NCBI RefSeq assembly: GCF_006345805.1
Contig: NW_021829832.1
Location: 895,062 to 959,061, forward strand
Direction of reading: 5' to 3'
DNA length: 64,000 bases
Source: Octopus sinensis
Taxonomy: Eukaryota
In this document: positions 1-64,000 of the stretch, piece after piece
Layout of the letters: each line of letters begins with the position of its first letter
How positions within the stretch are numbered: the stretch's first letter is position 1
The notes under the pieces: generated by a model
Seen by the model: only the letters and a program-made list of their open reading frames with translations
Databases searched by the model: none
Told to the model about the DNA's origin: nothing
Translations under genes and position numbers: made by a program

Positions 1-255
1 TGCAGAGACACATGATTTCGTTTGGATTAGTTAGTTTCTTGATAACATGTTCTCTTCCTGTCTTGATCTTAACAAAAAAAGTGTATCCGGCTTGAGCGGC
101 TCGTTTACATCTTGCGGTAGGGCTAATTACGATATAAAGTTGCAGAGATAATTGCAAAAAATGGTTGCATGATTATTTTAAATTATTTGCCTATTTGATT
201 GCAGAAAATGTTATCCGTAAGGAGGCGATACAAAAATAAAGGTTGAGAACCACTG
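1..255. mobile_element. Terminus of a hAT (Charlie/Buster-type) DNA transposon
   Basis: ggttgagaaccactg at 241-255 is the reverse complement of CAGTGGTTCTCAACC, a typical hAT TIR. The partner end lies outside the window. Confidence 0.5.
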
Positions 256-778
256 CTCTAAACCAATTAATCAACGACACAATGCTAAACAATCTACAGT
301 GAACAAGTTTTCTTATTAAGTTAGAGCATGTCGACTAAAACCGCGGTGACCAAAAGGAAAGGCACTTTTCGGGTACATTGTACCAAATATCTGCTTTTTC
401 GAGGACGATGAACAGAATATAAGTGCAGAGACCTCTTTGACTAATACATTACGTATAGTGGCATAATGTGTAATAAGGGCCAAACATCATGTCTTCATAG
501 AGAAGACGACTTGGACGAAACCTCGTGATTTTTCTGTCCATTTTGTGAAGGAACGCAGCTCTTTCCAAAAGTTTTGCTATTTCGAGACTAATAGCAATTT
601 TTTAAGAGCAATTAAATAAAATAGAACAAAGGCAGAAGCTCCTTGTAATTTTTAAAAACAAATTTCAATATTGGTGTTCCAAACCAAAATCATTATTCGT
701 AATAGACTAGATCACCAGTTATCAGTTTTGTTTATTTATACAAATGGGAGTTAATTATACAAGCCATTTATTAAATAA

Positions 779-1123
779 CTAGTCACTATCTGCGGAAAAT
801 TTAGAAGCCGTAGTTTTTTTTTCCTCCATGTTGTGAATAAACTTACATTTTGGTCCATATGGACAGAACATATTCTCGTGGTAAGCTTTGCACAATTCAG
901 TCTTGTATTTTGGATGAGGCACATAATACCGAAGTTCGCATAGTCCATGAGCAAAGCAGCACTTTTCCCCATAGATGCAGTGTCCAGTCAATGAGTATGA
1001 GCGACATATTTCAGTTTTGTATTTGGAAATTTCTTCCCTCAATAAATTGTTAGATACTTGAAAGTTTCTCATGTGCGCGTAAATAGAACTCGTAGTTCTT
1101 ATATCTTGTCGATAAACGTACAC
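779..1123 (-). CDS. TIS11/ZFP36 (tristetraprolin)-family tandem CCCH zinc-finger ARE-binding protein, very short; 5' end uncertain
   Basis: Two CX8CX5CX3H fingers with KYKTEIC and KYKTELC lead-ins and a HPKY linker. Confidence 0.85.
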
Positions 1124-1544
1124 TCCTGACTAATACATTAATAGGCCTTCTATCTAAACATGTGTGAATTGGAAGCAATAAGTGTAAATTATGGAAATAT
1201 CGAATTAATAATCCATATGATCAATTCAATCCTTTGCCATGTTTCTGTAGTTATTTATGCATGTCGTGTTCGTCGGGACACAATCTTCGAATAAAAACAC
1301 AAATTAAAAATATATTCCTTGTTAGAATACTTATATTGATTGAGTGTTTTCACTATACATGTTTTTTATTTTAGACCTAAGCATCGAACCACCGAAGACT
1401 ACCGACAAAAATTAGCGATAATTCTTCTCATGAAAAAAAATTAATTAAATAAATATATGGTTGGTACAAAATTATAGTTGTTGACGTAGGGACTATACGC
1501 CAAATGTTTTACAAAAGACTGCTTTCCCTGTTCCCTTGAGAGTG

Positions 1545-1615
1545 GCGTGTGATTCCTCCAACGACTTGAGACCAATTAAATGTATGTCAAATTTATACAA
1601 GCTGGTTACAAAGTC
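1545..1615 (+). mobile_element. Tiny R4-like RT relic
   Basis: Translates DLRPIKCMSNLYKLVTK, matching FRPITCMPCLYKLVTK of the element at 39844-42220. Confidence 0.5.
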
Positions 1616-2039
1616 TTCTATCATTAAAATTACATATGATTTTGAAGCATGCAAGTAAATACTTTATCATTGTTGTTCCTTGTGTGTTTTGTATTAGTCT
1701 GTTTTTTCAATCTGTAAACAAATCATGAGGGTAAAAATATTTATGATAGTAGATAATTAGTAGAGCAAGCATGTTTTTAGGTCTACGTGGTGCCAATAAA
1801 ATGTGTGAAAAATATTCTGCCTAACTTTTTTCCGTTCATCTATTTTCTTTTAAAATGCTAAAACTACTGTTCTCGTCACTATCAATGATGTAAAATATTC
1901 TCTTTCCCAATTTCAAACATAAATAAACACAGGGATATAATTTATGCCGGGTAATAAATACTCGTATGAAAACATCATAAAAAAGTCAATAAAAAGTTCA
2001 TTTTATAATAACTACAGTGGCCATAGATGCCCCACTTTT

Positions 2040-2700
2040 CAATAAAAGTACCAGTTTTTTAATAATTTCGATTTCATCATGGCTCAAAGATGTTCTATAG
2101 AGTTAAAGTCTGGAGATTGGGATGTTTAGTCCAGTATTTCGTGCTTGTTGTCTTTCCAATATTACGTTACAATGGCGCTATTTTTCATTGCCCGTTATCT
2201 TGTTGGAGAATAAATGATTTTAACTCCATTTTTTGTACGGATTGTAAAAGGTTATTTGCTAAGAAATTAATAAGTGATGCGATTCCCAACACCTTCGTAC
2301 GCGAAACATTCCTAAATCATTAATCTTCCTCCTCTGTACTTTACAGTTGACACAATATTGCATTTTAAAACATGTCGATTTTCACGATAAAAAATTTGAC
2401 GTTTTTAATTATTAAAGACATCAAACATTGACTTGTCCGACAAAATGACTGTTTTTCACATGTCATTAGAGATGCTGAGAATTTTTTGCATGTACTCATC
2501 TCGATTTAATATTTTTACAGTCAACATTGGTTTACGTTTTGCAACTCAAGCATTTCATTTCAAAAATTTGAGCAATTGTGAAATATCAATATTGAATTAA
2601 TCTTCAGAAATAGTGGAAAGAGATACATAGACGGTTGAATTCACGATATCTCAGATAACTCATTGGATTGGTCATTTGTCATAGTAAGTAGACGTCCCGA
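2040..2700 (-). mobile_element. Degenerate Tc1/mariner transposase
   Basis: Minus strand reads FILQQDNG and LD*TSQSPDFNSIEHL, decayed forms of the FQQDNA and WPSQSPDLNPIEHLW motifs, with stops. Boundaries approximate. Confidence 0.65.
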
Positions 2701-2749
2701 AATTATTTTTCGAGTAGAAATCCCATTTTTCAAATCCAATGTTTTATGA

Positions 2750-3720
2750 CAGACACGTCGCTTTCCGGATGATTTTCTTCGTTATACACCTCTACGCTCC
2801 TCTGGAGATGGCGATTTTCTGGAGGTTGTCTTTTTATAGTTTCATTTCAGCATTTTGTAGGTCATTTTGTATGGATAGTGGCACAGTTATACGTTGTGTG
2901 CTTCGAAAACAGCTGGTGCTTAGCCATTGTGTGGTTTGCAAAGGCGGCAGGATCCATTCTTAAGATATGTCCCTATCGACCATTCCCTTTAATGGTCCCC
3001 AAGCATTCAAATTGAAATGTAGCGTATAGTGTTGTCGATTATCCTCGGATAGCATACTTCCAGTATGGATTTTAGTTGTCGTCTGTGAAAACATTTAGGT
3101 TTTGACCTCGTTCAGACCCCTCGTTCCCAAGTTGTATAGCAGTATACGCAGAAAAAATGCGTAGTATAGTCGCATTTGCACACGTATTGGAATTGGCGTG
3201 TATTTTAGCCATTTTGAAGTTAATCTTTTAAGTGCACGGATCGAAAACATTTTTCTTAACTTGTAATCATCCCAGTCTCCAAGTAGTGATCTGTTCTTCT
3301 ATATTTCACATTTGTCAATTGACTTTCTTTTTTGATAATTGTGAGGTCGGACTTTGGTTCCTATACTTTTAGAAACCATTTCCCGAATACTCCAGGGACA
3401 CGATTGAGCGCTTTTTTGATCTCGATTTTTTCCAATAAAAAGTCTACTTCATCCGCTTAGATCAGTTCTGTGATCGAACTTAAGCAATTTTGCTTTTATG
3501 TCATTGATAGCAGTCTTCAGGTGAATAACAAATAGTATTGGCAATAAGGAGTTGCCTTTTGGGGTACTAATATGTGTTTTGAAAATTAGGTCAACGATTT
3601 GAAGAAGGGCGCTTTAACTGAGGACGTAGCCAGGACAATAATGCGACTTTAAGAAGTGAGTAGTAAAACTTTCAACTTGATGTCGAAAGTGGGTAGGAAG
3701 TGGATTTTGTTGCTATATTC
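2750..3720 (-). mobile_element. Degenerate RTE-like non-LTR retrotransposon fragment
   Basis: Minus-strand pieces TPKGNSLLPILFVIHLKTA, ADEVDF, SLLGDWDDYKLRK and FHRRQLKSIL align with the element at 50770-51905. Frameshifts and stops present. Confidence 0.7.
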
Positions 3721-3844
3721 TGTGATGAGAAGGCGTCTAAAAAAATAACGAAGATTAATTCAGCAAGATATAGTGTAAGTTAAAAGTCCAGTCGAATTAT
3801 TAAGGAAATTTGTAACTCAGATATAACTTTCAAAAATATTAATT

Positions 3845-4567
3845 ATGATGACGTGTTTTTGTTGTTTGTTGTTTTCTCTAATATTTGTTGATTGCTCAAG
3901 TTTATAATTGAAAATCAAACTCGTAGATGAACAATTTGTAAATGTCGGATCTTGTATTAAACTATTGAGTGATCGATATTCTGTTAGACTTCACTCTCAT
4001 GATCTACGATACGGCTCGGGGAGTGGATTGCAGGTTCACTTGATTATTTTTGTATTTGTTCAGTCGGTGACAGGGATAGACTCGGTGACATCGCATAACA
4101 GTCATTGGGCCATCAAATCCGACAATCAAATACACGGGTTGTACATTCAAGTGTTAGTCAAGTGACCACGTTGAGTGCAATTCGGACGTGCAACTAGTCC
4201 ATACAGACACTGGTCAATATCTCCATTCAGAAGACATTCCGTCCCCATTTTCAGGCTGTCAGGAAGTGAGTTGTTCCAACCAATCTGGGGACGGAAATGA
4301 GTGGGTCGTCGAATGCCCCGGAGAGTTCTGGAATAGAAATGACAAAGTGCACTTGCGACATAAATTGACTAACAAGTTTGGATCCTTCTTATATTTTGAT
4401 ATCTTCACGTGTCTGGCAAAAAGTATGGGAACCCACAGGATCAATTCGAGATTTGCGCAGTAAAGGAGAGGTGGAAGTCGACGGGGTGGACTGCAATGGA
4501 GGGGGTCTACGTCGTCAGCAACAGACCTGGGGGGTCGTGGAAGGATCGAGCTTATAATGAACTGTGA
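3845..4567 (+). CDS. SDF2: Stromal cell-derived factor 2-like MIR-domain ER protein (4 introns)
   Basis: Signal peptide; GSCIKL..RLHSHDLRYGSGSGLQSVTG; YLHS; WTAMEGVY; C-terminal YNEL (KDEL-like). Introns of 27, 30, 25 and 23 nt; the last is apparently GT-TG. Confidence 0.9.
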
Positions 4568-5388
4568 TATTGCTTTACATTTTTAATTTTGAATGGAACT
4601 TAAATGATTTTTGGGTTAGTTTTAGACATCCGGTATTAATTCTAAGCCCTCATTTTGTATTCTCTTTGGCAATTTGTTTTTGACATAGTCATTAAAAGTA
4701 TTATGTCAGTATTGCCAACATGAACGAGTTAACTGTTGCCCTGGACAGTGCGAGTTACTCAATTATTATTTGGTATATAAACAAGGAGATTGAAAAAATC
4801 TGAGTGTTTCCTCACTTGCAGGCAGTTTGACATGGAAGGGAGTGGAGCCAACCTCGTCGGTGTGTAGGCCGCAAAGACATGTTTGTTAGGCCGAAATGGT
4901 TAGGCCGAGACGTTGGGAAATTCCGATTCTCAGCGATTCCTCCAAAAGGCAAGCAGCTTCTTATATTAATGTAAATAATATTTATTCTTAAGTTTAAATG
5001 TAAGTGTAGAAAAACAGAAAAAAGTCACTACTACACGTATTTATAACACAGCACTTCTGCGAAGACAGAAACACGTATGTAACTGAGCCTTCACTTGTGG
5101 CATCCATGAACAGAGCAAGTTAACTATTTAATTAATTCCGAGATAGGAGGTCCTTTTAATTTCTCTTTTCTTATAGTTTCTTTGTATTTGAGATAAGTGG
5201 AATAGAGGGAGATCACCTCATCAAAAATACGGAGATGGCTGGGCCTTTTTTCTTATAATAAAAATTACTAATTTATATTAACAGTAAATAATTGAGAGTA
5301 GAAACGCTTAAAATTATTTTATATTAAGACAGCCGCTGTAAAATAAATAAAAAGTCGAGTTCACGTGACTGAAATAATTTCTGTTGCA

Positions 5389-8024
5389 ATGAACAAAACC
5401 AAGTAAAATAAAATAAATATCGAGTTATGGCATCATCGACACTTTCAAGTCAATTTTTACAGGCGGGCCGATTAAAGCAACGAAGGACGGAAAATCGGTG
5501 ATGTGCCTATGCGCTGGCTCACTCAAAGTAATATCCATCTCGACTGGGCGGGAGACCTATTCATTTGCCGAGGTTCACTAAACATCGAATTTGTAGGAAG
5601 AAGATCCCATCACTCAATTCAGTCTTTCCTCAGATGAACAGGTAGTCTCTCCTAACATTCCCAGTTCATACTGACTGCTCACCAAAGTCTGCTTCTCCGC
5701 CATTGGAGTTGGCCAGGGGGGAGAATAAACAAAGTATGGAAGTCGGGACATTCCTCTGCAATCAGTTGCCTCCATGTCCACTCCTCCACACTTGTGTCCG
5801 GGGGGTGTGACCACGTTATTAGACTGTGGGATGTCCAACATTTTTACTGCACTCACACACTGAAAGCACATTCGTCCCCCATCGTGTTAGTACTTGGGCA
5901 TATTCCAGAACATTTCGAATTATCGACCAACTGCTCTTCTCTGTCGGGTCAGAGGGGGAAGTGGTTGTCTTCGGCTTGCTGGAAGGAGATCTGAAAGCAC
6001 GGATCAGTCTCCACACTGCTCCTGTCACTGACTGTACCTTCCACGGACACTACTTCTGCAGGTATGTCGACTTGTAGTACGCAGTGTGTCCAATGACTCC
6101 ACCATGTCCTTGTTCGACCTGCACTCACTCACTTTGGAGAGGTCTCTGGCCACTCACGAGGAAATGCAGGCAGTGCTCTCCACCAAGGATGGGCTGCTCA
6201 CTTTCGGGTGCTGTGGTAGACTTGGTGAGTCATTCATAGGGACTGCTGTTTTGTGGGATGTGGAAAGGTCGTCGATCCTGCGCAAGTCGAAGGTAGGTGA
6301 CTATTCTATCAATTCGGTTGCATTCCTGGGGGAGGAGGGGATGTATATTGCTACCACTACTCACAATACTCTCCTCATCCTCGATCATTCTCTCCAACTG
6401 ATCAAACAGGTGCGAGTCTGTATGTCAGTGCAGATTCCCGGTGACTATGATGGTGTTGTCTCGGTGGCATTTGTGGGGAAGCATTCTCGCAATATTGCAG
6501 TGGCAAGTTCCACTCTGAGTGTCCTCCGACTATTTTCTGTGTTTGGTGGTCATTCGGTCAGTTATACTCATCACACAACTCATCTCCTGGCTGCTCGTCC
6601 CTCTCACGACAAACAATTTATAATTTCTGCGTCGAAGGATGGAATGGTCGTCGTGTGGAGATTCAACGAGGAGGACGAGTCTTTATCTGTGCACAGTGTG
6701 GCCACTGGACATACTTGTGGTGTCAATCTGCTTGATTTTGCACAGTCTGATTGTCGGTGTAATCGAATAGTGGCGGGTCCTTTATTCTGAGTGCCAGTGG
6801 GGAGGATTGTCACGTCAAGATGTGGCCGATGGGGACAAAAGTATTGACTGCCCGAAGGACTGTCCGGGCTCACGCTAAAATGGTGACTGGGCTGGTTATT
6901 TCCCCCAACGACGAACTGTTTGCGACATGTTCCAGAGACAAGTTAATTAAGGTTTGCTTGTGTTGAGAAAACTCAGCTTTGGAATATTTCTAACTTTGAA
7001 TTGGTGTCTCTTTTTCGGGGACACCTCAAAGCTGTAATGTCCATTGCGTTCTCTCCCTTCGACAAAGTCGTGTTTTGTACTGATTATAGGTCCTGGCGAG
7101 TGGCTCTACTGATGGGAGTATTTTCATTTGGTCACTGACAAGTCGCACTGTCCTCCTTACTTTGGACGGGCACGACAAATCTATTCTACACATTCAATTC
7201 ATCAGCAGAGGCACTCAACTCATGACCAGCGGTGGTGATGGACTACTCCGTCTGTGGGCAGTCAAGACAAGGGAGTGTATAAGAACATTCGACGACCACA
7301 AGGAGAGGGTCTATTCCTTTGATTTTAACGCTGATGAATCACGTTTTGTTTCTGCTGGTTCGGACTCGGTCATTCACGTTTGGCGGGATTTGACTGAACA
7401 AGACCGCCAACAAGAATACAACGATAGTCAGGTCCTAAACACCAAGTCTGCATGTCACTTTATTTAATAGAAAGCAAAAGCTGGATAATTATATCAAAAC
7501 TGGCCAAGTCGTGGAGGCCTTTCCTTTGACGCTCGAGTTGGAGAGGCCTCAGTGTCTCCTTCAAATAATTGAGAGTTTTTTTGTTTTTGATTACTTCAGA
7601 ATTATATAAGGACGGGAATTGTGCAGAAATTCTCAGAGAATGTCTCGAGAACTTATCCAGTTCCAATTTGGGTTGTTTTAGCTATTTTCACGCAGATAAT
7701 TTGCTGGATTACTGTCTCGCTTGGAACAGTAATACGAGGACGTGTTTTCATGCACAGCTGGTTTTAGCTGCATTGCTTAATGGAGTGGTACCTGAGGAGT
7801 TGATCTCTAAAGCGGGAAATATCCGCTCAGTTGTGGACGGATTAATTTCATATCAGCAAAGACATTTCCGCAGAGTGTCTAGTTTGGTCGAACAAACGGG
7901 CTTTTTGGAGTTTGTTGCTGCTAATTTTGTTGGGTTCACTTCCGAAAAGTCTGTGGATAGGGACGATGATGTAAATGTCCAATTTGACTTGTCCGACATG
8001 ATTAGAAATAGTGCTGCTCAATAA
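5389..8024 (+). CDS. TBL3: WD40-repeat SSU processome protein TBL3/Utp13 (~13 introns of 22-26 nt)
   Basis: Multiple WD repeats (GH..., LRLW, HVW) and a C-terminal Utp13 domain (LLDYCLAWNSNTRTCFHAQLVL..YQQRHFRRV). The frame is continuous after removing GT-AG mini-introns. Confidence 0.88.
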
Positions 8025-8099
8025 AGTGATTATATTTTCACTTGAATATATCAGTTAATCTTATTAATTACGGTCGCAAGCAAATTATCACTTTAGAGA

Positions 8100-11000
8100 C
8101 TAATCTACCATTGATTGATTTTGCAGTGCATGCTGTCAATTGGTGTTGATTTCAGACACCCCGATATAATGCGCATAGTCTTGTTTTGAACTGATTCAAG
8201 TCCCACGCTGGAGCTTGTAGATAAGGAGGGAGGCCAGTCCGGACTTGCGTAACAGTGTCAAGTTGTTTGTGTCGTTGGCCGGAAAGTCGTGAAAATAAAG
8301 GTTGAACAAAATTAAAGACAGGAGTGAATCCTGCGGTTTCCAGTTTAGGAAATCGTGTTGTTTAGAACAATTATCCACGAGGGAGACGTAATCCATGCGA
8401 CACGATAAGAAGTTTGCAAGCCAGGATTTTAGTTTGAGCTTAGATTGTTGCGAGAATTTTGTTGGTGAGACTGCATCGAGGGACGCTGTCAAAAGCCTTA
8501 GAGATTTCGATGAAAGCTAGGATTGTTCATTTTAGCAGTCTCTTCTCATTAAAGCCGTCCATAACTAATTGGGAAAACTTTTTTAAGTGAGTAGCTGTTG
8601 AGTGCAATGGTTCGAAACCATGTTGGAAGTTGGTAAGTGATTGGGTACGCGTAAAAAGATTAGTTTTTCAAGTATTTTAGCTAGCTTGCACAAAAAAAGA
8701 TTGGGCGGTAGGACCTTGGAATGCCAGGCGGTATTTTTTGTTTGATCAATGGAATAATACATGATTTCTCCAGAGAAACGGAATTTTGTTTTTTGCAACG
8801 GAATTGTTGTAAATAGAGACTATGCCATTAATGATGTTAGGGCCAAGTCTCTTAAGGTGATAGATTAAAATGTTGTTATGACCCGTTGCGGAGGAGTTTT
8901 CGAGTTTTTAATATATTGCGAGACTTTGTCTGCAGAAAAAGATGGTATAGTTCCCGTGAGTGATAGCTTTTTCAGAAATTTTGCAACCTTTCGATCATTT
9001 TTGTTAGATGTTTTGTTACTTAATGATGCGTAATATTTCAGTAGCGTATTTGGTGTTTGAATGAGAAATATCAGATTCATAGTATTTTGGCTTTTCATAC
9101 ATCAAACCATTCATGTCTTTAGGGGTCTTCCAGATTTTAGAGCTATTTGATCCGTAGTCGATTGAGACGATAAATTAAGTCCACTTGGAATCTGCGTGCA
9201 GATTTATAGCAGCGGTGATTTGTTAGTTAGAGAACCCGATAAAGTGCTCTTTTATCTGCTTCAGTTTGTTGCGAGTTTATACGAGGCAGTTTATTTCGTA
9301 GCTGTAACTATTGGCGGCTCTGGACGATGCCACTATTGGCGGCTCCCCAGAGACGATTTTAAGAGACGCTTTGTTGTTGGCACCTGCACTTCTGAGGATT
9401 GGATTGGAGATTAACCCCACCAAATCCGAATTAGTCGGTCTCAACATTCCTGATAAACGCCTTGACGACCTTTCATCGTCCCTCCGCACTGGTCTTGGCC
9501 AAGTGCGCGCGACTGACGTAAATGATCTCCGGATCCTTGGATCCCCCATCCTGCCGACTGCTATTAAGACTGATCTTCTTACCAAACATTCCACGTTAAC
9601 TATTTTGCTGGACCGCCTCACGTTTTTGGACAGCCACGTCGGCCTGTTTCTTGCGAGAAACTTTTTCGCCCTGCCTAAATTACTCTACTCCCTCAGAAGT
9701 GCACCTTGTTACCTACATGAGGACATTCTCACTGATCTCGGCGACTCCCTTCGTTCGAAGATCGAATCAATATGCAATGTCGAGTTCGACTCTTTGGGGT
9801 GGAGTCAAGCTTCACTCCCCGTACGCCACGGAGGCCTTGGAATTCGGTGCCCGAATGATGTTGCACTGCCTGCCTACCTGTCGTCACTTTCTTCATGCCA
9901 GAAACTCATGGGCACGGTTCTCCCAACCGATTTTGAACATTACGTGCCTTCTGAGTTATCATCGGCGGTCGTAAAGTGGCACTCGCTAGGACTGGAAATC
10001 CCAGAGGATCAGCATAAGCAATTTGTTTGGGACGAAGTCCGCCTACAATCCCGAATCCATTCTTTACGTAAATCTCTCGACCAACACCGCTTGGCCTGCT
10101 TTGAGACGGCATGTCGCTCTCACAGCGGAGCCTGGCTAAATGCCACTCCACTGCCGAGCATTGGGAACCTTCTGGACTGCGAGTCCGTACGCACTGGAAT
10201 CTGTTTACGTCTCGGTCTTCGCCTATGCGAGCCACATGTCTGCCGCTGTGGCGCGAAAATCTGTCGCTTTGGATTGCACGCTCTATCGTGCAGACGCAGT
10301 GCTGGTCGCATCCCGCGTCACGCCGCTCTTAACGACCTTATCAGGAGAGCCCTGGAAGTCGCCGGAATCCCCTCCTTGCTTGAACCCACTGGGATCGATC
10401 GGGGGGACGGAAAAAGGCCTGACGGGATAACTGTGTTTCCTTTCAACAGGGGGAAGCCTCTCACCTGGGATGCCACGTGTGTGGACTCTTTCTCGCCTCA
10501 GAACCTGCTGATGTCGGCCTCCGCTCCTGGATCTATTGTCACAACCGCGGAATGCAAAAAGATGCGGAAGTACTCCTCACTTACGGAGAAGTTCCAATTT
10601 CTTCCATTCGCGGTTGAGACTTCCGGTTCCTTGGGCAGTAAGACAATCAGCTTCGTTCAGGAGATCGGATCCCGCATGTCTGCCATCACAGGCGACGCCC
10701 GCGAATCGAGATGGTTTTTCGAGCGGATATCCCTTGCGATAGTACGCTCTAATTCTTTCTCGATCGCGTCGGCTTCCCGCACTTGAAGCTTTTAATTAAT
10801 TAACTTGTAGTTATTGGTTGGTTTTCATTAAAAAAAAAGTTTAGCTGTAACTTGGACGGGATTTTTTTATTGTTCCTTAAAGATGAATTTTTGGAATTGG
10901 AAATGATAAGAGGGTTTAGGTGATCGACTGCTGCATCTGTCGAGCGAAAGCTGTTGTTGTTGAAATCATTTAGAAAATTTTTTTGAGCTAGACGGTATTC

Positions 11001-11520
11001 GTCAAAAAACTCTTTTGTAGTTACTGTAACAGCGGCGTTGTAGGTCAATGTTAGATATCAGAGCATTCTCGATTTCGATTGGGTTATGGTCAGTGGTCAG
11101 GTCATAAACGATCTTCCAGGAGGTGACAGAAGTCAAAATTTGAGTATACAATGAAATGTTGGGAAAGAAAATTGCGTTGCTTTTTCTCTACGGGGTTATG
11201 GTATGAGATGTATATATTGATCAGTCTCCTGGTTGAACACTCTGTAGAGACCGTTATAGCTGTCTACTCAATCACTATGTCATTATCGATTTTCTAGTAG
11301 GCTTATGATGTGCAGTTAGTGAATAGGCTTGATTTTCTGATAAGGGTTAAAAGGCCGCCGCCATTTAAAAAGTACGGTCTTTCTCGTCGGATGTATGAGT
11401 AACCCGGGAAGTCAAGCTGACGGTTTTTGGATGAGAGCTTTGTTTTTTGCACTAAAGAAATGCTCTTCTTTAACATACAATTCAGTCAGTACTCTTTTTT
11501 TATAACATGTGCGCTAGTCG
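8100..11520 (-). mobile_element. Decayed APE-RT LINE interrupted by a CRE-like insertion
   Basis: Endonuclease-like ISLVQKTKL..FPGYSYIRRERP..GGG (~11350-11470) and TTDHNP (~11080); RT pieces LKSWLANFLS and PQDSLLSLILFNLYFHDFP; many stops. Confidence 0.7.
9310..10841 (+). mobile_element. 5'-truncated CRE-like non-LTR retrotransposon (RT C-terminal half plus RLE endonuclease)
   Basis: 491-aa ORF with LDDATIGG, LPVRHGGLG, CRC..H..SC zinc knuckle, RH, KRPDG and ETSG; A-rich tail; 11-bp TSD tagctgtaact at 9299-9309 and 10842-10852. Confidence 0.85.
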
Positions 11521-11584
11521 TTGTCTACTCGAATAAATATTTTAATTGATTTTTCATTAATTAAACAGTGGTGGATTAGTCAAC

Positions 11585-14500
11585 TTAACATTCGATTTTT
11601 ATTAATTTTGAATCTGCAATGAGTCACTTTACAGAATACGCGTTGGTCGTCTTTTTCTTCGCTCTTCTGGACTCTTCTTGAAAGCTTGACCTGTCTTAAG
11701 AGACTCGAGTAGTGAATCAACAATTCCTTCTTCTCCTTTGGATACTAGGAAAATGTCAAATTGGAGAAAGAAATTCCACCGGTAAGTTTAATTTTCTTTT
11801 TCTCTTCTTCTGCTTTTTCTTTGGCAATTGCAGCTCTTTCTTTCTTTTCCTTGGCAGCTTTTTTTTTAAGGTTGTCTTGGATTGCAGTCTAATAATCAAT
11901 TTTGAAAATCAGGAACAGAGAATTGATCAGTGAAAGTCGTGATAATCGAAAAGAATTCGTTGCATTTTATGGTTTTTTCCGCAAATGCAAAGTGAATAGT
12001 CACGGAGTGATACGTTTTTGTCATTTTCTCAAACATTTTTTCGAGTAATTCTATTTGCCTTTCCATATCTTGGAGCAGTTTCTTTTTCGTGAAGAAACCA
12101 TATTCTAACCTCAAACACTGCCACGAATTGGTCTGCTGGGTCATCCGTCTCATGCCCCGAAACGATTTGAAAAATTTTTTTGTGTTGGTTCTTAAGCATT
12201 TCAAGTGATTTAGTTACATCATCCTTGTTTACTGGCAACTGTAAATGTAAATTTACCAAGTGAAGCTTTCGAGCAAGAAATCAGCTCAGAAGGAAACTTG
12301 GCAGCTTCTGGGCATTTTTTTTCCGTCAACTGAGCAATGTAGTTAAGAAAGTTAATTGAGTTGTCAGAGGATTTTGTGTCCACCAACTTAACTAGACTCT
12401 TGATGTTAAATGCGTAGGTCGCGGAATTCCGCGAATTGGCATTTAGGATGTTTCCCACTGAAAGAATTAACTGAAAAATGTTTCGTAAATTTTCGCTCCT
12501 AACGACTTGTTCAGAAGCATCGGTGACAGTTGCAATCGCCTACGCAAATATCAGATTCAGAATTACAGTTTTAGTCTCCGCCACTAACTCAGGGTAGAAC
12601 ATACGAATGAGAATGCACTCCAGACGTTTGTTGAATGATCGGATTCCTCCGAGCTGAGCAAATTGATTTATAGAGTGCATACCACAGACAAGTATTGCTC
12701 GCATTCTTGAAGCTCCTCCATTTTTCCACTCATTTCATTAAGCATATTTAACTGTTCTGCACTCGGCAAATTCTTGATAAATTGTTCAACAATGTTTTGG
12801 GATATTATTGGAGAGTCAACTGCTAAAAACGCGCTTTTTAATTCTTGAGGAGTTTTTTTTATTTGGCCAAACATAATTGCTGAAATTAAATATTACTGAG
12901 GACAACCAAAATTTTGTGCGACTTTTCCATCCAGAACCCTCAATTCCTTTATTTTTTTTGCAGTTGAAACAGCTGAGGTTGAAGTTTCTAGAACCATCAT
13001 TCTTGCAAACACTACTTGTAGGAGTTTTGGATGCAAATAAGCTAACAGTCATTTCAATTATAGCGTCGTCGATGTATTCCTCGTCATTTAGTTTAGTCCA
13101 CAAAGAGTCTTCATTCAAAACATTTACTTTTAGCTACCAAATGAATTACTGAGTGACTTTGTCCCAATTTAGTCTTTTTGTAGGAGGTTGTTCTTTAGGG
13201 TAGATAGGCTTGGACTTCATTCCAAATGGCAACACTGGCTGGATTCCCTTTCCTCCAATCTGAGGAGGCGAACTCCCTCCCATCATTGGCGGTGGTGGGG
13301 CTACTCCTCCCATCATTGGTGGTGGTGGGACTACTCCTCCCATTATTGGTGGTGGTGGTGGGACTGCTCCTCCCATCATTGGCGGTGGTGGGGCTACTCC
13401 TCCCATCATTGGTGGTGGTGGTGGGACTACTCCTCCCATCATTGGTGGTGGTGGTGGGACTGCTCCTCCCATCGTTGGTGGTGGTACTACTCCTCCCATC
13501 ATTGGTGGTGGTGGTGGGACTGCGCCTCCCATTATTGGTGGTGGTGGTGATGGGACTACTCCTCCCATCATTGGTGGTGGTGGTGGGACTGCGCCTCCCA
13601 TTATTGGTGGTGGTGATGGGACTACTCCTCCCATCATTGGTGGTGGTGGTGATGGGACTGCTCCTCCCATCATTGGTGGTGGTGGTGGTGGGACTGCTCC
13701 TCCCATCGTTGGTGGTGGTACTACTCCTCCCATCATTGGTGGTGGTGGTGGGACTTCTCCCCTCATCGTTGGTGGTGGTACTACTCCTCCCATCATTGGT
13801 GGTGGTGGTGGAACTGCTCCTCCTATTAATGAAGAGACTTTTATACTTGATTCCATCAATTGTGACTGTTCAGGAACCGTTTTCGGGGGTTCAAGTTGTT
13901 TCTGTGATAATACCTTAAATATCAGTTAAAACTGAGTTGCCATTTCTTTTAAACTAGCTTCCAATTTCTCAACTTTAATCTGTAGCAGTGAAACGTTTGT
14001 CTCGAACTCTGACTTTGAAGTAAGTGCGGCAGAAAGCTTATTTTCATATTCTGTTTTTATTTGAGAAATTTCCTTTGCCGACTCTTCCAATCTGTCTTCA
14101 AAGACGGCTAATTGGTTTGAAATAAATGTATGTACAAAGTATTTCTTCAATATCCATTTCGAATAATTTATAGTCTGGATCGGGATCTAAATTACTTTTC
14201 TGGACCACGATCTGACCAACACAACACTCAATTAGTTTGGTGTACAACTCACTAAACTTACCAACATTGACGTTACTGAATCACTGACTCCTCTTTGACG
14301 AATATGAGATGTTGAAAGATGGAAATGAGATTCTTTTCGGTTCTGGATTCGGGGCGGACGTTTTTAAACGTTTCTAAACACATTTCTAGGGAGCTAAGAG
14401 TCCATTAATATCAGAATACTAAAAATCTTTTTTGCACTCCTCTAGTGAGTTGCTGAAAGCTTTAAAGTCGTTTTCTTTAACTTCGTCGAAAATCTTTACA

Positions 14501-15642
14501 TGGCTTCGAACTTCCTCATCCGGTGAGTCTTTTAGGGACTAGATTGAACAGAGAAATCACAACTTGAATCATTTCACCCAATCCCATTCGCATAAACTCT
14601 GCTCGGAGATGGTGGCGGAAATCCCATTCGTCAGGAGTTGCCACAATCGCATTAATAAGTTGAAGACAAATAGACTTAAAAATCCCCCATTAAAAGTAAA
14701 CTCTCAATTGGGGATAGTTTTCTTGTCTTACCCCTTCCATGATTGGTTTGAATCGCGGAATCTGTCTCTTCTGGGAAAAGACAGTCAAATCATTTAGCAA
14801 TAAATTATGACTGGAATGGGTTAGAAGATGGTACCCGTTTGGATAAAGAGTGATTACTGCCAAGATTCGCATTACTTCAAAAGAAAGAGTCTCACATCCA
14901 AACTGTGTGCACTCAAACAGACTGCAGATAAAGTTTTTAAACGAAAAGGCTTCTTCGAGTCCATACTAATCTAAGTAACTGAGGACAACTCGAGAGTTTA
15001 TGAATAATGAAATGCAGCGAACGGCTTCGATGGAACAGCCAATGTCCTTTGACCTAGTTTATCATCATTAATCACATTTTACGTGCTCTTTAATGCAACG
15101 TTGATTAGCAACTCCAGTCCTTCTCGTCCGAATGATTTGATCCACCTGCAAGTCTCCACAATCTACACTGTGCCTAAGCTGATTGCTCTGCAAATTGACT
15201 CTTAGTTTTTTGAGCAAGTTCAGTTTTTTGTTGTGTTTCCAGTCCGCATTCTTTATCTCCTCAGTAATATTTTTTGGGTCAAATATTTCTAACTGGAAAC
15301 ATAGAATATTAATTGATACAGCCGTGGTCTGATGCTTACTCAATCGTAGCATGTTAATCTTTTGCTCTATCGACTGGTCTCTGAGGGGCAGTCGTTTTTC
15401 GTTGGTCAGGTTCATTTCATCCTAAATTAACATTTTTAAACTTAACCATTAGGTTTTCAAATTTATCGACAAGCTCTTCAACGCTCAGTTGAGTGAAATC
15501 ATCTTCAATGTCACAAGTACTCTCACAAGTTTTGAGATCCTCGGTTTTTTTAATTCCACGTTTTTTCTTTACTCTCAAATTAAATTTCTATGGAGTTGAT
15601 AATTTTTAGAATATTGAGTATCCGTACCTTTGAGTTCTCCAT
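11585..15642 (-). CDS. DIAPH: Diaphanous-related formin (GBD/FH3-FH1-FH2-DAD), ~20 mini-introns
   Basis: MNLTNEKRLPL; LRVNLQSNQLRWIKSFG; FRHHLRAEF; polyproline FH1; KRLNWDK; GNILN; LVDTKS; DAD motif GIVDSLLESLKTGQAF followed by a basic stretch. Confidence 0.9.
13270..13812 (-). repeat. Coding tandem repeat forming the formin FH1 domain (about 15 units of ~30-39 nt)
   Basis: Repeated P4-6-(M/I/T)MGG(A/V)V units visible in both DNA and protein. Confidence 0.95.
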
Positions 15643-16739
15643 GAGAGCCTAAATGGAGTCACTAAATACCAAAATTGTGTTGAATAATATCTATTTTCTG
15701 TCATGGAATTAATAAAGAGAAAATTAGGTTAATTAGGACGAAAATATACCGAATTTTTAGTTTTAAAATTATTTATTTCATAAATATGATTGGACATAAA
15801 ATTTTTAGAACAAATTAATATATAAAATGTTGCAAATCTCTCACGAAACAATCCGTTCTCGATAATTCAAGTAAATCAAGCTTTAGTTAATTTTTAAAAT
15901 ACATGGGCTGTTCTGCAGAATAAAAATTCGTCAGGTCCTCTCAACATCGTGAACAAAACTCAGTTGTCTCATACGCTCTAGAATTTTTTATTCAGTTAAG
16001 AACTGTCGGTCTAGAAACGGGAAACGTCTATATAGAATCACGATTTTTCTTTTGAGGCGTGATATGTGTTAAGTTGGATGCATTTTCTCAGACACCTTCT
16101 CACCCATGAACTTCTTTCAACCTTTTGCACAAATATTCTAGGTATAAAAATCTAGAAAAGAATTCACTAAAAAACGAGAATGTAGTTATCCTGCTGAAGA
16201 GTATGTTATGGATGTTGGATTACGGCTGTCGTAGGTTCGATTCAAAGAAAGCGACTTTTAGCTATGGTCAAGTCTTGTCAACGTTCTCCGCCCGCGAGGA
16301 AATGAGTCCTTTTGGCACGACAAAGTTTTAAAAAGGGGATCTCCTATTTTTCATGATCAAATCATCAATAACAAATCTTCATTATGCATAAACCTTTGAA
16401 AAACAAATAAAGTGCAATCAGTGACAATAGGAAGCTACAAATGGGAGCTGGGAATATCATATTTTTAACACCTCTTTTTGGATACAAAAGTCTGTAAGGA
16501 AGTATTTTGGAAGTGTATGTTGATTGACACATACAACTCCTTCTTACGGTCTCTGCATTCGATTAACAAGTTATGACCATTGTTTATTCTTGGATTGCTA
16601 TTATAATATGCAATTTGGGGGTTAATAAATAAATTGCCACTGTTTAGTTATGCATAAATATGATTATAAAAGCACAAAATTTTGCACTTAATGAGCTAGC
16701 AAAGAACATTAAAGAGGCCTGAAGATCCTAAAAATAAAG

Positions 16740-18720
16740 ATAGGGGCACCGTCCAAAACATAGAACTAGGTGATCCTGGCTTCTCTGAGGAAGGTCCTCA
16801 TCTTTGCCCGGTGCTCCTCCCTAGTCCCGACACAATTTCTATGAGGGCGCGGTGGTGAAGTTTTAGGGCCTGTAGGCCCAAGGTTCTTTTCCAAAATTTC
16901 TTTAAATGAGGCGATGGATAGATGTTCATTCGGTCCTTGTAGTGCTTTCCGAAATCTTTCTTGAGTTTTTTCGATTTTTTCGCGGTTCGTTTCACTGACA
17001 AACTCTCCCCAAACCCCACAAGCATAACTAATGGAGGGTTCGATGTATTGCCGGTATATTGATTAGCGTGTGGGGAAGCTGATCCATTGTTTGCATTTTC
17101 GGAGGAACACTTTTAAGATGTTCAGTTTCTTCATGCAGCTGGAAGTAACATTTTCAACTTGTTGGGAAAAACACATATGACTATCGTAAGTCACGCCGAG
17201 GATTTTCTGGGATTTTTTAAAAAGGATTTCCATGTTGTTTAGATATAAGTTCACCACTATTTTCCCAAGCTTCCTTGCTGAAGTCATAAGCGTAGTGGCC
17301 GATTTTTCAGGACTCGTTGATAGTCGATTTATCGAGAGCCAACTTTCGAGATTGTGGAGGTAGTTCTGCATTTTGAGCTTGCCGTGTTCACCTCACGGCT
17401 CCGAGTAACAATTACAATATCGTCAGCGTATACGATTGAGTCTTTGTCGTTTGACAACGGGAGATCCGATAAGAATAAGTTAAAAAGAGCTGGCGAAAGG
17501 GGTGAGCCTTGAGGGACTCCGTTTGGAAAATATCGTGACATCGATTTTGTATTGTTTTGTTGGATAATGCCTCTTCGGCCGCTGAGGAAGTTAGCTAGCC
17601 ACTTTTTCAGCTTTGGGTGAATTTCACTAAGGTATATTTTCCTGGTCAGTATTTTCCTGGGTACGTAGTAAAAAGTCTCATGAATATCCACTAAGCATAT
17701 AACTGTTGTTTGGTTATACTGTTTGGCAGATAGTCCACCTGAATGAAGTTCGTCAAAGTGACAAGGTGCAAAGTGGTTGATTTACCACATTTAAATCCAT
17801 GTTGAAAATACAAATCCGGGAGATATTGTTTGATGTGATTGAGTATAAGTTTTTCCAGAACTTTGAATAGGACGCAGAGGAGAGAAATTGGCCTGTAGGA
17901 CGCCGGGTTCTCTTTTGGTCTCCCTGGTTTCAGAATAGGACGAATGTGTGCCATTTTCCACAATGTGGGTATTGCGTCGTTGTTTATAGAAAAGTTATAA
18001 ATTTGACAAAGAGCTGATATTGCCACCAGTCCTAGGTTTTTCACCAGAATAGTAGGAATTCCGTCAGGTCCACAAGAGCCAGTGCTTCTTGAATTTCTGA
18101 TAGTCTGAGACACCTCCTCATGGGTGAGGATAATCATGTCCCGACATCTTCGAGGTTCAACGACTTCAAACATGGTCCATCATATTTCCTGTAGGGGATG
18201 TTGCTGATCCCAGCGTAGAACTTTATCAGTTTGTTGATAAAGTGAGCCGCATTATCCTCACCCGATTTAAATCTCTCCGGGTTTGTGAATCTTCTTAGGG
18301 ATGCCCATACTTTTGTTAGTGGGACCTCCGCATTTAATCCTCTGGCGAACTTTTCAGCCCTCCCGTACCGTTTGTCTTTTGCAGATTGTTCTATAACTTT
18401 ATTCAGTAGTCTGATCCGATGCCGGTTATCTCTTGTAAGATGAGAGCGAGTTCCGTTCCTCGATTAGAGGTAGAATCCTCGAAGGAAATTTACTTACTGG
18501 TTTTGGATAAATTTTCCTCATTTTTAAAAATGATTTTTTTCCAATCAAAATTGTTCGGTTAAAATGTTTGAGGGCGTTGTCGACCAAGTCAAAATCGTGT
18601 ACATCAAAGTTAATCAGTGATTTGCCAATATAATGAGCAAATTTGGCCCAATCTGCGTGCTTGTAGTCGTATTTCAGGTTGGGGAACCCCTTTCTGAGGG
18701 GCGATTTGACTTGGAATCAA
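16740..18720 (-). mobile_element. Decayed LINE reverse transcriptase
   Basis: SCGPDGIP, YRPISLL, GVPQGSPLSPALFN and YADD split over frameshifted ORFs. Confidence 0.85.
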
Positions 18721-18834
18721 TGAATCAAGCATAGATTGTTATATTAGTTGTATAATAAAAACGAGTAAATAAAAAAGTTTAATAAAACGTGTAAACGCAT
18801 AAATAATTTATCATTTGATTATTCAATACTGATT

Positions 18835-20380
18835 TATTGAGAAATGATGCCAAACTGCTGGATGGACTGGATAGTTACCGTTATTTGGGTGTATTGGAAA
18901 ATAAGTTTAGTCAGGTTGTTAAAGAAGTTTTGAAAAATTTACGGATTGAGGTTCAACAACGTATCGAAAGATTGTCGAAGACGAAACTAAATTCGGTGAA
19001 TTTGTTTAAGGCAATTAATGAACATGCTTTATCCTTGTACAATTATTATATCGGCCTTCTGGATTTGGAACCGTCCGCTTTTGATGAAATTGACAAATTT
19101 GGCAGGAAGCTGTTAATGGATCTAAATATTCATATGAAACCAGCCTGTAAGGAGAGGCTATATTTGCCGAGGGATAAACTTGGAAGAGGGCTTGCCTCGA
19201 TTACCTTCAGGTCGGAAAAAATGCTGTTTGACTTTCGTGAAAATCTGGAGAGGCGAAAGTTAATCTCCCCAAGAAAGGCGGCAATTCTGTGGGCCGAGCA
19301 GAAAAGAAAGTCCCATATGGCCACGATCACAGAATTCCTGCATTGTAAATATGGAACGAACACCCAAGAAGAGATAACCAAATCACTGAATAGATTGCAG
19401 ATTGATTCCTTACTGTCCAATATCAAGAAGAAAACACTTCACTCGAAGCTATTTGAATCCCTTGATGATAACAATTTTGATATTCAATCGTCTTCAACAT
19501 GGCTTAAGAAAGGAAATATATCTCCTAAATCTGAAGCTATGTTTTCATTTCTTCAAGACAGGAATATTTTTTTCAGAGACCCTAATTCAAAATGTCCACA
19601 CTGTAAATCTTCCAATAAGACGGTTGATCACATGGCAACTAGATGCAACAGGATGCTTAATTCGGATTATACGAGAAGACACACTGAAATTGTGAGATGC
19701 ATCCACATGCACTTGTGCCGTAGATTTGGATTCAAAAAATCCAGAAGACTGAAAAATCACTCTGTCCAGAGTATTATGTGCAACACCTTGGCAGAAATAC
19801 GAGTTGATATAACAATTCCAACAGAGTTGAAAATTCAATGTAACAAACCCGACATTTTCCTCTACGACAAAAGAGAGAACCTAATATGGCTTATTGAAGT
19901 GGGTCTGACTTCAATAGATAACCTAAAGAGTGTGGAAGTAGAAAACTGCACAAATACGACATTTTAGCTAGTGAATTACAATTGATTCACAAGGCTAAGG
20001 TGAAGATTGTGCCAATTGTCATTACGTGGGATGGAATCGTTTCAACAATCTACCGCAAGTACATGGAGCTCCTTGGGATTGAAGAACGTGTTCGGTCTTA
20101 CATCCAGACTGTAACGCTGAAGGCCACTCTGGAGAGCATGTTTGTCGAGTACAAACATGGCTTCAGTGACATTCTGGACTCTGCAAATTCCGTAAATAGG
20201 GACTGGCGGAAATATAATTTCTCTATGAAGATCAGCAAGTCCCTTAAGAGGCCCAGAGACTGCACGCACCAGGAGATTGAGGATCATGGCGGAGAAGATC
20301 AAAGTGGAGTTATGGGGAACTCGGGAAGCAAAAATTTGAGAGTCGTCTAATTATTAGTTTACCTTAATTACAATATTATG
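18835..20380 (+). mobile_element. 5'-truncated R4/Dong-like RLE retrotransposon copy
   Basis: Near-identical to 39844-41360 with one frameshift near 19945. A 13-bp direct repeat ttcaatactgatt at 18822-18834 and 20381-20393 is the probable TSD. Confidence 0.88.
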
Positions 20381-20788
20381 TTCAATACTGATTGTGATGA
20401 TAAATCAAATACAGACTAAACTGTTTAGTGGTACGGTGACTAGTTTTGCTTAAGTCATGGAACAAGACGACAAATCACCGCTGGATACTGATTTGGAGTT
20501 TCATCAAGATCAATTCCGTCAAATAATGTCAAAAATAAACTTGAAAAACATTCCACGGTACTTGTCGTGGATCGAGACGAAAATTATTCAATACAAATAT
20601 ATATTCGAAATTAGAGATCCCCCTTCTCCCAAAGCACATCATGAAAATTCACAACCCAACAAACCCAAAAAGAAAATTTGTTCCAATTGTCAATTATCGA
20701 GATTCACTTAGATGTTTATTGACTTATTCAAACATGTGGTAATTCAGATTTTGATTTTTTGTACTATGCCTTTTTTTTATCAAAAAGT

Positions 20789-21064
20789 TTAATTAGCAGC
20801 AGAGGATAAGATGGAATGGCAATTCCCACGCAAGATGGCTATTGATATGCGTTGGGAAAACCATGTCCGTTCTCGATAATCGTTTCTCCTTCTAGTTGCC
20901 AAATCCCACAGTTTAATAAGGAATTTTTTAGTTCTGGGACCGAGGACTCCCGACGTCTCCACTGCGATCGGGTCAAAGATATGCCGGTGCAATAATGCAC
21001 TGTATTTCTTGACTTTTAATGTTTCCGCCAGGTTAGCTGCGGAGCCCGGGACTGCGGCTGACAT
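20789..21064 (-). mobile_element. 3' fragment of a CRE-like element (second subfamily)
   Basis: KKYSAL..FDPIAVETSGVLG..WFSQRISIAILRGN. Confidence 0.8.
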
Positions 21065-21329
21065 AATTCTAGATTTTAATTGTTCTGTTATTTAATATTT
21101 CACTTTTCCTTCTGATAGGACAGTGGGATTGTCTAAGGCTGGTAATATTCCCTTTACTGAATAATTGCTAGTTTTACTAATTAGATGGGATTCTTGTTAG
21201 ACTGAACTTGCCAACATAAATCGAGAGTGTCACATTTGACAAAATATAGAGTATTTCATTTATAAGTATGAAGAGCAACGTGCTAATTAGCATGTGTGCT
21301 TTACCTAAAAATCAGAATAACAAAAATAT

Positions 21330-22995
21330 TATTAATAATATACCAGGATGGACAACCGCATTAGAGAGGCAGACGTCCGATATACAGAACACCGTTCTGT
21401 CCATTGCAGAAGGGATTGAGTGCACGACCCGGGAGGACTGGGTTAAATCCGTCTTTCACAAGTGTTGGGAAAAGCTTCCAGGAATGGGTGGCCTAGCCTG
21501 CTTCAGTGCTTCAATAGGCGCTTTATCTCGAAATTATCGTTGAATACACTGAAGAAGCTGGCCAAGACCCCTCATTAAGTTGCATTAAGTTGAATATCTT
21601 CATTTTCGAGATCGCGTAATATATTGCGTAATAGATTATACAATTTTGGGAGGTTCCTAGATGTGAGTATATGGGGGTAATCATTATGCAGACAGAGGCA
21701 GGGCTGATCGCTTGTGTCTCTTTCTATGCTCGGCATCAATTAGTCCTTTATGTTACATACCGAGGTTGGAAGCGGACATTGGCTCTGACCACGTGCCGCA
21801 AACGATGTTGATAAAGATGACTATGAATGTTACGGAGGACTTCTTCATTAGTTACAACCTCGTGAATATGAACTGGAGTTTATTCGAATCATATTTGCGG
21901 GATTCTCTTCGAAATGTCGTGTCCCGGCCTCTGAGAAGCAGAGATGATATTGACAATCTCGATGATCACCTTAGATCGTCAATCATAAAATTCCTGGATG
22001 TTTATGCATCAAAAAATGTATGGAAACCCAAAAGAACGCAAAAGCGGATGAATTCGAAACTTGTCACTCTGATCAGAACGAAAGGTACCCTGGAAAATCC
22101 CTGGAGAAGATGTCGGGTTGAGTCAATCAAATGCCGCCTGAAATTGGAGATCGACAAGATAAAATCTACTATTGCAAAAATGGCCAAGACTGAGGTCGAA
22201 AGTAAATGGAGGTCTGAATGCAGAAAACTGGATAAGCGAAACCCTAATTTCTGGAAAGCATATCAACGCCTTACCAGAAATGATGCCAAAGGATTTGAAA
22301 TTTCACTAAAAGAACCAGACGGGAAATATATCTCCTCTGATTGTATTCCGGAAGTACTCAGGAACCAACTTAGTCAGGTTCAAGAGGTCGAATCTACCGT
22401 TCCACGAGGGACTTATGACCGAATTGTGAAGAAGCTTGGCTCTTCGCAATTATCGGAGGGACCATTATGTGGGGCGATAACACAGGAAGAGGTTGAAAGG
22501 GCAATTGCTGGGTTGAAGAACAAGGCGCCTGGCTTCGACTACATCCCTCTGAAGTTGTTAAAGAAGGCCCCTGAAATCTTGATACGAGCATTGACTATGT
22601 TGTTTCACGCCAGCTGGACGTTCGGACACCTTCCATCGGCGTGGAAGCATACGATTGTTCGAATGATTCCAAAATCTGGTAAATCGACACTGCTGGCACA
22701 GAACTACCGGCCAATTAGCCTCATTTGTGCTTTCTCTAAGACAATGGAAAAGATTGTCTTTAACAGACTCTCTGGTCATATAGAATCACAAAATTTGCTT
22801 TTACCCGAACAATGGGGATTTCGTGGAGGAAGATCCACAGGGGACTGCCTCAGGGAGTTAGAGAACCAATTATCCCGTGCTGACAGAAATAAAGCATAGC
22901 TAACTGTGGTGTGTCTAGATCTGGCCAAAGCCTTCGATAGCGTGTGGCGCCTGGGCCTACTCTCCAGAGTCCATGACATCGGAGCCGGGATCAGT
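21330..22995 (+). mobile_element. Decayed APE-RT LINE, 3'-truncated
   Basis: IGSDHVP, KAPGFDYIP, YRPISLI, QWGFRGGRST and LDLAKAFDSVW; in-frame stop at 22899. Confidence 0.85.
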
Positions 22996-22999
22996 ACTA

Positions 23000-25400
23000 T
23001 TTTCTTTAACAGTATTGAATCCCGGAATCCCACGATATCTTTCGAACGGACTAACACCTACAAAAAATATGAGACAATTTACCTGTGGAGGAGTGAGGAG
23101 TTTGATTGTATAAAAAAACAGCCTTTGAAACGTATTTTACCCACTCCTCTTTACTTTCCAAACTCATCATTTTCGATAAACTTCGTGTGATCGTCTGGTT
23201 GAATCTCTCCACAATCCCTTGACTTTGCGGATTGTTTGGCCTTCCATGTATTTGAGTCACATTATAGTCCAGAGGTTTCCAAGCTTTTTTTTAACGCGCC
23301 TCCCTTAGAGAAAAAGTACAATCTTGCGCCTCCCTTTATATTCCATAATATAATACAATTATTATTTATATATCAAAAACAATTTTTTAAAACAAAGTTA
23401 ATGAGATAATTTTTTTTCCATCTTGGCGCAAAGTTTTTCAAATCTGGTGTCATCGCAGAGAGTGCTACTCTTAGCTCATTAGTCACTACTAAACGAGTTC
23501 GATATTTAGATTTAATTGCAGCTAGTGCAAAATCCAGTTTCGCATAAATATGAAGTAAATGGCAACAAAACTTTCATTGCTTTATTCGACAAAATTTCAT
23601 ATTCCGTTCTTACATTCAACCAACAAAAATTAGCGGTTCTCTCTCAAATTTTTGTTTCAATAATGTATCGCATGACAATTCTATCAATTTTTTCTTTTCA
23701 AAAGTTGTCAATGCAAATTGATTATCTTCTTCATCAATAAATGGATTCTGTATCCATTCGAACATTTTACAGTCGAGATCTTTAAAATAGTGAGCAAAAT
23801 GCTTCAACAAACAATCCAAATGTTCAGCAAATGTCTTTGTTTGCTTCAATGTTCACTATGGCGCAAAAGGTGTTTAAAAGTGGAAACATGTCATAGATAT
23901 TTTTTTGTATATTTGATTTCCATAATACCATTTTTTTCATAAATGCTTTTATTTTGTCCTTTTGAGAGAATAAATGTAGTTGTGGTCCCTGCATTGATTT
24001 ATTCAATATACTCAATTTCCCAAAAATGTCAACTAAAAGGCAAATTTGACAATAAAGTCATCATCCCTGAACAACTTTGCATCTTCAATATCATTTTCAT
24101 CAAGAAAATCTGCAACTTGATCTTTGATTCAAACACCCTTCTAATCAAGTTTTTTTAAACGATTTCGTTTGGTTATCAAACTCTTCTAATTTTCTTTTAA
24201 AATTCTTCAGACTTATGGACATGTTCAGAATGCATCGTTTCAAAATGTCTTCTTAATTTGCATGGCCTCATACTATCTGCTGCAAGTGTTTTGAGGCAAA
24301 GCAAACAGAGGGTTTTTCCATAGAATCAACAAAGATACGTGTGAATCCTAACAATAAGTAAGATGGAAAGTATTTTCTTGTCTTTGGAGTGGTATTGATT
24401 ATTCCAATCATTTTGATTTTTTGAACCATCGTCAAAATCTTATTATTCGTGAATTTTCTTTTGCAACCACTCAAGAATTTATTCATGTGTTAAAATTATT
24501 TAATTGTCTAATAAATTAAATAAATTTTTGAAAAAATATAATTTTTAAATTAATAACTCTTATTATCGGAATATAGTCACTTTTTTACATAGATATAATT
24601 TTCTAAAAAATGTTTCTGAAATACTTTTCGCGCCTCCCTTGACACGAGTCAACGCCTCCCTAGGGAGGCGCGCCTCCCCATTTGGAAACCTCTGTTATAG
24701 TCTGTCATAAATTTGTCATGTGAATGTTCTTGAACTCTGTTCCGTTGTCCGATTGCAAATATTTAGAAATTTCTTCTAATTTTTCGGCCACTTCAAAACC
24801 ACTTTTATTTAAGAGTTTTTTCGAAAAAGAATATTTCGAATAAACGTCGACTACAGTAAGCAACCAAGAAAAATGATTATTTTGAACTTTAAATCTATAA
24901 AATAACAATAAAAAATAAAGACCTTTTAAGATCAATCAGATCGACTTAAAATCTCTCATTAGGCGCATCGGCAACAATATGAGTTGAATCATCGTATTGT
25001 TTTAGTGGTACTGAGAATTGACAAATATTGCAATCTCTAACAACTTCCCGAATGATCTCTCTTTTTATTGTATAAAATCTTCTCCTACAAAGAGCTTCCA
25101 ATGCATTGTGTCCGCAATGATTGGCCTCATGAATCCCTCGAGCAATATTTTTCATTTCTTCAATGTTCGTGGACACAATGACGAGCTTGTGTAGCCCGTT
25201 TACATCCTTCAGATACAATTTCCCCTCAATTATTGTGAAATTCTCTGCCTTTTTTTTCAGTCGATACTTCTTATGCTTGTGAAGATCGACATTCTCATTT
25301 TCAAGTATGGATTTTAGCAAATTGTATTCACCTTCATCTTTCACATGCAAACGCGTATACGAATGGCACACAAAAAACAAAATTTATCTAACGTGAGTAA
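23000..25400 (-). mobile_element. Ginger/retroviral-type integrase (HHCC zinc domain plus DDE core), split by a hAT insertion
   Basis: HEANHCG..C..C, VVDVYSKY, LQSDNGTEFKN and HGRPNNPQSQGIVERFNQT; no RT or gag nearby. Confidence 0.8.
23270..24694 (-). mobile_element. Internally deleted hAT (Buster/ZBED-type) transposon
   Basis: 13-bp TIR cagaggtttccaa / ttggaaacctctg; 8-bp TSD ttatagtc (23262-23269, 24695-24702) with central TA; transposase remnants (LNKSMQG, WIQNPF); gcgcctccc subterminal repeats. Confidence 0.92.
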
Positions 25401-25611
25401 TATTTTACATGATTTTTACCGCATTTTGATATGGTCTATTTATTGCCGTATCTTTTTATCAGACTGTTCTTTTTTATTGATTAAATTAGACTGAACGGCT
25501 TCGCCATTCGCGAGGCTGGCCGGGTGTCTTGTGAGGCCATTAATTAGCTTAGCTATCTTTTTACTTTTATAAATCAAAAATTATTAACTTACAAAAAGAA
25601 ATATTAATTTA

Positions 25612-26317
25612 TGTCACCGTCCATACCGGTCGGGGCGCCAGATCGGTAACGTTCAAAATTTTTAATAAAAATTACCTTTCTGAGGTTATTTTCTTTTTTT
25701 GTTCATTACTTTTTTGATTTTAATATTTTTTCCGCCGAAATTTTGAAGATACTGATTTGATTGAAAACCAACATACAGTGAACGGATAATTATTGTATTG
25801 ACTTTTCATTTTATTTAAAAACGCATTAAGCAAGGTTAGCCAAACAAATCTCAACAATAAAATTAATTTAAAAAACTATGTACAATTTTTAAAATGTTTT
25901 AATCTTCTATTTTTATCATTAAAACTCTAGAGGCAAGTGGGAGGGATCGTGGAGATGGACCACAAGCATTTCACCGTACATACAGAAAGTGTGTGGGGTC
26001 ACGGTCTGAACATCGTGAAAAGATGGCTAGACTGTTGAGAAGTGTCGGAATCACCTGAACACGTTAGTTAATGGTTAAGACGGTGATTCTGTTTTTGGCT
26101 TAAATAATAATAATAAAAAACAAACCGGCCTACGGCTTAAATAATAATAATAAAAAACAAATAATAATAATAAAAAACAGAACTTTTTTATTGATAAGTT
26201 TTTATTTTTTTATTGTCAATATTTTTTTGCAATGAAATGTTTTTTTCGAAAAATATTTTTTGTATTTAGATAATTGACATGACCGATCTGGCGCTCCGGC
26301 CGGTCTAGACGGTGACA
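25612..26317. mobile_element. Non-autonomous TGT...ACA TIR element (Ginger-like MITE)
   Basis: 36-bp TIRs with 32/36 identity, 5-bp flanking repeat attta on both sides, internal taataataataaaaaaca repeats. Confidence 0.8.
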
Positions 26318-26575
26318 ATTTATTTTAAAAAATATCAGCTAAATGTTACACATTTGAAGTTTTAAATAAATATGACAGCTATTTCTATTTCATTTTTAAA
26401 GCTTGGGTCAAGGTCGATAGATTGGCTTTGGTCTGCTTGGTTTGATAATTAGAAATTAAGACTTAAAAAAATATCGTTGTTTTAGACAAATATTTAATGT
26501 AAGCTTGTTTCTATTGATGTTAAAAATAAATACGTTAGACATTATGGGATAAGCGTGTTACTATAGCAAGATTTA

Positions 26576-27227
26576 TCAGTCATTCTCTAAAATAATAAAA
26601 TATAAACGTAAAATGGTTTGTGAATATTTACCGTTTATTTTCCTGACACATACGGGAAATTTTTTCAGGACACACTTTTGATAATGAAGACATTTCACAT
26701 TTTGACAGGACTCTGAATATAATTCAATAATGCATAACCGTAGCATTTTCCGAAGTAGTTAGTTCGAATGTATTTTTTTCTGAGACACTGCATGTATACC
26801 AATTCACATAAATTCATAAAGGTCTCATTACTATCCGAACAAAGGCTCAATTTTGTTTTAGTTTTGCAAGTTCTACATTCACAGACACTTTCTCCGTTTT
26901 TAATAACGCATTGTTGGTCTTCCGAGCAAACAATATTTCCACATTTCCCTGTATTCGTACACTGGCAAATACTTTCACACAACTGCGCGTCTTCAGGGCG
27001 GAGTAGCAAATATTTAAAGAAGTTCATTCCGTCGAGTGGAATTTCGGAGAAGTGATAGTTGACATCGGAATCTCTTTCAAGAGAACAGCACTCAAATTTG
27101 GAGATATCACTCATGACAAGTACGTTATTGTCGACGTCTGATAGAAGCCAACAGTATCCACCTATTTTTTATTAGTATTGGGCATACAAGAAACTGAGCT
27201 TATTGCAAACAGAGCATGAAAGAACAT
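26576..27227 (-). CDS. FST: Follistatin-like secreted protein, truncated (N-domain, one full FS module, partial second)
   Basis: Signal peptide MFFHALFAISSVS, then GYCWLL..ISKFECC, FOLN plus Kazal (LCSDSNETFMNLCEL...YFGKC), and a second FOLN. Introns 24-26 nt. Confidence 0.75.
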
Positions 27228-27499
27228 TGTGTGAACGGCAATTACTACTTATTTTATAGTCAGAGAGACGTACTTTAGATGATAGACATTGATTACTCAC
27301 TTCACCACAATTGGTGTTTTAATCATATTTAAAGCCTAAAGTTCACAGATTAGAAAACACCGGTTTAATGGAAAAAGTCTAGAAAAAGAATATGTTTTTA
27401 TTATCCAAACAAGAAAAAATATCCGACAAATTAGCGTTTAGAGAGCTTGAAAACGAGAACCACAAAGGTCTCAACTGCAGTTTTGCCCTGGGAGATTTT

Positions 27500-28875
27500 T
27501 CTTATCTCCATCAACAAATTCTGACTTTGGATAGGATCGCGTCTATTGTGTCACTGCTCCGACATGTAAGTTTTCTAGAGGACTGCTGAGCTCCAGGCCA
27601 AATACCATTTGATCGCAAATCGTCTAGTTTTTTCAAGTTTGGCGATTAGACGGTTCCTTTCGTCCGTTTAAATACTTCTCCAATTTATATATTAGTAAGG
27701 GCTAAACCCAGGTCCGGTAAACGTGAAGAAACGTTTCCGTGCTAGAAGGAAAACGCCTCAGTCCTTTTAGGATCTTCGCACATTGTTCACGGTTTGCGTC
27801 CACATGTAGTTTTTAGGACCCGGTAGTGTCTACTGTTACTCCCAAGTAATCTTCGAAAGTCGATTTTTTCTTACGAACCATTGAAATCCAACAAATAATG
27901 CCTTTTTCATGCGCAAGATTCAAGCCTTTCCCATTGAACCAGATTTCTAGTTCCTCCAAGTACGGTTCTAGCCTGCTCCGGGGCATCGAGCCATTCGTAA
28001 CCAAGATAGGAAAATGCGGTTTCGGGACGTTGGTCAGCAATATATTGAAGAGCATGGGCTGAGAACAGATCCCTGAGGAACCCCTCTTTGAGAGCAAATT
28101 TCCACGACAAATGAACGATTTTCTCTCCCACAAGAAACTCTCTAGCAACCTGACAGTTTTCAGTCTAGCATCCGATTCCGTCACTTTTTCTAACAACCCA
28201 AAGTACCAGACTTCGTTAAAGGCCTTGCAGACATCCAAGCAAACTGCCGTAAGGCAAGCTTTATGAAGTTTGGCAAAAGACAATTCTTCCTCAAGAAGCA
28301 AGAAACAGTAACCGGTTGATCGACCAGGTCTAAATCCTTATTGTTCTTCCGCAAGTATATTATTTTGTTCATTGTAAGCCTATAAACGATTGAAAATGAT
28401 TTTTTCCATTATCTTCGAGGTTGTGCAGATAAGGCTAATCGGCCAATAGTTTCCTGCATGCGTATTCGGTTTTTCAGGTTTTTGGACCATTCAGACGATC
28501 GTCCGTTTCCAGTCAGCTGAGACATGATCATTGTCCCAACTGGCATTGCATAGTTTTATCGGAATACGAAGCAGGCATTCGGGTTCCTTCTTGAACATCT
28601 CCATAGGAATAAAGTCAAATCCAGATGCATTGTTCATAACCTCTGATTGCTCTGATCGTCTCTTTCGTGGTTATTTCCTTGCACAAGGGTCCATTCAATA
28701 CATATTTCCAGCGGGAATTCCGAGTCGACTCCTCGAATATTTCCCGAGGCAAGATTGGCGAAAGGTACACCTCCTGAATCAATGCTAGCTGCTGACGGAA
28801 GAGCTTCGGGACTTCCTCAGTAGCAAAAAGTCTAAAAAATTTTTTTGATGTTACTATAGTATTATAGTTCTTCAC
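27500..28875 (-). mobile_element. Decayed LINE RT
   Basis: ASGFDFIP, NYWPISLI, CLDVCKAFNEVW and YLGVTVD. Its right-hand part is repeated at 52526-53121. Confidence 0.8.
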
Positions 28876-28904
28876 TTGTGTTCAGCAAGCATCTATATCA
28901 TTTC

Positions 28905-29860
28905 CAGATCGATTTTGATAATTTTGATATCAATTTTGACAATTTGGGAGTCCTCAGTCCAAAAACTAAAAAATTCCTTATTGAACTGGGGGACCTGGCA
29001 AGCAGAAGGAGAAACGATCATCGAGGATAGACATGGCTTTCCAAGCGCATATCAATAGTCATCTTGCGTGGGAATTGCCATTCCATCTTATCCTCTGTTG
29101 CTAATTAAATACGTGTCAAAATTGATCTAAAAATTCTGACAAAATACAAAAATTTGACAAAGCGATATTTACTTTTGACACTTTGGCATCAATTTTGACA
29201 ATACCACATTAAATTTTGACAATGCGATATTCAATTTTGATGCTTCTTTCATCAATTTTGACATTTTTTATGTTAATTTTGACTTTTGACGATTTGTCAT
29301 TTATTGTATATTTTCTGATTCGCCGTTCTTGTACGAATTTTATGTCAAGAAAAAATTCAAGAGTATCAGAAGCTACAAGAAGAGCACTTATAAATAAGGA
29401 TGAAGAGGGTTGCGATTATATACAGCTTGCTCGTGATCTTAGAAAAAGTTAAAAAACTTTACTGCTTCAAAGAAAAAAATAAATCGAAAAAAAGATTTTA
29501 CCTGCAAATCTGGGTATGGAGGAATACTTTGCTGCAAGTAGAAAAAATATTGGGGATTCCTGCGTATTACACTATCAGAGGTGCTAGATGCGGATCTCAA
29601 ATCAATCAACAGCAGGCTCAAAACCAATGAGGAGTTTAGGATGTAATAGGTAAGGATGGATAAGGATTGTCGAGAAAATCGTTTCAAGTACGGAACATTA
29701 AATACTTTTTTGTCGACAGACAATACTTTTTTGTCGTATGTAAAATATCACAAACGTTATATAAATTTTCTTTCTCGTTTGCTATGTCGTTTAAGCTTTT
29801 GTATGTAAAAGATCATTTTCTTGGTTGCTTTATGTAGTCGATGTATATTTGATGTATATT
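28905..29860 (+). mobile_element. Composite DNA-transposon relic: ttttgac/gtcaaaa repeats, HTH-like ORF start and integrase fragment; duplicate at ~53150-54105
   Basis: >10 copies of (aat)tttga(c/t); MSRKNSRVSEATRRALI..LARDL; 29813-29850 matches the integrase at 24840-24885. Confidence 0.5.
28943..29108 (+). mobile_element. Short 3' CRE-like fragment (same subfamily as 20789-21064); duplicate at ~53189-53354
   Basis: Nucleotide match to the reverse complement of 20789-20952. Confidence 0.75.
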
Positions 29861-30319
29861 TGCTAGAGAAAGTGATTTTCTTTATTAATTTTAAGACGCA
29901 TAAAATGATTTTTAATTTTTACTGGTAGTTTGATAATTTATCATTTCTTTTGAACTGACGCTACAAGGGTGTTTGTGTTCTTAGATGGCTATATCGTTAA
30001 CTTTTCCCTTGATGTTATGTGGTTTAGGTGTTCTGGTGATATATTGAAAGTGAATTCTAATCACATCAGTGAATAATTGTTTTAATATTATCATAAATTA
30101 TCTCACCAACCAAGAGAGTCCTTTAAAGGGGCGACTCGAGAGATTCCTTTTGGCTTCTTCAACGCCTCTCCGTAAGACTGGGAGAGCGTCCTAAACTGCG
30201 TAGTCTTGTATGTTATTGACGTCTGTTTTTTTTCTGTAATATTTTAAAAAAATAGTAAAAATCTCCCCAGCGATGTCAGACTCAAGGCGACTCATCATTT
30301 AAATTTTAAATTATGTCAT

Positions 30320-32151
30320 AACACGGCCGACAAATAAAGTGTGATCTTTATGTTCGGGTTAACTGTCAAAATTCAAATTTAGTGATTCTGAAGTTCAGAT
30401 TTTATCTCCATCCTTAGTAATAATCGAAATTGTTTTAATTCCAATGCCAACTCTCAATCTGCTCTAAATGGGACTGAATGCGTGCCCAGAATATCTTCTC
30501 TGCATTTTTGTAGGAAGTTAGTTCTCTAGACCAGAAAGGATCAATGGACAAATGAATTTCCAGAAGGAACGTGGATTATCTATTGTCTGATTAAGCAACT
30601 CCAGATCTTTATCGGATGTTTCCGGTGTCCAAACAGTCAGTGTTTATTGAAATTATGGATCTCTGTAGTGACTATCGGACGATCAAATCCTTGATGCACT
30701 GTCTGAATAGTTATTCATATTCTTTATCGAAGCTTTAAACCCTCTCAATTCTCAGCTCTATATTACCCGGCTCTCTGCCAGATTTTTTGACAGCTGAAAT
30801 GCACCACTTTAAAATACTCGTCGATCTGTGTCGTAACTCTCGACAGTTCGGGGAACATTGCCACCAAATATCTTTTTACGGTTACCCTTCTCTTTTCGAA
30901 ATCGAGGATTGTGCTTATTTACTTAACCACAAGTTCTAATTTCCTACAAACATCACGCTCTCCGAGTTCTAGCCACATACTTCCTTTTTCCAGATCGCTG
31001 CCAAAATCAACACATTCGTAATTTCCTAAAACATTGGCTGAAACGCATTTCTTATAATTCGCTGGAGGATGAGCTCGACGCCACGTTCTATTCTATACTT
31101 ATTCTCTACGCCAGCAATTCTGAAGATTGTCCTAAATTTTATCAACTTATGAAGCGGGCCCTCCAATTTGTCAAATTTCATCACACGGACAGTTTTTCAG
31201 ACCCTTATTAACATTCTAGTGTATAATCTTAAGAGTCCCGTCTTCGCAATTGTACCCTATCGTCTTATGGTTCAATTTTCTAAGGGGTTACGCCGATTTG
31301 AGCAGGTTCATTATCTTTTTATATTTCTAAAGAACGTGAAGACTAGTCCCAGAATTTTATCGTCCTTGGTAAAGGTGTCGGCAATGAGGTGTGAGACGGT
31401 CAGCTCGGAGGTAGCCAGATTGTTATCATTGTTAAAACTAACTCCCCCATTTCTCTTCGAAGGAATGTCGTCGATTGGGACATCAAGGACACAAAAAAGT
31501 GGCTCTCCATAATTAGTTTGAAAAGTTTAGTTAACTGAAGGTTTTTTGCCGTTTTCGTCAATTGAGACCAGAAATGTGTCTTCTCGAATTTTGAACGAAA
31601 TGCTTCTTAATGGATAGTTGTCAGATTTGCGGAACGTTCTTGTGCTAGATCTCTCCCTCCCTTTACTCAAAAATCGGTTGTGTGTCCTTAATTTTGTCCA
31701 GTTTCCGAAAAGAGTTGAATTTTCTGAGAAAATGGACTAGAAGGACTACCGAGGCGTCAGACACAATGTCCTCTGAATCGCGGAAATTTGCTCGGTTTTC
31801 TACATCCGACGAGGAACGATTGTCGAACGGGACACGCAGTGCGAAGATCGAGTACCCGTTTAAATAGTTTCTTAAGGGTTAGGATACACCAAATAACTGT
31901 CTTTTTTTCGAAAAAGGTCTAATTAAGCCGATTGCGAGTAGTACTCCGCAACAATTTCCCTATTTTGATGTCTTTATATCATATCGCCGTGACTACGGTT
32001 CACATATTGCTAGGTGGCCTTGCATACTGATGCTGACAGTCTTTGGAATTATATACTCGGAGCTCGGAGGGTTCAAGTCGTTCCTGTACGTGAGGACGCT
32101 CAACTTTGAGTATGTCTAGTTTATGACTTTGAAATATACGACTGTAGCCAT
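30320..32151 (-). CDS. Probable intron-rich gene of unknown function; exon structure only partly resolved
   Basis: ATG GCT ACA GTC followed by a 24-nt GT-AG intron and further open stretches separated by 22-33 nt GT..AG segments; coding-like GC content; no recognisable family. Confidence 0.4.
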
Positions 32152-32353
32152 ATATGCTATGTTTAAAAAAAACATTTTAGTCATTTTTAGATTTGTTGAC
32201 ATAATTTGTAATTTCCAATAATCGGGATCGAATATTAATGGGACGTTCCTAGACTGGGAAAATTAAAATATATAATTTAATGTAATTGGTCACTTGAAAT
32301 TTAATATTTTTATATCAATAAAAGATTTTAAATAACTTAATTTTATAATTCGT

Positions 32354-33132
32354 ATGAGCTATCTTTCATCAGAAAATACAAATTCTACTGTTATTTATGA
32401 GGAGGAGGGCTTTGAGGTTTAATAGCAAAAAGTCGATTAATGAGGAAATGATTAGTCAGACAGTGGGTCATTTGAGAAAGCGATGATCACTCTCGCTCAT
32501 TGTTGCAATGACCACTGTCTTTTGAACTACCAAATAACTGAGCAGAAACTCTTAATTGAACAACTTGAGAAATTTATTAAGAAAACAAATTTTGATATTT
32601 CATATATATCTCAAGTTATGTCAGGTTGATATTTTTAGGAGATTAGGTTTATCCGATCAGTACAGAAAGGATTAATCTTTTACAATAAGCAATTGAGTGA
32701 AAGAATTGCCCAAATCGAAGTATTTCCGTTTCAATTAAGCGATTAAGGTGTTGACAAATGTCCCGAACAGAAAAATGAAAATAAATGATTGGCACGATTT
32801 GGGTTAGTAATACATTTTAATTAGATTCCATTGTTTCAAGCATGTTTGAGGAGTGTCGACAACTTCGAATGAAGGTTAAATTAACTGGTGATACATTAAC
32901 TACTCATACTCTCAGGGGCCACGGAAGACCGTTTCAAAACGATTGAAGACGCCTTCATAAAACTGCAAACCTGCGTCTGGTCGTTACAAATACGATTAGA
33001 GGACAATCCTGTGGGGGTGGATACATTCCAGAGTGAATTGGCAAATTTGCAGTGTGAGGTTACCTCGTTAGATTATTGCAGTTCTCTATGGCAATGGAAG
33101 CACTGGTCGAGACGGTGAACACAATTGTATGA
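32354..33132 (+). CDS. Unknown ~200-aa helical protein (7 mini-introns)
   Basis: Continuous ATG-to-TGA frame after removing seven 22-28 nt GT-AG introns; includes a predicted 10-nt microexon. Confidence 0.6.
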
Positions 33133-33221
33133 TTTAACACATTTCTTGTGACTAACCTATGTTATTTACTGTAGAATCAATCAGCCGTTTCTATAGTATT
33201 AGTATATATAGGCGTAGTAAA

Positions 33222-36200
33222 ATGAATTTGGCAGAGTGCATGGATACGAGGCAAGCCAGTCTTGTTACCAACTTGGAAGGATTGAGTGTGTCCAGCATTG
33301 CACACTCCTCCAAAAATATATCACTTGCCTTGGAAGATAGCGTACAGCTGATTTTCCTCTTTTAGAATTCGGCCCTCACCAAGTGGATTACTACCCATTT
33401 CACGCGCAGTCGATGTAAACGATTCGTTCCACTCGACACGTTGATACATGTGCTAATTCTCACAGAAATCCTACTCTATGTTTCTGCAACAACTCTATGT
33501 CACAACATACCAAAGCTGCTATTAATCGAGCAGCTTCTTTTCCATGGCACCCTCAAGAGGACACGGAAGCAATTCCTACTGATGCATTCGGGGAAATTGA
33601 GTTTTCCGGATATGGCAGTCGACTAGCTAATGTACATGTCTACGTGTAACATCTAGTATATTTGCATAAGACAAAATACAGACATGGATTTGATGATCAA
33701 GCTGTTTTTAGATGTCTGGAATGTTCCAAAACCAAACCTTCTTATCTCGGTGACAGGTGGGGCCAAGAGTTTCACTATGGCCCCGAAACTGAAAGACATT
33801 TTCAGAAGTGGACTAACAAAGGCCGCGACCAGCACAGGTAAAAATTATCTTCATCTTTTAGGAGCATGGATCATAACCGGAGGAATGAACGCGGGGGTGA
33901 TGAAGCACGTAGGGGAAGCGATAAAACAACACAACCTCATGTCTAACAGCAATAAGAAAGTACCCTGCATTGGAATAGCCCCGTGGGGATGTGTCGGACT
34001 CAGACACCAACTGATATCCCCTGTGGTGAGTGCCTTCTTTAATTATCAGGGAAAATGGCCAGCCTCTTATAGAATGACCGACGTATCAAACCTTCACAAG
34101 AACGAGACACTTTTGGACGACAATCACACGCACTTTTTATTCGTCGACAATGGCACATGCCACAAGTACAGAGTGGAGATCGAGTTCAGGGCAAAATTTG
34201 AACAACATCTTACGAACATGAAAACGTCGAAGGAAGGTGACTTTGAGCATCTAATTCAGGGGGACTGCGAATTCCAATCATTCTGCTCGTATTAGAAGGC
34301 GGGATCGGGACGCTGGAAACGGTGGCAACTTCTATAAAGAGGAGAACTCCTGCTGTAATTGTCGAGGTAGTTTTAATAGCTTAAATGCAGGGATCGGGAA
34401 GGGCTGCTGACGTGCTGGCCAAGATATATTACAAAATGACAAGTCTCTTTTCTCATTAATTTAAGGCGACATGGGAGTCCATTTGCACGAATTCATAAAA
34501 AATCTGATTCAAGTCGAGTTTGGATCAAAAAATATCGACGATATGGTCGAATTTGCTAAGAACTGTTTCATAAACATGGATTTGATAACAGTCATTAGTC
34601 TTAAAGAAAACGACGAGATCGACACTGCATTGTTGAAGGCGCTATTTACAGGTCTGCCCAACATAACGACCCAAAAGCGAACAAGGATCACGCGATTACT
34701 CAACTAAAGTTAGCCCTTGTTTGGGACAGAATCGAAATGGTCCGAAACGAGTTTCTTTTTTCCAAGACTGCCTTAATCGATGTACATCACAAAGTGTTCA
34801 TTTTAGTTGGAAGAAGTCCTGCACTCGGCCATTCTCCTTGGGAGAACCAGGTTTGTTAAGTTCATATGCGAAAACGGAGTTGATTTGAAGCATTTCCTGA
34901 CTGCGAACAGACTTGTCCGACTATATAATCAGGTGAAAGTCAAGACTTTACTGATTAGATTCCGCCGCGTTGCCAGCTTGCAACTCTTTTGCAAAAGTCG
35001 AAAAGAACTGGTTTTCTTTGGTCAATCTTTAGTGCTACGGAGACTATGTTTCCTTGAAGGACGTTGGTCTACTCATTCAGCATATGTTGGGAGAGTTTTT
35101 TAAGCCTCTATATTTGACGGATTCCCGATACTCGCAATTAGACGCTAACTTTATAATGCGGACATATCAGAGAAGAAGGGGTTTGGTCTTCTAATCATTT
35201 AGACGACGCTTCGTTTGAGGTTGACGATCCCTATCAAGAGTTGTTCATTTGGTCAGTTTTGATGGGACGCGTCCTTCTAGCACACTACTTTTGGCTGGAG
35301 GGGAAGGCAGGACCGAGTACTAACTCACTAGACGGGTGTCATGGCTCCTTTATTCGCGTCTTCATTGTTATGTAAACTCAGCAAACTGACTAACGACCAC
35401 GAACTCGCAGCATTTTACATATCTTACAAGCAGTAAAATTCATCTAACACTACTACAGTACGTATATCGAGTTAGCTTTGGGAATCATCAATGAGTGTTG
35501 GAAGTGCGACGAACAGAGAGCCCATCAAGTCATTTTGAGGGAACTTCCACACTTTGGAGAATGCAGTCCGTTAACAATCGCATTCCGAACCAACAACAAG
35601 GACTTTGTAGCGCACTCCTGCACTCAGTCGTTACTGACCAAAATATGGATGGGCACCATATCGGAAGACACATCCATATCTCAAGTTATAATGCAATTTT
35701 TAGTCTTAGCTTATCCTGTGTAATTTTTTGCCCATCGTGATCCCATTTTTCATTAAATTTGACCACCCCGAAACATTAAAAGTTGTGAAAATTCATTAAT
35801 TTCCCAGAATACAAAGAGCATCGACATGGTGAAAGACAAGCCACCACTATTAAATAAAGTGACTCGATCAGTCGAGAAAATCAAGAAATTCTACTCGGCT
35901 CCGGTGATCATTTTCATGTCAAATTGCGTATTTCTAAAATTTTCATCGAAGTTCAACTACTTCTTGTTTCTGCTGCTTTACAGTTATGTGCTGCTCGTGG
36001 AGTATTCTAACGTGTTTTCCATCATCGACCTGATTCTCTCGATTTTCGTGGCGAGTCTCTTTGTTGAAGAGTCCCGCCAGGTGCTGCCCTAACTAATTCG
36101 CAGTTTTTGTCAGGAAAGAATATTGGCCTCAAAACTAAGCTAAAAGATTATTTCACGGACTTTTGGAATATATTAGACTTTTCGAGTGCAATCATCTTCG

Positions 36201-37294
36201 CGGTGGGACAGTCAATTCGGTTTTCGTCTTACTGCTCCTTCAACAACCCGACGTGCTTCGATATTGCCAAGACAATTCATTCAATTTCGCTTATTATATT
36301 CTTTATTCGGCTCCTGCACATATTCTCTGTAAATAAACACTTGGGCCCAAAGGTGATCATGATCGGAAAAATGGTGAATTTTTGGCCTGATTATTTGAGG
36401 TGGTGGATCTCATTATTTTCGCGGCCATCCTCATGGTCTTTATGGTTTCGTTCGCCATCATTCAACACGCAATTCTCTACCCCAATTCGGAACTGACCTT
36501 GAAACTGCCTTTCTCAGTCTTCTCAATGGCCTATTGGCAGATTTTCGGGGAACTCTTCCTTTCAAAGATCCAGGGTACCAAATGCCGGATCAACTCTTCC
36601 CTAGCAACAGAGGTGTCAGGGACCTGCAGTTTTAATAGCAGTCTTTATAACACGGGACAGATCTACCGGTGTCCATCAACAAGCGGGGTTTATGTTATTC
36701 CCATTCTTCTTGGATTCTACCTAATATTCACAAATGCACTGATGCTCAATCTACTCATTGCCATGTTTAGGTAACAATGATTGACTACATTAAGCTACAC
36801 TTTTACGAAGATACAGGAATCCACCGACAAGCATTGGTATTTTCAGAGATATCAACTTATCTACGAGTACTACAACCGCTCCAACCTGGCTCCTCCCTTC
36901 ATTCTCCTCTCGCACTCGACCGCACTCATTCAGTTCATCATTGAGTACTTGATCAAAAAGAGAGGAAAAAAATCAGACGGTTGGTTCTGCAGCTAATTGT
37001 CAAGAATCGGGAGACGAACTTGCCAAGCAGCTTGCCTTGTGGGAAAACATGAGAGCAGACGATTTTCTGAGGACGTGCCCACTTGACTCGGAAAAAAACT
37101 TGCCTACGAAGATGACCGAACTCCAAGAAAAGTGAAATTGTGCTGATTTATTCAAGTCTCAATGAAATAAAATTAGACATTGAGTCATCTCAACTCGATC
37201 AAAAGGCATGTTTTACGAGTATTTTAAAGTATTTTAATCGCAGGTTGACCTGATCATGAATAGAGTGAGCGCTCTAATCGACAGCATCGAGTAA
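33222..37294 (+). CDS. TRPM: TRPM cation channel (>20 mini-introns)
   Basis: [81 protein letters not shown] box [13 protein letters not shown]-terminal coiled coil. Last exon uncertain. Confidence 0.93.
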
Positions 37295-37419
37295 TTAGCC
37301 TTGTTAGATAACTAACGAATTGTTGGTTGAAACACGTTTTATCCACTATTTCACATAAGAATAATTTAAAATTGATCACTTAGTAAATATTATTTCTCTT
37401 TCGACAAATTAAGCAAGAA

Positions 37420-38033
37420 ATCAGGGAAGGTAAAGGATCCCCAGCCGAACGGATTGCTTGCGCGTTCCCGCGCACGATTGCGAGCGAGATCCTCTGCCTC
37501 AACCAAGAGGACTCGCGAGCATCCATCTTCTTCCGAGCAATGAGGATTCCGAGGTCTTTTAAGAAGCATGAGGTCAGCGGACCGGAAGCGCCTGATGTCT
37601 CAAAAGCCACAGGCGCGAAGGAATGGCGAGTGGCAAGAATCTTGTACTTTTCTACTTTGCGGGCTTCCGCCAGGGCCGCGGCCGAGCCGGAAGAAGAAGC
37701 AGATGACATTAGAGCAGATGGGGACCACGTGTCTGCGCACGTGGCGTCCCAGATCAGGCAATTGCCATTCCGGAATGGGAAGGTGGTCATCCCGTCCGGG
37801 CGTTTGCCGTCCCCTCTGTCCAATCCGGCTGGTTCAAGCACGTTGGGGAAGCTAGCAGCGTTGAGAGCTCTTGAGATTACGTCGTTGATTGCTCCATGGC
37901 GAGGCGAGCGGCCTGCGCTCCGGCGGCAGGAGAGGGGTGAAGGCCTTTCACGCCCACCGTACCTCCGCATCGACAGGGATGAGGGGCGCAGACATCGAGC
38001 CCCAGCCGAAGAGCGACCCCGATACGCAGTGTT
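37420..38033 (-). mobile_element. 3' fragment of a CRE-like element (third subfamily)
   Basis: PLSCRRSAGRSPRH, DRGDGKRPDG, AFETSG and QRISLAIVRGN. Confidence 0.85.
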
Positions 38034-38837
38034 TTGATGATTAAATTATTTAAATCCGCATTGTACCTATAACCACCTTTATGATTATGTAAAAAAAATT
38101 TTTATTGCATTTAATTCAACACTAAAAAGTCAAATGTAGCTAACCTAACAGTACCAGGGTTGACATCGGCAGACAATCTTAAGCTCTTAAGGGAACTATC
38201 GAGGAAAAGAGGAACTGGAAACGATCAACAAACCGTATCCAGGAGACGGTAGCCCAAACGAGATAACTTTATTAAAATTTTTTTGTGGTGTGCTTATTAA
38301 TAATAAATAATAATAATGCAATCGTTAAGGAGAGTATATATGAGAACAACATGGATAATCAACACAAATTCTTTATTCGCCATCTTTATAAGCAATTATC
38401 ATGAAGACTGTTTTTAGAATTCCAAACATGACCGAATAAAATAGGCAATGATTGGATACCTCTTGTAATGCTTATCCCTAAAATGAATATATGTACTAGA
38501 CTAATCTCAAATTGGAAATTACTTTAATTGCATTCAATAAATAGTTATATTAATTATACAGACAAAAAAACAGTCTTGGGATTGTGCTCCTCTCAATTGC
38601 TCTTAAATTAAAATCGACTATTACTAAATGAAGAAATGAAAAACCAATAACAATTAGAAAACTAGCAAAATCCAAACAAAGATGACAGGATGGAACAAAT
38701 TTCTTATATCAACCCTCACAGCACGAGTCAATCGATTAGCATAAACAAAAGATAAGAAATCATTAATATTAAATTTTCAAGCATTAGATGATGTGCACAT
38801 AAAAAGAGACTATATTTTGAAGATCAATTGGTGTTGT

Positions 38838-39503
38838 CTAATACGATTTCTCCTCCTGAAAGTCCTCATATGATTCTAGACTCCCCCAAAAACGCTTCTT
38901 TGGAAAAATTGGGGACTTTAAAGAAAAGTCAGACATAGATCCGTTTGAATGGGGACTTTCTGGACTGGAAAAAACGGAATTTGTAACATCAACTAGTCCT
39001 TTCCTTCTGACCCGAGGATTATTACTCAGGGATGTAGACTTGAATTTTTTTCTAAAATTTTTGTCAATCACCAGATTTTTGGTGGATAGACTTTGGCCCA
39101 CATTTGGAGACTCATGCTCTTGGAAATTATGCAAATGGAGAAATCCTGGGTGAGCTGGATCGTATTTAGTGTACGCTGATAAATTGGAGGTGGAAGAATT
39201 TTCGAACACCGCATTCCATCCAAGAGTAGAATTAATTTTCAACTCAGGGGGGTCGTCTTTCTCGAAAAAACCAATTTTGTGCATTATCCTCAATCGTTCT
39301 GTTTTTATATCACAGGGGCTCTCCCATAACGCATACTTCCGGTACTTCCAGCCATGAATCTTGTCAAAGCGATCGGAGGGGAAGTTGGGTGTTAGCGGGG
39401 AATCAATTTTTATTTGATCAAAAGAAAGATTGAATCGATCACACATCGACAGTTTATAATTGACGACGATTGTGCTTTTAACGGCGAGACGCCAAATAAT
39501 CAA
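38838..39503 (-). CDS. Hypothetical protein with a putative D-box and SP sites
   Basis: 221-codon ORF in AT-rich context; RKGLVDVTN fits RxxLxxxxN; true start uncertain. Confidence 0.55.
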   Translation of the reverse strand: MIIWRLAVKSTIVVNYKLSMCDRFNLSFDQIKIDSPLTPNFPSDRFDKIHGWKYRKYALWESPCDIKTERLRIMHKIGFFEKDDPPELKINSTLGWNAVFENSSTSNLSAYTKYDPAHPGFLHLHNFQEHESPNVGQSLSTKNLVIDKNFRKKFKSTSLSNNPRVRRKGLVDVTNSVFSSPESPHSNGSMSDFSLKSPIFPKKRFWGSLESYEDFQEEKSY

Positions 39504-39837
39504 TACTCACTAAATCGACGTCTGACCATTAAATACAGACATATGAAACACTATCGGAAATTTGATGTGTTAAGACGGAAGTAGGCTTTAAAATAACCTC
39601 AGACAACAATTACTGTCATTTCGAATGTTAATCGTTCTGCCCATGATTAAGCATTTTAGCATTGAACTGACTCCAATTATCCAAACTTGCACAATAATTG
39701 AGTCATAACAAGACTTCTCATTAAGTCATATTACCTTTATTGTTTTACAAAACTTGTGGTTAAATCAGGAGAATCATGATTGTTTAGGTTGTTATTAACA
39801 TATACTACAACTAAATCATGCTAATTAAAATTATTTT

Positions 39838-42220
39838 TAATAATTAGACGACTCTCAAATTTTTGCTTCCCGAGTTCCCCATAACTCCACTTTGATCTTC
39901 TCCGCCATGATCCTCAATCTCCGCCTGGGGCGTGCAGTCTCTGGGCCTCTTAAGGGACTTGCTGATCTTCATAGAGAAATTATATTTCCGCCAGTCCCTA
40001 TTTACGGAATTTGCAGAGTCCAGAATTTCACTGAAGCCATGTTTGTACTCGACAAACATGCTCTCCAGAGTGGCCTTCAGCGTTACAGTCTGGATGTAAG
40101 ACCGAACACGTTCTTCAATCCCAAGGAGCTCCATGTACTTGCGGTAGATTGTTGAAACGATTCCATCCCACGTAATGACAATTGGCACAATCTTCACCTT
40201 AGCCTTGTGAATCAGTTGTAATTCACTAGCTAAAATGTCGTATTTGTGCAGTTTTTTTACTTCCACACTCTTTAGGTTATCTATTGAAGTCACACCCACT
40301 TCAATAAGCCATATTAGGTTCTCTCTTTTGTCGTAGAGGAAAATATCGGGTTTGTTATATTGAATCTTCAACTCTGTTGGAATTGTTGTATCAACTCGTA
40401 TTTCTGCCAAGGTGTTGCACATAATACTCTGGACAGAGTGATTTTTCAGTCTTCTGGATTTTTTGAATCCAAATCTACGGCACAAGTTCATGTGGATGCA
40501 TCTCACAATTTCATTGTGTCTTCTCGTATAATCCGAATTAAGCATCCTGTTGCATCTAGTTGCCATGTGATCAACCGTCTTATTGGAAGATTTACAGTGT
40601 GGACATTTTGAATTAGGGTCTCTGAAAAAAATATTCCTGTCTTGAAGAAATGAAAACATAGCTTCAGATTTAGGAGATATATTTCCTTTCTTAAGCCATG
40701 TTGAAGACGATTGAATATCAAAATTGTTATCATCAAGGGATTCAAATAGCTTCGAGTGAAGTGTTTTCTTCTTGATATTGGACAGTAAGGAATCAATCTG
40801 CAATCTATTCAGTGAGTTGGTTATCTCTTCTTGGGTGTTCGTTCCATATTTACAATGCAGGAATTCTGTGATCGTGGCCATATGGGATTTTCTTTTCTGC
40901 TCGGCCCACAGAATTGCTGCCTTTCTTGGGGAGATTAACTTTCGCCTCTCCAGATTTTCACGAAAGTCAAACAGCATTTTTTCCGACCTGAAGGTAATCG
41001 AGGCAAGCCCTCTTCCAAGTTTATCCCTCGGCAAATATAGCCTTTCCTTACAGGCTGGTTTCATATGAATATTTAGATCCATTAACAGCTTCCTGACAAA
41101 TTTGTCAATTTCATCAAAAACGGGCGGTTCCAAATCCAGAAGGCCGATATAATAATTGTACAAAGATAAGGCATGTTCATTAATTGCCTTAAACAAATTC
41201 ACCGAATTTAGTTTCGTCTTCGACAATCTTTCGATACGTTGTTGAACCTCAATCCGTAAATTTTTCAAAACTTCTTCTTTAACAACCTGACTAAACTTAT
41301 TTTCCAATACACCCAAATAACGGTAACTATCCAGTCCATCCAGCAGTTTGGCATCATTTCTTAACAAACAACTATTCGTTGCCGACTTCTCACAATTCTT
41401 TTCCAAACCCGAAGCTTTAAAAAATAAATCCACGTCTTTCATCATACACCCGAGTGTGACCTCATCTTTGGCGAGCAGTTTCAAATCATCAATGAACAAA
41501 AAATGGTTCGTAGAAAAAAACACTGAATTTTCTTGATTGGTATTGACTGATAAATTTGGGTATTTAGCCGATAACAATTTGCTCAACGGATCCAAAGTAA
41601 AAATGAACAACTGAGGAGACAGGGAATCTCCTTGGAGTATTCCACGTTCTATGTTAACAATTCCTAGATGCTGCTTTCCTAATTTGAGGGAGACCTTCCA
41701 ATTTGGAATTATTGACATTACAAACTTTGTTATCCATTCAGGAAGCCCTGAGTTTTTCAGAATAACTGTAAGGAATTCGTGATTGATTGAGTCAAAGGCT
41801 TTTTTTACGTCTACCCATGAAGAAAATAATTTGTACTCATGTGACCTGTTCACACAACAGTTAATAAGTGCTTGCTCCTTTGCACCTTGACAATGCCTCT
41901 TAGTGCCAAGTTGACACTCAGAGATTAGATCGTATACTTCCACATACTCAGCAATTTTCTCATTTACACACTTTGTGACGAGTTTATAAAGGCACGGCAT
42001 ACAGGTAATTGGTCTGAAATCACCGGCTTCAGTGGAATTATCCTTTTTCGGAATAAGATAAGTTACCCCGGTATAAAACCAACTCTGAGGTTGACTGCTT
42101 CCAGTAATGATATTTCTGATCTCATCAAATAGAAATTTATGTAGGGAGTCCAATTTTTTGATGAAGAAGTTGTAAACTCCATCGCAGCCAGGAGCTTTCC
42201 AGTTGGGGAGAAATTCGATA
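39838..42220 (-). mobile_element. R4/Dong-like non-LTR retrotransposon (RT, CCHC, RLE); 5'-truncated with intact frame
   Basis: WKAPGCDG, FRPITC, DVKKAFDS, RGILQGDSLSP, LFIDDLKL, RLYLPR..GRGL, CPHC..H..C, YTRRH and NKPDI..IEVG. Confidence 0.92.
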
Positions 42221-42377
42221 ATGTTTAAAATGAAGAACAAGAGAATATGAACCATATAACAAAAAAAGAGAAACGAGGGAAGATGTGCTTAAATGGTGAG
42301 GGAACTTAGACAACAGCTGAACAAGGTCAGGACTGCTGTTAGACTCAACTACGGGTAATAGAATTATGCATTCTAGG

Positions 42378-43308
42378 TTAATTGTTTGGGATGAATGTAC
42401 GATGGCTCATAAAGGCGCATTCAAGCAGTTGACCGAACATATAGAGATATCAAGAATTGTAGCGACCATTTGTTTGGGGGAGCATTAGTTGTATTGGCAG
42501 GTGATTTTAGACAGACGCTGCCAATTATTCAAAGAGGGACGCCAGCGGATGAATTGAATGCCTGCCTCAAATCGTCATATTTGTGGACACACGTGAAAAA
42601 GGTTAGCTTAGATGTAAATGTACATGCACATTTACAAGGCGTTAATAGCATATTCCCACAAATCCTTCTAGATATTGGAAATGGGGCAATCACTTCAGAA
42701 ATGCACGACCAGAAAATTAGGCTACCGGAAGAATTATGTATTTTCGTAGAAACAGCAGAAGAATTATTGAATGCCGTCTATTCCGAACTATCTGAACACT
42801 ACGTGAATTTTGACTGGCTGCGTGAACGAGCTATATTAGCTCCACTTAATGATGAGGTACTTAATATAAATTTAGATTTATTAATGAAAATCCCTGGCAG
42901 AGAAAGAATATATAAATCGGTCGACGTTATTATGGACCATGAAAGGGCCTGCGATAGATTTAAGAGACTACAATTTCCGCTGAAGATAAGTTTTGCTATG
43001 ACAATAAACAAGGCCCAGGGACAGTCTTTAAAGGTAGTAGGCTTATTTTTAGAGAACGAGTGCTTTTCACATGGCCAGCTGTATGTGGGGTGCTCAAGGG
43101 TAGGTAGAAGAGAAATTTATTTATATTTGCCAAGGATGGACGGACTGCAAACATCGTTTATCCACAGGCCTTAGAATAAGGTTATATCAAAGCAGGTCGC
43201 ATTTATATATCTACATAAATTTATAGTTATTTAAGGAAACTGCGAGCGTAGCGAGCAGGGCCTCCGCAGGAGCTAGCTCGCAGTGAGCGAAGCGAACTGC
43301 TGAGCTAG
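42378..43308 (+). mobile_element. Helitron 3' remnant (PIF1-like helicase, internally deleted) with terminal hairpins and CTAG
   Basis: LIVWDECTMAHK, FGG..LAGDFRQTLP, RAILAP, FAMTINKAQGQSL and HGQLYVGCSRV; GC-rich stems at 43240-43300; ends ctag|t at 43305-43309. Confidence 0.85.
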
Positions 43309-43560
43309 TTTTTAATAATTCAAAATACTACAATAAAAGCAATAATTTATCTAATTTTCAATTCTCTTTAAAATCAATAAATAACAAAATTTATCTCACT
43401 TCTTATTGCCTGTCTCGCATACATGAAAGTAAATTAAATGACTCAAAGTTTTTCCCAAAGTGGGATCAAGCGGTTTGAATAAACGGGGCAGATCAAATTC
43501 CTTTAAGAAATTTTAAATAACTAATAAAAATTATATAATTTAAAAATAAATAAACTTGGA

Positions 43561-44231
43561 ATGTTCTATCATGTGTGAGCCTCGCATGCTCTATTTGTTT
43601 ATAGATTAGCCTGGAGCACAACATTCTTTTGCATCCCAGAAACTTTGGTTCCAAACTAATGGATACAGTGAAGCGTCTACTGTTCTACGAAGTGGAAGGG
43701 TCTTGTTCTGGAAGGTTTGTCAGTGGCACATACGTGTAGGTACGGGTACATAATATCCGTGACCAATATCAACACAATTGGCGACGGAGTGCTTATCCCC
43801 GGGAAGGGACTCGCTTCGTTTTCCGTTTCCTACAAGGCCGTAGTCTTCCGCCCCATCAAAGGACAAGTGATTGATTCCTCGGTGACGCAAGTGTCGGAGC
43901 TGGGAATTTTCGCTAAGGTGGGGCCTCTCAGTGTTTTCGTGTCGAAGCATGTATTGTCTGAAATTTATTGAAGAATATTCCCCACCAACTGAGTTTCCAC
44001 AGAGACGAACGTTATTCCTGCTATCGAGACGACGAATCAGTAAGCTACGATTGCAATTTGGCAGACCACGATAATCTGTCAGGACACGGCCATAAGAATG
44101 AAAATTATTGGGATTCGTCTGGACGCTAAGGAAATAGTATTTTTGTCAGTAATGTTTAGTATGTCGTCGGGTCGTTGGCTGGGGACTATCTGGGTTGGTT
44201 GTAGTAAATATATATGGTAGGAACTGTCTGA
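43561..44231 (+). CDS. POLR2G: RNA polymerase II subunit RPB7
   Basis: [53 protein letters not shown]. Introns at 43573-43604, 43715-43739, 43951-43973, 44040-44064, 44137-44159, and optionally 44194-44220. Confidence 0.95.
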
Positions 44232-44404
44232 TGTGTTGTTTGACTGTTTTGTATAATTATTCCCACATTCCTCAAACATTAGTAAGCAGACCTGAGTAAG
44301 AATAAGAGACGTATTTATTGAATGACGCAGTTTAAATACCAACATTTATCACCAATAACGTTGTGTACGCCTTTGTCGCAAGTTAGTTTCTATTCTAAGG
44401 GATA

Positions 44405-45598
44405 TCACCAGGAATACACCTGCATTTTATTCTTTTTATTCTTTTGAAATGATGTTTTATTAAAATATTTATTTTTGAGAAACTTTCTTCGTTCCATGTC
44501 GAGGCGATAGTAATAGTCAAAGTTAGAAACAATGACGGGGACCGGCAATGCGATGGTGAGCACCCCAGCAACTGCGCAAAACGAGCAAATAATCTTTCCG
44601 GGAATGCCAATGGGATACACGTCTCCGTAACCGACGGTGGTTATGGTGACTATTGCCCACCAGAAGCCATCGGGAATGCTTCTGAATGGACTGTTTGGAA
44701 CGGTGGCTTCAGCAAAGTAGATCGCACTTGAAAAAGTAACGACCAGGATTCCCAGGAAAAAAAGAAGCATCATTAATTCCTGAATGGAGGCACGGAGGGT
44801 CTGGCCGAGGATTTGGAGTCCCTGGGAATGTCTCGTTAGTTTGAATATTCGGAAAACTCTCACCAGTTTGACCGTTCTGATACTCTGGAAGCTGTTTGTA
44901 GGCGACCCATTTGCGTACTTATTTCCAAGAGAAATGAAGTAAGGAATGATGGAAATTAAATCAACAATGTTGAGGAAGCCCTTGATAAACTGGCATTTGA
45001 CAGGACACAGCAAAAACCGAATTAGCAGTTCGATTATAAACCATGTTACGCAACTTGTCTCGATGTAAAAAAACGTTTCAATAATCGAATCAGTATGATT
45101 GTTCCCATCAATTTGCACACTGTAGTGAGGCAGTGTCTCAATGCAGTACAAACATATTGACAGAAGAATTACAGATATGGAAAATCCAGCAAATATTTTA
45201 GCGTAAATTGAGCTTTCAGGATACTCGAAAAATTGCCACAGCTTTCTTCTTATCAAATTTGAGGGCATCTGGGGAGTAGATTCCTCAGAAAACATTTCAC
45301 TGTCGCTAAAATGAAATACAAGCTTCGAGTCGAGTTTGAAGAATTTTATTTCGTCGACAAAAATGTCAATGTCAACATATTTTGGTTTTCTGATGACCCC
45401 TCCACTTTGGTAGTAGTACAAAATGTGTTCAAAACAGGATCGACTTCGGTCAAAAAAGTATTCATTTCTTTCATAATCGTAGAATTTAATTCTTTGCTCA
45501 GGATTTCCGAGGAGAGTATCAGGAAATCTGTTGAGGGTTGACAAATATGTCTCGAATATAAGACCGCTGACATTGAGAACAATTCGTTGATTATCCAT
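44405..45598 (-). CDS. KCNA: Shaker/Kv1 voltage-gated potassium channel, intronless
   Basis: T1 domain (LNVSGLIFET..FPDTLLG..EYFFDR..LYYYQSGG), S4 RTVKLVRVFRIFKLTRH, pore TTVGYGD and PVPVIVSNF. Confidence 0.95.
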   Translation of the reverse strand: MDNQRIVLNVSGLIFETYLSTLNRFPDTLLGNPEQRIKFYDYERNEYFFDRSRSCFEHILYYYQSGGVIRKPKYVDIDIFVDEIKFFKLDSKLVFHFSDSEMFSEESTPQMPSNLIRRKLWQFFEYPESSIYAKIFAGFSISVILLSICLYCIETLPHYSVQIDGNNHTDSIIETFFYIETSCVTWFIIELLIRFLLCPVKCQFIKGFLNIVDLISIIPYFISLGNKYANGSPTNSFQSIRTVKLVRVFRIFKLTRHSQGLQILGQTLRASIQELMMLLFFLGILVVTFSSAIYFAEATVPNSPFRSIPDGFWWAIVTITTVGYGDVYPIGIPGKIICSFCAVAGVLTIALPVPVIVSNFDYYYRLDMERRKFLKNKYFNKTSFQKNKKNKMQVYSW

Positions 45599-45899
45599 TT
45601 TCTTTACAACTTGATACACTCAATAAAGAATAAGCATCCCAAATCTACCGATTGAGACCAATTTTAATTACACTCACAGAAACCTTTAATTCGAACGATA
45701 TGTAGTTCATCGCTAAGCTACAATTAAGAGCGTACATCATATCAATAATTGATCCAGTACAAACTGAAATAGTACTCAACATGACAAGCGCTCGATAAGA
45801 AAAGATCCATTTTTAATAATTCAAAAGTGTCTTTCCAGTTTTTTGTTGAAACAATTCAGCTTATAAATAAATTGGAATAATAAAAAATTTTTGCTTCGA

Positions 45900-46620
45900 T
45901 AACAAAAATGTTGATAAAGTATTATGAAATTCACCCCTATCATAAACCTTCTTTGCATCTTAATTCTTTTGTGCCTAAATACTAATTAATGCTTTTTCAA
46001 TCGTCTAATCTATTTACTTCGCACGCAAGATTCGAATTAGAAGTCTAAAAAGTCGTTGATGACTAGCAAAATTTTCAACGAATGCTTTCTTTCATGGATC
46101 GTGATCTTTAAAAGAAAAAACCAAAATTCTGCTTGTTGTGGATCAATGACTTTACACCAAATTTATTCGAATTTAGAATCAATCGAACTGCTATACAGTT
46201 CTGCACATACGACAACAGTTTTACAACCTTTAAATCCGGAATCATTCGACAATTTAAAGCAAACTTTAAAAGAATTACAGTTGATGCGATGTTAGAGAAA
46301 ATTGACAATGGAACTAATCGTGTCGATTCACACAAGAAGCTGATTTAAAAAACGACCTTCTGGTTACGCATTTGAATGAAACAATGTTATTCAAAACATT
46401 TGCGAATCGTTTCAAGCATGCCAAATGGATTAATTGTGATGATCAATCGCCAGAAAAAGATTTGAGGATCGGAAATTACGATAAAATGATCACGACGCTT
46501 AAAATTCTGAATTTGATAGAACAAACGGAATTTAGTGACTATAGTTTCACTGAGATGAATGAAGTTGAAGAATTTCTCATGGATGAGTCAACCTGTTTTA
46601 AGTTATTCAAAAGATAATCA
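45900..46620 (+). mobile_element. Degenerate pogo/Tigger-type transposase relic
   Basis: HTTTVLQPL and GIIRQFKANFKR motifs across frameshifts. Confidence 0.6.
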
Positions 46621-46799
46621 AGAAAACCAGTTATATATTAATCCAAAGAGGCATTAAAAATATTAAATAAATTTTTTCATCAAAATGGAAATTTTGATAT
46701 AAAATGAAACTTTTGATGATTATTTTCATTAATTTTTTAAACAATTTATAAATTTTTCAATTTTTTTACAATTTTAACCATGCCTACCTCGTTAAGTGA

Positions 46800-47485
46800 A
46801 GACTCAAGTTTCTTTTGTGTTTATCAAATTTGTTGCAACTGTAATAGACATGTGGAATGTGCATCTAAACTACAACAAATACGATATAGGCAAGGTTAAG
46901 CTAGAGAGGGGCATACTACAGGGCAACCTCTGCTTAGAATCGCTGAGTAGAGTCTTCAAACCGAGTGAGTACGATGAAATGGACCTTATTGTCTGAAGAG
47001 TACTCCGTCCATGTGTTGGCAAGCAATAAGGAGAGATTATACTCGCGGGAACCTAGGACGTGGACTGAGTAACATGGTACACTTAAGTGAGCGAATTCTT
47101 GCTAAGATGCACGACACCTTGTGGAGTGGATGCCAAAGAAAGGCTGCCATTCTTGCTGTTGAAAGAGCGCGTTGTACACACCTAGGAACCATAAAAGGCT
47201 ACGTGTCGGCTAAGTATGGACTAGGTGCTACCCAACTTCATGTGAAGGAGTTGCTCAATCTTCAGAGGAATCGCTAATAAAAAGATCAATTTAAAAGTCC
47301 TTCACAAGACTCTCTTTAGTAGCCTGGACAACCCGCACATTGACATATCGTCGTTTGCAACTTGGCTTAAATAAAGGAATAACTCTCCTCGGTCAGAAAA
47401 GTTGTTCTCATATTTGCAGGATAGAAACTTTTTAAATGGTCAACGGAAACAGTTTAACCACAGTAAAAGTAAGGCGATGACTAGG
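46800..47485 (+). mobile_element. Degenerate R4-like fragment of a different family
   Basis: KLERGILQG, LGRGLSN, RKAAILAVE..HLGTI and LQDRN, paralleling the element at 39844. Confidence 0.7.
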
Positions 47486-47515
47486 GCGAACTAAGTTAAA
47501 AAAGTTAAAATTTAA

Positions 47516-50500
47516 TAATAGTAAATAAATAATAATTTAAATGATTTTTTAACTATATTTTATTATAAATTTTTTGAATTTGGAAAATTAACACCGAAAA
47601 TAGTTAAGTTCCAGCGGCGAGGACGCAGTGTGCGTTGCCCCGAACAATGGCCAGGCCGATGCGCTGGCGGAACCAGAGGCTCTCTCTCGAGTCCTTGAGC
47701 CGATGGACTGCCCGACCTCTTTGAGGAACGAGTCAGTCTCCTTTCCTGCAACTCCAGCGGTCTCCAGAGCGATTGCCGTAACGCGGTAGCGGTCCGCGAG
47801 CGAAGAATATTTATGTATTTTTATCTTTTCGGCGTGGTTTGCAGCCGAACAAGGGTTTGCCGCAGAAGAATGGATCCTCGATTTCGAAAAGGTATCCACA
47901 ACGGTGACATCCCATACAAGGGCCTTCCCCGACGAGTACGGGAATATTGTCATCCCGTCAGGCCTTTTGCCATCTCCCCGATCGAGTCCGACCGGTTCGA
48001 GGAGGCACGAATGGCCCGCCATTTCGAGACCGGCCTTCACGATTTCATTGAGGGCCTTGTGTCTGTGTTCCCTGCCTGCGCTCCTCTTGCAGGAAAGTGG
48101 GTGCAGTCCCTTTTCGTCAACGACCTCACCGCATCTGCAGCGGTGTTTTGCACAAACATCCAGCCCGAGACGGTGAGCCACTCCGATGCGTATGGCAGCA
48201 TCGTCTAGCCACGTCCCGATGCTGGAGAGAGGAAGAGCATTCAGCCAGCTACCAGAGTGAGGGGCGGATGCCGCACGAAGGCATGCCAGGCGGTGTTGAT
48301 CAAGGGTTGCCGAGAGCACAGACACACGCGCTCGGCATGCGATAGAGTCCCAGGCACGTTAGGAGGAGAAATCTTCGGGCCTCTCAGAAAAGGAGCGATC
48401 CCAGGTAGTGAGCCCATCCGAAAAAGCACCATCCAGGCAAGATCCGAAAGAGTTGAGTAGGATCTCAGAGGCCAGGTTGTTGCACATCGAAAGGGAGGAT
48501 AGATATGCCGGAAGTGCCACATCGGATGCAGTGCGGATTCCTGCACCTCCGAATCTCAATGGGAGCGAGCATTGGGCCCATCCAGGACCATCGAGGTGTA
48601 CATTGAGGACGGATTCGGCAGTCTTTTTCAGGATTACGTCGTATGCGGCGAGTAGGTCCATATGCAGGAAGCAGGGATTGCTCCTGAGGGTGAAAATGAG
48701 TTTCGGCATGTGAATGCTGTTCTTCAAGAGGAAAAAGGCAGTGTGCGAGGACAAGATAGAGAGATTTGTAGAAAGTCTTTGGAAGTGTTCAGCTTTGGCG
48801 GAAAGCATGGATTGGAGCTTCGTGTAGGACAGGGATCCACCGAGAAAGGTGACATCATCGATTGGGGTAACGTTCGCACAAGGCAGGGTTGCTCTGAGGC
48901 GGGCCACAGCGGATCGGAAGTCGGCCTCCGAACACGAGACATTAATGATCTCGGTCTTCTTCGCGTTGACCGAGAGGCCGAGGGTAGCCAGTGCTGGAAC
49001 GATGTGTTCGACATCCCGAATAACGTGGTCAGCATGGCCACCCAATGTGGCATCATCAAGATACCACAGATTGAATTGAGAGACAGCAAGTCGAGCTGCC
49101 TCATCGATTGTCAACGCGAAGAGGAGTGGCCCTAGCGGATCACCCTGTTGCACGCCGGTCTCCGAACGGATGATCTCATTCCCGTATACAAGACTGCTCT
49201 CCGAGCCGTAGGCAAGCGAGACAAGATTGATTATTTCTGGTACTCTTCGAGCGCATGTTTCCAAAATAGCATCCCGGCGCACGCTGTTGAAAGCGTTGGT
49301 GATATCAAGCTTCACAGCAATAAAATCGGTAGTAACTCGTTGCCCCATGTAGAAGAACCCCTGGTGGCGTGAACGGCTCCTTCGCAGCCGCCACGCACAC
49401 CAACACCGACTTGCGTAGGCGAAAGCTCAGCCCCGATTCTCGTTGCAACCCTTCTGGCAGAAACTTTTCCGCAGAGCCTTCTGAAGTAATTGCCAACCGC
49501 TATTGGGCGGACACCTCCGTCCGGTTTTTGAAAAGCGTGAAGGTGGGCAGCGAAAAAGAGATTCCTCGCGAAGAGGGGGATCTTTCCGTCGATGATCCTT
49601 CCGACCAGTTTCGTGATTGTACACAAGAGCCGAGAGCCGGATTCCCCGGTGATCGCAGAAGTCATGTCCTTGATATGCCCCGGCCGAAGGCCGTCAATTC
49701 CCCCGCTGCTGCTCGCTCCGAAAGATCTGATTCCCGACAGAACTTCTTCCTCAGTGATGATCATCGGTGTGGGGCTTCGGGGGGGAGTCCAAGGCCTTAG
49801 GTCTTCAGGGGCCGGCGGATGTTTTGACCTCAGCAAAGTTGATGTTCTGGACGTACACTCGGCAACAGAGTCCCCGGAGCACAAGACACGGAGGGCAGCT
49901 CTTACGTCTCCTTCGAGGAGCTTTCGATTCACCCGATCGATCATCCTGGCGTCCTGTCCGATGCCATTTTCGCATAAGCCGGACTTCCTCTGAGAGGAGG
50001 GAAGAGGGAAGGGTAGGACAAGATTGTCGCATTCCTCGCCGAAAGAAACTGCCCGAGACTTAATTGCGGACGAGATTCCCTTGCCGGGAATGGTCGGCTC
50101 GTGCTTGTTTCCGAGGACGAGAGGTGCGAACAGGAAGATACGGAACCACGGGAGGTCTTCTTCGGAACTGAGTGCTTCTGAGATAATTTGTTCGAGGCAG
50201 GAAGCGGCCGTCAGGCGGGCTTGTTTGGGAATGCGGAGAGGGATGTCTCTTGTGCCACGAAGCGAAGACAGGGAAAGAATAAATTCTTCAGTCGAGAGAT
50301 TGTGGCGGGTAGTAGTACGAGAGGGTCCCCGATTTGGCCCAGCGCCCTTTGAGTTGAAGAGGCAGCGGGCACAGTGCCATGCGCCCAAGGCACTTGCAGT
50401 CGCCTTAGACAAAGATACACAGCTCAGGTGGAAATGGGCATTGCAGAGGGCGCAGTGGATTCCCCGTTTGCGGGGGTTTGACACGAGGCACGACTGACAT

Positions 50501-50682
50501 ACTGTCGGGGAGCGAGTGAACTGTTCAGGTTTTTTCATAGTTCGATTTTCTTCAGAGTTTGTCATATATTTCACACAGATCGAGAAGCGTTTAAAAACAA
50601 CAACAACAACAACAACGCACGTTAAAAATAAATGCATATTAAACATTATTATTATAAATAAATGCATATTAAACATTATTAT
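47516..50682 (-). mobile_element. Near-full-length CRE-like retrotransposon: PHD finger, RT, zinc knuckle, RLE; two frameshifts and one nonsense codon
   Basis: C4HC3 finger; SGGIDGLRP; KPDGGVRPIAVG; LDITNAFNS; GVQQGDPLGP; WYLDD; KRPDG. Flanking ~23-bp direct repeat at 47492-47515 and 50683-50705. Confidence 0.9.
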
Positions 50683-50684
50683 TA
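50626..50684. repeat. 30-bp-period tandem duplication at the element 5' end, next to a (caa)n tract
   Basis: aaataaatgcatattaaacattattatta occurs twice. Confidence 0.9.
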
Positions 50685-50703
50685 AGTTAAAAAGTTAAAA
50701 TTT

Positions 50704-50742
50704 AAAATTATAAGGTTAAAATTATTTTAACCTTATAATTTT
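50704..50742. repeat. Perfect AT-rich inverted repeat (18-bp arms, 3-nt spacer)
   Basis: aaaattataaggttaaaa-tta-ttttaaccttataatttt. Confidence 0.9.
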
Positions 50743-50769
50743 TGATATAATTTATTAATTTTTTAAATT

Positions 50770-51905
50770 AACAATTAATAACAACAGTCCTGGGAATAGA
50801 CCTGTCTAGGGCCTTTGACACGGTACGCCGTGGTCTACTCCTCAAAATACTGGAACAATTCCTGGACCCTGACTCTGTCAATATGATAAGAGTACTACTA
50901 TCGAACACAAAGCTCAAGGTGCGGGTCGGCACGGCGTTTTCCCGTGAATTCACGTGCAACGTCGGTACCCCTCAGGGAGACGCCCTCTCGCCGTTGCTAT
51001 TCGTGATCTATCTGGAGACGGCACTACGAGACCTTCGAAAATTCTATGCTGGCAATATCGTCGAAATTGTATATGCAGATGACGTCGACTTCGTGTCAGA
51101 CGACAAATCGGCCTTACTTCGACTCCTTGAAGTGGCACCTGCTGAGCTGAAAGATGGTTCCTTAAAATGAACGTTGGAAAAACCGACATCGTTGAAATCA
51201 TGAGGATGGAGAGCAGCTCAAGTGAAGCCTGGCGCAAAACGAACAAACTCGGTTCTCTACTTGGGGACGGCCATGATATTGTCAGAAGAAAGGCTCTCGC
51301 TTGGGCCACGATGAACAAGATAAAGAAAGAGTGGATCGGCAAACGACGACTCTGTACGTCACTTCGTCTGAGGATGTATGAAGCCTTTGTCAAACCAATC
51401 CTGACATATAATTCGGCGACCTGGGGAATGTCTAGTACTGAACAACGTGGACTCGATTCTTTTCACCGCAGGCAACTTAGATCCCTACTGGGATTGAACT
51501 GGCCTATAAGAATCAACCAGGAATCGCTATACAATAGATGCAGAACTGGCCCTCTGAGTGTGGAAATCGTCAATATGCGGTGGAGGTTATTTGGCCATAT
51601 TCTACGAATGGACATGCTTGCCCCAGCTAACATAGCAATGGAGGGCTACTTCCTGAAAGAGGATCGAGCTTCCGTGGACGTCCACGTGTTACGCTGCCGG
51701 AAACACTTGACGGAGACCTGAAATGTGTGAAGAAAAGGCTAAGGAGTGGTGAGGATCTGGACGAGCTGAGGAAACTCGCTCACGACAGAGGAGGTTGGAG
51801 GAGGCTGGTTCAAAGGATTGTTTTTAATGCTGCACGAGTAAAATTATAACTAATATGATTCTACGTATGTTGCAAATAATAATAATAATAATAACAATTA
51901 ATAAT
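50770..51905 (+). mobile_element. 5'-truncated RTE-like retrotransposon with (AAT)n tail
   Basis: GIDLSRAFDTV, GTPQGDALSP, YADDVD and RWRLFGHILRM; frameshifts; aat repeats at 51875-51905. Confidence 0.85.
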
Positions 51906-51934
51906 ACATTTTGTAACAAAAATTTTTGGTTGAC

Positions 51935-52530
51935 ATGCCTAAGATAGCAAAATCGTATCAAATCAAAGCTAAAGCCATTGTTAAGGATTATCCGCAAGAA
52001 TTTATGATTCTTGAGGATGGTGTATTATATTGTCGTCTCTGTTTGTGTAATATTAAATGCGAAAAAAGGCATTTTGTAAATTCTCATCGATCCTCACAGA
52101 AACATCAAAATTCATTGAGTTTATTCGAAACAAAAATTTTTTTTTGTAGATTATCTGACCACATCACACCAAACAAATATTGACCAATATGCCAAAAATG
52201 ATGATTGGGCTCTACAGGTAACCAGAGCATTCATTAAATCCGACATTCAGCTAAACAAACTATCTATGCCATGGCTTAGAGAATTGTTTTACGGAGGTTC
52301 TGTGCGAGTACCCTCACCATTGAAGGCTAGAAGCTGTGTCAATCAAATCGCAATTGATCAAAAATTGATAATTCAACAAAAAATTGCGTATAAAAATTTA
52401 CTTTATTTCGTAGCGATCAAAAGGTTTTTGCTATTGCTGATGAAACACAAATTCGTGGCCAAAGATACGTTGCTGTGATGATTAGATTGTTAAATTCTCC
52501 TGAAACAACATATCTGATATCGTTTAAGAC
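51935..52530 (+). mobile_element. CGGBP1-like/hAT transposase remnant cut off at the duplication junction
   Basis: LYCRLC..HFVNSHRSSQKH zinc finger; FAIADETQ..GQRYVA acidic motif; frameshifts. Confidence 0.6.
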
Positions 52531-54564
52531 AATTCTCCTCAAGAAGCAAGAAACAGTAACCGGTTGATCGACCAGGTCTAAATCCTTATTGTTCTTCCGC
52601 AAGTATATTATTTTGTTCATTGTAAGCCTATAACGATTGAAAATGATTTTTTCCATTATCTTCGAGGTTGTGCAGATAAGGCTAATCGGCCAATAGTTTC
52701 CTGCATGCGTATTCGGTTTTTCAGGTTTTTGGACCATTCAGACGATCGTCGTTTCCAGTCAGCTGAGACATGATCATTGTCCCAACTGGCATTGCATAGT
52801 TTTATCGGAATACGAAGCAGGCATTCGAGTTCCTTCTTGAACATCTCCATAGGAATAAAGTCAAATCCAGATGCATTGTTCATAACCTCTGATTGCTCTG
52901 ATCGTCTCTTTCGTGGTTATTTCCTTGCACAAGGGTCCATTCAATACATATTTCCAGCGGGAATTCCGAGTCGACTCCTCGAATATTTCCCGAGGCAAGA
53001 TTGGCGAAAGGTACACCTCCTGAATCAATGCTAGCTGCTGACGGAAGAGCTTCGGGACTTCCTCAGTAGCAAAAAGTCTAAAAAATTTTTTTGATGTTAC
53101 TATAGTATTATAGTTCTTCACTTGTGTTCAGCAAGCATCTATATCATTTCCAGATCGATTTTGATAATTTTGATATCAATTTTGACAATTTGGGAGTCCT
53201 CAGTCCAAAAACTAAAAAATTCCTTATTGAACTGGGGGACCTGGCAAGCAGAAGGAGAAACGATCATCGAGGATAGACATGGCTTTCCAAGCGCATATCA
53301 ATAGTCATCTTGCGTGGGAATTGCCATTCCATCTTATCCTCTGTTGCTAATTAAATACGTGTCAAAATTGATCTAAAAATTCTGACAAAATACAAAAATT
53401 TGACAAAGCGATATTTACTTTTGACACTTTGGCATCAATTTTGACAATACCACATTAATTTTGACAATGCGATATTCAATTTTGATGCTTCTTTCATCAA
53501 TTTTGACATTTTTTATGTTAATTTTGACTTTTGACGATTTGTCATTTATTGTATATTTTCTGATTCGCCGTTCTTGTACGAATTTTATGTCAAGAAAAAA
53601 TTCAAGAGTATCAGAAGCTACAAGAAGAGCACTTATAAATAAGGATGAAGAGGGTTGCGATTATATACAGCTTGCTCGTGATCTTAGAAAAAGTTAAAAA
53701 ACTTTACTGCTTCAAAGAAAAAAATAAATCGAAAAAAAGATTTTACCTGCAAATCTGGGTATGGAGGAATACTTTGCTGCAAGTAGAAAAAATATTGGGG
53801 ATTCCTGCGTATTACACTATCAGAGGTGCTAGATGCGGATCTCAAATCAATCAACAGCAGGCTCAAAACCAATGAGGAGTTTAGGATGTAATAGGTAAGG
53901 ATGGATAAGGATTGTCGAGAAAATCGTTTCAAGTACGGAACATTAAATACTTTTTTGTCGACAGACAATACTTTTTTGTCGTATGTAAAATATCACAAAC
54001 GTTATATAAATTTTCTTTCTCGTTTGCTATGTCGTTTAAGCTTTTGTATGTAAAAGATCATTTTCTTGGTTGCTTTATGTAGTCGATGTATATTTGATGT
54101 ATATTTGCTAGAGAAAGTGATTTTCTTTATTAATTTTAAGACGCATAAAATGATTTTTAATTTTTACTGGTAGTTTGATAATTTATCATTTCTTTTGAAC
54201 TGACGCTACAAGGGTGTTTGTGTTCTTAGATGGCTATATCGTTAACTTTTCCCTTGATGTTATGTGGTTTAGGTGTTCTGGTGATATATTGAAAGTGAAT
54301 TCTAATCACATCAGTGAATAATTGTTTTAATATTATCATAAATTATCTCACCAACCAAGAGAGTCCTTTAAAGGGGCGACTCGAGAGATTCCTTTTGGCT
54401 TCTTCAACGCCTCTCCGTAAGACTGGGAGAGCGTCCTAAACTGCGTAGTCTTGTATGTTATTGACGTCTGTTTTTTTTCTGTAATATTTTAAAAAAATAG
54501 TAAAAATCTCCCCAGCGATGTCAGACTCAAGGCGACTCATCATTTAAATTTTAAATTATGTCAT

Positions 54565-56396
54565 AACACGGCCGACAAATAAAGTGTGATCTTTATGTTC
54601 GGGTTAACTGTCAAAATTCAAATTTAGTGATTCTGAAGTTCAGATTTTATCTCCATCCTTAGTAATAATCGAAATTGTTTTAATTCCAATGCCAACTCTC
54701 AATCTGCTCTAAATGGGACTGAATGCGTGCCCAGAATATCTTCTCTGCATTTTTGTAGGAAGTTAGTTCTCTAGACCAGAAAGGATCAATGGACAAATGA
54801 ATTTCCAGAAGGAACGTGGATTATCTATTGTCTGATTAAGCAACTCCAGATCTTTATCGGATGTTTCCGGTGTCCAAACAGTCAGTGTTTATTGAAATTA
54901 TGGATCTCTGTAGTGACTATCGGACGATCAAATCCTTGATGCACTGTCTGAATAGTTATTCATATTCTTTATCGAAGCTTTAAACCCTCTCAATTCTCAG
55001 CTCTATATTACCCGGCTCTCTGCCAGATTTTTTGACAGCTGAAATGCACCACTTTAAAATACTCGTCGATCTGTGTCGTAACTCTCGACAGTTCGGGGAA
55101 CATTGCCACCAAATATCTTTTTACGGTTACCCTTCTCTTTTCGAAATCGAGGATTGTGCTTATTTACTTAACCACAAGTTCTAATTTCCTACAAACATCA
55201 CGCTCTCCGAGTTCTAGCCACATACTTCCTTTTTCCAGATCGCTGCCAAAATCAACACATTCGTAATTTCCTAAAACATTGGCTGAAACGCATTTCTTAT
55301 AATTCGCTGGAGGATGAGCTCGACGCCACGTTCTATTCTATACTTATTCTCTACGCCAGCAATTCTGAAGATTGTCCTAAATTTTATCAACTTATGAAGC
55401 GGGCCCTCCAATTTGTCAAATTTCATCACACGGACAGTTTTTCAGACCCTTATTAACATTCTAGTGTATAATCTTAAGAGTCCCGTCTTCGCAATTGTAC
55501 CCTATCGTCTTATGGTTCAATTTTCTAAGGGGTTACGCCGATTTGAGCAGGTTCATTATCTTTTTATATTTCTAAAGAACGTGAAGACTAGTCCCAGAAT
55601 TTTATCGTCCTTGGTAAAGGTGTCGGCAATGAGGTGTGAGACGGTCAGCTCGGAGGTAGCCAGATTGTTATCATTGTTAAAACTAACTCCCCCATTTCTC
55701 TTCGAAGGAATGTCGTCGATTGGGACATCAAGGACACAAAAAAGTGGCTCTCCATAATTAGTTTGAAAAGTTTAGTTAACTGAAGGTTTTTTGCCGTTTT
55801 CGTCAATTGAGACCAGAAATGTGTCTTCTCGAATTTTGAACGAAATGCTTCTTAATGGATAGTTGTCAGATTTGCGGAACGTTCTTGTGCTAGATCTCTC
55901 CCTCCCTTTACTCAAAAATCGGTTGTGTGTCCTTAATTTTGTCCAGTTTCCGAAAAGAGTTGAATTTTCTGAGAAAATGGACTAGAAGGACTACCGAGGC
56001 GTCAGACACAATGTCCTCTGAATCGCGGAAATTTGCTCGGTTTTCTACATCCGACGAGGAACGATTGTCGAACGGGACACGCAGTGCGAAGATCGAGTAC
56101 CCGTTTAAATAGTTTCTTAAGGGTTAGGATACACCAAATAACTGTCTTTTTTTCGAAAAAGGTCTAATTAAGCCGATTGCGAGTAGTACTCCGCAACAAT
56201 TTCCCTATTTTGATGTCTTTATATCATATCGCCGTGACTACGGTTCACATATTGCTAGGTGGCCTTGCATACTGATGCTGACAGTCTTTGGAATTATATA
56301 CTCGGAGCTCGGAGGGTTCAAGTCGTTCCTGTACGTGAGGACGCTCAACTTTGAGTATGTCTAGTTTATGACTTTGAAATATACGACTGTAGCCAT
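54565..56396 (-). CDS. Duplicate of the probable unknown gene at 30320-32151
   Basis: Same sequence at offset 24245. Confidence 0.4.
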
Positions 56397-56598
56397 ATAT
56401 GCTATGTTTAAAAAAAACATTTTAGTCATTTTTAGATTTGTTGACATAATTTGTAATTTCCAATAATCGGGATCGAATATTAATGGGACGTTCCTAGACT
56501 GGGAAAATTAAAATATATAATTTAATGTAATTGGTCACTTGAAATTTAATATTTTTATATCAATAAAAGATTTTAAATAACTTAATTTTATAATTCGT

Positions 56599-57377
56599 AT
56601 GAGCTATCTTTCATCAGAAAATACAAATTCTACTGTTATTTATGAGGAGGAGGGCTTTGAGGTTTAATAGCAAAAAGTCGATTAATGAGGAAATGATTAG
56701 TCAGACAGTGGGTCATTTGAGAAAGCGATGATCACTCTCGCTCATTGTTGCAATGACCACTGTCTTTTGAACTACCAAATAACTGAGCAGAAACTCTTAA
56801 TTGAACAACTTGAGAAATTTATTAAGAAAACAAATTTTGATATTTCATATATATCTCAAGTTATGTCAGGTTGATATTTTTAGGAGATTAGGTTTATCCG
56901 ATCAGTACAGAAAGGATTAATCTTTTACAATAAGCAATTGAGTGAAAGAATTGCCCAAATCGAAGTATTTCCGTTTCAATTAAGCGATTAAGGTGTTGAC
57001 AAATGTCCCGAACAGAAAAATGAAAATAAATGATTGGCACGATTTGGGTTAGTAATACATTTTAATTAGATTCCATTGTTTCAAGCATGTTTGAGGAGTG
57101 TCGACAACTTCGAATGAAGGTTAAATTAACTGGTGATACATTAACTACTCATACTCTCAGGGGCCACGGAAGACCGTTTCAAAACGATTGAAGACGCCTT
57201 CATAAAACTGCAAACCTGCGTCTGGTCGTTACAAATACGATTAGAGGACAATCCTGTGGGGGTGGATACATTCCAGAGTGAATTGGCAAATTTGCAGTGT
57301 GAGGTTACCTCGTTAGATTATTGCAGTTCTCTATGGCAATGGAAGCACTGGTCGAGACGGTGAACACAATTGTATGA
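56599..57377 (+). CDS. Duplicate of the unknown gene at 32354-33132
   Basis: Same sequence at offset 24245. Confidence 0.6.
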
Positions 57378-57466
57378 TTTAACACATTTCTTGTGACTAA
57401 CCTATGTTATTTACTGTAGAATCAATCAGCCGTTTCTATAGTATTAGTATATATAGGCGTAGTAAA

Positions 57467-60400
57467 ATGAATTTGGCAGAGTGCATGGATACGAGGCAAG
57501 CCAGTCTTGTTACCAACTTGGAAGGATTGAGTGTGTCCAGCATTGCACACTCCTCCAAAAATATATCACTTGCCTTGGAAGATAGCGTACAGCTGATTTT
57601 CCTCTTTTAGAATTCGGCCCTCACCAAGTGGATTACTACCCATTTCACGCGCAGTCGATGTAAACGATTCGTTCCACTCGACACGTTGATACATGTGCTA
57701 ATTCTCACAGAAATCCTACTCTATGTTTCTGCAACAACTCTATGTCACAACATACCAAAGCTGCTATTAATCGAGCAGCTTCTTTTCCATGGCACCCTCA
57801 AGAGGACACGGAAGCAATTCCTACTGATGCATTCGGGGAAATTGAGTTTTCCGGATATGGCAGTCGACTAGCTAATGTACATGTCTACGTGTAACATCTA
57901 GTATATTTGCATAAGACAAAATACAGACATGGATTTGATGATCAAGCTGTTTTTAGATGTCTGGAATGTTCCAAAACCAAACCTTCTTATCTCGGTGACA
58001 GGTGGGGCCAAGAGTTTCACTATGGCCCCGAAACTGAAAGACATTTTCAGAAGTGGACTAACAAAGGCCGCGACCAGCACAGGTAAAAATTATCTTCATC
58101 TTTTAGGAGCATGGATCATAACCGGAGGAATGAACGCGGGGGTGATGAAGCACGTAGGGGAAGCGATAAAACAACACAACCTCATGTCTAACAGCAATAA
58201 GAAAGTACCCTGCATTGGAATAGCCCCGTGGGGATGTGTCGGACTCAGACACCAACTGATATCCCCTGTGGTGAGTGCCTTCTTTAATTATCAGGGAAAA
58301 TGGCCAGCCTCTTATAGAATGACCGACGTATCAAACCTTCACAAGAACGAGACACTTTTGGACGACAATCACACGCACTTTTTATTCGTCGACAATGGCA
58401 CATGCCACAAGTACAGAGTGGAGATCGAGTTCAGGGCAAAATTTGAACAACATCTTACGAACATGAAAACGTCGAAGGAAGGTGACTTTGAGCATCTAAT
58501 TCAGGGGGACTGCGAATTCCAATCATTCTGCTCGTATTAGAAGGCGGGATCGGGACGCTGGAAACGGTGGCAACTTCTATAAAGAGGAGAACTCCTGCTG
58601 TAATTGTCGAGGTAGTTTTAATAGCTTAAATGCAGGGATCGGGAAGGGCTGCTGACGTGCTGGCCAAGATATATTACAAAATGACAAGTCTCTTTTCTCA
58701 TTAATTTAAGGCGACATGGGAGTCCATTTGCACGAATTCATAAAAAATCTGATTCAAGTCGAGTTTGGATCAAAAAATATCGACGATATGGTCGAATTTG
58801 CTAAGAACTGTTTCATAAACATGGATTTGATAACAGTCATTAGTCTTAAAGAAAACGACGAGATCGACACTGCATTGTTGAAGGCGCTATTTACAGGTCT
58901 GCCCAACATAACGACCCAAAAGCGAACAAGGATCACGCGATTACTCAACTAAAGTTAGCCCTTGTTTGGGACAGAATCGAAATGGTCCGAAACGAGTTTC
59001 TTTTTTCCAAGACTGCCTTAATCGATGTACATCACAAAGTGTTCATTTTAGTTGGAAGAAGTCCTGCACTCGGCCATTCTCCTTGGGAGAACCAGGTTTG
59101 TTAAGTTCATATGCGAAAACGGAGTTGATTTGAAGCATTTCCTGACTGCGAACAGACTTGTCCGACTATATAATCAGGTGAAAGTCAAGACTTTACTGAT
59201 TAGATTCCGCCGCGTTGCCAGCTTGCAACTCTTTTGCAAAAGTCGAAAAGAACTGGTTTTCTTTGGTCAATCTTTAGTGCTACGGAGACTATGTTTCCTT
59301 GAAGGACGTTGGTCTACTCATTCAGCATATGTTGGGAGAGTTTTTTAAGCCTCTATATTTGACGGATTCCCGATACTCGCAATTAGACGCTAACTTTATA
59401 ATGCGGACATATCAGAGAAGAAGGGGTTTGGTCTTCTAATCATTTAGACGACGCTTCGTTTGAGGTTGACGATCCCTATCAAGAGTTGTTCATTTGGTCA
59501 GTTTTGATGGGACGCGTCCTTCTAGCACACTACTTTTGGCTGGAGGGGAAGGCAGGACCGAGTACTAACTCACTAGACGGGTGTCATGGCTCCTTTATTC
59601 GCGTCTTCATTGTTATGTAAACTCAGCAAACTGACTAACGACCACGAACTCGCAGCATTTTACATATCTTACAAGCAGTAAAATTCATCTAACACTACTA
59701 CAGTACGTATATCGAGTTAGCTTTGGGAATCATCAATGAGTGTTGGAAGTGCGACGAACAGAGAGCCCATCAAGTCATTTTGAGGGAACTTCCACACTTT
59801 GGAGAATGCAGTCCGTTAACAATCGCATTCCGAACCAACAACAAGGACTTTGTAGCGCACTCCTGCACTCAGTCGTTACTGACCAAAATATGGATGGGCA
59901 CCATATCGGAAGACACATCCATATCTCAAGTTATAATGCAATTTTTAGTCTTAGCTTATCCTGTGTAATTTTTTGCCCATCGTGATCCCATTTTTCATTA
60001 AATTTGACCACCCCGAAACATTAAAAGTTGTGAAAATTCATTAATTTCCCAGAATACAAAGAGCATCGACATGGTGAAAGACAAGCCACCACTATTAAAT
60101 AAAGTGACTCGATCAGTCGAGAAAATCAAGAAATTCTACTCGGCTCCGGTGATCATTTTCATGTCAAATTGCGTATTTCTAAAATTTTCATCGAAGTTCA
60201 ACTACTTCTTGTTTCTGCTGCTTTACAGTTATGTGCTGCTCGTGGAGTATTCTAACGTGTTTTCCATCATCGACCTGATTCTCTCGATTTTCGTGGCGAG
60301 TCTCTTTGTTGAAGAGTCCCGCCAGGTGCTGCCCTAACTAATTCGCAGTTTTTGTCAGGAAAGAATATTGGCCTCAAAACTAAGCTAAAAGATTATTTCA

Positions 60401-61539
60401 CGGACTTTTGGAATATATTAGACTTTTCGAGTGCAATCATCTTCGCGGTGGGACAGTCAATTCGGTTTTCGTCTTACTGCTCCTTCAACAACCCGACGTG
60501 CTTCGATATTGCCAAGACAATTCATTCAATTTCGCTTATTATATTCTTTATTCGGCTCCTGCACATATTCTCTGTAAATAAACACTTGGGCCCAAAGGTG
60601 ATCATGATCGGAAAAATGGTGAATTTTTGGCCTGATTATTTGAGGTGGTGGATCTCATTATTTTCGCGGCCATCCTCATGGTCTTTATGGTTTCGTTCGC
60701 CATCATTCAACACGCAATTCTCTACCCCAATTCGGAACTGACCTTGAAACTGCCTTTCTCAGTCTTCTCAATGGCCTATTGGCAGATTTTCGGGGAACTC
60801 TTCCTTTCAAAGATCCAGGGTACCAAATGCCGGATCAACTCTTCCCTAGCAACAGAGGTGTCAGGGACCTGCAGTTTTAATAGCAGTCTTTATAACACGG
60901 GACAGATCTACCGGTGTCCATCAACAAGCGGGGTTTATGTTATTCCCATTCTTCTTGGATTCTACCTAATATTCACAAATGCACTGATGCTCAATCTACT
61001 CATTGCCATGTTTAGGTAACAATGATTGACTACATTAAGCTACACTTTTACGAAGATACAGGAATCCACCGACAAGCATTGGTATTTTCAGAGATATCAA
61101 CTTATCTACGAGTACTACAACCGCTCCAACCTGGCTCCTCCCTTCATTCTCCTCTCGCACTCGACCGCACTCATTCAGTTCATCATTGAGTACTTGATCA
61201 AAAAGAGAGGAAAAAAATCAGACGGTTGGTTCTGCAGCTAATTGTCAAGAATCGGGAGACGAACTTGCCAAGCAGCTTGCCTTGTGGGAAAACATGAGAG
61301 CAGACGATTTTCTGAGGACGTGCCCACTTGACTCGGAAAAAAACTTGCCTACGAAGATGACCGAACTCCAAGAAAAGTGAAATTGTGCTGATTTATTCAA
61401 GTCTCAATGAAATAAAATTAGACATTGAGTCATCTCAACTCGATCAAAAGGCATGTTTTACGAGTATTTTAAAGTATTTTAATCGCAGGTTGACCTGATC
61501 ATGAATAGAGTGAGCGCTCTAATCGACAGCATCGAGTAA
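57467..61539 (+). CDS. TRPM: TRPM channel, duplicate copy
   Basis: ORF translations identical to 33222-37294. Confidence 0.9.
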
Positions 61540-61664
61540 TTAGCCTTGTTAGATAACTAACGAATTGTTGGTTGAAACACGTTTTATCCACTATTTCACA
61601 TAAGAATAATTTAAAATTGATCACTTAGTAAATATTATTTCTCTTTCGACAAATTAAGCAAGAA

Positions 61665-62278
61665 ATCAGGGAAGGTAAAGGATCCCCAGCCGAACGGATT
61701 GCTTGCGCGTTCCCGCGCACGATTGCGAGCGAGATCCTCTGCCTCAACCAAGAGGACTCGCGAGCATCCATCTTCTTCCGAGCAATGAGGATTCCGAGGT
61801 CTTTTAAGAAGCATGAGGTCAGCGGACCGGAAGCGCCTGATGTCTCAAAAGCCACAGGCGCGAAGGAATGGCGAGTGGCAAGAATCTTGTACTTTTCTAC
61901 TTTGCGGGCTTCCGCCAGGGCCGCGGCCGAGCCGGAAGAAGAAGCAGATGACATTAGAGCAGATGGGGACCACGTGTCTGCGCACGTGGCGTCCCAGATC
62001 AGGCAATTGCCATTCCGGAATGGGAAGGTGGTCATCCCGTCCGGGCGTTTGCCGTCCCCTCTGTCCAATCCGGCTGGTTCAAGCACGTTGGGGAAGCTAG
62101 CAGCGTTGAGAGCTCTTGAGATTACGTCGTTGATTGCTCCATGGCGAGGCGAGCGGCCTGCGCTCCGGCGGCAGGAGAGGGGTGAAGGCCTTTCACGCCC
62201 ACCGTACCTCCGCATCGACAGGGATGAGGGGCGCAGACATCGAGCCCCAGCCGAAGAGCGACCCCGATACGCAGTGTT
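61665..62278 (-). mobile_element. CRE-like 3' fragment, duplicate
   Basis: Same as 37420-38033. Confidence 0.85.
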
Positions 62279-63082
62279 TTGATGATTAAATTATTTAAAT
62301 CCGCATTGTACCTATAACCACCTTTATGATTATGTAAAAAAAATTTTTATTGCATTTAATTCAACACTAAAAAGTCAAATGTAGCTAACCTAACAGTACC
62401 AGGGTTGACATCGGCAGACAATCTTAAGCTCTTAAGGGAACTATCGAGGAAAAGAGGAACTGGAAACGATCAACAAACCGTATCCAGGAGACGGTAGCCC
62501 AAACGAGATAACTTTATTAAAATTTTTTTGTGGTGTGCTTATTAATAATAAATAATAATAATGCAATCGTTAAGGAGAGTATATATGAGAACAACATGGA
62601 TAATCAACACAAATTCTTTATTCGCCATCTTTATAAGCAATTATCATGAAGACTGTTTTTAGAATTCCAAACATGACCGAATAAAATAGGCAATGATTGG
62701 ATACCTCTTGTAATGCTTATCCCTAAAATGAATATATGTACTAGACTAATCTCAAATTGGAAATTACTTTAATTGCATTCAATAAATAGTTATATTAATT
62801 ATACAGACAAAAAAACAGTCTTGGGATTGTGCTCCTCTCAATTGCTCTTAAATTAAAATCGACTATTACTAAATGAAGAAATGAAAAACCAATAACAATT
62901 AGAAAACTAGCAAAATCCAAACAAAGATGACAGGATGGAACAAATTTCTTATATCAACCCTCACAGCACGAGTCAATCGATTAGCATAAACAAAAGATAA
63001 GAAATCATTAATATTAAATTTTCAAGCATTAGATGATGTGCACATAAAAAGAGACTATATTTTGAAGATCAATTGGTGTTGT

Positions 63083-63748
63083 CTAATACGATTTCTCCTC
63101 CTGAAAGTCCTCATATGATTCTAGACTCCCCCAAAAACGCTTCTTTGGAAAAATTGGGGACTTTAAAGAAAAGTCAGACATAGATCCGTTTGAATGGGGA
63201 CTTTCTGGACTGGAAAAAACGGAATTTGTAACATCAACTAGTCCTTTCCTTCTGACCCGAGGATTATTACTCAGGGATGTAGACTTGAATTTTTTTCTAA
63301 AATTTTTGTCAATCACCAGATTTTTGGTGGATAGACTTTGGCCCACATTTGGAGACTCATGCTCTTGGAAATTATGCAAATGGAGAAATCCTGGGTGAGC
63401 TGGATCGTATTTAGTGTACGCTGATAAATTGGAGGTGGAAGAATTTTCGAACACCGCATTCCATCCAAGAGTAGAATTAATTTTCAACTCAGGGGGGTCG
63501 TCTTTCTCGAAAAAACCAATTTTGTGCATTATCCTCAATCGTTCTGTTTTTATATCACAGGGGCTCTCCCATAACGCATACTTCCGGTACTTCCAGCCAT
63601 GAATCTTGTCAAAGCGATCGGAGGGGAAGTTGGGTGTTAGCGGGGAATCAATTTTTATTTGATCAAAAGAAAGATTGAATCGATCACACATCGACAGTTT
63701 ATAATTGACGACGATTGTGCTTTTAACGGCGAGACGCCAAATAATCAA
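63083..63748 (-). CDS. Hypothetical protein, duplicate of 38838-39503
   Basis: Identical translation. Confidence 0.55.
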   Translation of the reverse strand: MIIWRLAVKSTIVVNYKLSMCDRFNLSFDQIKIDSPLTPNFPSDRFDKIHGWKYRKYALWESPCDIKTERLRIMHKIGFFEKDDPPELKINSTLGWNAVFENSSTSNLSAYTKYDPAHPGFLHLHNFQEHESPNVGQSLSTKNLVIDKNFRKKFKSTSLSNNPRVRRKGLVDVTNSVFSSPESPHSNGSMSDFSLKSPIFPKKRFWGSLESYEDFQEEKSY

Positions 63749-64000
63749 TACTCACTAAATCGACGTCTGACCATTAAATACAGACATATGAAACACTATC
63801 GGAAATTTGATGTGTTAAGACGGAAGTAGGCTTTAAAATAACCTCAGACAACAATTACTGTCATTTCGAATGTTAATCGTTCTGCCCATGATTAAGCATT
63901 TTAGCATTGAACTGACTCCAATTATCCAAACTTGCACAATAATTGAGTCATAACAAGACTTCTCATTAAGTCATATTACCTTTATTGTTTTACAAAACTT

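What the first reader, a model, noticed from the sequence alone, without database searches (positions are those of the whole stretch)
3845..44231. Pervasive ultra-short introns with almost no splice-signal information, suggesting length-defined splicing in an animal
Seen: roughly 70 introns reconstructed by hand across SDF2, TBL3, formin, follistatin, TRPM and RPB7, nearly all 22-32 nt (RPB7: 32, 25, 23, 25, 23, 27). Donors share little beyond GT (gtctgc, gtacag, gttgtg, gtcgtg). Acceptors include AAG and GAG, and a pyrimidine tract is often absent (gtctgcccaacataacgacccaaaag). Known: such sizes occur in Paramecium, nucleomorphs, microsporidia and dicyemids, far below the usual metazoan minimum. 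Inference: a reduced spliceosome that measures intron length.
Basis: partly seen in the sequence, partly recalled or inferred. Interest (0 to 1): 0.75.

Follow-up and report, generated by a model that had tools for sequence, protein, structure and literature searches.

The report
Tiny introns of a dicyemid parasite
This DNA most likely comes from a dicyemid, a tiny kidney parasite assembled together with its mollusc host; its 22-30-base gene interruptions sit where the host's long introns sit and are very likely real introns, an already published trait of these parasites, and a faint, likely branch-point signal makes length alone a poor guide to them.

Summary
I rebuilt 65 introns in five of the six genes; 64 are 22-32 nt (median 25). 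Removing them opens full reading frames. Nine of 16 intron calls in the host's TRPM gene (618-16,372 nt) fall at the same place and phase as 23-26-nt segments here. No RNA evidence was available.

The window is on an unplaced contig of a 2.7-Gb mollusc assembly. The contig shares composition and repeats with contigs carrying a Dicyema-type RPS13, so it is very likely a co-assembled dicyemid, apparently not D. japonicum. Such introns, with minimal splice signals, are published for dicyemids (2007, 2019, 2026).

The 'length-measuring, reduced spliceosome' reading is only partly supported. Same-length GT..AG decoys outnumber true introns 138 to 39. Length alone recovers 12-17 of 42 introns; weak signals raise this to 30. 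A T-n-A motif sits at positions 16-18 (275 of 506; shuffles at most 145), a likely branch point that would explain the 22-nt floor. U5, U6, U1-70K and SF1 are present on parasite-class contigs; the parasite's U1 and U2 were not located. The scan noted this trait before on other pieces of this genome.

The parts
3845..4560 (+). SDF2-like (MIR-domain) gene; introns 3900-3926, 4034-4063, 4138-4162; a probable fourth at 4376-4398 ends in TG (1-nt assembly loss or non-canonical acceptor); gene end approximate
   Evidence: MIR; SDF2-like 3mal, E 5e-12
5389..8024 (+). TBL3/UTP13 gene; 12 introns of 23-26 nt: 5573-5596, 5642-5664, 5886-5908, 6062-6084, 6216-6239, 6410-6433, 6745-6770, 6952-6976, 7067-7089, 7446-7470, 7575-7599, 7672-7695; start uncertain (5389 or 5501)
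   Evidence: WD40, Utp13; 745-codon frame with one final stop; from my gene model, no orthologue available
11629..15642 (-). Diaphanous-type formin; 20 introns of 24-35 nt, two needing GC donors (15173-15146, 13940-13914)
   Evidence: open frame of 1139 codons, hand-curated; Drf_FH3 44-79 then 81-117; FH2 88-150, 183-274, 320-372 on exons 1, 3 and 5 of a run of five
26695..27450 (-). Kazal/follistatin-like gene; one intron placed (27187-27162, 26 nt), 5' part not resolved
   Evidence: (Kazal_2, below cut-off)
33222..37294 (+). TRPM channel gene; 24 introns of 22-32 nt, four of them in-frame without a stop (33838-33861, 34026-34049, 35928-35951, 36575-36604)
   Evidence: positions shared with host TRPM
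35307..35331 (+). GC-AG intron of 25 nt with TACTAAC (A at position 17) in TRPM; the host donor lies after the matching residue
   Evidence: without it the alignment needs a frameshift
43561..44231 (+). RPB7 gene; introns 43573-43604, 43715-43739, 43951-43973, 44040-44064, 44137-44159 and probably 44194-44220
53457..64000 (+). exact second copy of 29212-39755, which includes the TRPM gene and its introns
   Evidence: no mismatch after position 29211 at offset 24,245

Best explanation
The window is very likely DNA of a dicyemid parasite co-assembled with its mollusc host, and its 22-30-nt GT-AG segments are very likely ordinary major-class introns, shrunk in place, that a largely conventional spliceosome would pick out by adding up several weak cues within a narrow size window.

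Shown here: the segments, the open frames after removal, the positions shared with the host's long introns, a second organism in the assembly, the T-n-A motif at intron positions 16-18, the decoy excess, and canonical U6, U5 loop 1, U1-70K and SF1 on parasite-class contigs.

Inferred: (1) the A at 16-18 is the branch adenosine; (2) a lariat loop of at least about 16 nt plus a tail of at least about 6 nt sets the sharp floor at 22 nt, so length is a geometric limit and a partial filter, not a ruler; (3) the intron is recognised as one unit (intron definition) from a G-rich last exon base, GT[AT], T-n-A-Y, a short Y-rich stretch, YAG and T-rich content; (4) the spliceosome must assemble differently from the human one, which needs about 50 nt between donor and branch site; (5) remaining mistakes are probably handled by protein factors or by decay of mis-spliced RNA.
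For: Two organisms. The window is on a 959-kb unplaced contig in a 2.72-Gb assembly. G000 has two RPB7 genes at 49% identity, two 18S types (1,667 nt AT-rich against about 2,600 nt GC-rich) and molluscan haemocyanin on chromosomes.

Link to the window's contig. A 5-mer score puts held-out stretches of C6303, the RPS13, short-18S and U6-variant contigs at +0.016 to +0.039 and 12 host loci at -0.125 to +0.003. 10 of 15 stretches from those contigs share repeats with C6303 (82-99.7% identity), against 0 of 10 chromosome stretches.

Dicyemid identity. The RPS13 on C7758/C10384 has the three intron positions printed for D. japonicum and, by my reading of the printed codons, its unusual stretch YGVPNISRCASNKVLRILKKN (supplement of PMC13644364). 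Its introns are 27, 26, 25 nt against 24, 24, 24, and its sequence differs.

Intron reality. 9 of 16 host TRPM intron calls match within 3 columns and in phase; random expectation 0.84, maximum 6 in 20,000.

Contig-wide. A self-trained model that started from a flat length prior and had no position-specific signals gave 681 introns in 88 genes: 610 at 22-28 nt, 9 below 22.

Branch-like signal. A at position 17 in 64% of 128 23-nt introns (shuffles at most 31%). T-n-A at 16-18 in 275 of 506 model introns (shuffle mean 117, maximum 145), 31 of 49 homology-defined introns and 18 of 95 decoys.

Signals beat length: AUC 0.93 against 0.70.
Against: No RNA reads were laid, so splicing and branch points are inferred.

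Even all signals together miss 12 of 42 introns, and non-GT/AG information is only 2.8-4.1 bits, so something further is needed. Only about half of the introns carry T-n-A at 16-18, and the peak blurs for 27-28 nt.

The contig-wide set is model output. In TRPM the signal-free model matched my curated list exactly in 11 of 17 calls. It also narrowed its own length prior while training, which can sharpen the 22-nt floor. The TBL3 test introns come from my own model.

The taxon rests on a gene from other contigs, linked by composition and repeats, not on a marker inside C6303. The 5-mer score misplaces some 3-kb host loci. The parasite's U1 and U2 were not found. Three GC donors, one TG end and one 32-nt GAG intron could be assembly errors.
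Confidence: 0.85

Rival explanations
1. A reduced spliceosome measures intron length and needs only GT and AG.
For: Very narrow size range: 610 of 681 at 22-28 nt. Donor information only 0.5 bits, 179 different donor hexamers in 610 introns. Length alone gives AUC 0.70 inside 22-28 nt. Parasite U1 and U2 not located.
Against: 138 same-length decoys against 39 true introns; length-only scan 12-17 of 42; flattening length within 20-32 nt costs nothing once signals are used. Position-fixed T-n-A. U5, U6, U1-70K and SF1 present.
Confidence: 0.1
2. The segments are not introns but assembly errors, pseudogene decay or retained inserts.
For: Parasite contigs in a host assembly can carry indel errors; one SDF2 segment lacks its AG and the TIR-like gene nearby needs irregular joins. 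No RNA evidence.
Against: Positions and phases match long host introns and recur in two TRPM paralogues. Five genes open fully or nearly fully on removal. cDNA-verified dicyemid introns of this size are published (PMC2222250, passages).
Confidence: 0.02
3. The contig is from another short-intron passenger (a myxozoan or a ciliate) or from the host itself.
For: Myxobolid myxozoans have 22-27-nt introns with the same reduced signals (PMC13644364). No named marker lies on C6303 itself.
Against: The host has its own RPB7 and TRPM with long introns. The standard code with TAA/TAG stops and a Shaker-type channel argue against a ciliate. The RPS13 on linked contigs matches the D. japonicum sequence and intron pattern; I did not view the myxozoan rows of that alignment.
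Confidence: 0.04

Closest known systems
Ultra-short introns of dicyemids: Dicyema acuticephalum (PMC2222250, passages: mean 26.2 nt, n=16, genomic and cDNA), Dicyema sp. (PMC6543705, passages: median 27), D. japonicum (PMC6736024, passages: mean 38; PMC13644364 main text and supplement rows: median 24, Q10 22, minimum 20)
   Same: Size, ancestral positions kept, about 5-6 introns per gene, 5' signal reduced, 3' signal reduced, weak A stretch whose distance from AG grows with intron length, repeat-rich genome at about 37% GC.
   Different: Apparently another species than D. japonicum (RPS13 differs; introns 25-27 against 24 nt). Donors here are GTT more often than GTA (244 against 203 of 610) where the paper gives 'GTa'. 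Here the A signal is resolved as T-n-A at positions 16-18 and tested against decoys; PMC2483917 (passages, 41 introns) saw no branch signature.
Myxobolid myxozoan introns (Henneguya salminicola, Thelohanellus kitauei, Myxobolus spp.; PMC13644364, main text read)
   Same: Median 22-27 nt, reduced signals, weak A residues, conventional spliceosome parts retained (U2 and U2AF there; U5, U6, U1-70K, SF1 here).
   Different: Cnidarian lineage, independent origin; U2 and U2AF were not established for this parasite.
Stentor coeruleus 15-16-nt introns (PMC9505925, passages)
   Same: Branch A at a nearly fixed position with a short tail; canonical U6 ACAGAGA box.
   Different: Ciliate; loop 10-11 nt and tail 5 nt against an inferred 16-18 and 6-8 here; position almost invariant there, only about half here.
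Human major spliceosome on short introns (PMC6692369, passages)
   Same: Same catalytic RNAs and GT/GC-AG ends.
   Different: Needs about 50 nt between 5' splice site and branch site; the inferred distance here is 16-18 nt.

Membership tests
Major (U2-type) spliceosomal introns | GT/GC...AG ends whose removal restores the reading frame | tested here: met
   65 introns: 62 GT-AG, 3 GC-AG; open frames; one further SDF2 segment ends in TG
Major (U2-type) spliceosomal introns | Positions homologous to introns of other animals | tested here: met
   9 of 16 host TRPM intron calls shared, 3 more on one boundary. RPB7 gave no shared position: the host gene has one 6,674-nt coding intron elsewhere
Major (U2-type) spliceosomal introns | Branch adenosine upstream of the 3' splice site | tested here: inconclusive
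   T-n-A at 16-18 strongly enriched; statistical only, no lariat data
Major (U2-type) spliceosomal introns | Removed from transcripts | not testable with these tools
   No run was available to lay on the window
Major (U2-type) spliceosomal introns | U1, U2, U4, U5, U6 snRNPs encoded by the same organism | tested here: inconclusive
   U6 in 3 and U5 in 11 of 12 parasite-class loci, U1-70K and SF1 with tiny introns; U1 and U2 lists held only chromosome or host-class copies where checked; U4 and U2AF not searched
Dicyemida | Sequence affinity to Dicyema genes | tested here: met
   RPS13 on linked contigs shares start, unusual residues and the retained/lost intron pattern with D. japonicum; by inspection, no tree built
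Dicyemida | Lives in a cephalopod host | tested here: inconclusive
   Host is a mollusc (PF14830 on C5 and C28); cephalopod is inferred from the long 18S (recalled trait) and from dicyemid host range
Dicyemida | Window's own contig belongs to the same organism as the marker contigs | tested here: met
   Same 5-mer class and shared repeats; more than one dicyemid species in the assembly is not excluded
Dicyema japonicum | Near-identical RPS13 gene | tested here: not met
   Exons and all three intron lengths differ
Purely length-defined splicing | Length plus GT/AG suffices to pick the introns | tested here: not met
   12-17 of 42 exact; 138 decoys

The most novel reading that the evidence does not exclude
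This dicyemid splices on a fixed '16 + 6' geometry: a branch A about 16-18 nt from the donor and at least 6 nt from the end. That geometry, not a length ruler, sets a hard 22-nt minimum. Since the human B complex needs about 50 nt for the same span, an animal spliceosome with canonical U5 and U6 has evolved another assembly route. The largely unannotated parasite genome inside this assembly is a second species in which to find the responsible changes.
Probability: 0.45. Interest if true: 0.5.

Novelty: already known. Interest (0 to 1): 0.18.

Why it matters
As a discovery it matters little: 22-30-nt introns with minimal signals are published for dicyemids, and a 2026 paper gives their splice-site logos and the weak A stretch. 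Two points are of practical use. First, many unplaced contigs of this host assembly are parasite DNA and would mislead host gene annotation, while offering long contigs of a dicyemid other than D. japonicum. Second, how such introns are recognised is stated as open in PMC13644364; the position-fixed T-n-A motif and the decoy test turn that into concrete predictions for lariat sequencing and reporters.

Tried and rejected
RNA: no RNA holder was listed for 30000-37400; this is no evidence either way.

Homologue searches: RPB7 exon gave 1 protein; the TBL3 exon gave generic WD40 proteins and no orthologue; the formin exon gave none of 186 candidates. TBL3 and formin introns therefore rest on open frames, my gene model and Pfam continuity.

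Host RPB7 has lost the comparable introns and was no use for positions.

A paper search for an 18S primer fragment together with 'dicyemid' found 0 papers, so the short 18S was not assigned by primer.

U1 and U2 searches returned the best 42 and 48 candidates, nearly all on chromosomes; the U1 on unplaced C9998 is a truncated copy in host-class DNA. Rfam scans of 150 kb of C6303 found nothing, and scans around the U5 and U6 loci found no U1 or U2.

The TRPM profile on C9075 gave a poor, unusable parse.

Early model rounds were polluted by retrotransposons and antisense parses and were redone after masking.

The scan used a list with one wrong TRPM intron; it was corrected and one uncertain last intron dropped (42 introns).

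In-frame stop-free introns look depleted (57 of 166 3n against 277 of 444 others), but the model under-detects exactly these, so I draw no conclusion about decay-driven selection.

Ogino et al. 2010 was seen only as cited in PMC6543705. Figure-only supplements (logos S7, S9) could not be viewed; they may already show the branch position I report.
Full report
Where the window comes from. It is G000:C6303:895062-959061, the end of a 959-kb unplaced contig in a 2.72-Gb assembly with chromosome-size pieces. The assembly holds two organisms. There are two RPB7 genes, the window's and one on C1 at 49% identity with a single 6,674-nt coding intron. There are two 18S types, about 2,600 nt and GC-rich on chromosomes, and 1,667 nt and AT-rich on C1618. 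Chromosomes C5 and C28 carry molluscan haemocyanin. U1-70K and SF1 each occur once on a chromosome and once on an unplaced contig.

Which passenger. A 25-base motif from the D. japonicum RPS13 start, printed in the supplement of PMC13644364, matches four places on C7758 and C10384 with one mismatch; the reversed control matches none. That gene has introns of 27, 26 and 25 nt at the three positions where D. japonicum has 24-nt introns, lacks the two that D. japonicum lacks, and shares its unusual residues by my reading of the printed codons. The sequences differ clearly, so it is a different dicyemid. A 5-mer score separates held-out C6303 stretches and the RPS13, short-18S and U6-variant contigs (+0.016 to +0.039) from 12 host loci (-0.125 to +0.003). 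10 of 15 stretches from those contigs share repeats with C6303 at up to 99.7% identity, against 0 of 10 chromosome stretches. The assignment of the window to a dicyemid is thus indirect but strong.

Are the segments introns? A protein-guided alignment with a flat intron cost returned the RPB7 sizes 32, 25, 23, 25, 23 against the host protein. With a 27-nt sixth intron the protein is 171 aa. For TRPM, a profile of 30 of the 150 homologues placed 20 introns: 16 of 23-26 nt, and four longer calls in poorly conserved stretches, of which I kept one (32 nt) and shortened three. The curated 24-intron model, open up to its last exons, scores 1209 bits against 444 for the best unspliced frame; retaining any of the seven 3n introns lowers the score by 2-16 bits. 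In the host TRPM on C17, 9 of 16 intron calls (618-16,372 nt) fall within 3 columns and in the same phase as a window intron of 23-26 nt, and three more match on one boundary. Random placement gives 0.84 on average and at most 6 in 20,000 trials. Formin opens to 1139 codons with 20 introns, and Pfam coordinates run on across the junctions. TBL3 opens to 745 codons with 12. In all, 65 introns: 64 at 22-32 nt, median 25.

Contig-wide picture. A self-trained gene model began with a flat length prior and used only GT/GC, AG and base composition. On 509 kb of unmasked parasite-class DNA it gave 681 introns in 88 genes: 610 at 22-28 nt, 9 below 22, 37 above 35. The model is imperfect and learns its own length prior, so the floor may be sharpened. 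The homology-defined TRPM, RPB7 and RPS13 set gives the same picture: 3 at 22, 11 at 23, 9 at 24, 14 at 25, 12 at 26, with three calls under 22 in poorly aligned places. The published D. japonicum figures are minimum 20, Q10 22, median 24.

How much signal is there? Little, but not none. Relative to coding composition (591 introns): last three exon bases 0.42 bits, +3..+6 0.50, -6..-3 0.72, interior 1.25-1.61, total beyond GT/AG 2.8-4.1. Acceptors are TAG 289, CAG 203, AAG 79, GAG 39 of 610. The interior signal is a T-n-A-Y motif whose A lies at position 16 in 22-nt introns, 16-17 at 23-24 nt, 16-18 at 25 nt and about 18-19 at 26 nt. It is present at 16-18 in 275 of 506 model introns (shuffles mean 117, maximum 145), 31 of 49 homology-defined introns and 18 of 95 decoys. 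I read it as the branch point; this is inference. A loop of 16 plus a tail of 6 equals the observed floor of 22.

Does length define them? In 7,184 nt of TRPM, RPB7 and TBL3 pre-mRNA there are 138 unused GT..AG segments of 22-28 nt, 106 wholly exonic, against 39 true ones. A frame-blind scan, trained without the window and the TRPM paralogues and tuned to introns, recovers 12-17 of 42 by length alone, 19 with the branch term, 24 with the donor, 27 with the acceptor, and 30 with all terms. It still recovers 30 when length is flat within 20-32 nt. Length is therefore a window, and weak signals do the choosing. Twelve misses remain, so further factors or surveillance probably contribute. That the decoys are unspliced in vivo is assumed.

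The machinery. Parasite-class contigs carry a U6 with intact ACAGAGA box and internal stem-loop and only a shortened 5' hairpin, a 106-nt U5 with intact loop 1 (11 of 12 loci in the parasite class), and U1-70K and SF1 genes that themselves have 21-29-nt introns. The parasite's U1 and U2 were not located because host copies fill the result lists; U4, U2AF and minor-spliceosome RNAs were not searched. Nothing here shows a reduced spliceosome. The human enzyme needs about 50 nt from donor to branch site (PMC6692369, passages), so some adaptation is likely but unidentified.

What is known. PMC2222250 (passages) reported 26.2-nt dicyemid introns from genomic and cDNA clones. PMC2483917 (passages) gave dicyemids the weakest 5' score, 0.5 bits, and saw no branch signature in 41 introns. 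PMC6543705 and PMC6736024 (passages) gave genome-wide sizes. PMC13644364 (main text read through the results and part of the references; supplement rows searched; logo figures not viewable) showed 'GTa' and 'AG' only, and weak A residues that move away from AG as introns lengthen, in D. japonicum and myxobolids. Earlier notes of this scan on other pieces of the genome reached the same assignment; I read them after forming mine.

Verdict. Real, very likely dicyemid, already known. The modest additions are a second species, the position-fixed motif with its 16 + 6 reading, and the decoy test. Interest 0.18.

Noticed in passing
window 29212-39755 and 53457-64000: A 10.5-kb block with the TRPM gene is repeated with no mismatch at offset 24,245 up to the contig end; a very recent duplication or an assembly artefact.
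   Followed up: partly
window 35307-35331 (+), 15173-15146 (-), 13940-13914 (-): Three GC-AG introns among 65 are needed for open frames; the signal-free model, which penalised GC, called only 2 of 610.
   Followed up: partly
window 4376-4398: A probable SDF2 intron ends in TTTTG instead of AG: a lost base in the assembly or a GT-TG intron.
   Followed up: partly
window 29985-32119 and 32397-33132 (+): Unnamed multi-intron coding region ending in FDVFISYRR, which recalls a TIR domain (recalled motif, not tested); the parse has irregular joins and may be broken or continue into the next block.
   Followed up: no
window 44405-45598 (-): Intronless Shaker/Kv1-type channel in an animal described as lacking nerves; matches the Rfam potassium-channel editing signal RF00485.
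   Followed up: no
G000:C10696:17000-20800; C6303:341400-345300; C9075, C10832, C12291: Two further TRPM genes with tiny introns, and separate loci matching the C-terminal part (residues 1344-1570) of homologue P0005, which the window's TRPM lacks.
   Followed up: partly
L017, L133, L134 (C2675, C12638, C2687): Parasite U6 has a minimal 5' hairpin (4 pairs) but a canonical core.
   Followed up: partly
L176-L186: At least 11 slightly different U5 copies of about 106 nt on parasite-class contigs.
   Followed up: partly
window 9308-10786, 16766-22899, 37380-38045, 39844-42288, 47588-51721: Many LINE-like reverse-transcriptase frames, plus a helicase-like fragment at 42413-43174 and an integrase-like fragment at 24946-25383 (labels from reading the translations, not tested); 43% of the first 52.7 kb was masked as repeat.
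   Followed up: no
window 779-1072 (-) and 38838-39506 (-): An intronless tandem CCCH zinc-finger gene and an intronless 222-aa frame with no Pfam match.
   Followed up: no
L047-L050 (C7758, C10384): The dicyemid RPS13 start occurs four times on two contigs, suggesting duplicated or redundantly assembled regions.
   Followed up: no

Follow-up and report, generated by a model that had tools for sequence, protein, structure and literature searches.

The window, by which is meant here the whole stretch of 64,000 nucleotides taken from the Octopus sinensis assembly (NCBI RefSeq GCF_006345805.1, contig NW_021829832.1, positions 895,062 to 959,061 of the forward strand), carries on its plus strand a gene of five exons starting at position 3845. 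Its product has three MIR repeats, a length within about 200–220 aa and an ER-type C-terminus, and thus belongs to the SDF2/SDF2L1 family (Table 1). Three of its four introns are of the GT-AG type, while the fourth starts with GT and ends with TG when the sequence is read directly. Further downstream on the same strand lies a TBL3/UTP13-like WD40 gene (5389-8024) whose 13 introns, all GT-AG, measure 22-26 nt. Spliced contigs support 12 of them; three are in-frame introns of 24 nt, two of which were overlooked by our gene finder. On the minus strand are found a tandem CCCH zinc-finger gene resembling ZFP36 (779-1129) and a gene for a formin that contains a long polyproline stretch (13146-13925), both named by eye. 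From 29212 to 64000 the window is an exact tandem duplication with a period of 24,245 bp (no mismatch in the 9,755 positions compared from 30001 onward), which includes a LINE fragment and a gene for a TRPM-like channel, and which is either very recent or an artefact of assembly.

Table 1. The SDF2 gene and the elements of its fourth intron, in positions of the window
Feature	Position	Strand	Basis and remarks
Exon 1	3845..3899	+	Start predicted from the sequence; signal-peptide-like hydrophobic N-terminus
Intron 1, 27 nt, GT-AG	3900..3926	+	Removal eliminates an in-frame stop; no spliced contig across it
Exon 2, first MIR-like repeat	3927..4033	+	Predicted; frame stays open and repeat pattern fits
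Intron 2, 30 nt, GT-AG, in frame	4034..4063	+	Predicted; X5 contig starts only at 4067
Exon 3	4064..4137	+	Gene model and contig alignment
Intron 3, 25 nt, GT-AG	4138..4162	+	25 nt absent from X5 contig
Exon 4, second MIR repeat and beginning of the third	4163..4375	+	Pfam MIR and PDB matches
Intron 4, 23 nt, GT..TG, phase 2	4376..4398	+	X3 and X4 contigs; homology register
Likely branch region, CTTAT with A16 (4391), and second A18 (4393)	4388..4393	+	Suggested by the A peak of predicted introns
TG acceptor behind a T run	4397..4398	+	Its G is the only one across intron positions 7-33
Exon 5, remainder of third MIR repeat, YNEL at the C-terminus, stop codon	4399..4567	+	3mal match; X3 contig to 4531
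Earliest AG after the donor, 25 nt beyond the TG	4422..4423	+	Use gives the wrong frame and 162 aa

Is the segment 4376-4398 an intron at all? Its removal gives an SDF2 of 205 aa ending in YNEL, and its retention a product of 178 aa. The cut has a single placement, for the flanking letters differ on both sides and no sliding is possible. Such an apparent 23-nt GT-TG intron had been pointed out in the preliminary description of this DNA, and the unslidable segment, the register of homologous proteins and the gap in a contig from run X3, the latter two described below, all agree with it. Its length, which was there called typical, is indeed in line with the other introns of the gene (27, 30 and 25 nt) and with those of the neighboring TBL3/UTP13 gene (23-26 nt). 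It had also been stated, correctly, that the downstream AGs ending at 4423, 4438 and 4450 leave the wrong frame: cuts to these AGs are 48, 63 and 75 nt long, all multiples of three, and give truncated proteins of 162, 157 and 153 aa, respectively. From the same donor, the frame is first restored by the AG at 4470, with a cut of 95 nt that costs 24 conserved residues. If the segment is examined as a U2-type intron, the GT donor is present at the cut, and at the acceptor there is TG instead of AG, which cannot be slid away. Intron 4 is therefore likely to be a variant U2-type intron that departs from the type only in its missing AG.

The junction is well placed by protein homology. Exon 4 matches PDB 1t9f (E 1.2e-12) and the SDF2-like 3mal (E 5e-12), with a Pfam MIR match below the cut-off (E 0.003), and exon 5 matches residues 154-195 of 3mal (E 0.0068) and, weakly, 1t9f (E 0.14). 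A homologue search with exon 4 restricted to longer proteins yielded 0 of 2 candidates. The register is gapless over the junction, running from H148 to Y154 in 3mal and from T139 to Y142 in 1t9f. Like these SDF2/SDF2L1 MIR proteins, the protein of 205 aa has three MIR repeats, an N-terminal hydrophobic stretch and a C-terminal xxEL, and it is divergent at the sequence level, none of the 150 relatives that a search with exon 4 listed exceeding 48% identity to it. From these 150 relatives, 89 SDF2-like proteins of 170-260 aa were kept to build an HMM, by which 91 listed gene models, namely 81 enumerated canonical cuts and 10 named ones with a few duplicates, were scored. The GT-TG model was the best of the 91 with 193.2 bits, and the cut is therefore supported beyond chance. 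The runner-up, a cut one codon longer, scored 183.3 bits, so that the GT-TG model is ahead of every other model by 10 bits and of every canonical cut by 18 bits. A span of 10 residues across the junction is identical in length in 80 of the 89 homologues.

Could the gene be spliced mainly at a canonical junction, with TG used in only a minor share of its mRNA? Three such junctions restore the frame with canonical ends: an AT-AC cut at 4401-4432 (175.0 bits), a GC-AG cut at 4416-4438 (173.6 bits), which even has the typical length of 23 nt and gives 205 aa, and a GT-AG cut at 4423-4460 (156.9 bits). The last one had been named in the preliminary description as one that would refute the TG acceptor if used; it does restore the frame, but falls far behind 193.2 bits, and the GC-AG cut of 23 nt had been overlooked there. 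All of them are 18-36 bits lower than the GT-TG model and would exchange conserved residues within the third MIR repeat for others, and, as described next, the sole spliced contig runs through their sites ungapped. We regard a canonical main junction as very improbable.

Spliced contigs were sought in assemblies of sequencing runs (X2-X7), in two comparisons, the one covering window 3700-4800 with four runs and the other 3300-13100 with X2, X3, X6 and X7. The RNA origin of X2, X3, X5, X6 and X7 is taken from their intron-less contigs alone. A contig of X3, 277 nt long, extends over 4232-4531 with flanks of 144 and 133 nt around a single gap of 23 nt at 4376, and differs from the window in two other letters at a depth of 6.55. 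The segment 4376-4398 is thus precisely absent from a contig of transcript type, provided that the run is of RNA, and the junction 4375|4399 is known from this one low-depth contig of one study, in a kind of assembly that drops rare forms. X5, which belongs to the same study as X3, has a contig over 4067-4375 that lacks the GT-AG intron 4138-4162, and therefore both runs look RNA-derived. Since the sole gap of the X3 contig is that of 23 nt at 4376, and the sites of the GC-AG, GT-AG and AT-AC cuts are all ungapped there, use of 4416-4438 is excluded for this contig. The expectation that the mRNA might show 4423-4460 instead was likewise not borne out at the contig level, where X3 has 4375|4399. 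Contigs of X2, X6 and X7 gave no piece on SDF2 and have no bearing on it in either direction. In these three runs, which are 96% identical to the window, the neighboring TBL3/UTP13 gene is spliced: 11 of its introns appear among the alignment rows listed (one of them over two rows), and the twelfth follows from gap totals of 289 and 122. All 12 fit GT-AG introns of 23-26 nt, with two of them placed 2-4 nt off the listed position. Among the contig-supported introns nearby, therefore, 13 of 14 are GT-AG (23-26 nt) and one is GT-TG. Taken together, the segment 4376-4398 is very probably a real intron, and the TG-ending form would be the main and only functional mRNA of the gene.

The true acceptor might still be TAG, if the T at 4397 was introduced by the assembly or belongs to an allele that the animals behind the spliced contig did not carry. 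The sole full-length match of the window, X1, may be the source itself, DNA of a passenger in an assembly probably has a lower coverage than that of its host, and the acceptor of X3 is seen in its spliced form alone. However, X4, which comes from another study under another organism label, provides an unspliced contig over 3747-4584 at a depth of 69, with 61 other letters in 838 and thus 93% identity to the window. Within the intron, X4 is changed at 4384, 4387 and 4394, and shows no change at 4376-4377, at the branch region 4388-4393 or at 4397-4398 among the 40 of 54 rows of differences listed; these rows are unbroken by position up to 4426 with none beyond, and the unchanged state of 4397 is deduced from this order. 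At the 7 listed exon sites where X4 differs from the window, X3 agrees with the window in all 7; X3 is therefore bracketed by the window and X4, to the former of which it is nearer. TG would then be the simplest state of the acceptor for the window, X3 and X4 alike, as far as can be judged from aligned letters. The SDF2 locus is single copy in the assembly (G000) by both DNA and protein searches, which also counts against an artefact. An introner or other mobile intron would be expected in many near-identical copies, and these searches covered the gene as a whole. Of the options that had been left side by side in the preliminary description, a sequencing error is unlikely in view of this independent DNA contig without a listed change at 4397-4398, and a private change from TAG to TTG is unlikely since X4, only 93% identical, shows no AG there; a genuine TG acceptor is the one that the X3 junction and X4 support. 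An artefact of either kind appears quite improbable to us. It is to be noted that retention of TG between the window and X4 counts against an error and is no sign of selection, 3 of the 23 positions having changed.

If the intron is real and ends with TG, is it removed by the ordinary spliceosome? SDF2 acts in the ER and is linked to ER stress, so that IRE1-type removal in the manner of Xbp1 or HAC1 comes to mind. IRE1 recognizes the consensus CNGCNG, cleaved as CNG/CNG in loops of hairpins at both ends of the intron. CNGCNG is found at neither junction of the SDF2 segment, and the four matches in 3.2 kb, with 3.6 expected, all lie more than 900 nt away. There is no twin hairpin either (z = +0.78, 153 of 200 shuffles fold as well), and the segment opens with plain GT like neighboring introns. 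Although the intron of fly Xbp1 is likewise 23 nt, frame-shifting and of the CA-TG type (PMC4528330), the IRE1-type reading was rejected for want of both motif and hairpin, and is hardly conceivable. Another thought is a U12-type (minor) intron, and still another is U-to-A editing in the pre-mRNA. The donor motif of U12-type introns is RTATCCTT, and GGATCCTT at 4380-4387 resembles it. This look-alike, however, lies 4 nt inside the cut, a cut starting from 4380 would be 19 nt long and in the wrong frame, and two letters of the look-alike are changed in X4. The actual donor reads GTTTGG, and it is at this donor (GTTTGGAT, not RTATCCTT) that the U12-type reading fails and was rejected. As to editing, U-to-A changes of this kind are not known from RNA. 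Both thoughts appear highly improbable, even though acceptors of U12-type introns are described as variable (PMC2374985).

Whose intron is it? The introns predicted on contig C6303 are of 22-29 nt, in an assembly of a cephalopod, and proteins similar to those of Dicyema are encoded in the same assembly. Dicyemids are parasites of the cephalopod kidney with introns of about 22-27 nt (PMC2222250, PMC6543705, PMC6736024, PMC13644364). A Shaker-type Kv1 channel gene in the window (44405-45619, minus strand) encodes a protein that reaches 99% identity with one octopus-labelled protein, but no more than 54-56% with two further Kv1 proteins under the octopus label; its owner would then be a nerve-less parasite. 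Compact RPS13 genes on two other contigs, C7758 and C10384, share unusual residues and 3 of 3 intron positions with RPS13 of Dicyema japonicum (supplement of PMC13644364, compared by eye), and the tie of C6303 to these contigs consists in shared architecture only. Because of the intron sizes, the divergence of Kv1, the compact gene copies and the RPS13 match to D. japonicum, the DNA of C6303 and of the window likely comes from a dicyemid that was assembled together with its octopus host. Likely dicyemid DNA is found on five contigs of this 2.7-Gb host assembly, C6303, C9002, C9082, C7758 and C10384, with at least one protein publicly labelled as that of the host. Compact RPS13 is present in four near-identical copies (L075-L078) on C7758 and C10384, two of them inverted on C7758.

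To see how intron ends are chosen in this DNA, introns were predicted by a small gene finder on 664 kb of C6303; the finder was seeded with these same genes, and the statistics are therefore partly circular. It recovered 10 of 12 TBL3 introns, and left SDF2 uncalled in its canonical-only mode. There are 756 distinct predicted introns of 22-32 nt with a mode of 25, and in 724 of them the acceptor is the first AG that ends at position 22 or beyond. An A peak is found at position 17 (66% of 124 predicted 23-mers), drifting slightly with intron length within a zone of positions 16-19, in agreement with PMC13644364, where a weak A stretch is described. In the SDF2 intron, position 17 is T though it is the commonest A site in 23-mers, and the A's stand on both sides of it. 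A non-AG G at position 22 or beyond is skipped in 191 of 594 predicted introns when an AG follows; AG is therefore preferred, and TG looks like a fallback. In SDF2 the next AG ends only at position 48. A next AG at 48 or beyond would hold for just 230 of the 756 predicted introns, and lack of any other G in positions 16-33, which was noticed post hoc, is comparable in only 39 of the 756 canonical introns.

Are there other such introns? Two candidates were picked by eye from the finder's list on C6303. One is a 25-nt GT..TG segment in a Rab7 gene (L030:780-804, plus strand; C6303 about 555,841-555,865), whose removal joins residues 60|61 of Rab7a exactly, while its rival, a 28-nt GT-AG cut at 762-789, is in frame too, but comes one residue short and lacks a conserved MQ. 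The other is a 26-nt GT..TG segment in a CK2-beta gene (L045:298-323, minus strand; C6303 about 305,359-305,384) that joins residues 97|98 exactly; an in-frame AG lies 6 nt downstream and would delete two residues. Further on the list are a candidate 23-nt GT..TG segment with the top finder gain of 10.6 in a gene without an assigned identity (L012:4877-4899, plus strand) and a candidate non-AG end in a second Rab7-like gene (L016:6754-6781, minus strand). In a blind test over the 664 kb of C6303, which had no statistical power, TG was not in excess among non-AG ends, with 11 against 8.1 expected in 17 clusters, and the same holds for a wider blind set (50 against 42.4 expected in 106 clusters). 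In SDF2 itself the finder alone favored a TA end at 4401 (gain 4.1, against -0.6 for TG). Codon statistics cannot place non-AG intron ends.

TG acceptors of U2-type introns are not new in themselves. In human, they are reported for GNAS and 35 other genes, always as alternatives to a used AG and at about 0.02% of sites (Szafranski 2007, PMC2374985). This offers another explanation for SDF2, in which U2AF35 binds the AG at 4422-4423 and licenses step 1, and the upstream TG is chosen in step 2. The SDF2 intron resembles the human cases in its GT donor, in the pyrimidine at -3 and the purine at +1 of its TG, in the order of TG before AG, which is the usual one in the table of PMC2374985, and in the distance of 25 nt to the AG, inside the 28-nt limit. 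X4 has no listed change at 4422-4423, and the AG 6 nt past the TG of the CK2-beta candidate fits as well. However, chance alone often places an AG within 28 nt, as seen from the 230 of 756 introns mentioned above, and the one at 4422-4423 is separated from the probable branch A by 30-32 nt instead of about 5-10 nt in predicted introns, and has a purine-rich upstream context. Its use would truncate SDF2 at 162 aa and is seen in no contig compared, where one spliced contig spans the site and rare forms drop out. While the human TG is an alternative beside a used AG, the SDF2 TG looks like the sole functional acceptor; and while the human introns are at least 131 nt long among the table rows of PMC2374985 available, that of SDF2 has 23 nt. 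We find licensing by this AG unlikely.

Instead, we lean toward an ordinary U2-type intron whose end is found by position from the donor, with TG as a fallback where no AG is in reach. U1 and U2 would assemble across the 23 nt from the donor side, and the branch would form at A16 or A18, roughly 16-18 nt past the donor, even in the absence of a proper AG. G23, the last letter of the intron, may then dock in step 2 with the aid of the preceding T run and of the exonic A that follows. TG would serve as a fallback since there is no AG within reach until position 48. The preliminary description had already proposed that the TG is chosen by distance; this agrees with the statistics of predicted introns, and is a matter of interpretation rather than of demonstration. 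In yeast, non-AG acceptors that appear on loss of Prp18 are branch-proximal and dependent on poly(U) tracts and exonic A (PMC10711555), and such UUG-type sites are much like the one here. The yeast BG acceptors, however, require Prp18 loss (PMC10711555), whereas compact copies of both Prp18 and Slu7 are present here: each gene is found twice in the assembly, once with introns of kilobase size (C4, C14) and once in compact form (C9002, C9082), and compact Prp18 retains its conserved loop. We therefore rejected the idea that TG is used because Prp18 or Slu7 has been lost. The compact Prp18 gene itself (L064, C9002:37412-37846) has an apparent in-frame GT-AG intron of 21 nt, under the usual floor of 22 nt. 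A motif TAATATT as a required signal was rejected as well, since the SDF2 intron has it with one mismatch and X4 with two, and the Rab7 and CK2-beta candidates do not have it.

How does this intron compare with what is known from other organisms? In Drosophila, 23 of about 60,000 introns are GT-TG, 22 of which have a similar alternative splice (FlyBase; PMC4528330). GT-TG is the commonest non-canonical pair there, mostly coding and supported by RNA, and in this the fly introns are like that of SDF2; the similar alternative splice which most of them have sets them apart from it. In the green alga Micromonas, 34 TG or CG acceptors, most of them EST-validated, are found in the small introns of BOC1, and the introners IE-B and IE-D have GT-TG ends (PMC3879977). 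These are short and AT-rich with weak signals like the SDF2 intron, but are either below 75 nt in one region of a chromosome or mobile, while the SDF2 gene is single copy, belongs to an animal, and has its intron at 23 nt. Ultra-short introns with reduced signals and a weak A stretch as the likely branch point are known from Dicyema and from myxobolid myxozoans (PMC13644364, PMC2222250, PMC6543705, PMC6736024), those of D. japonicum having 22-25 nt (Q10-Q75; PMC13644364) as compared with 22-29 nt and a mode of 25 here. In the text passages of these papers the 3′ signal is reduced to AG and no TG acceptor appears, whereas the SDF2 intron ends with TG. No paper on TG acceptors in dicyemids was found by our search, the reach of which did not extend to the main survey of dicyemid introns (Ogino et al., 2010, Gene), where they may be mentioned; GT-TG and Dicyema are both absent from the main text of PMC7072748. 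TG acceptors being thus already known from human, fly and Micromonas, what is new here is the bracketing by DNA and the apparent necessity of the acceptor for a whole protein, the SDF2 TG being seemingly the only acceptor to yield one.

Few acceptors in human and fly are TG, and almost every one of them has an AG close by as its alternative, for which reason step 1 has been viewed as requiring an AG. A TG that is needed by a conserved gene, and is kept between organisms 7% apart, would point to a relaxed or position-based choice of the 3′ site in an animal with nearly minimal introns. It is conceivable, and we give the idea slightly less than even weight, that the U2 spliceosome of dicyemids defines introns of 22-29 nt from the donor, goes through step 1 without AG, and uses TG as the constitutive sole acceptor in conserved genes (SDF2, and as candidates Rab7 and CK2-beta), in several per thousand introns and with Prp18 and Slu7 present. 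If true, this would contradict the rule, derived from human data, that a TG is functional only next to an AG, and would provide a natural animal system for acceptor choice in the second step. There is also a practical side to it. The contig would be parasite DNA within a host assembly, and gene finders that accept GT-AG alone drop or truncate genes of this kind, as seen from SDF2, which was left uncalled by the canonical-only finder here. Some of the gene loss reported for dicyemids may have been inflated in this way.
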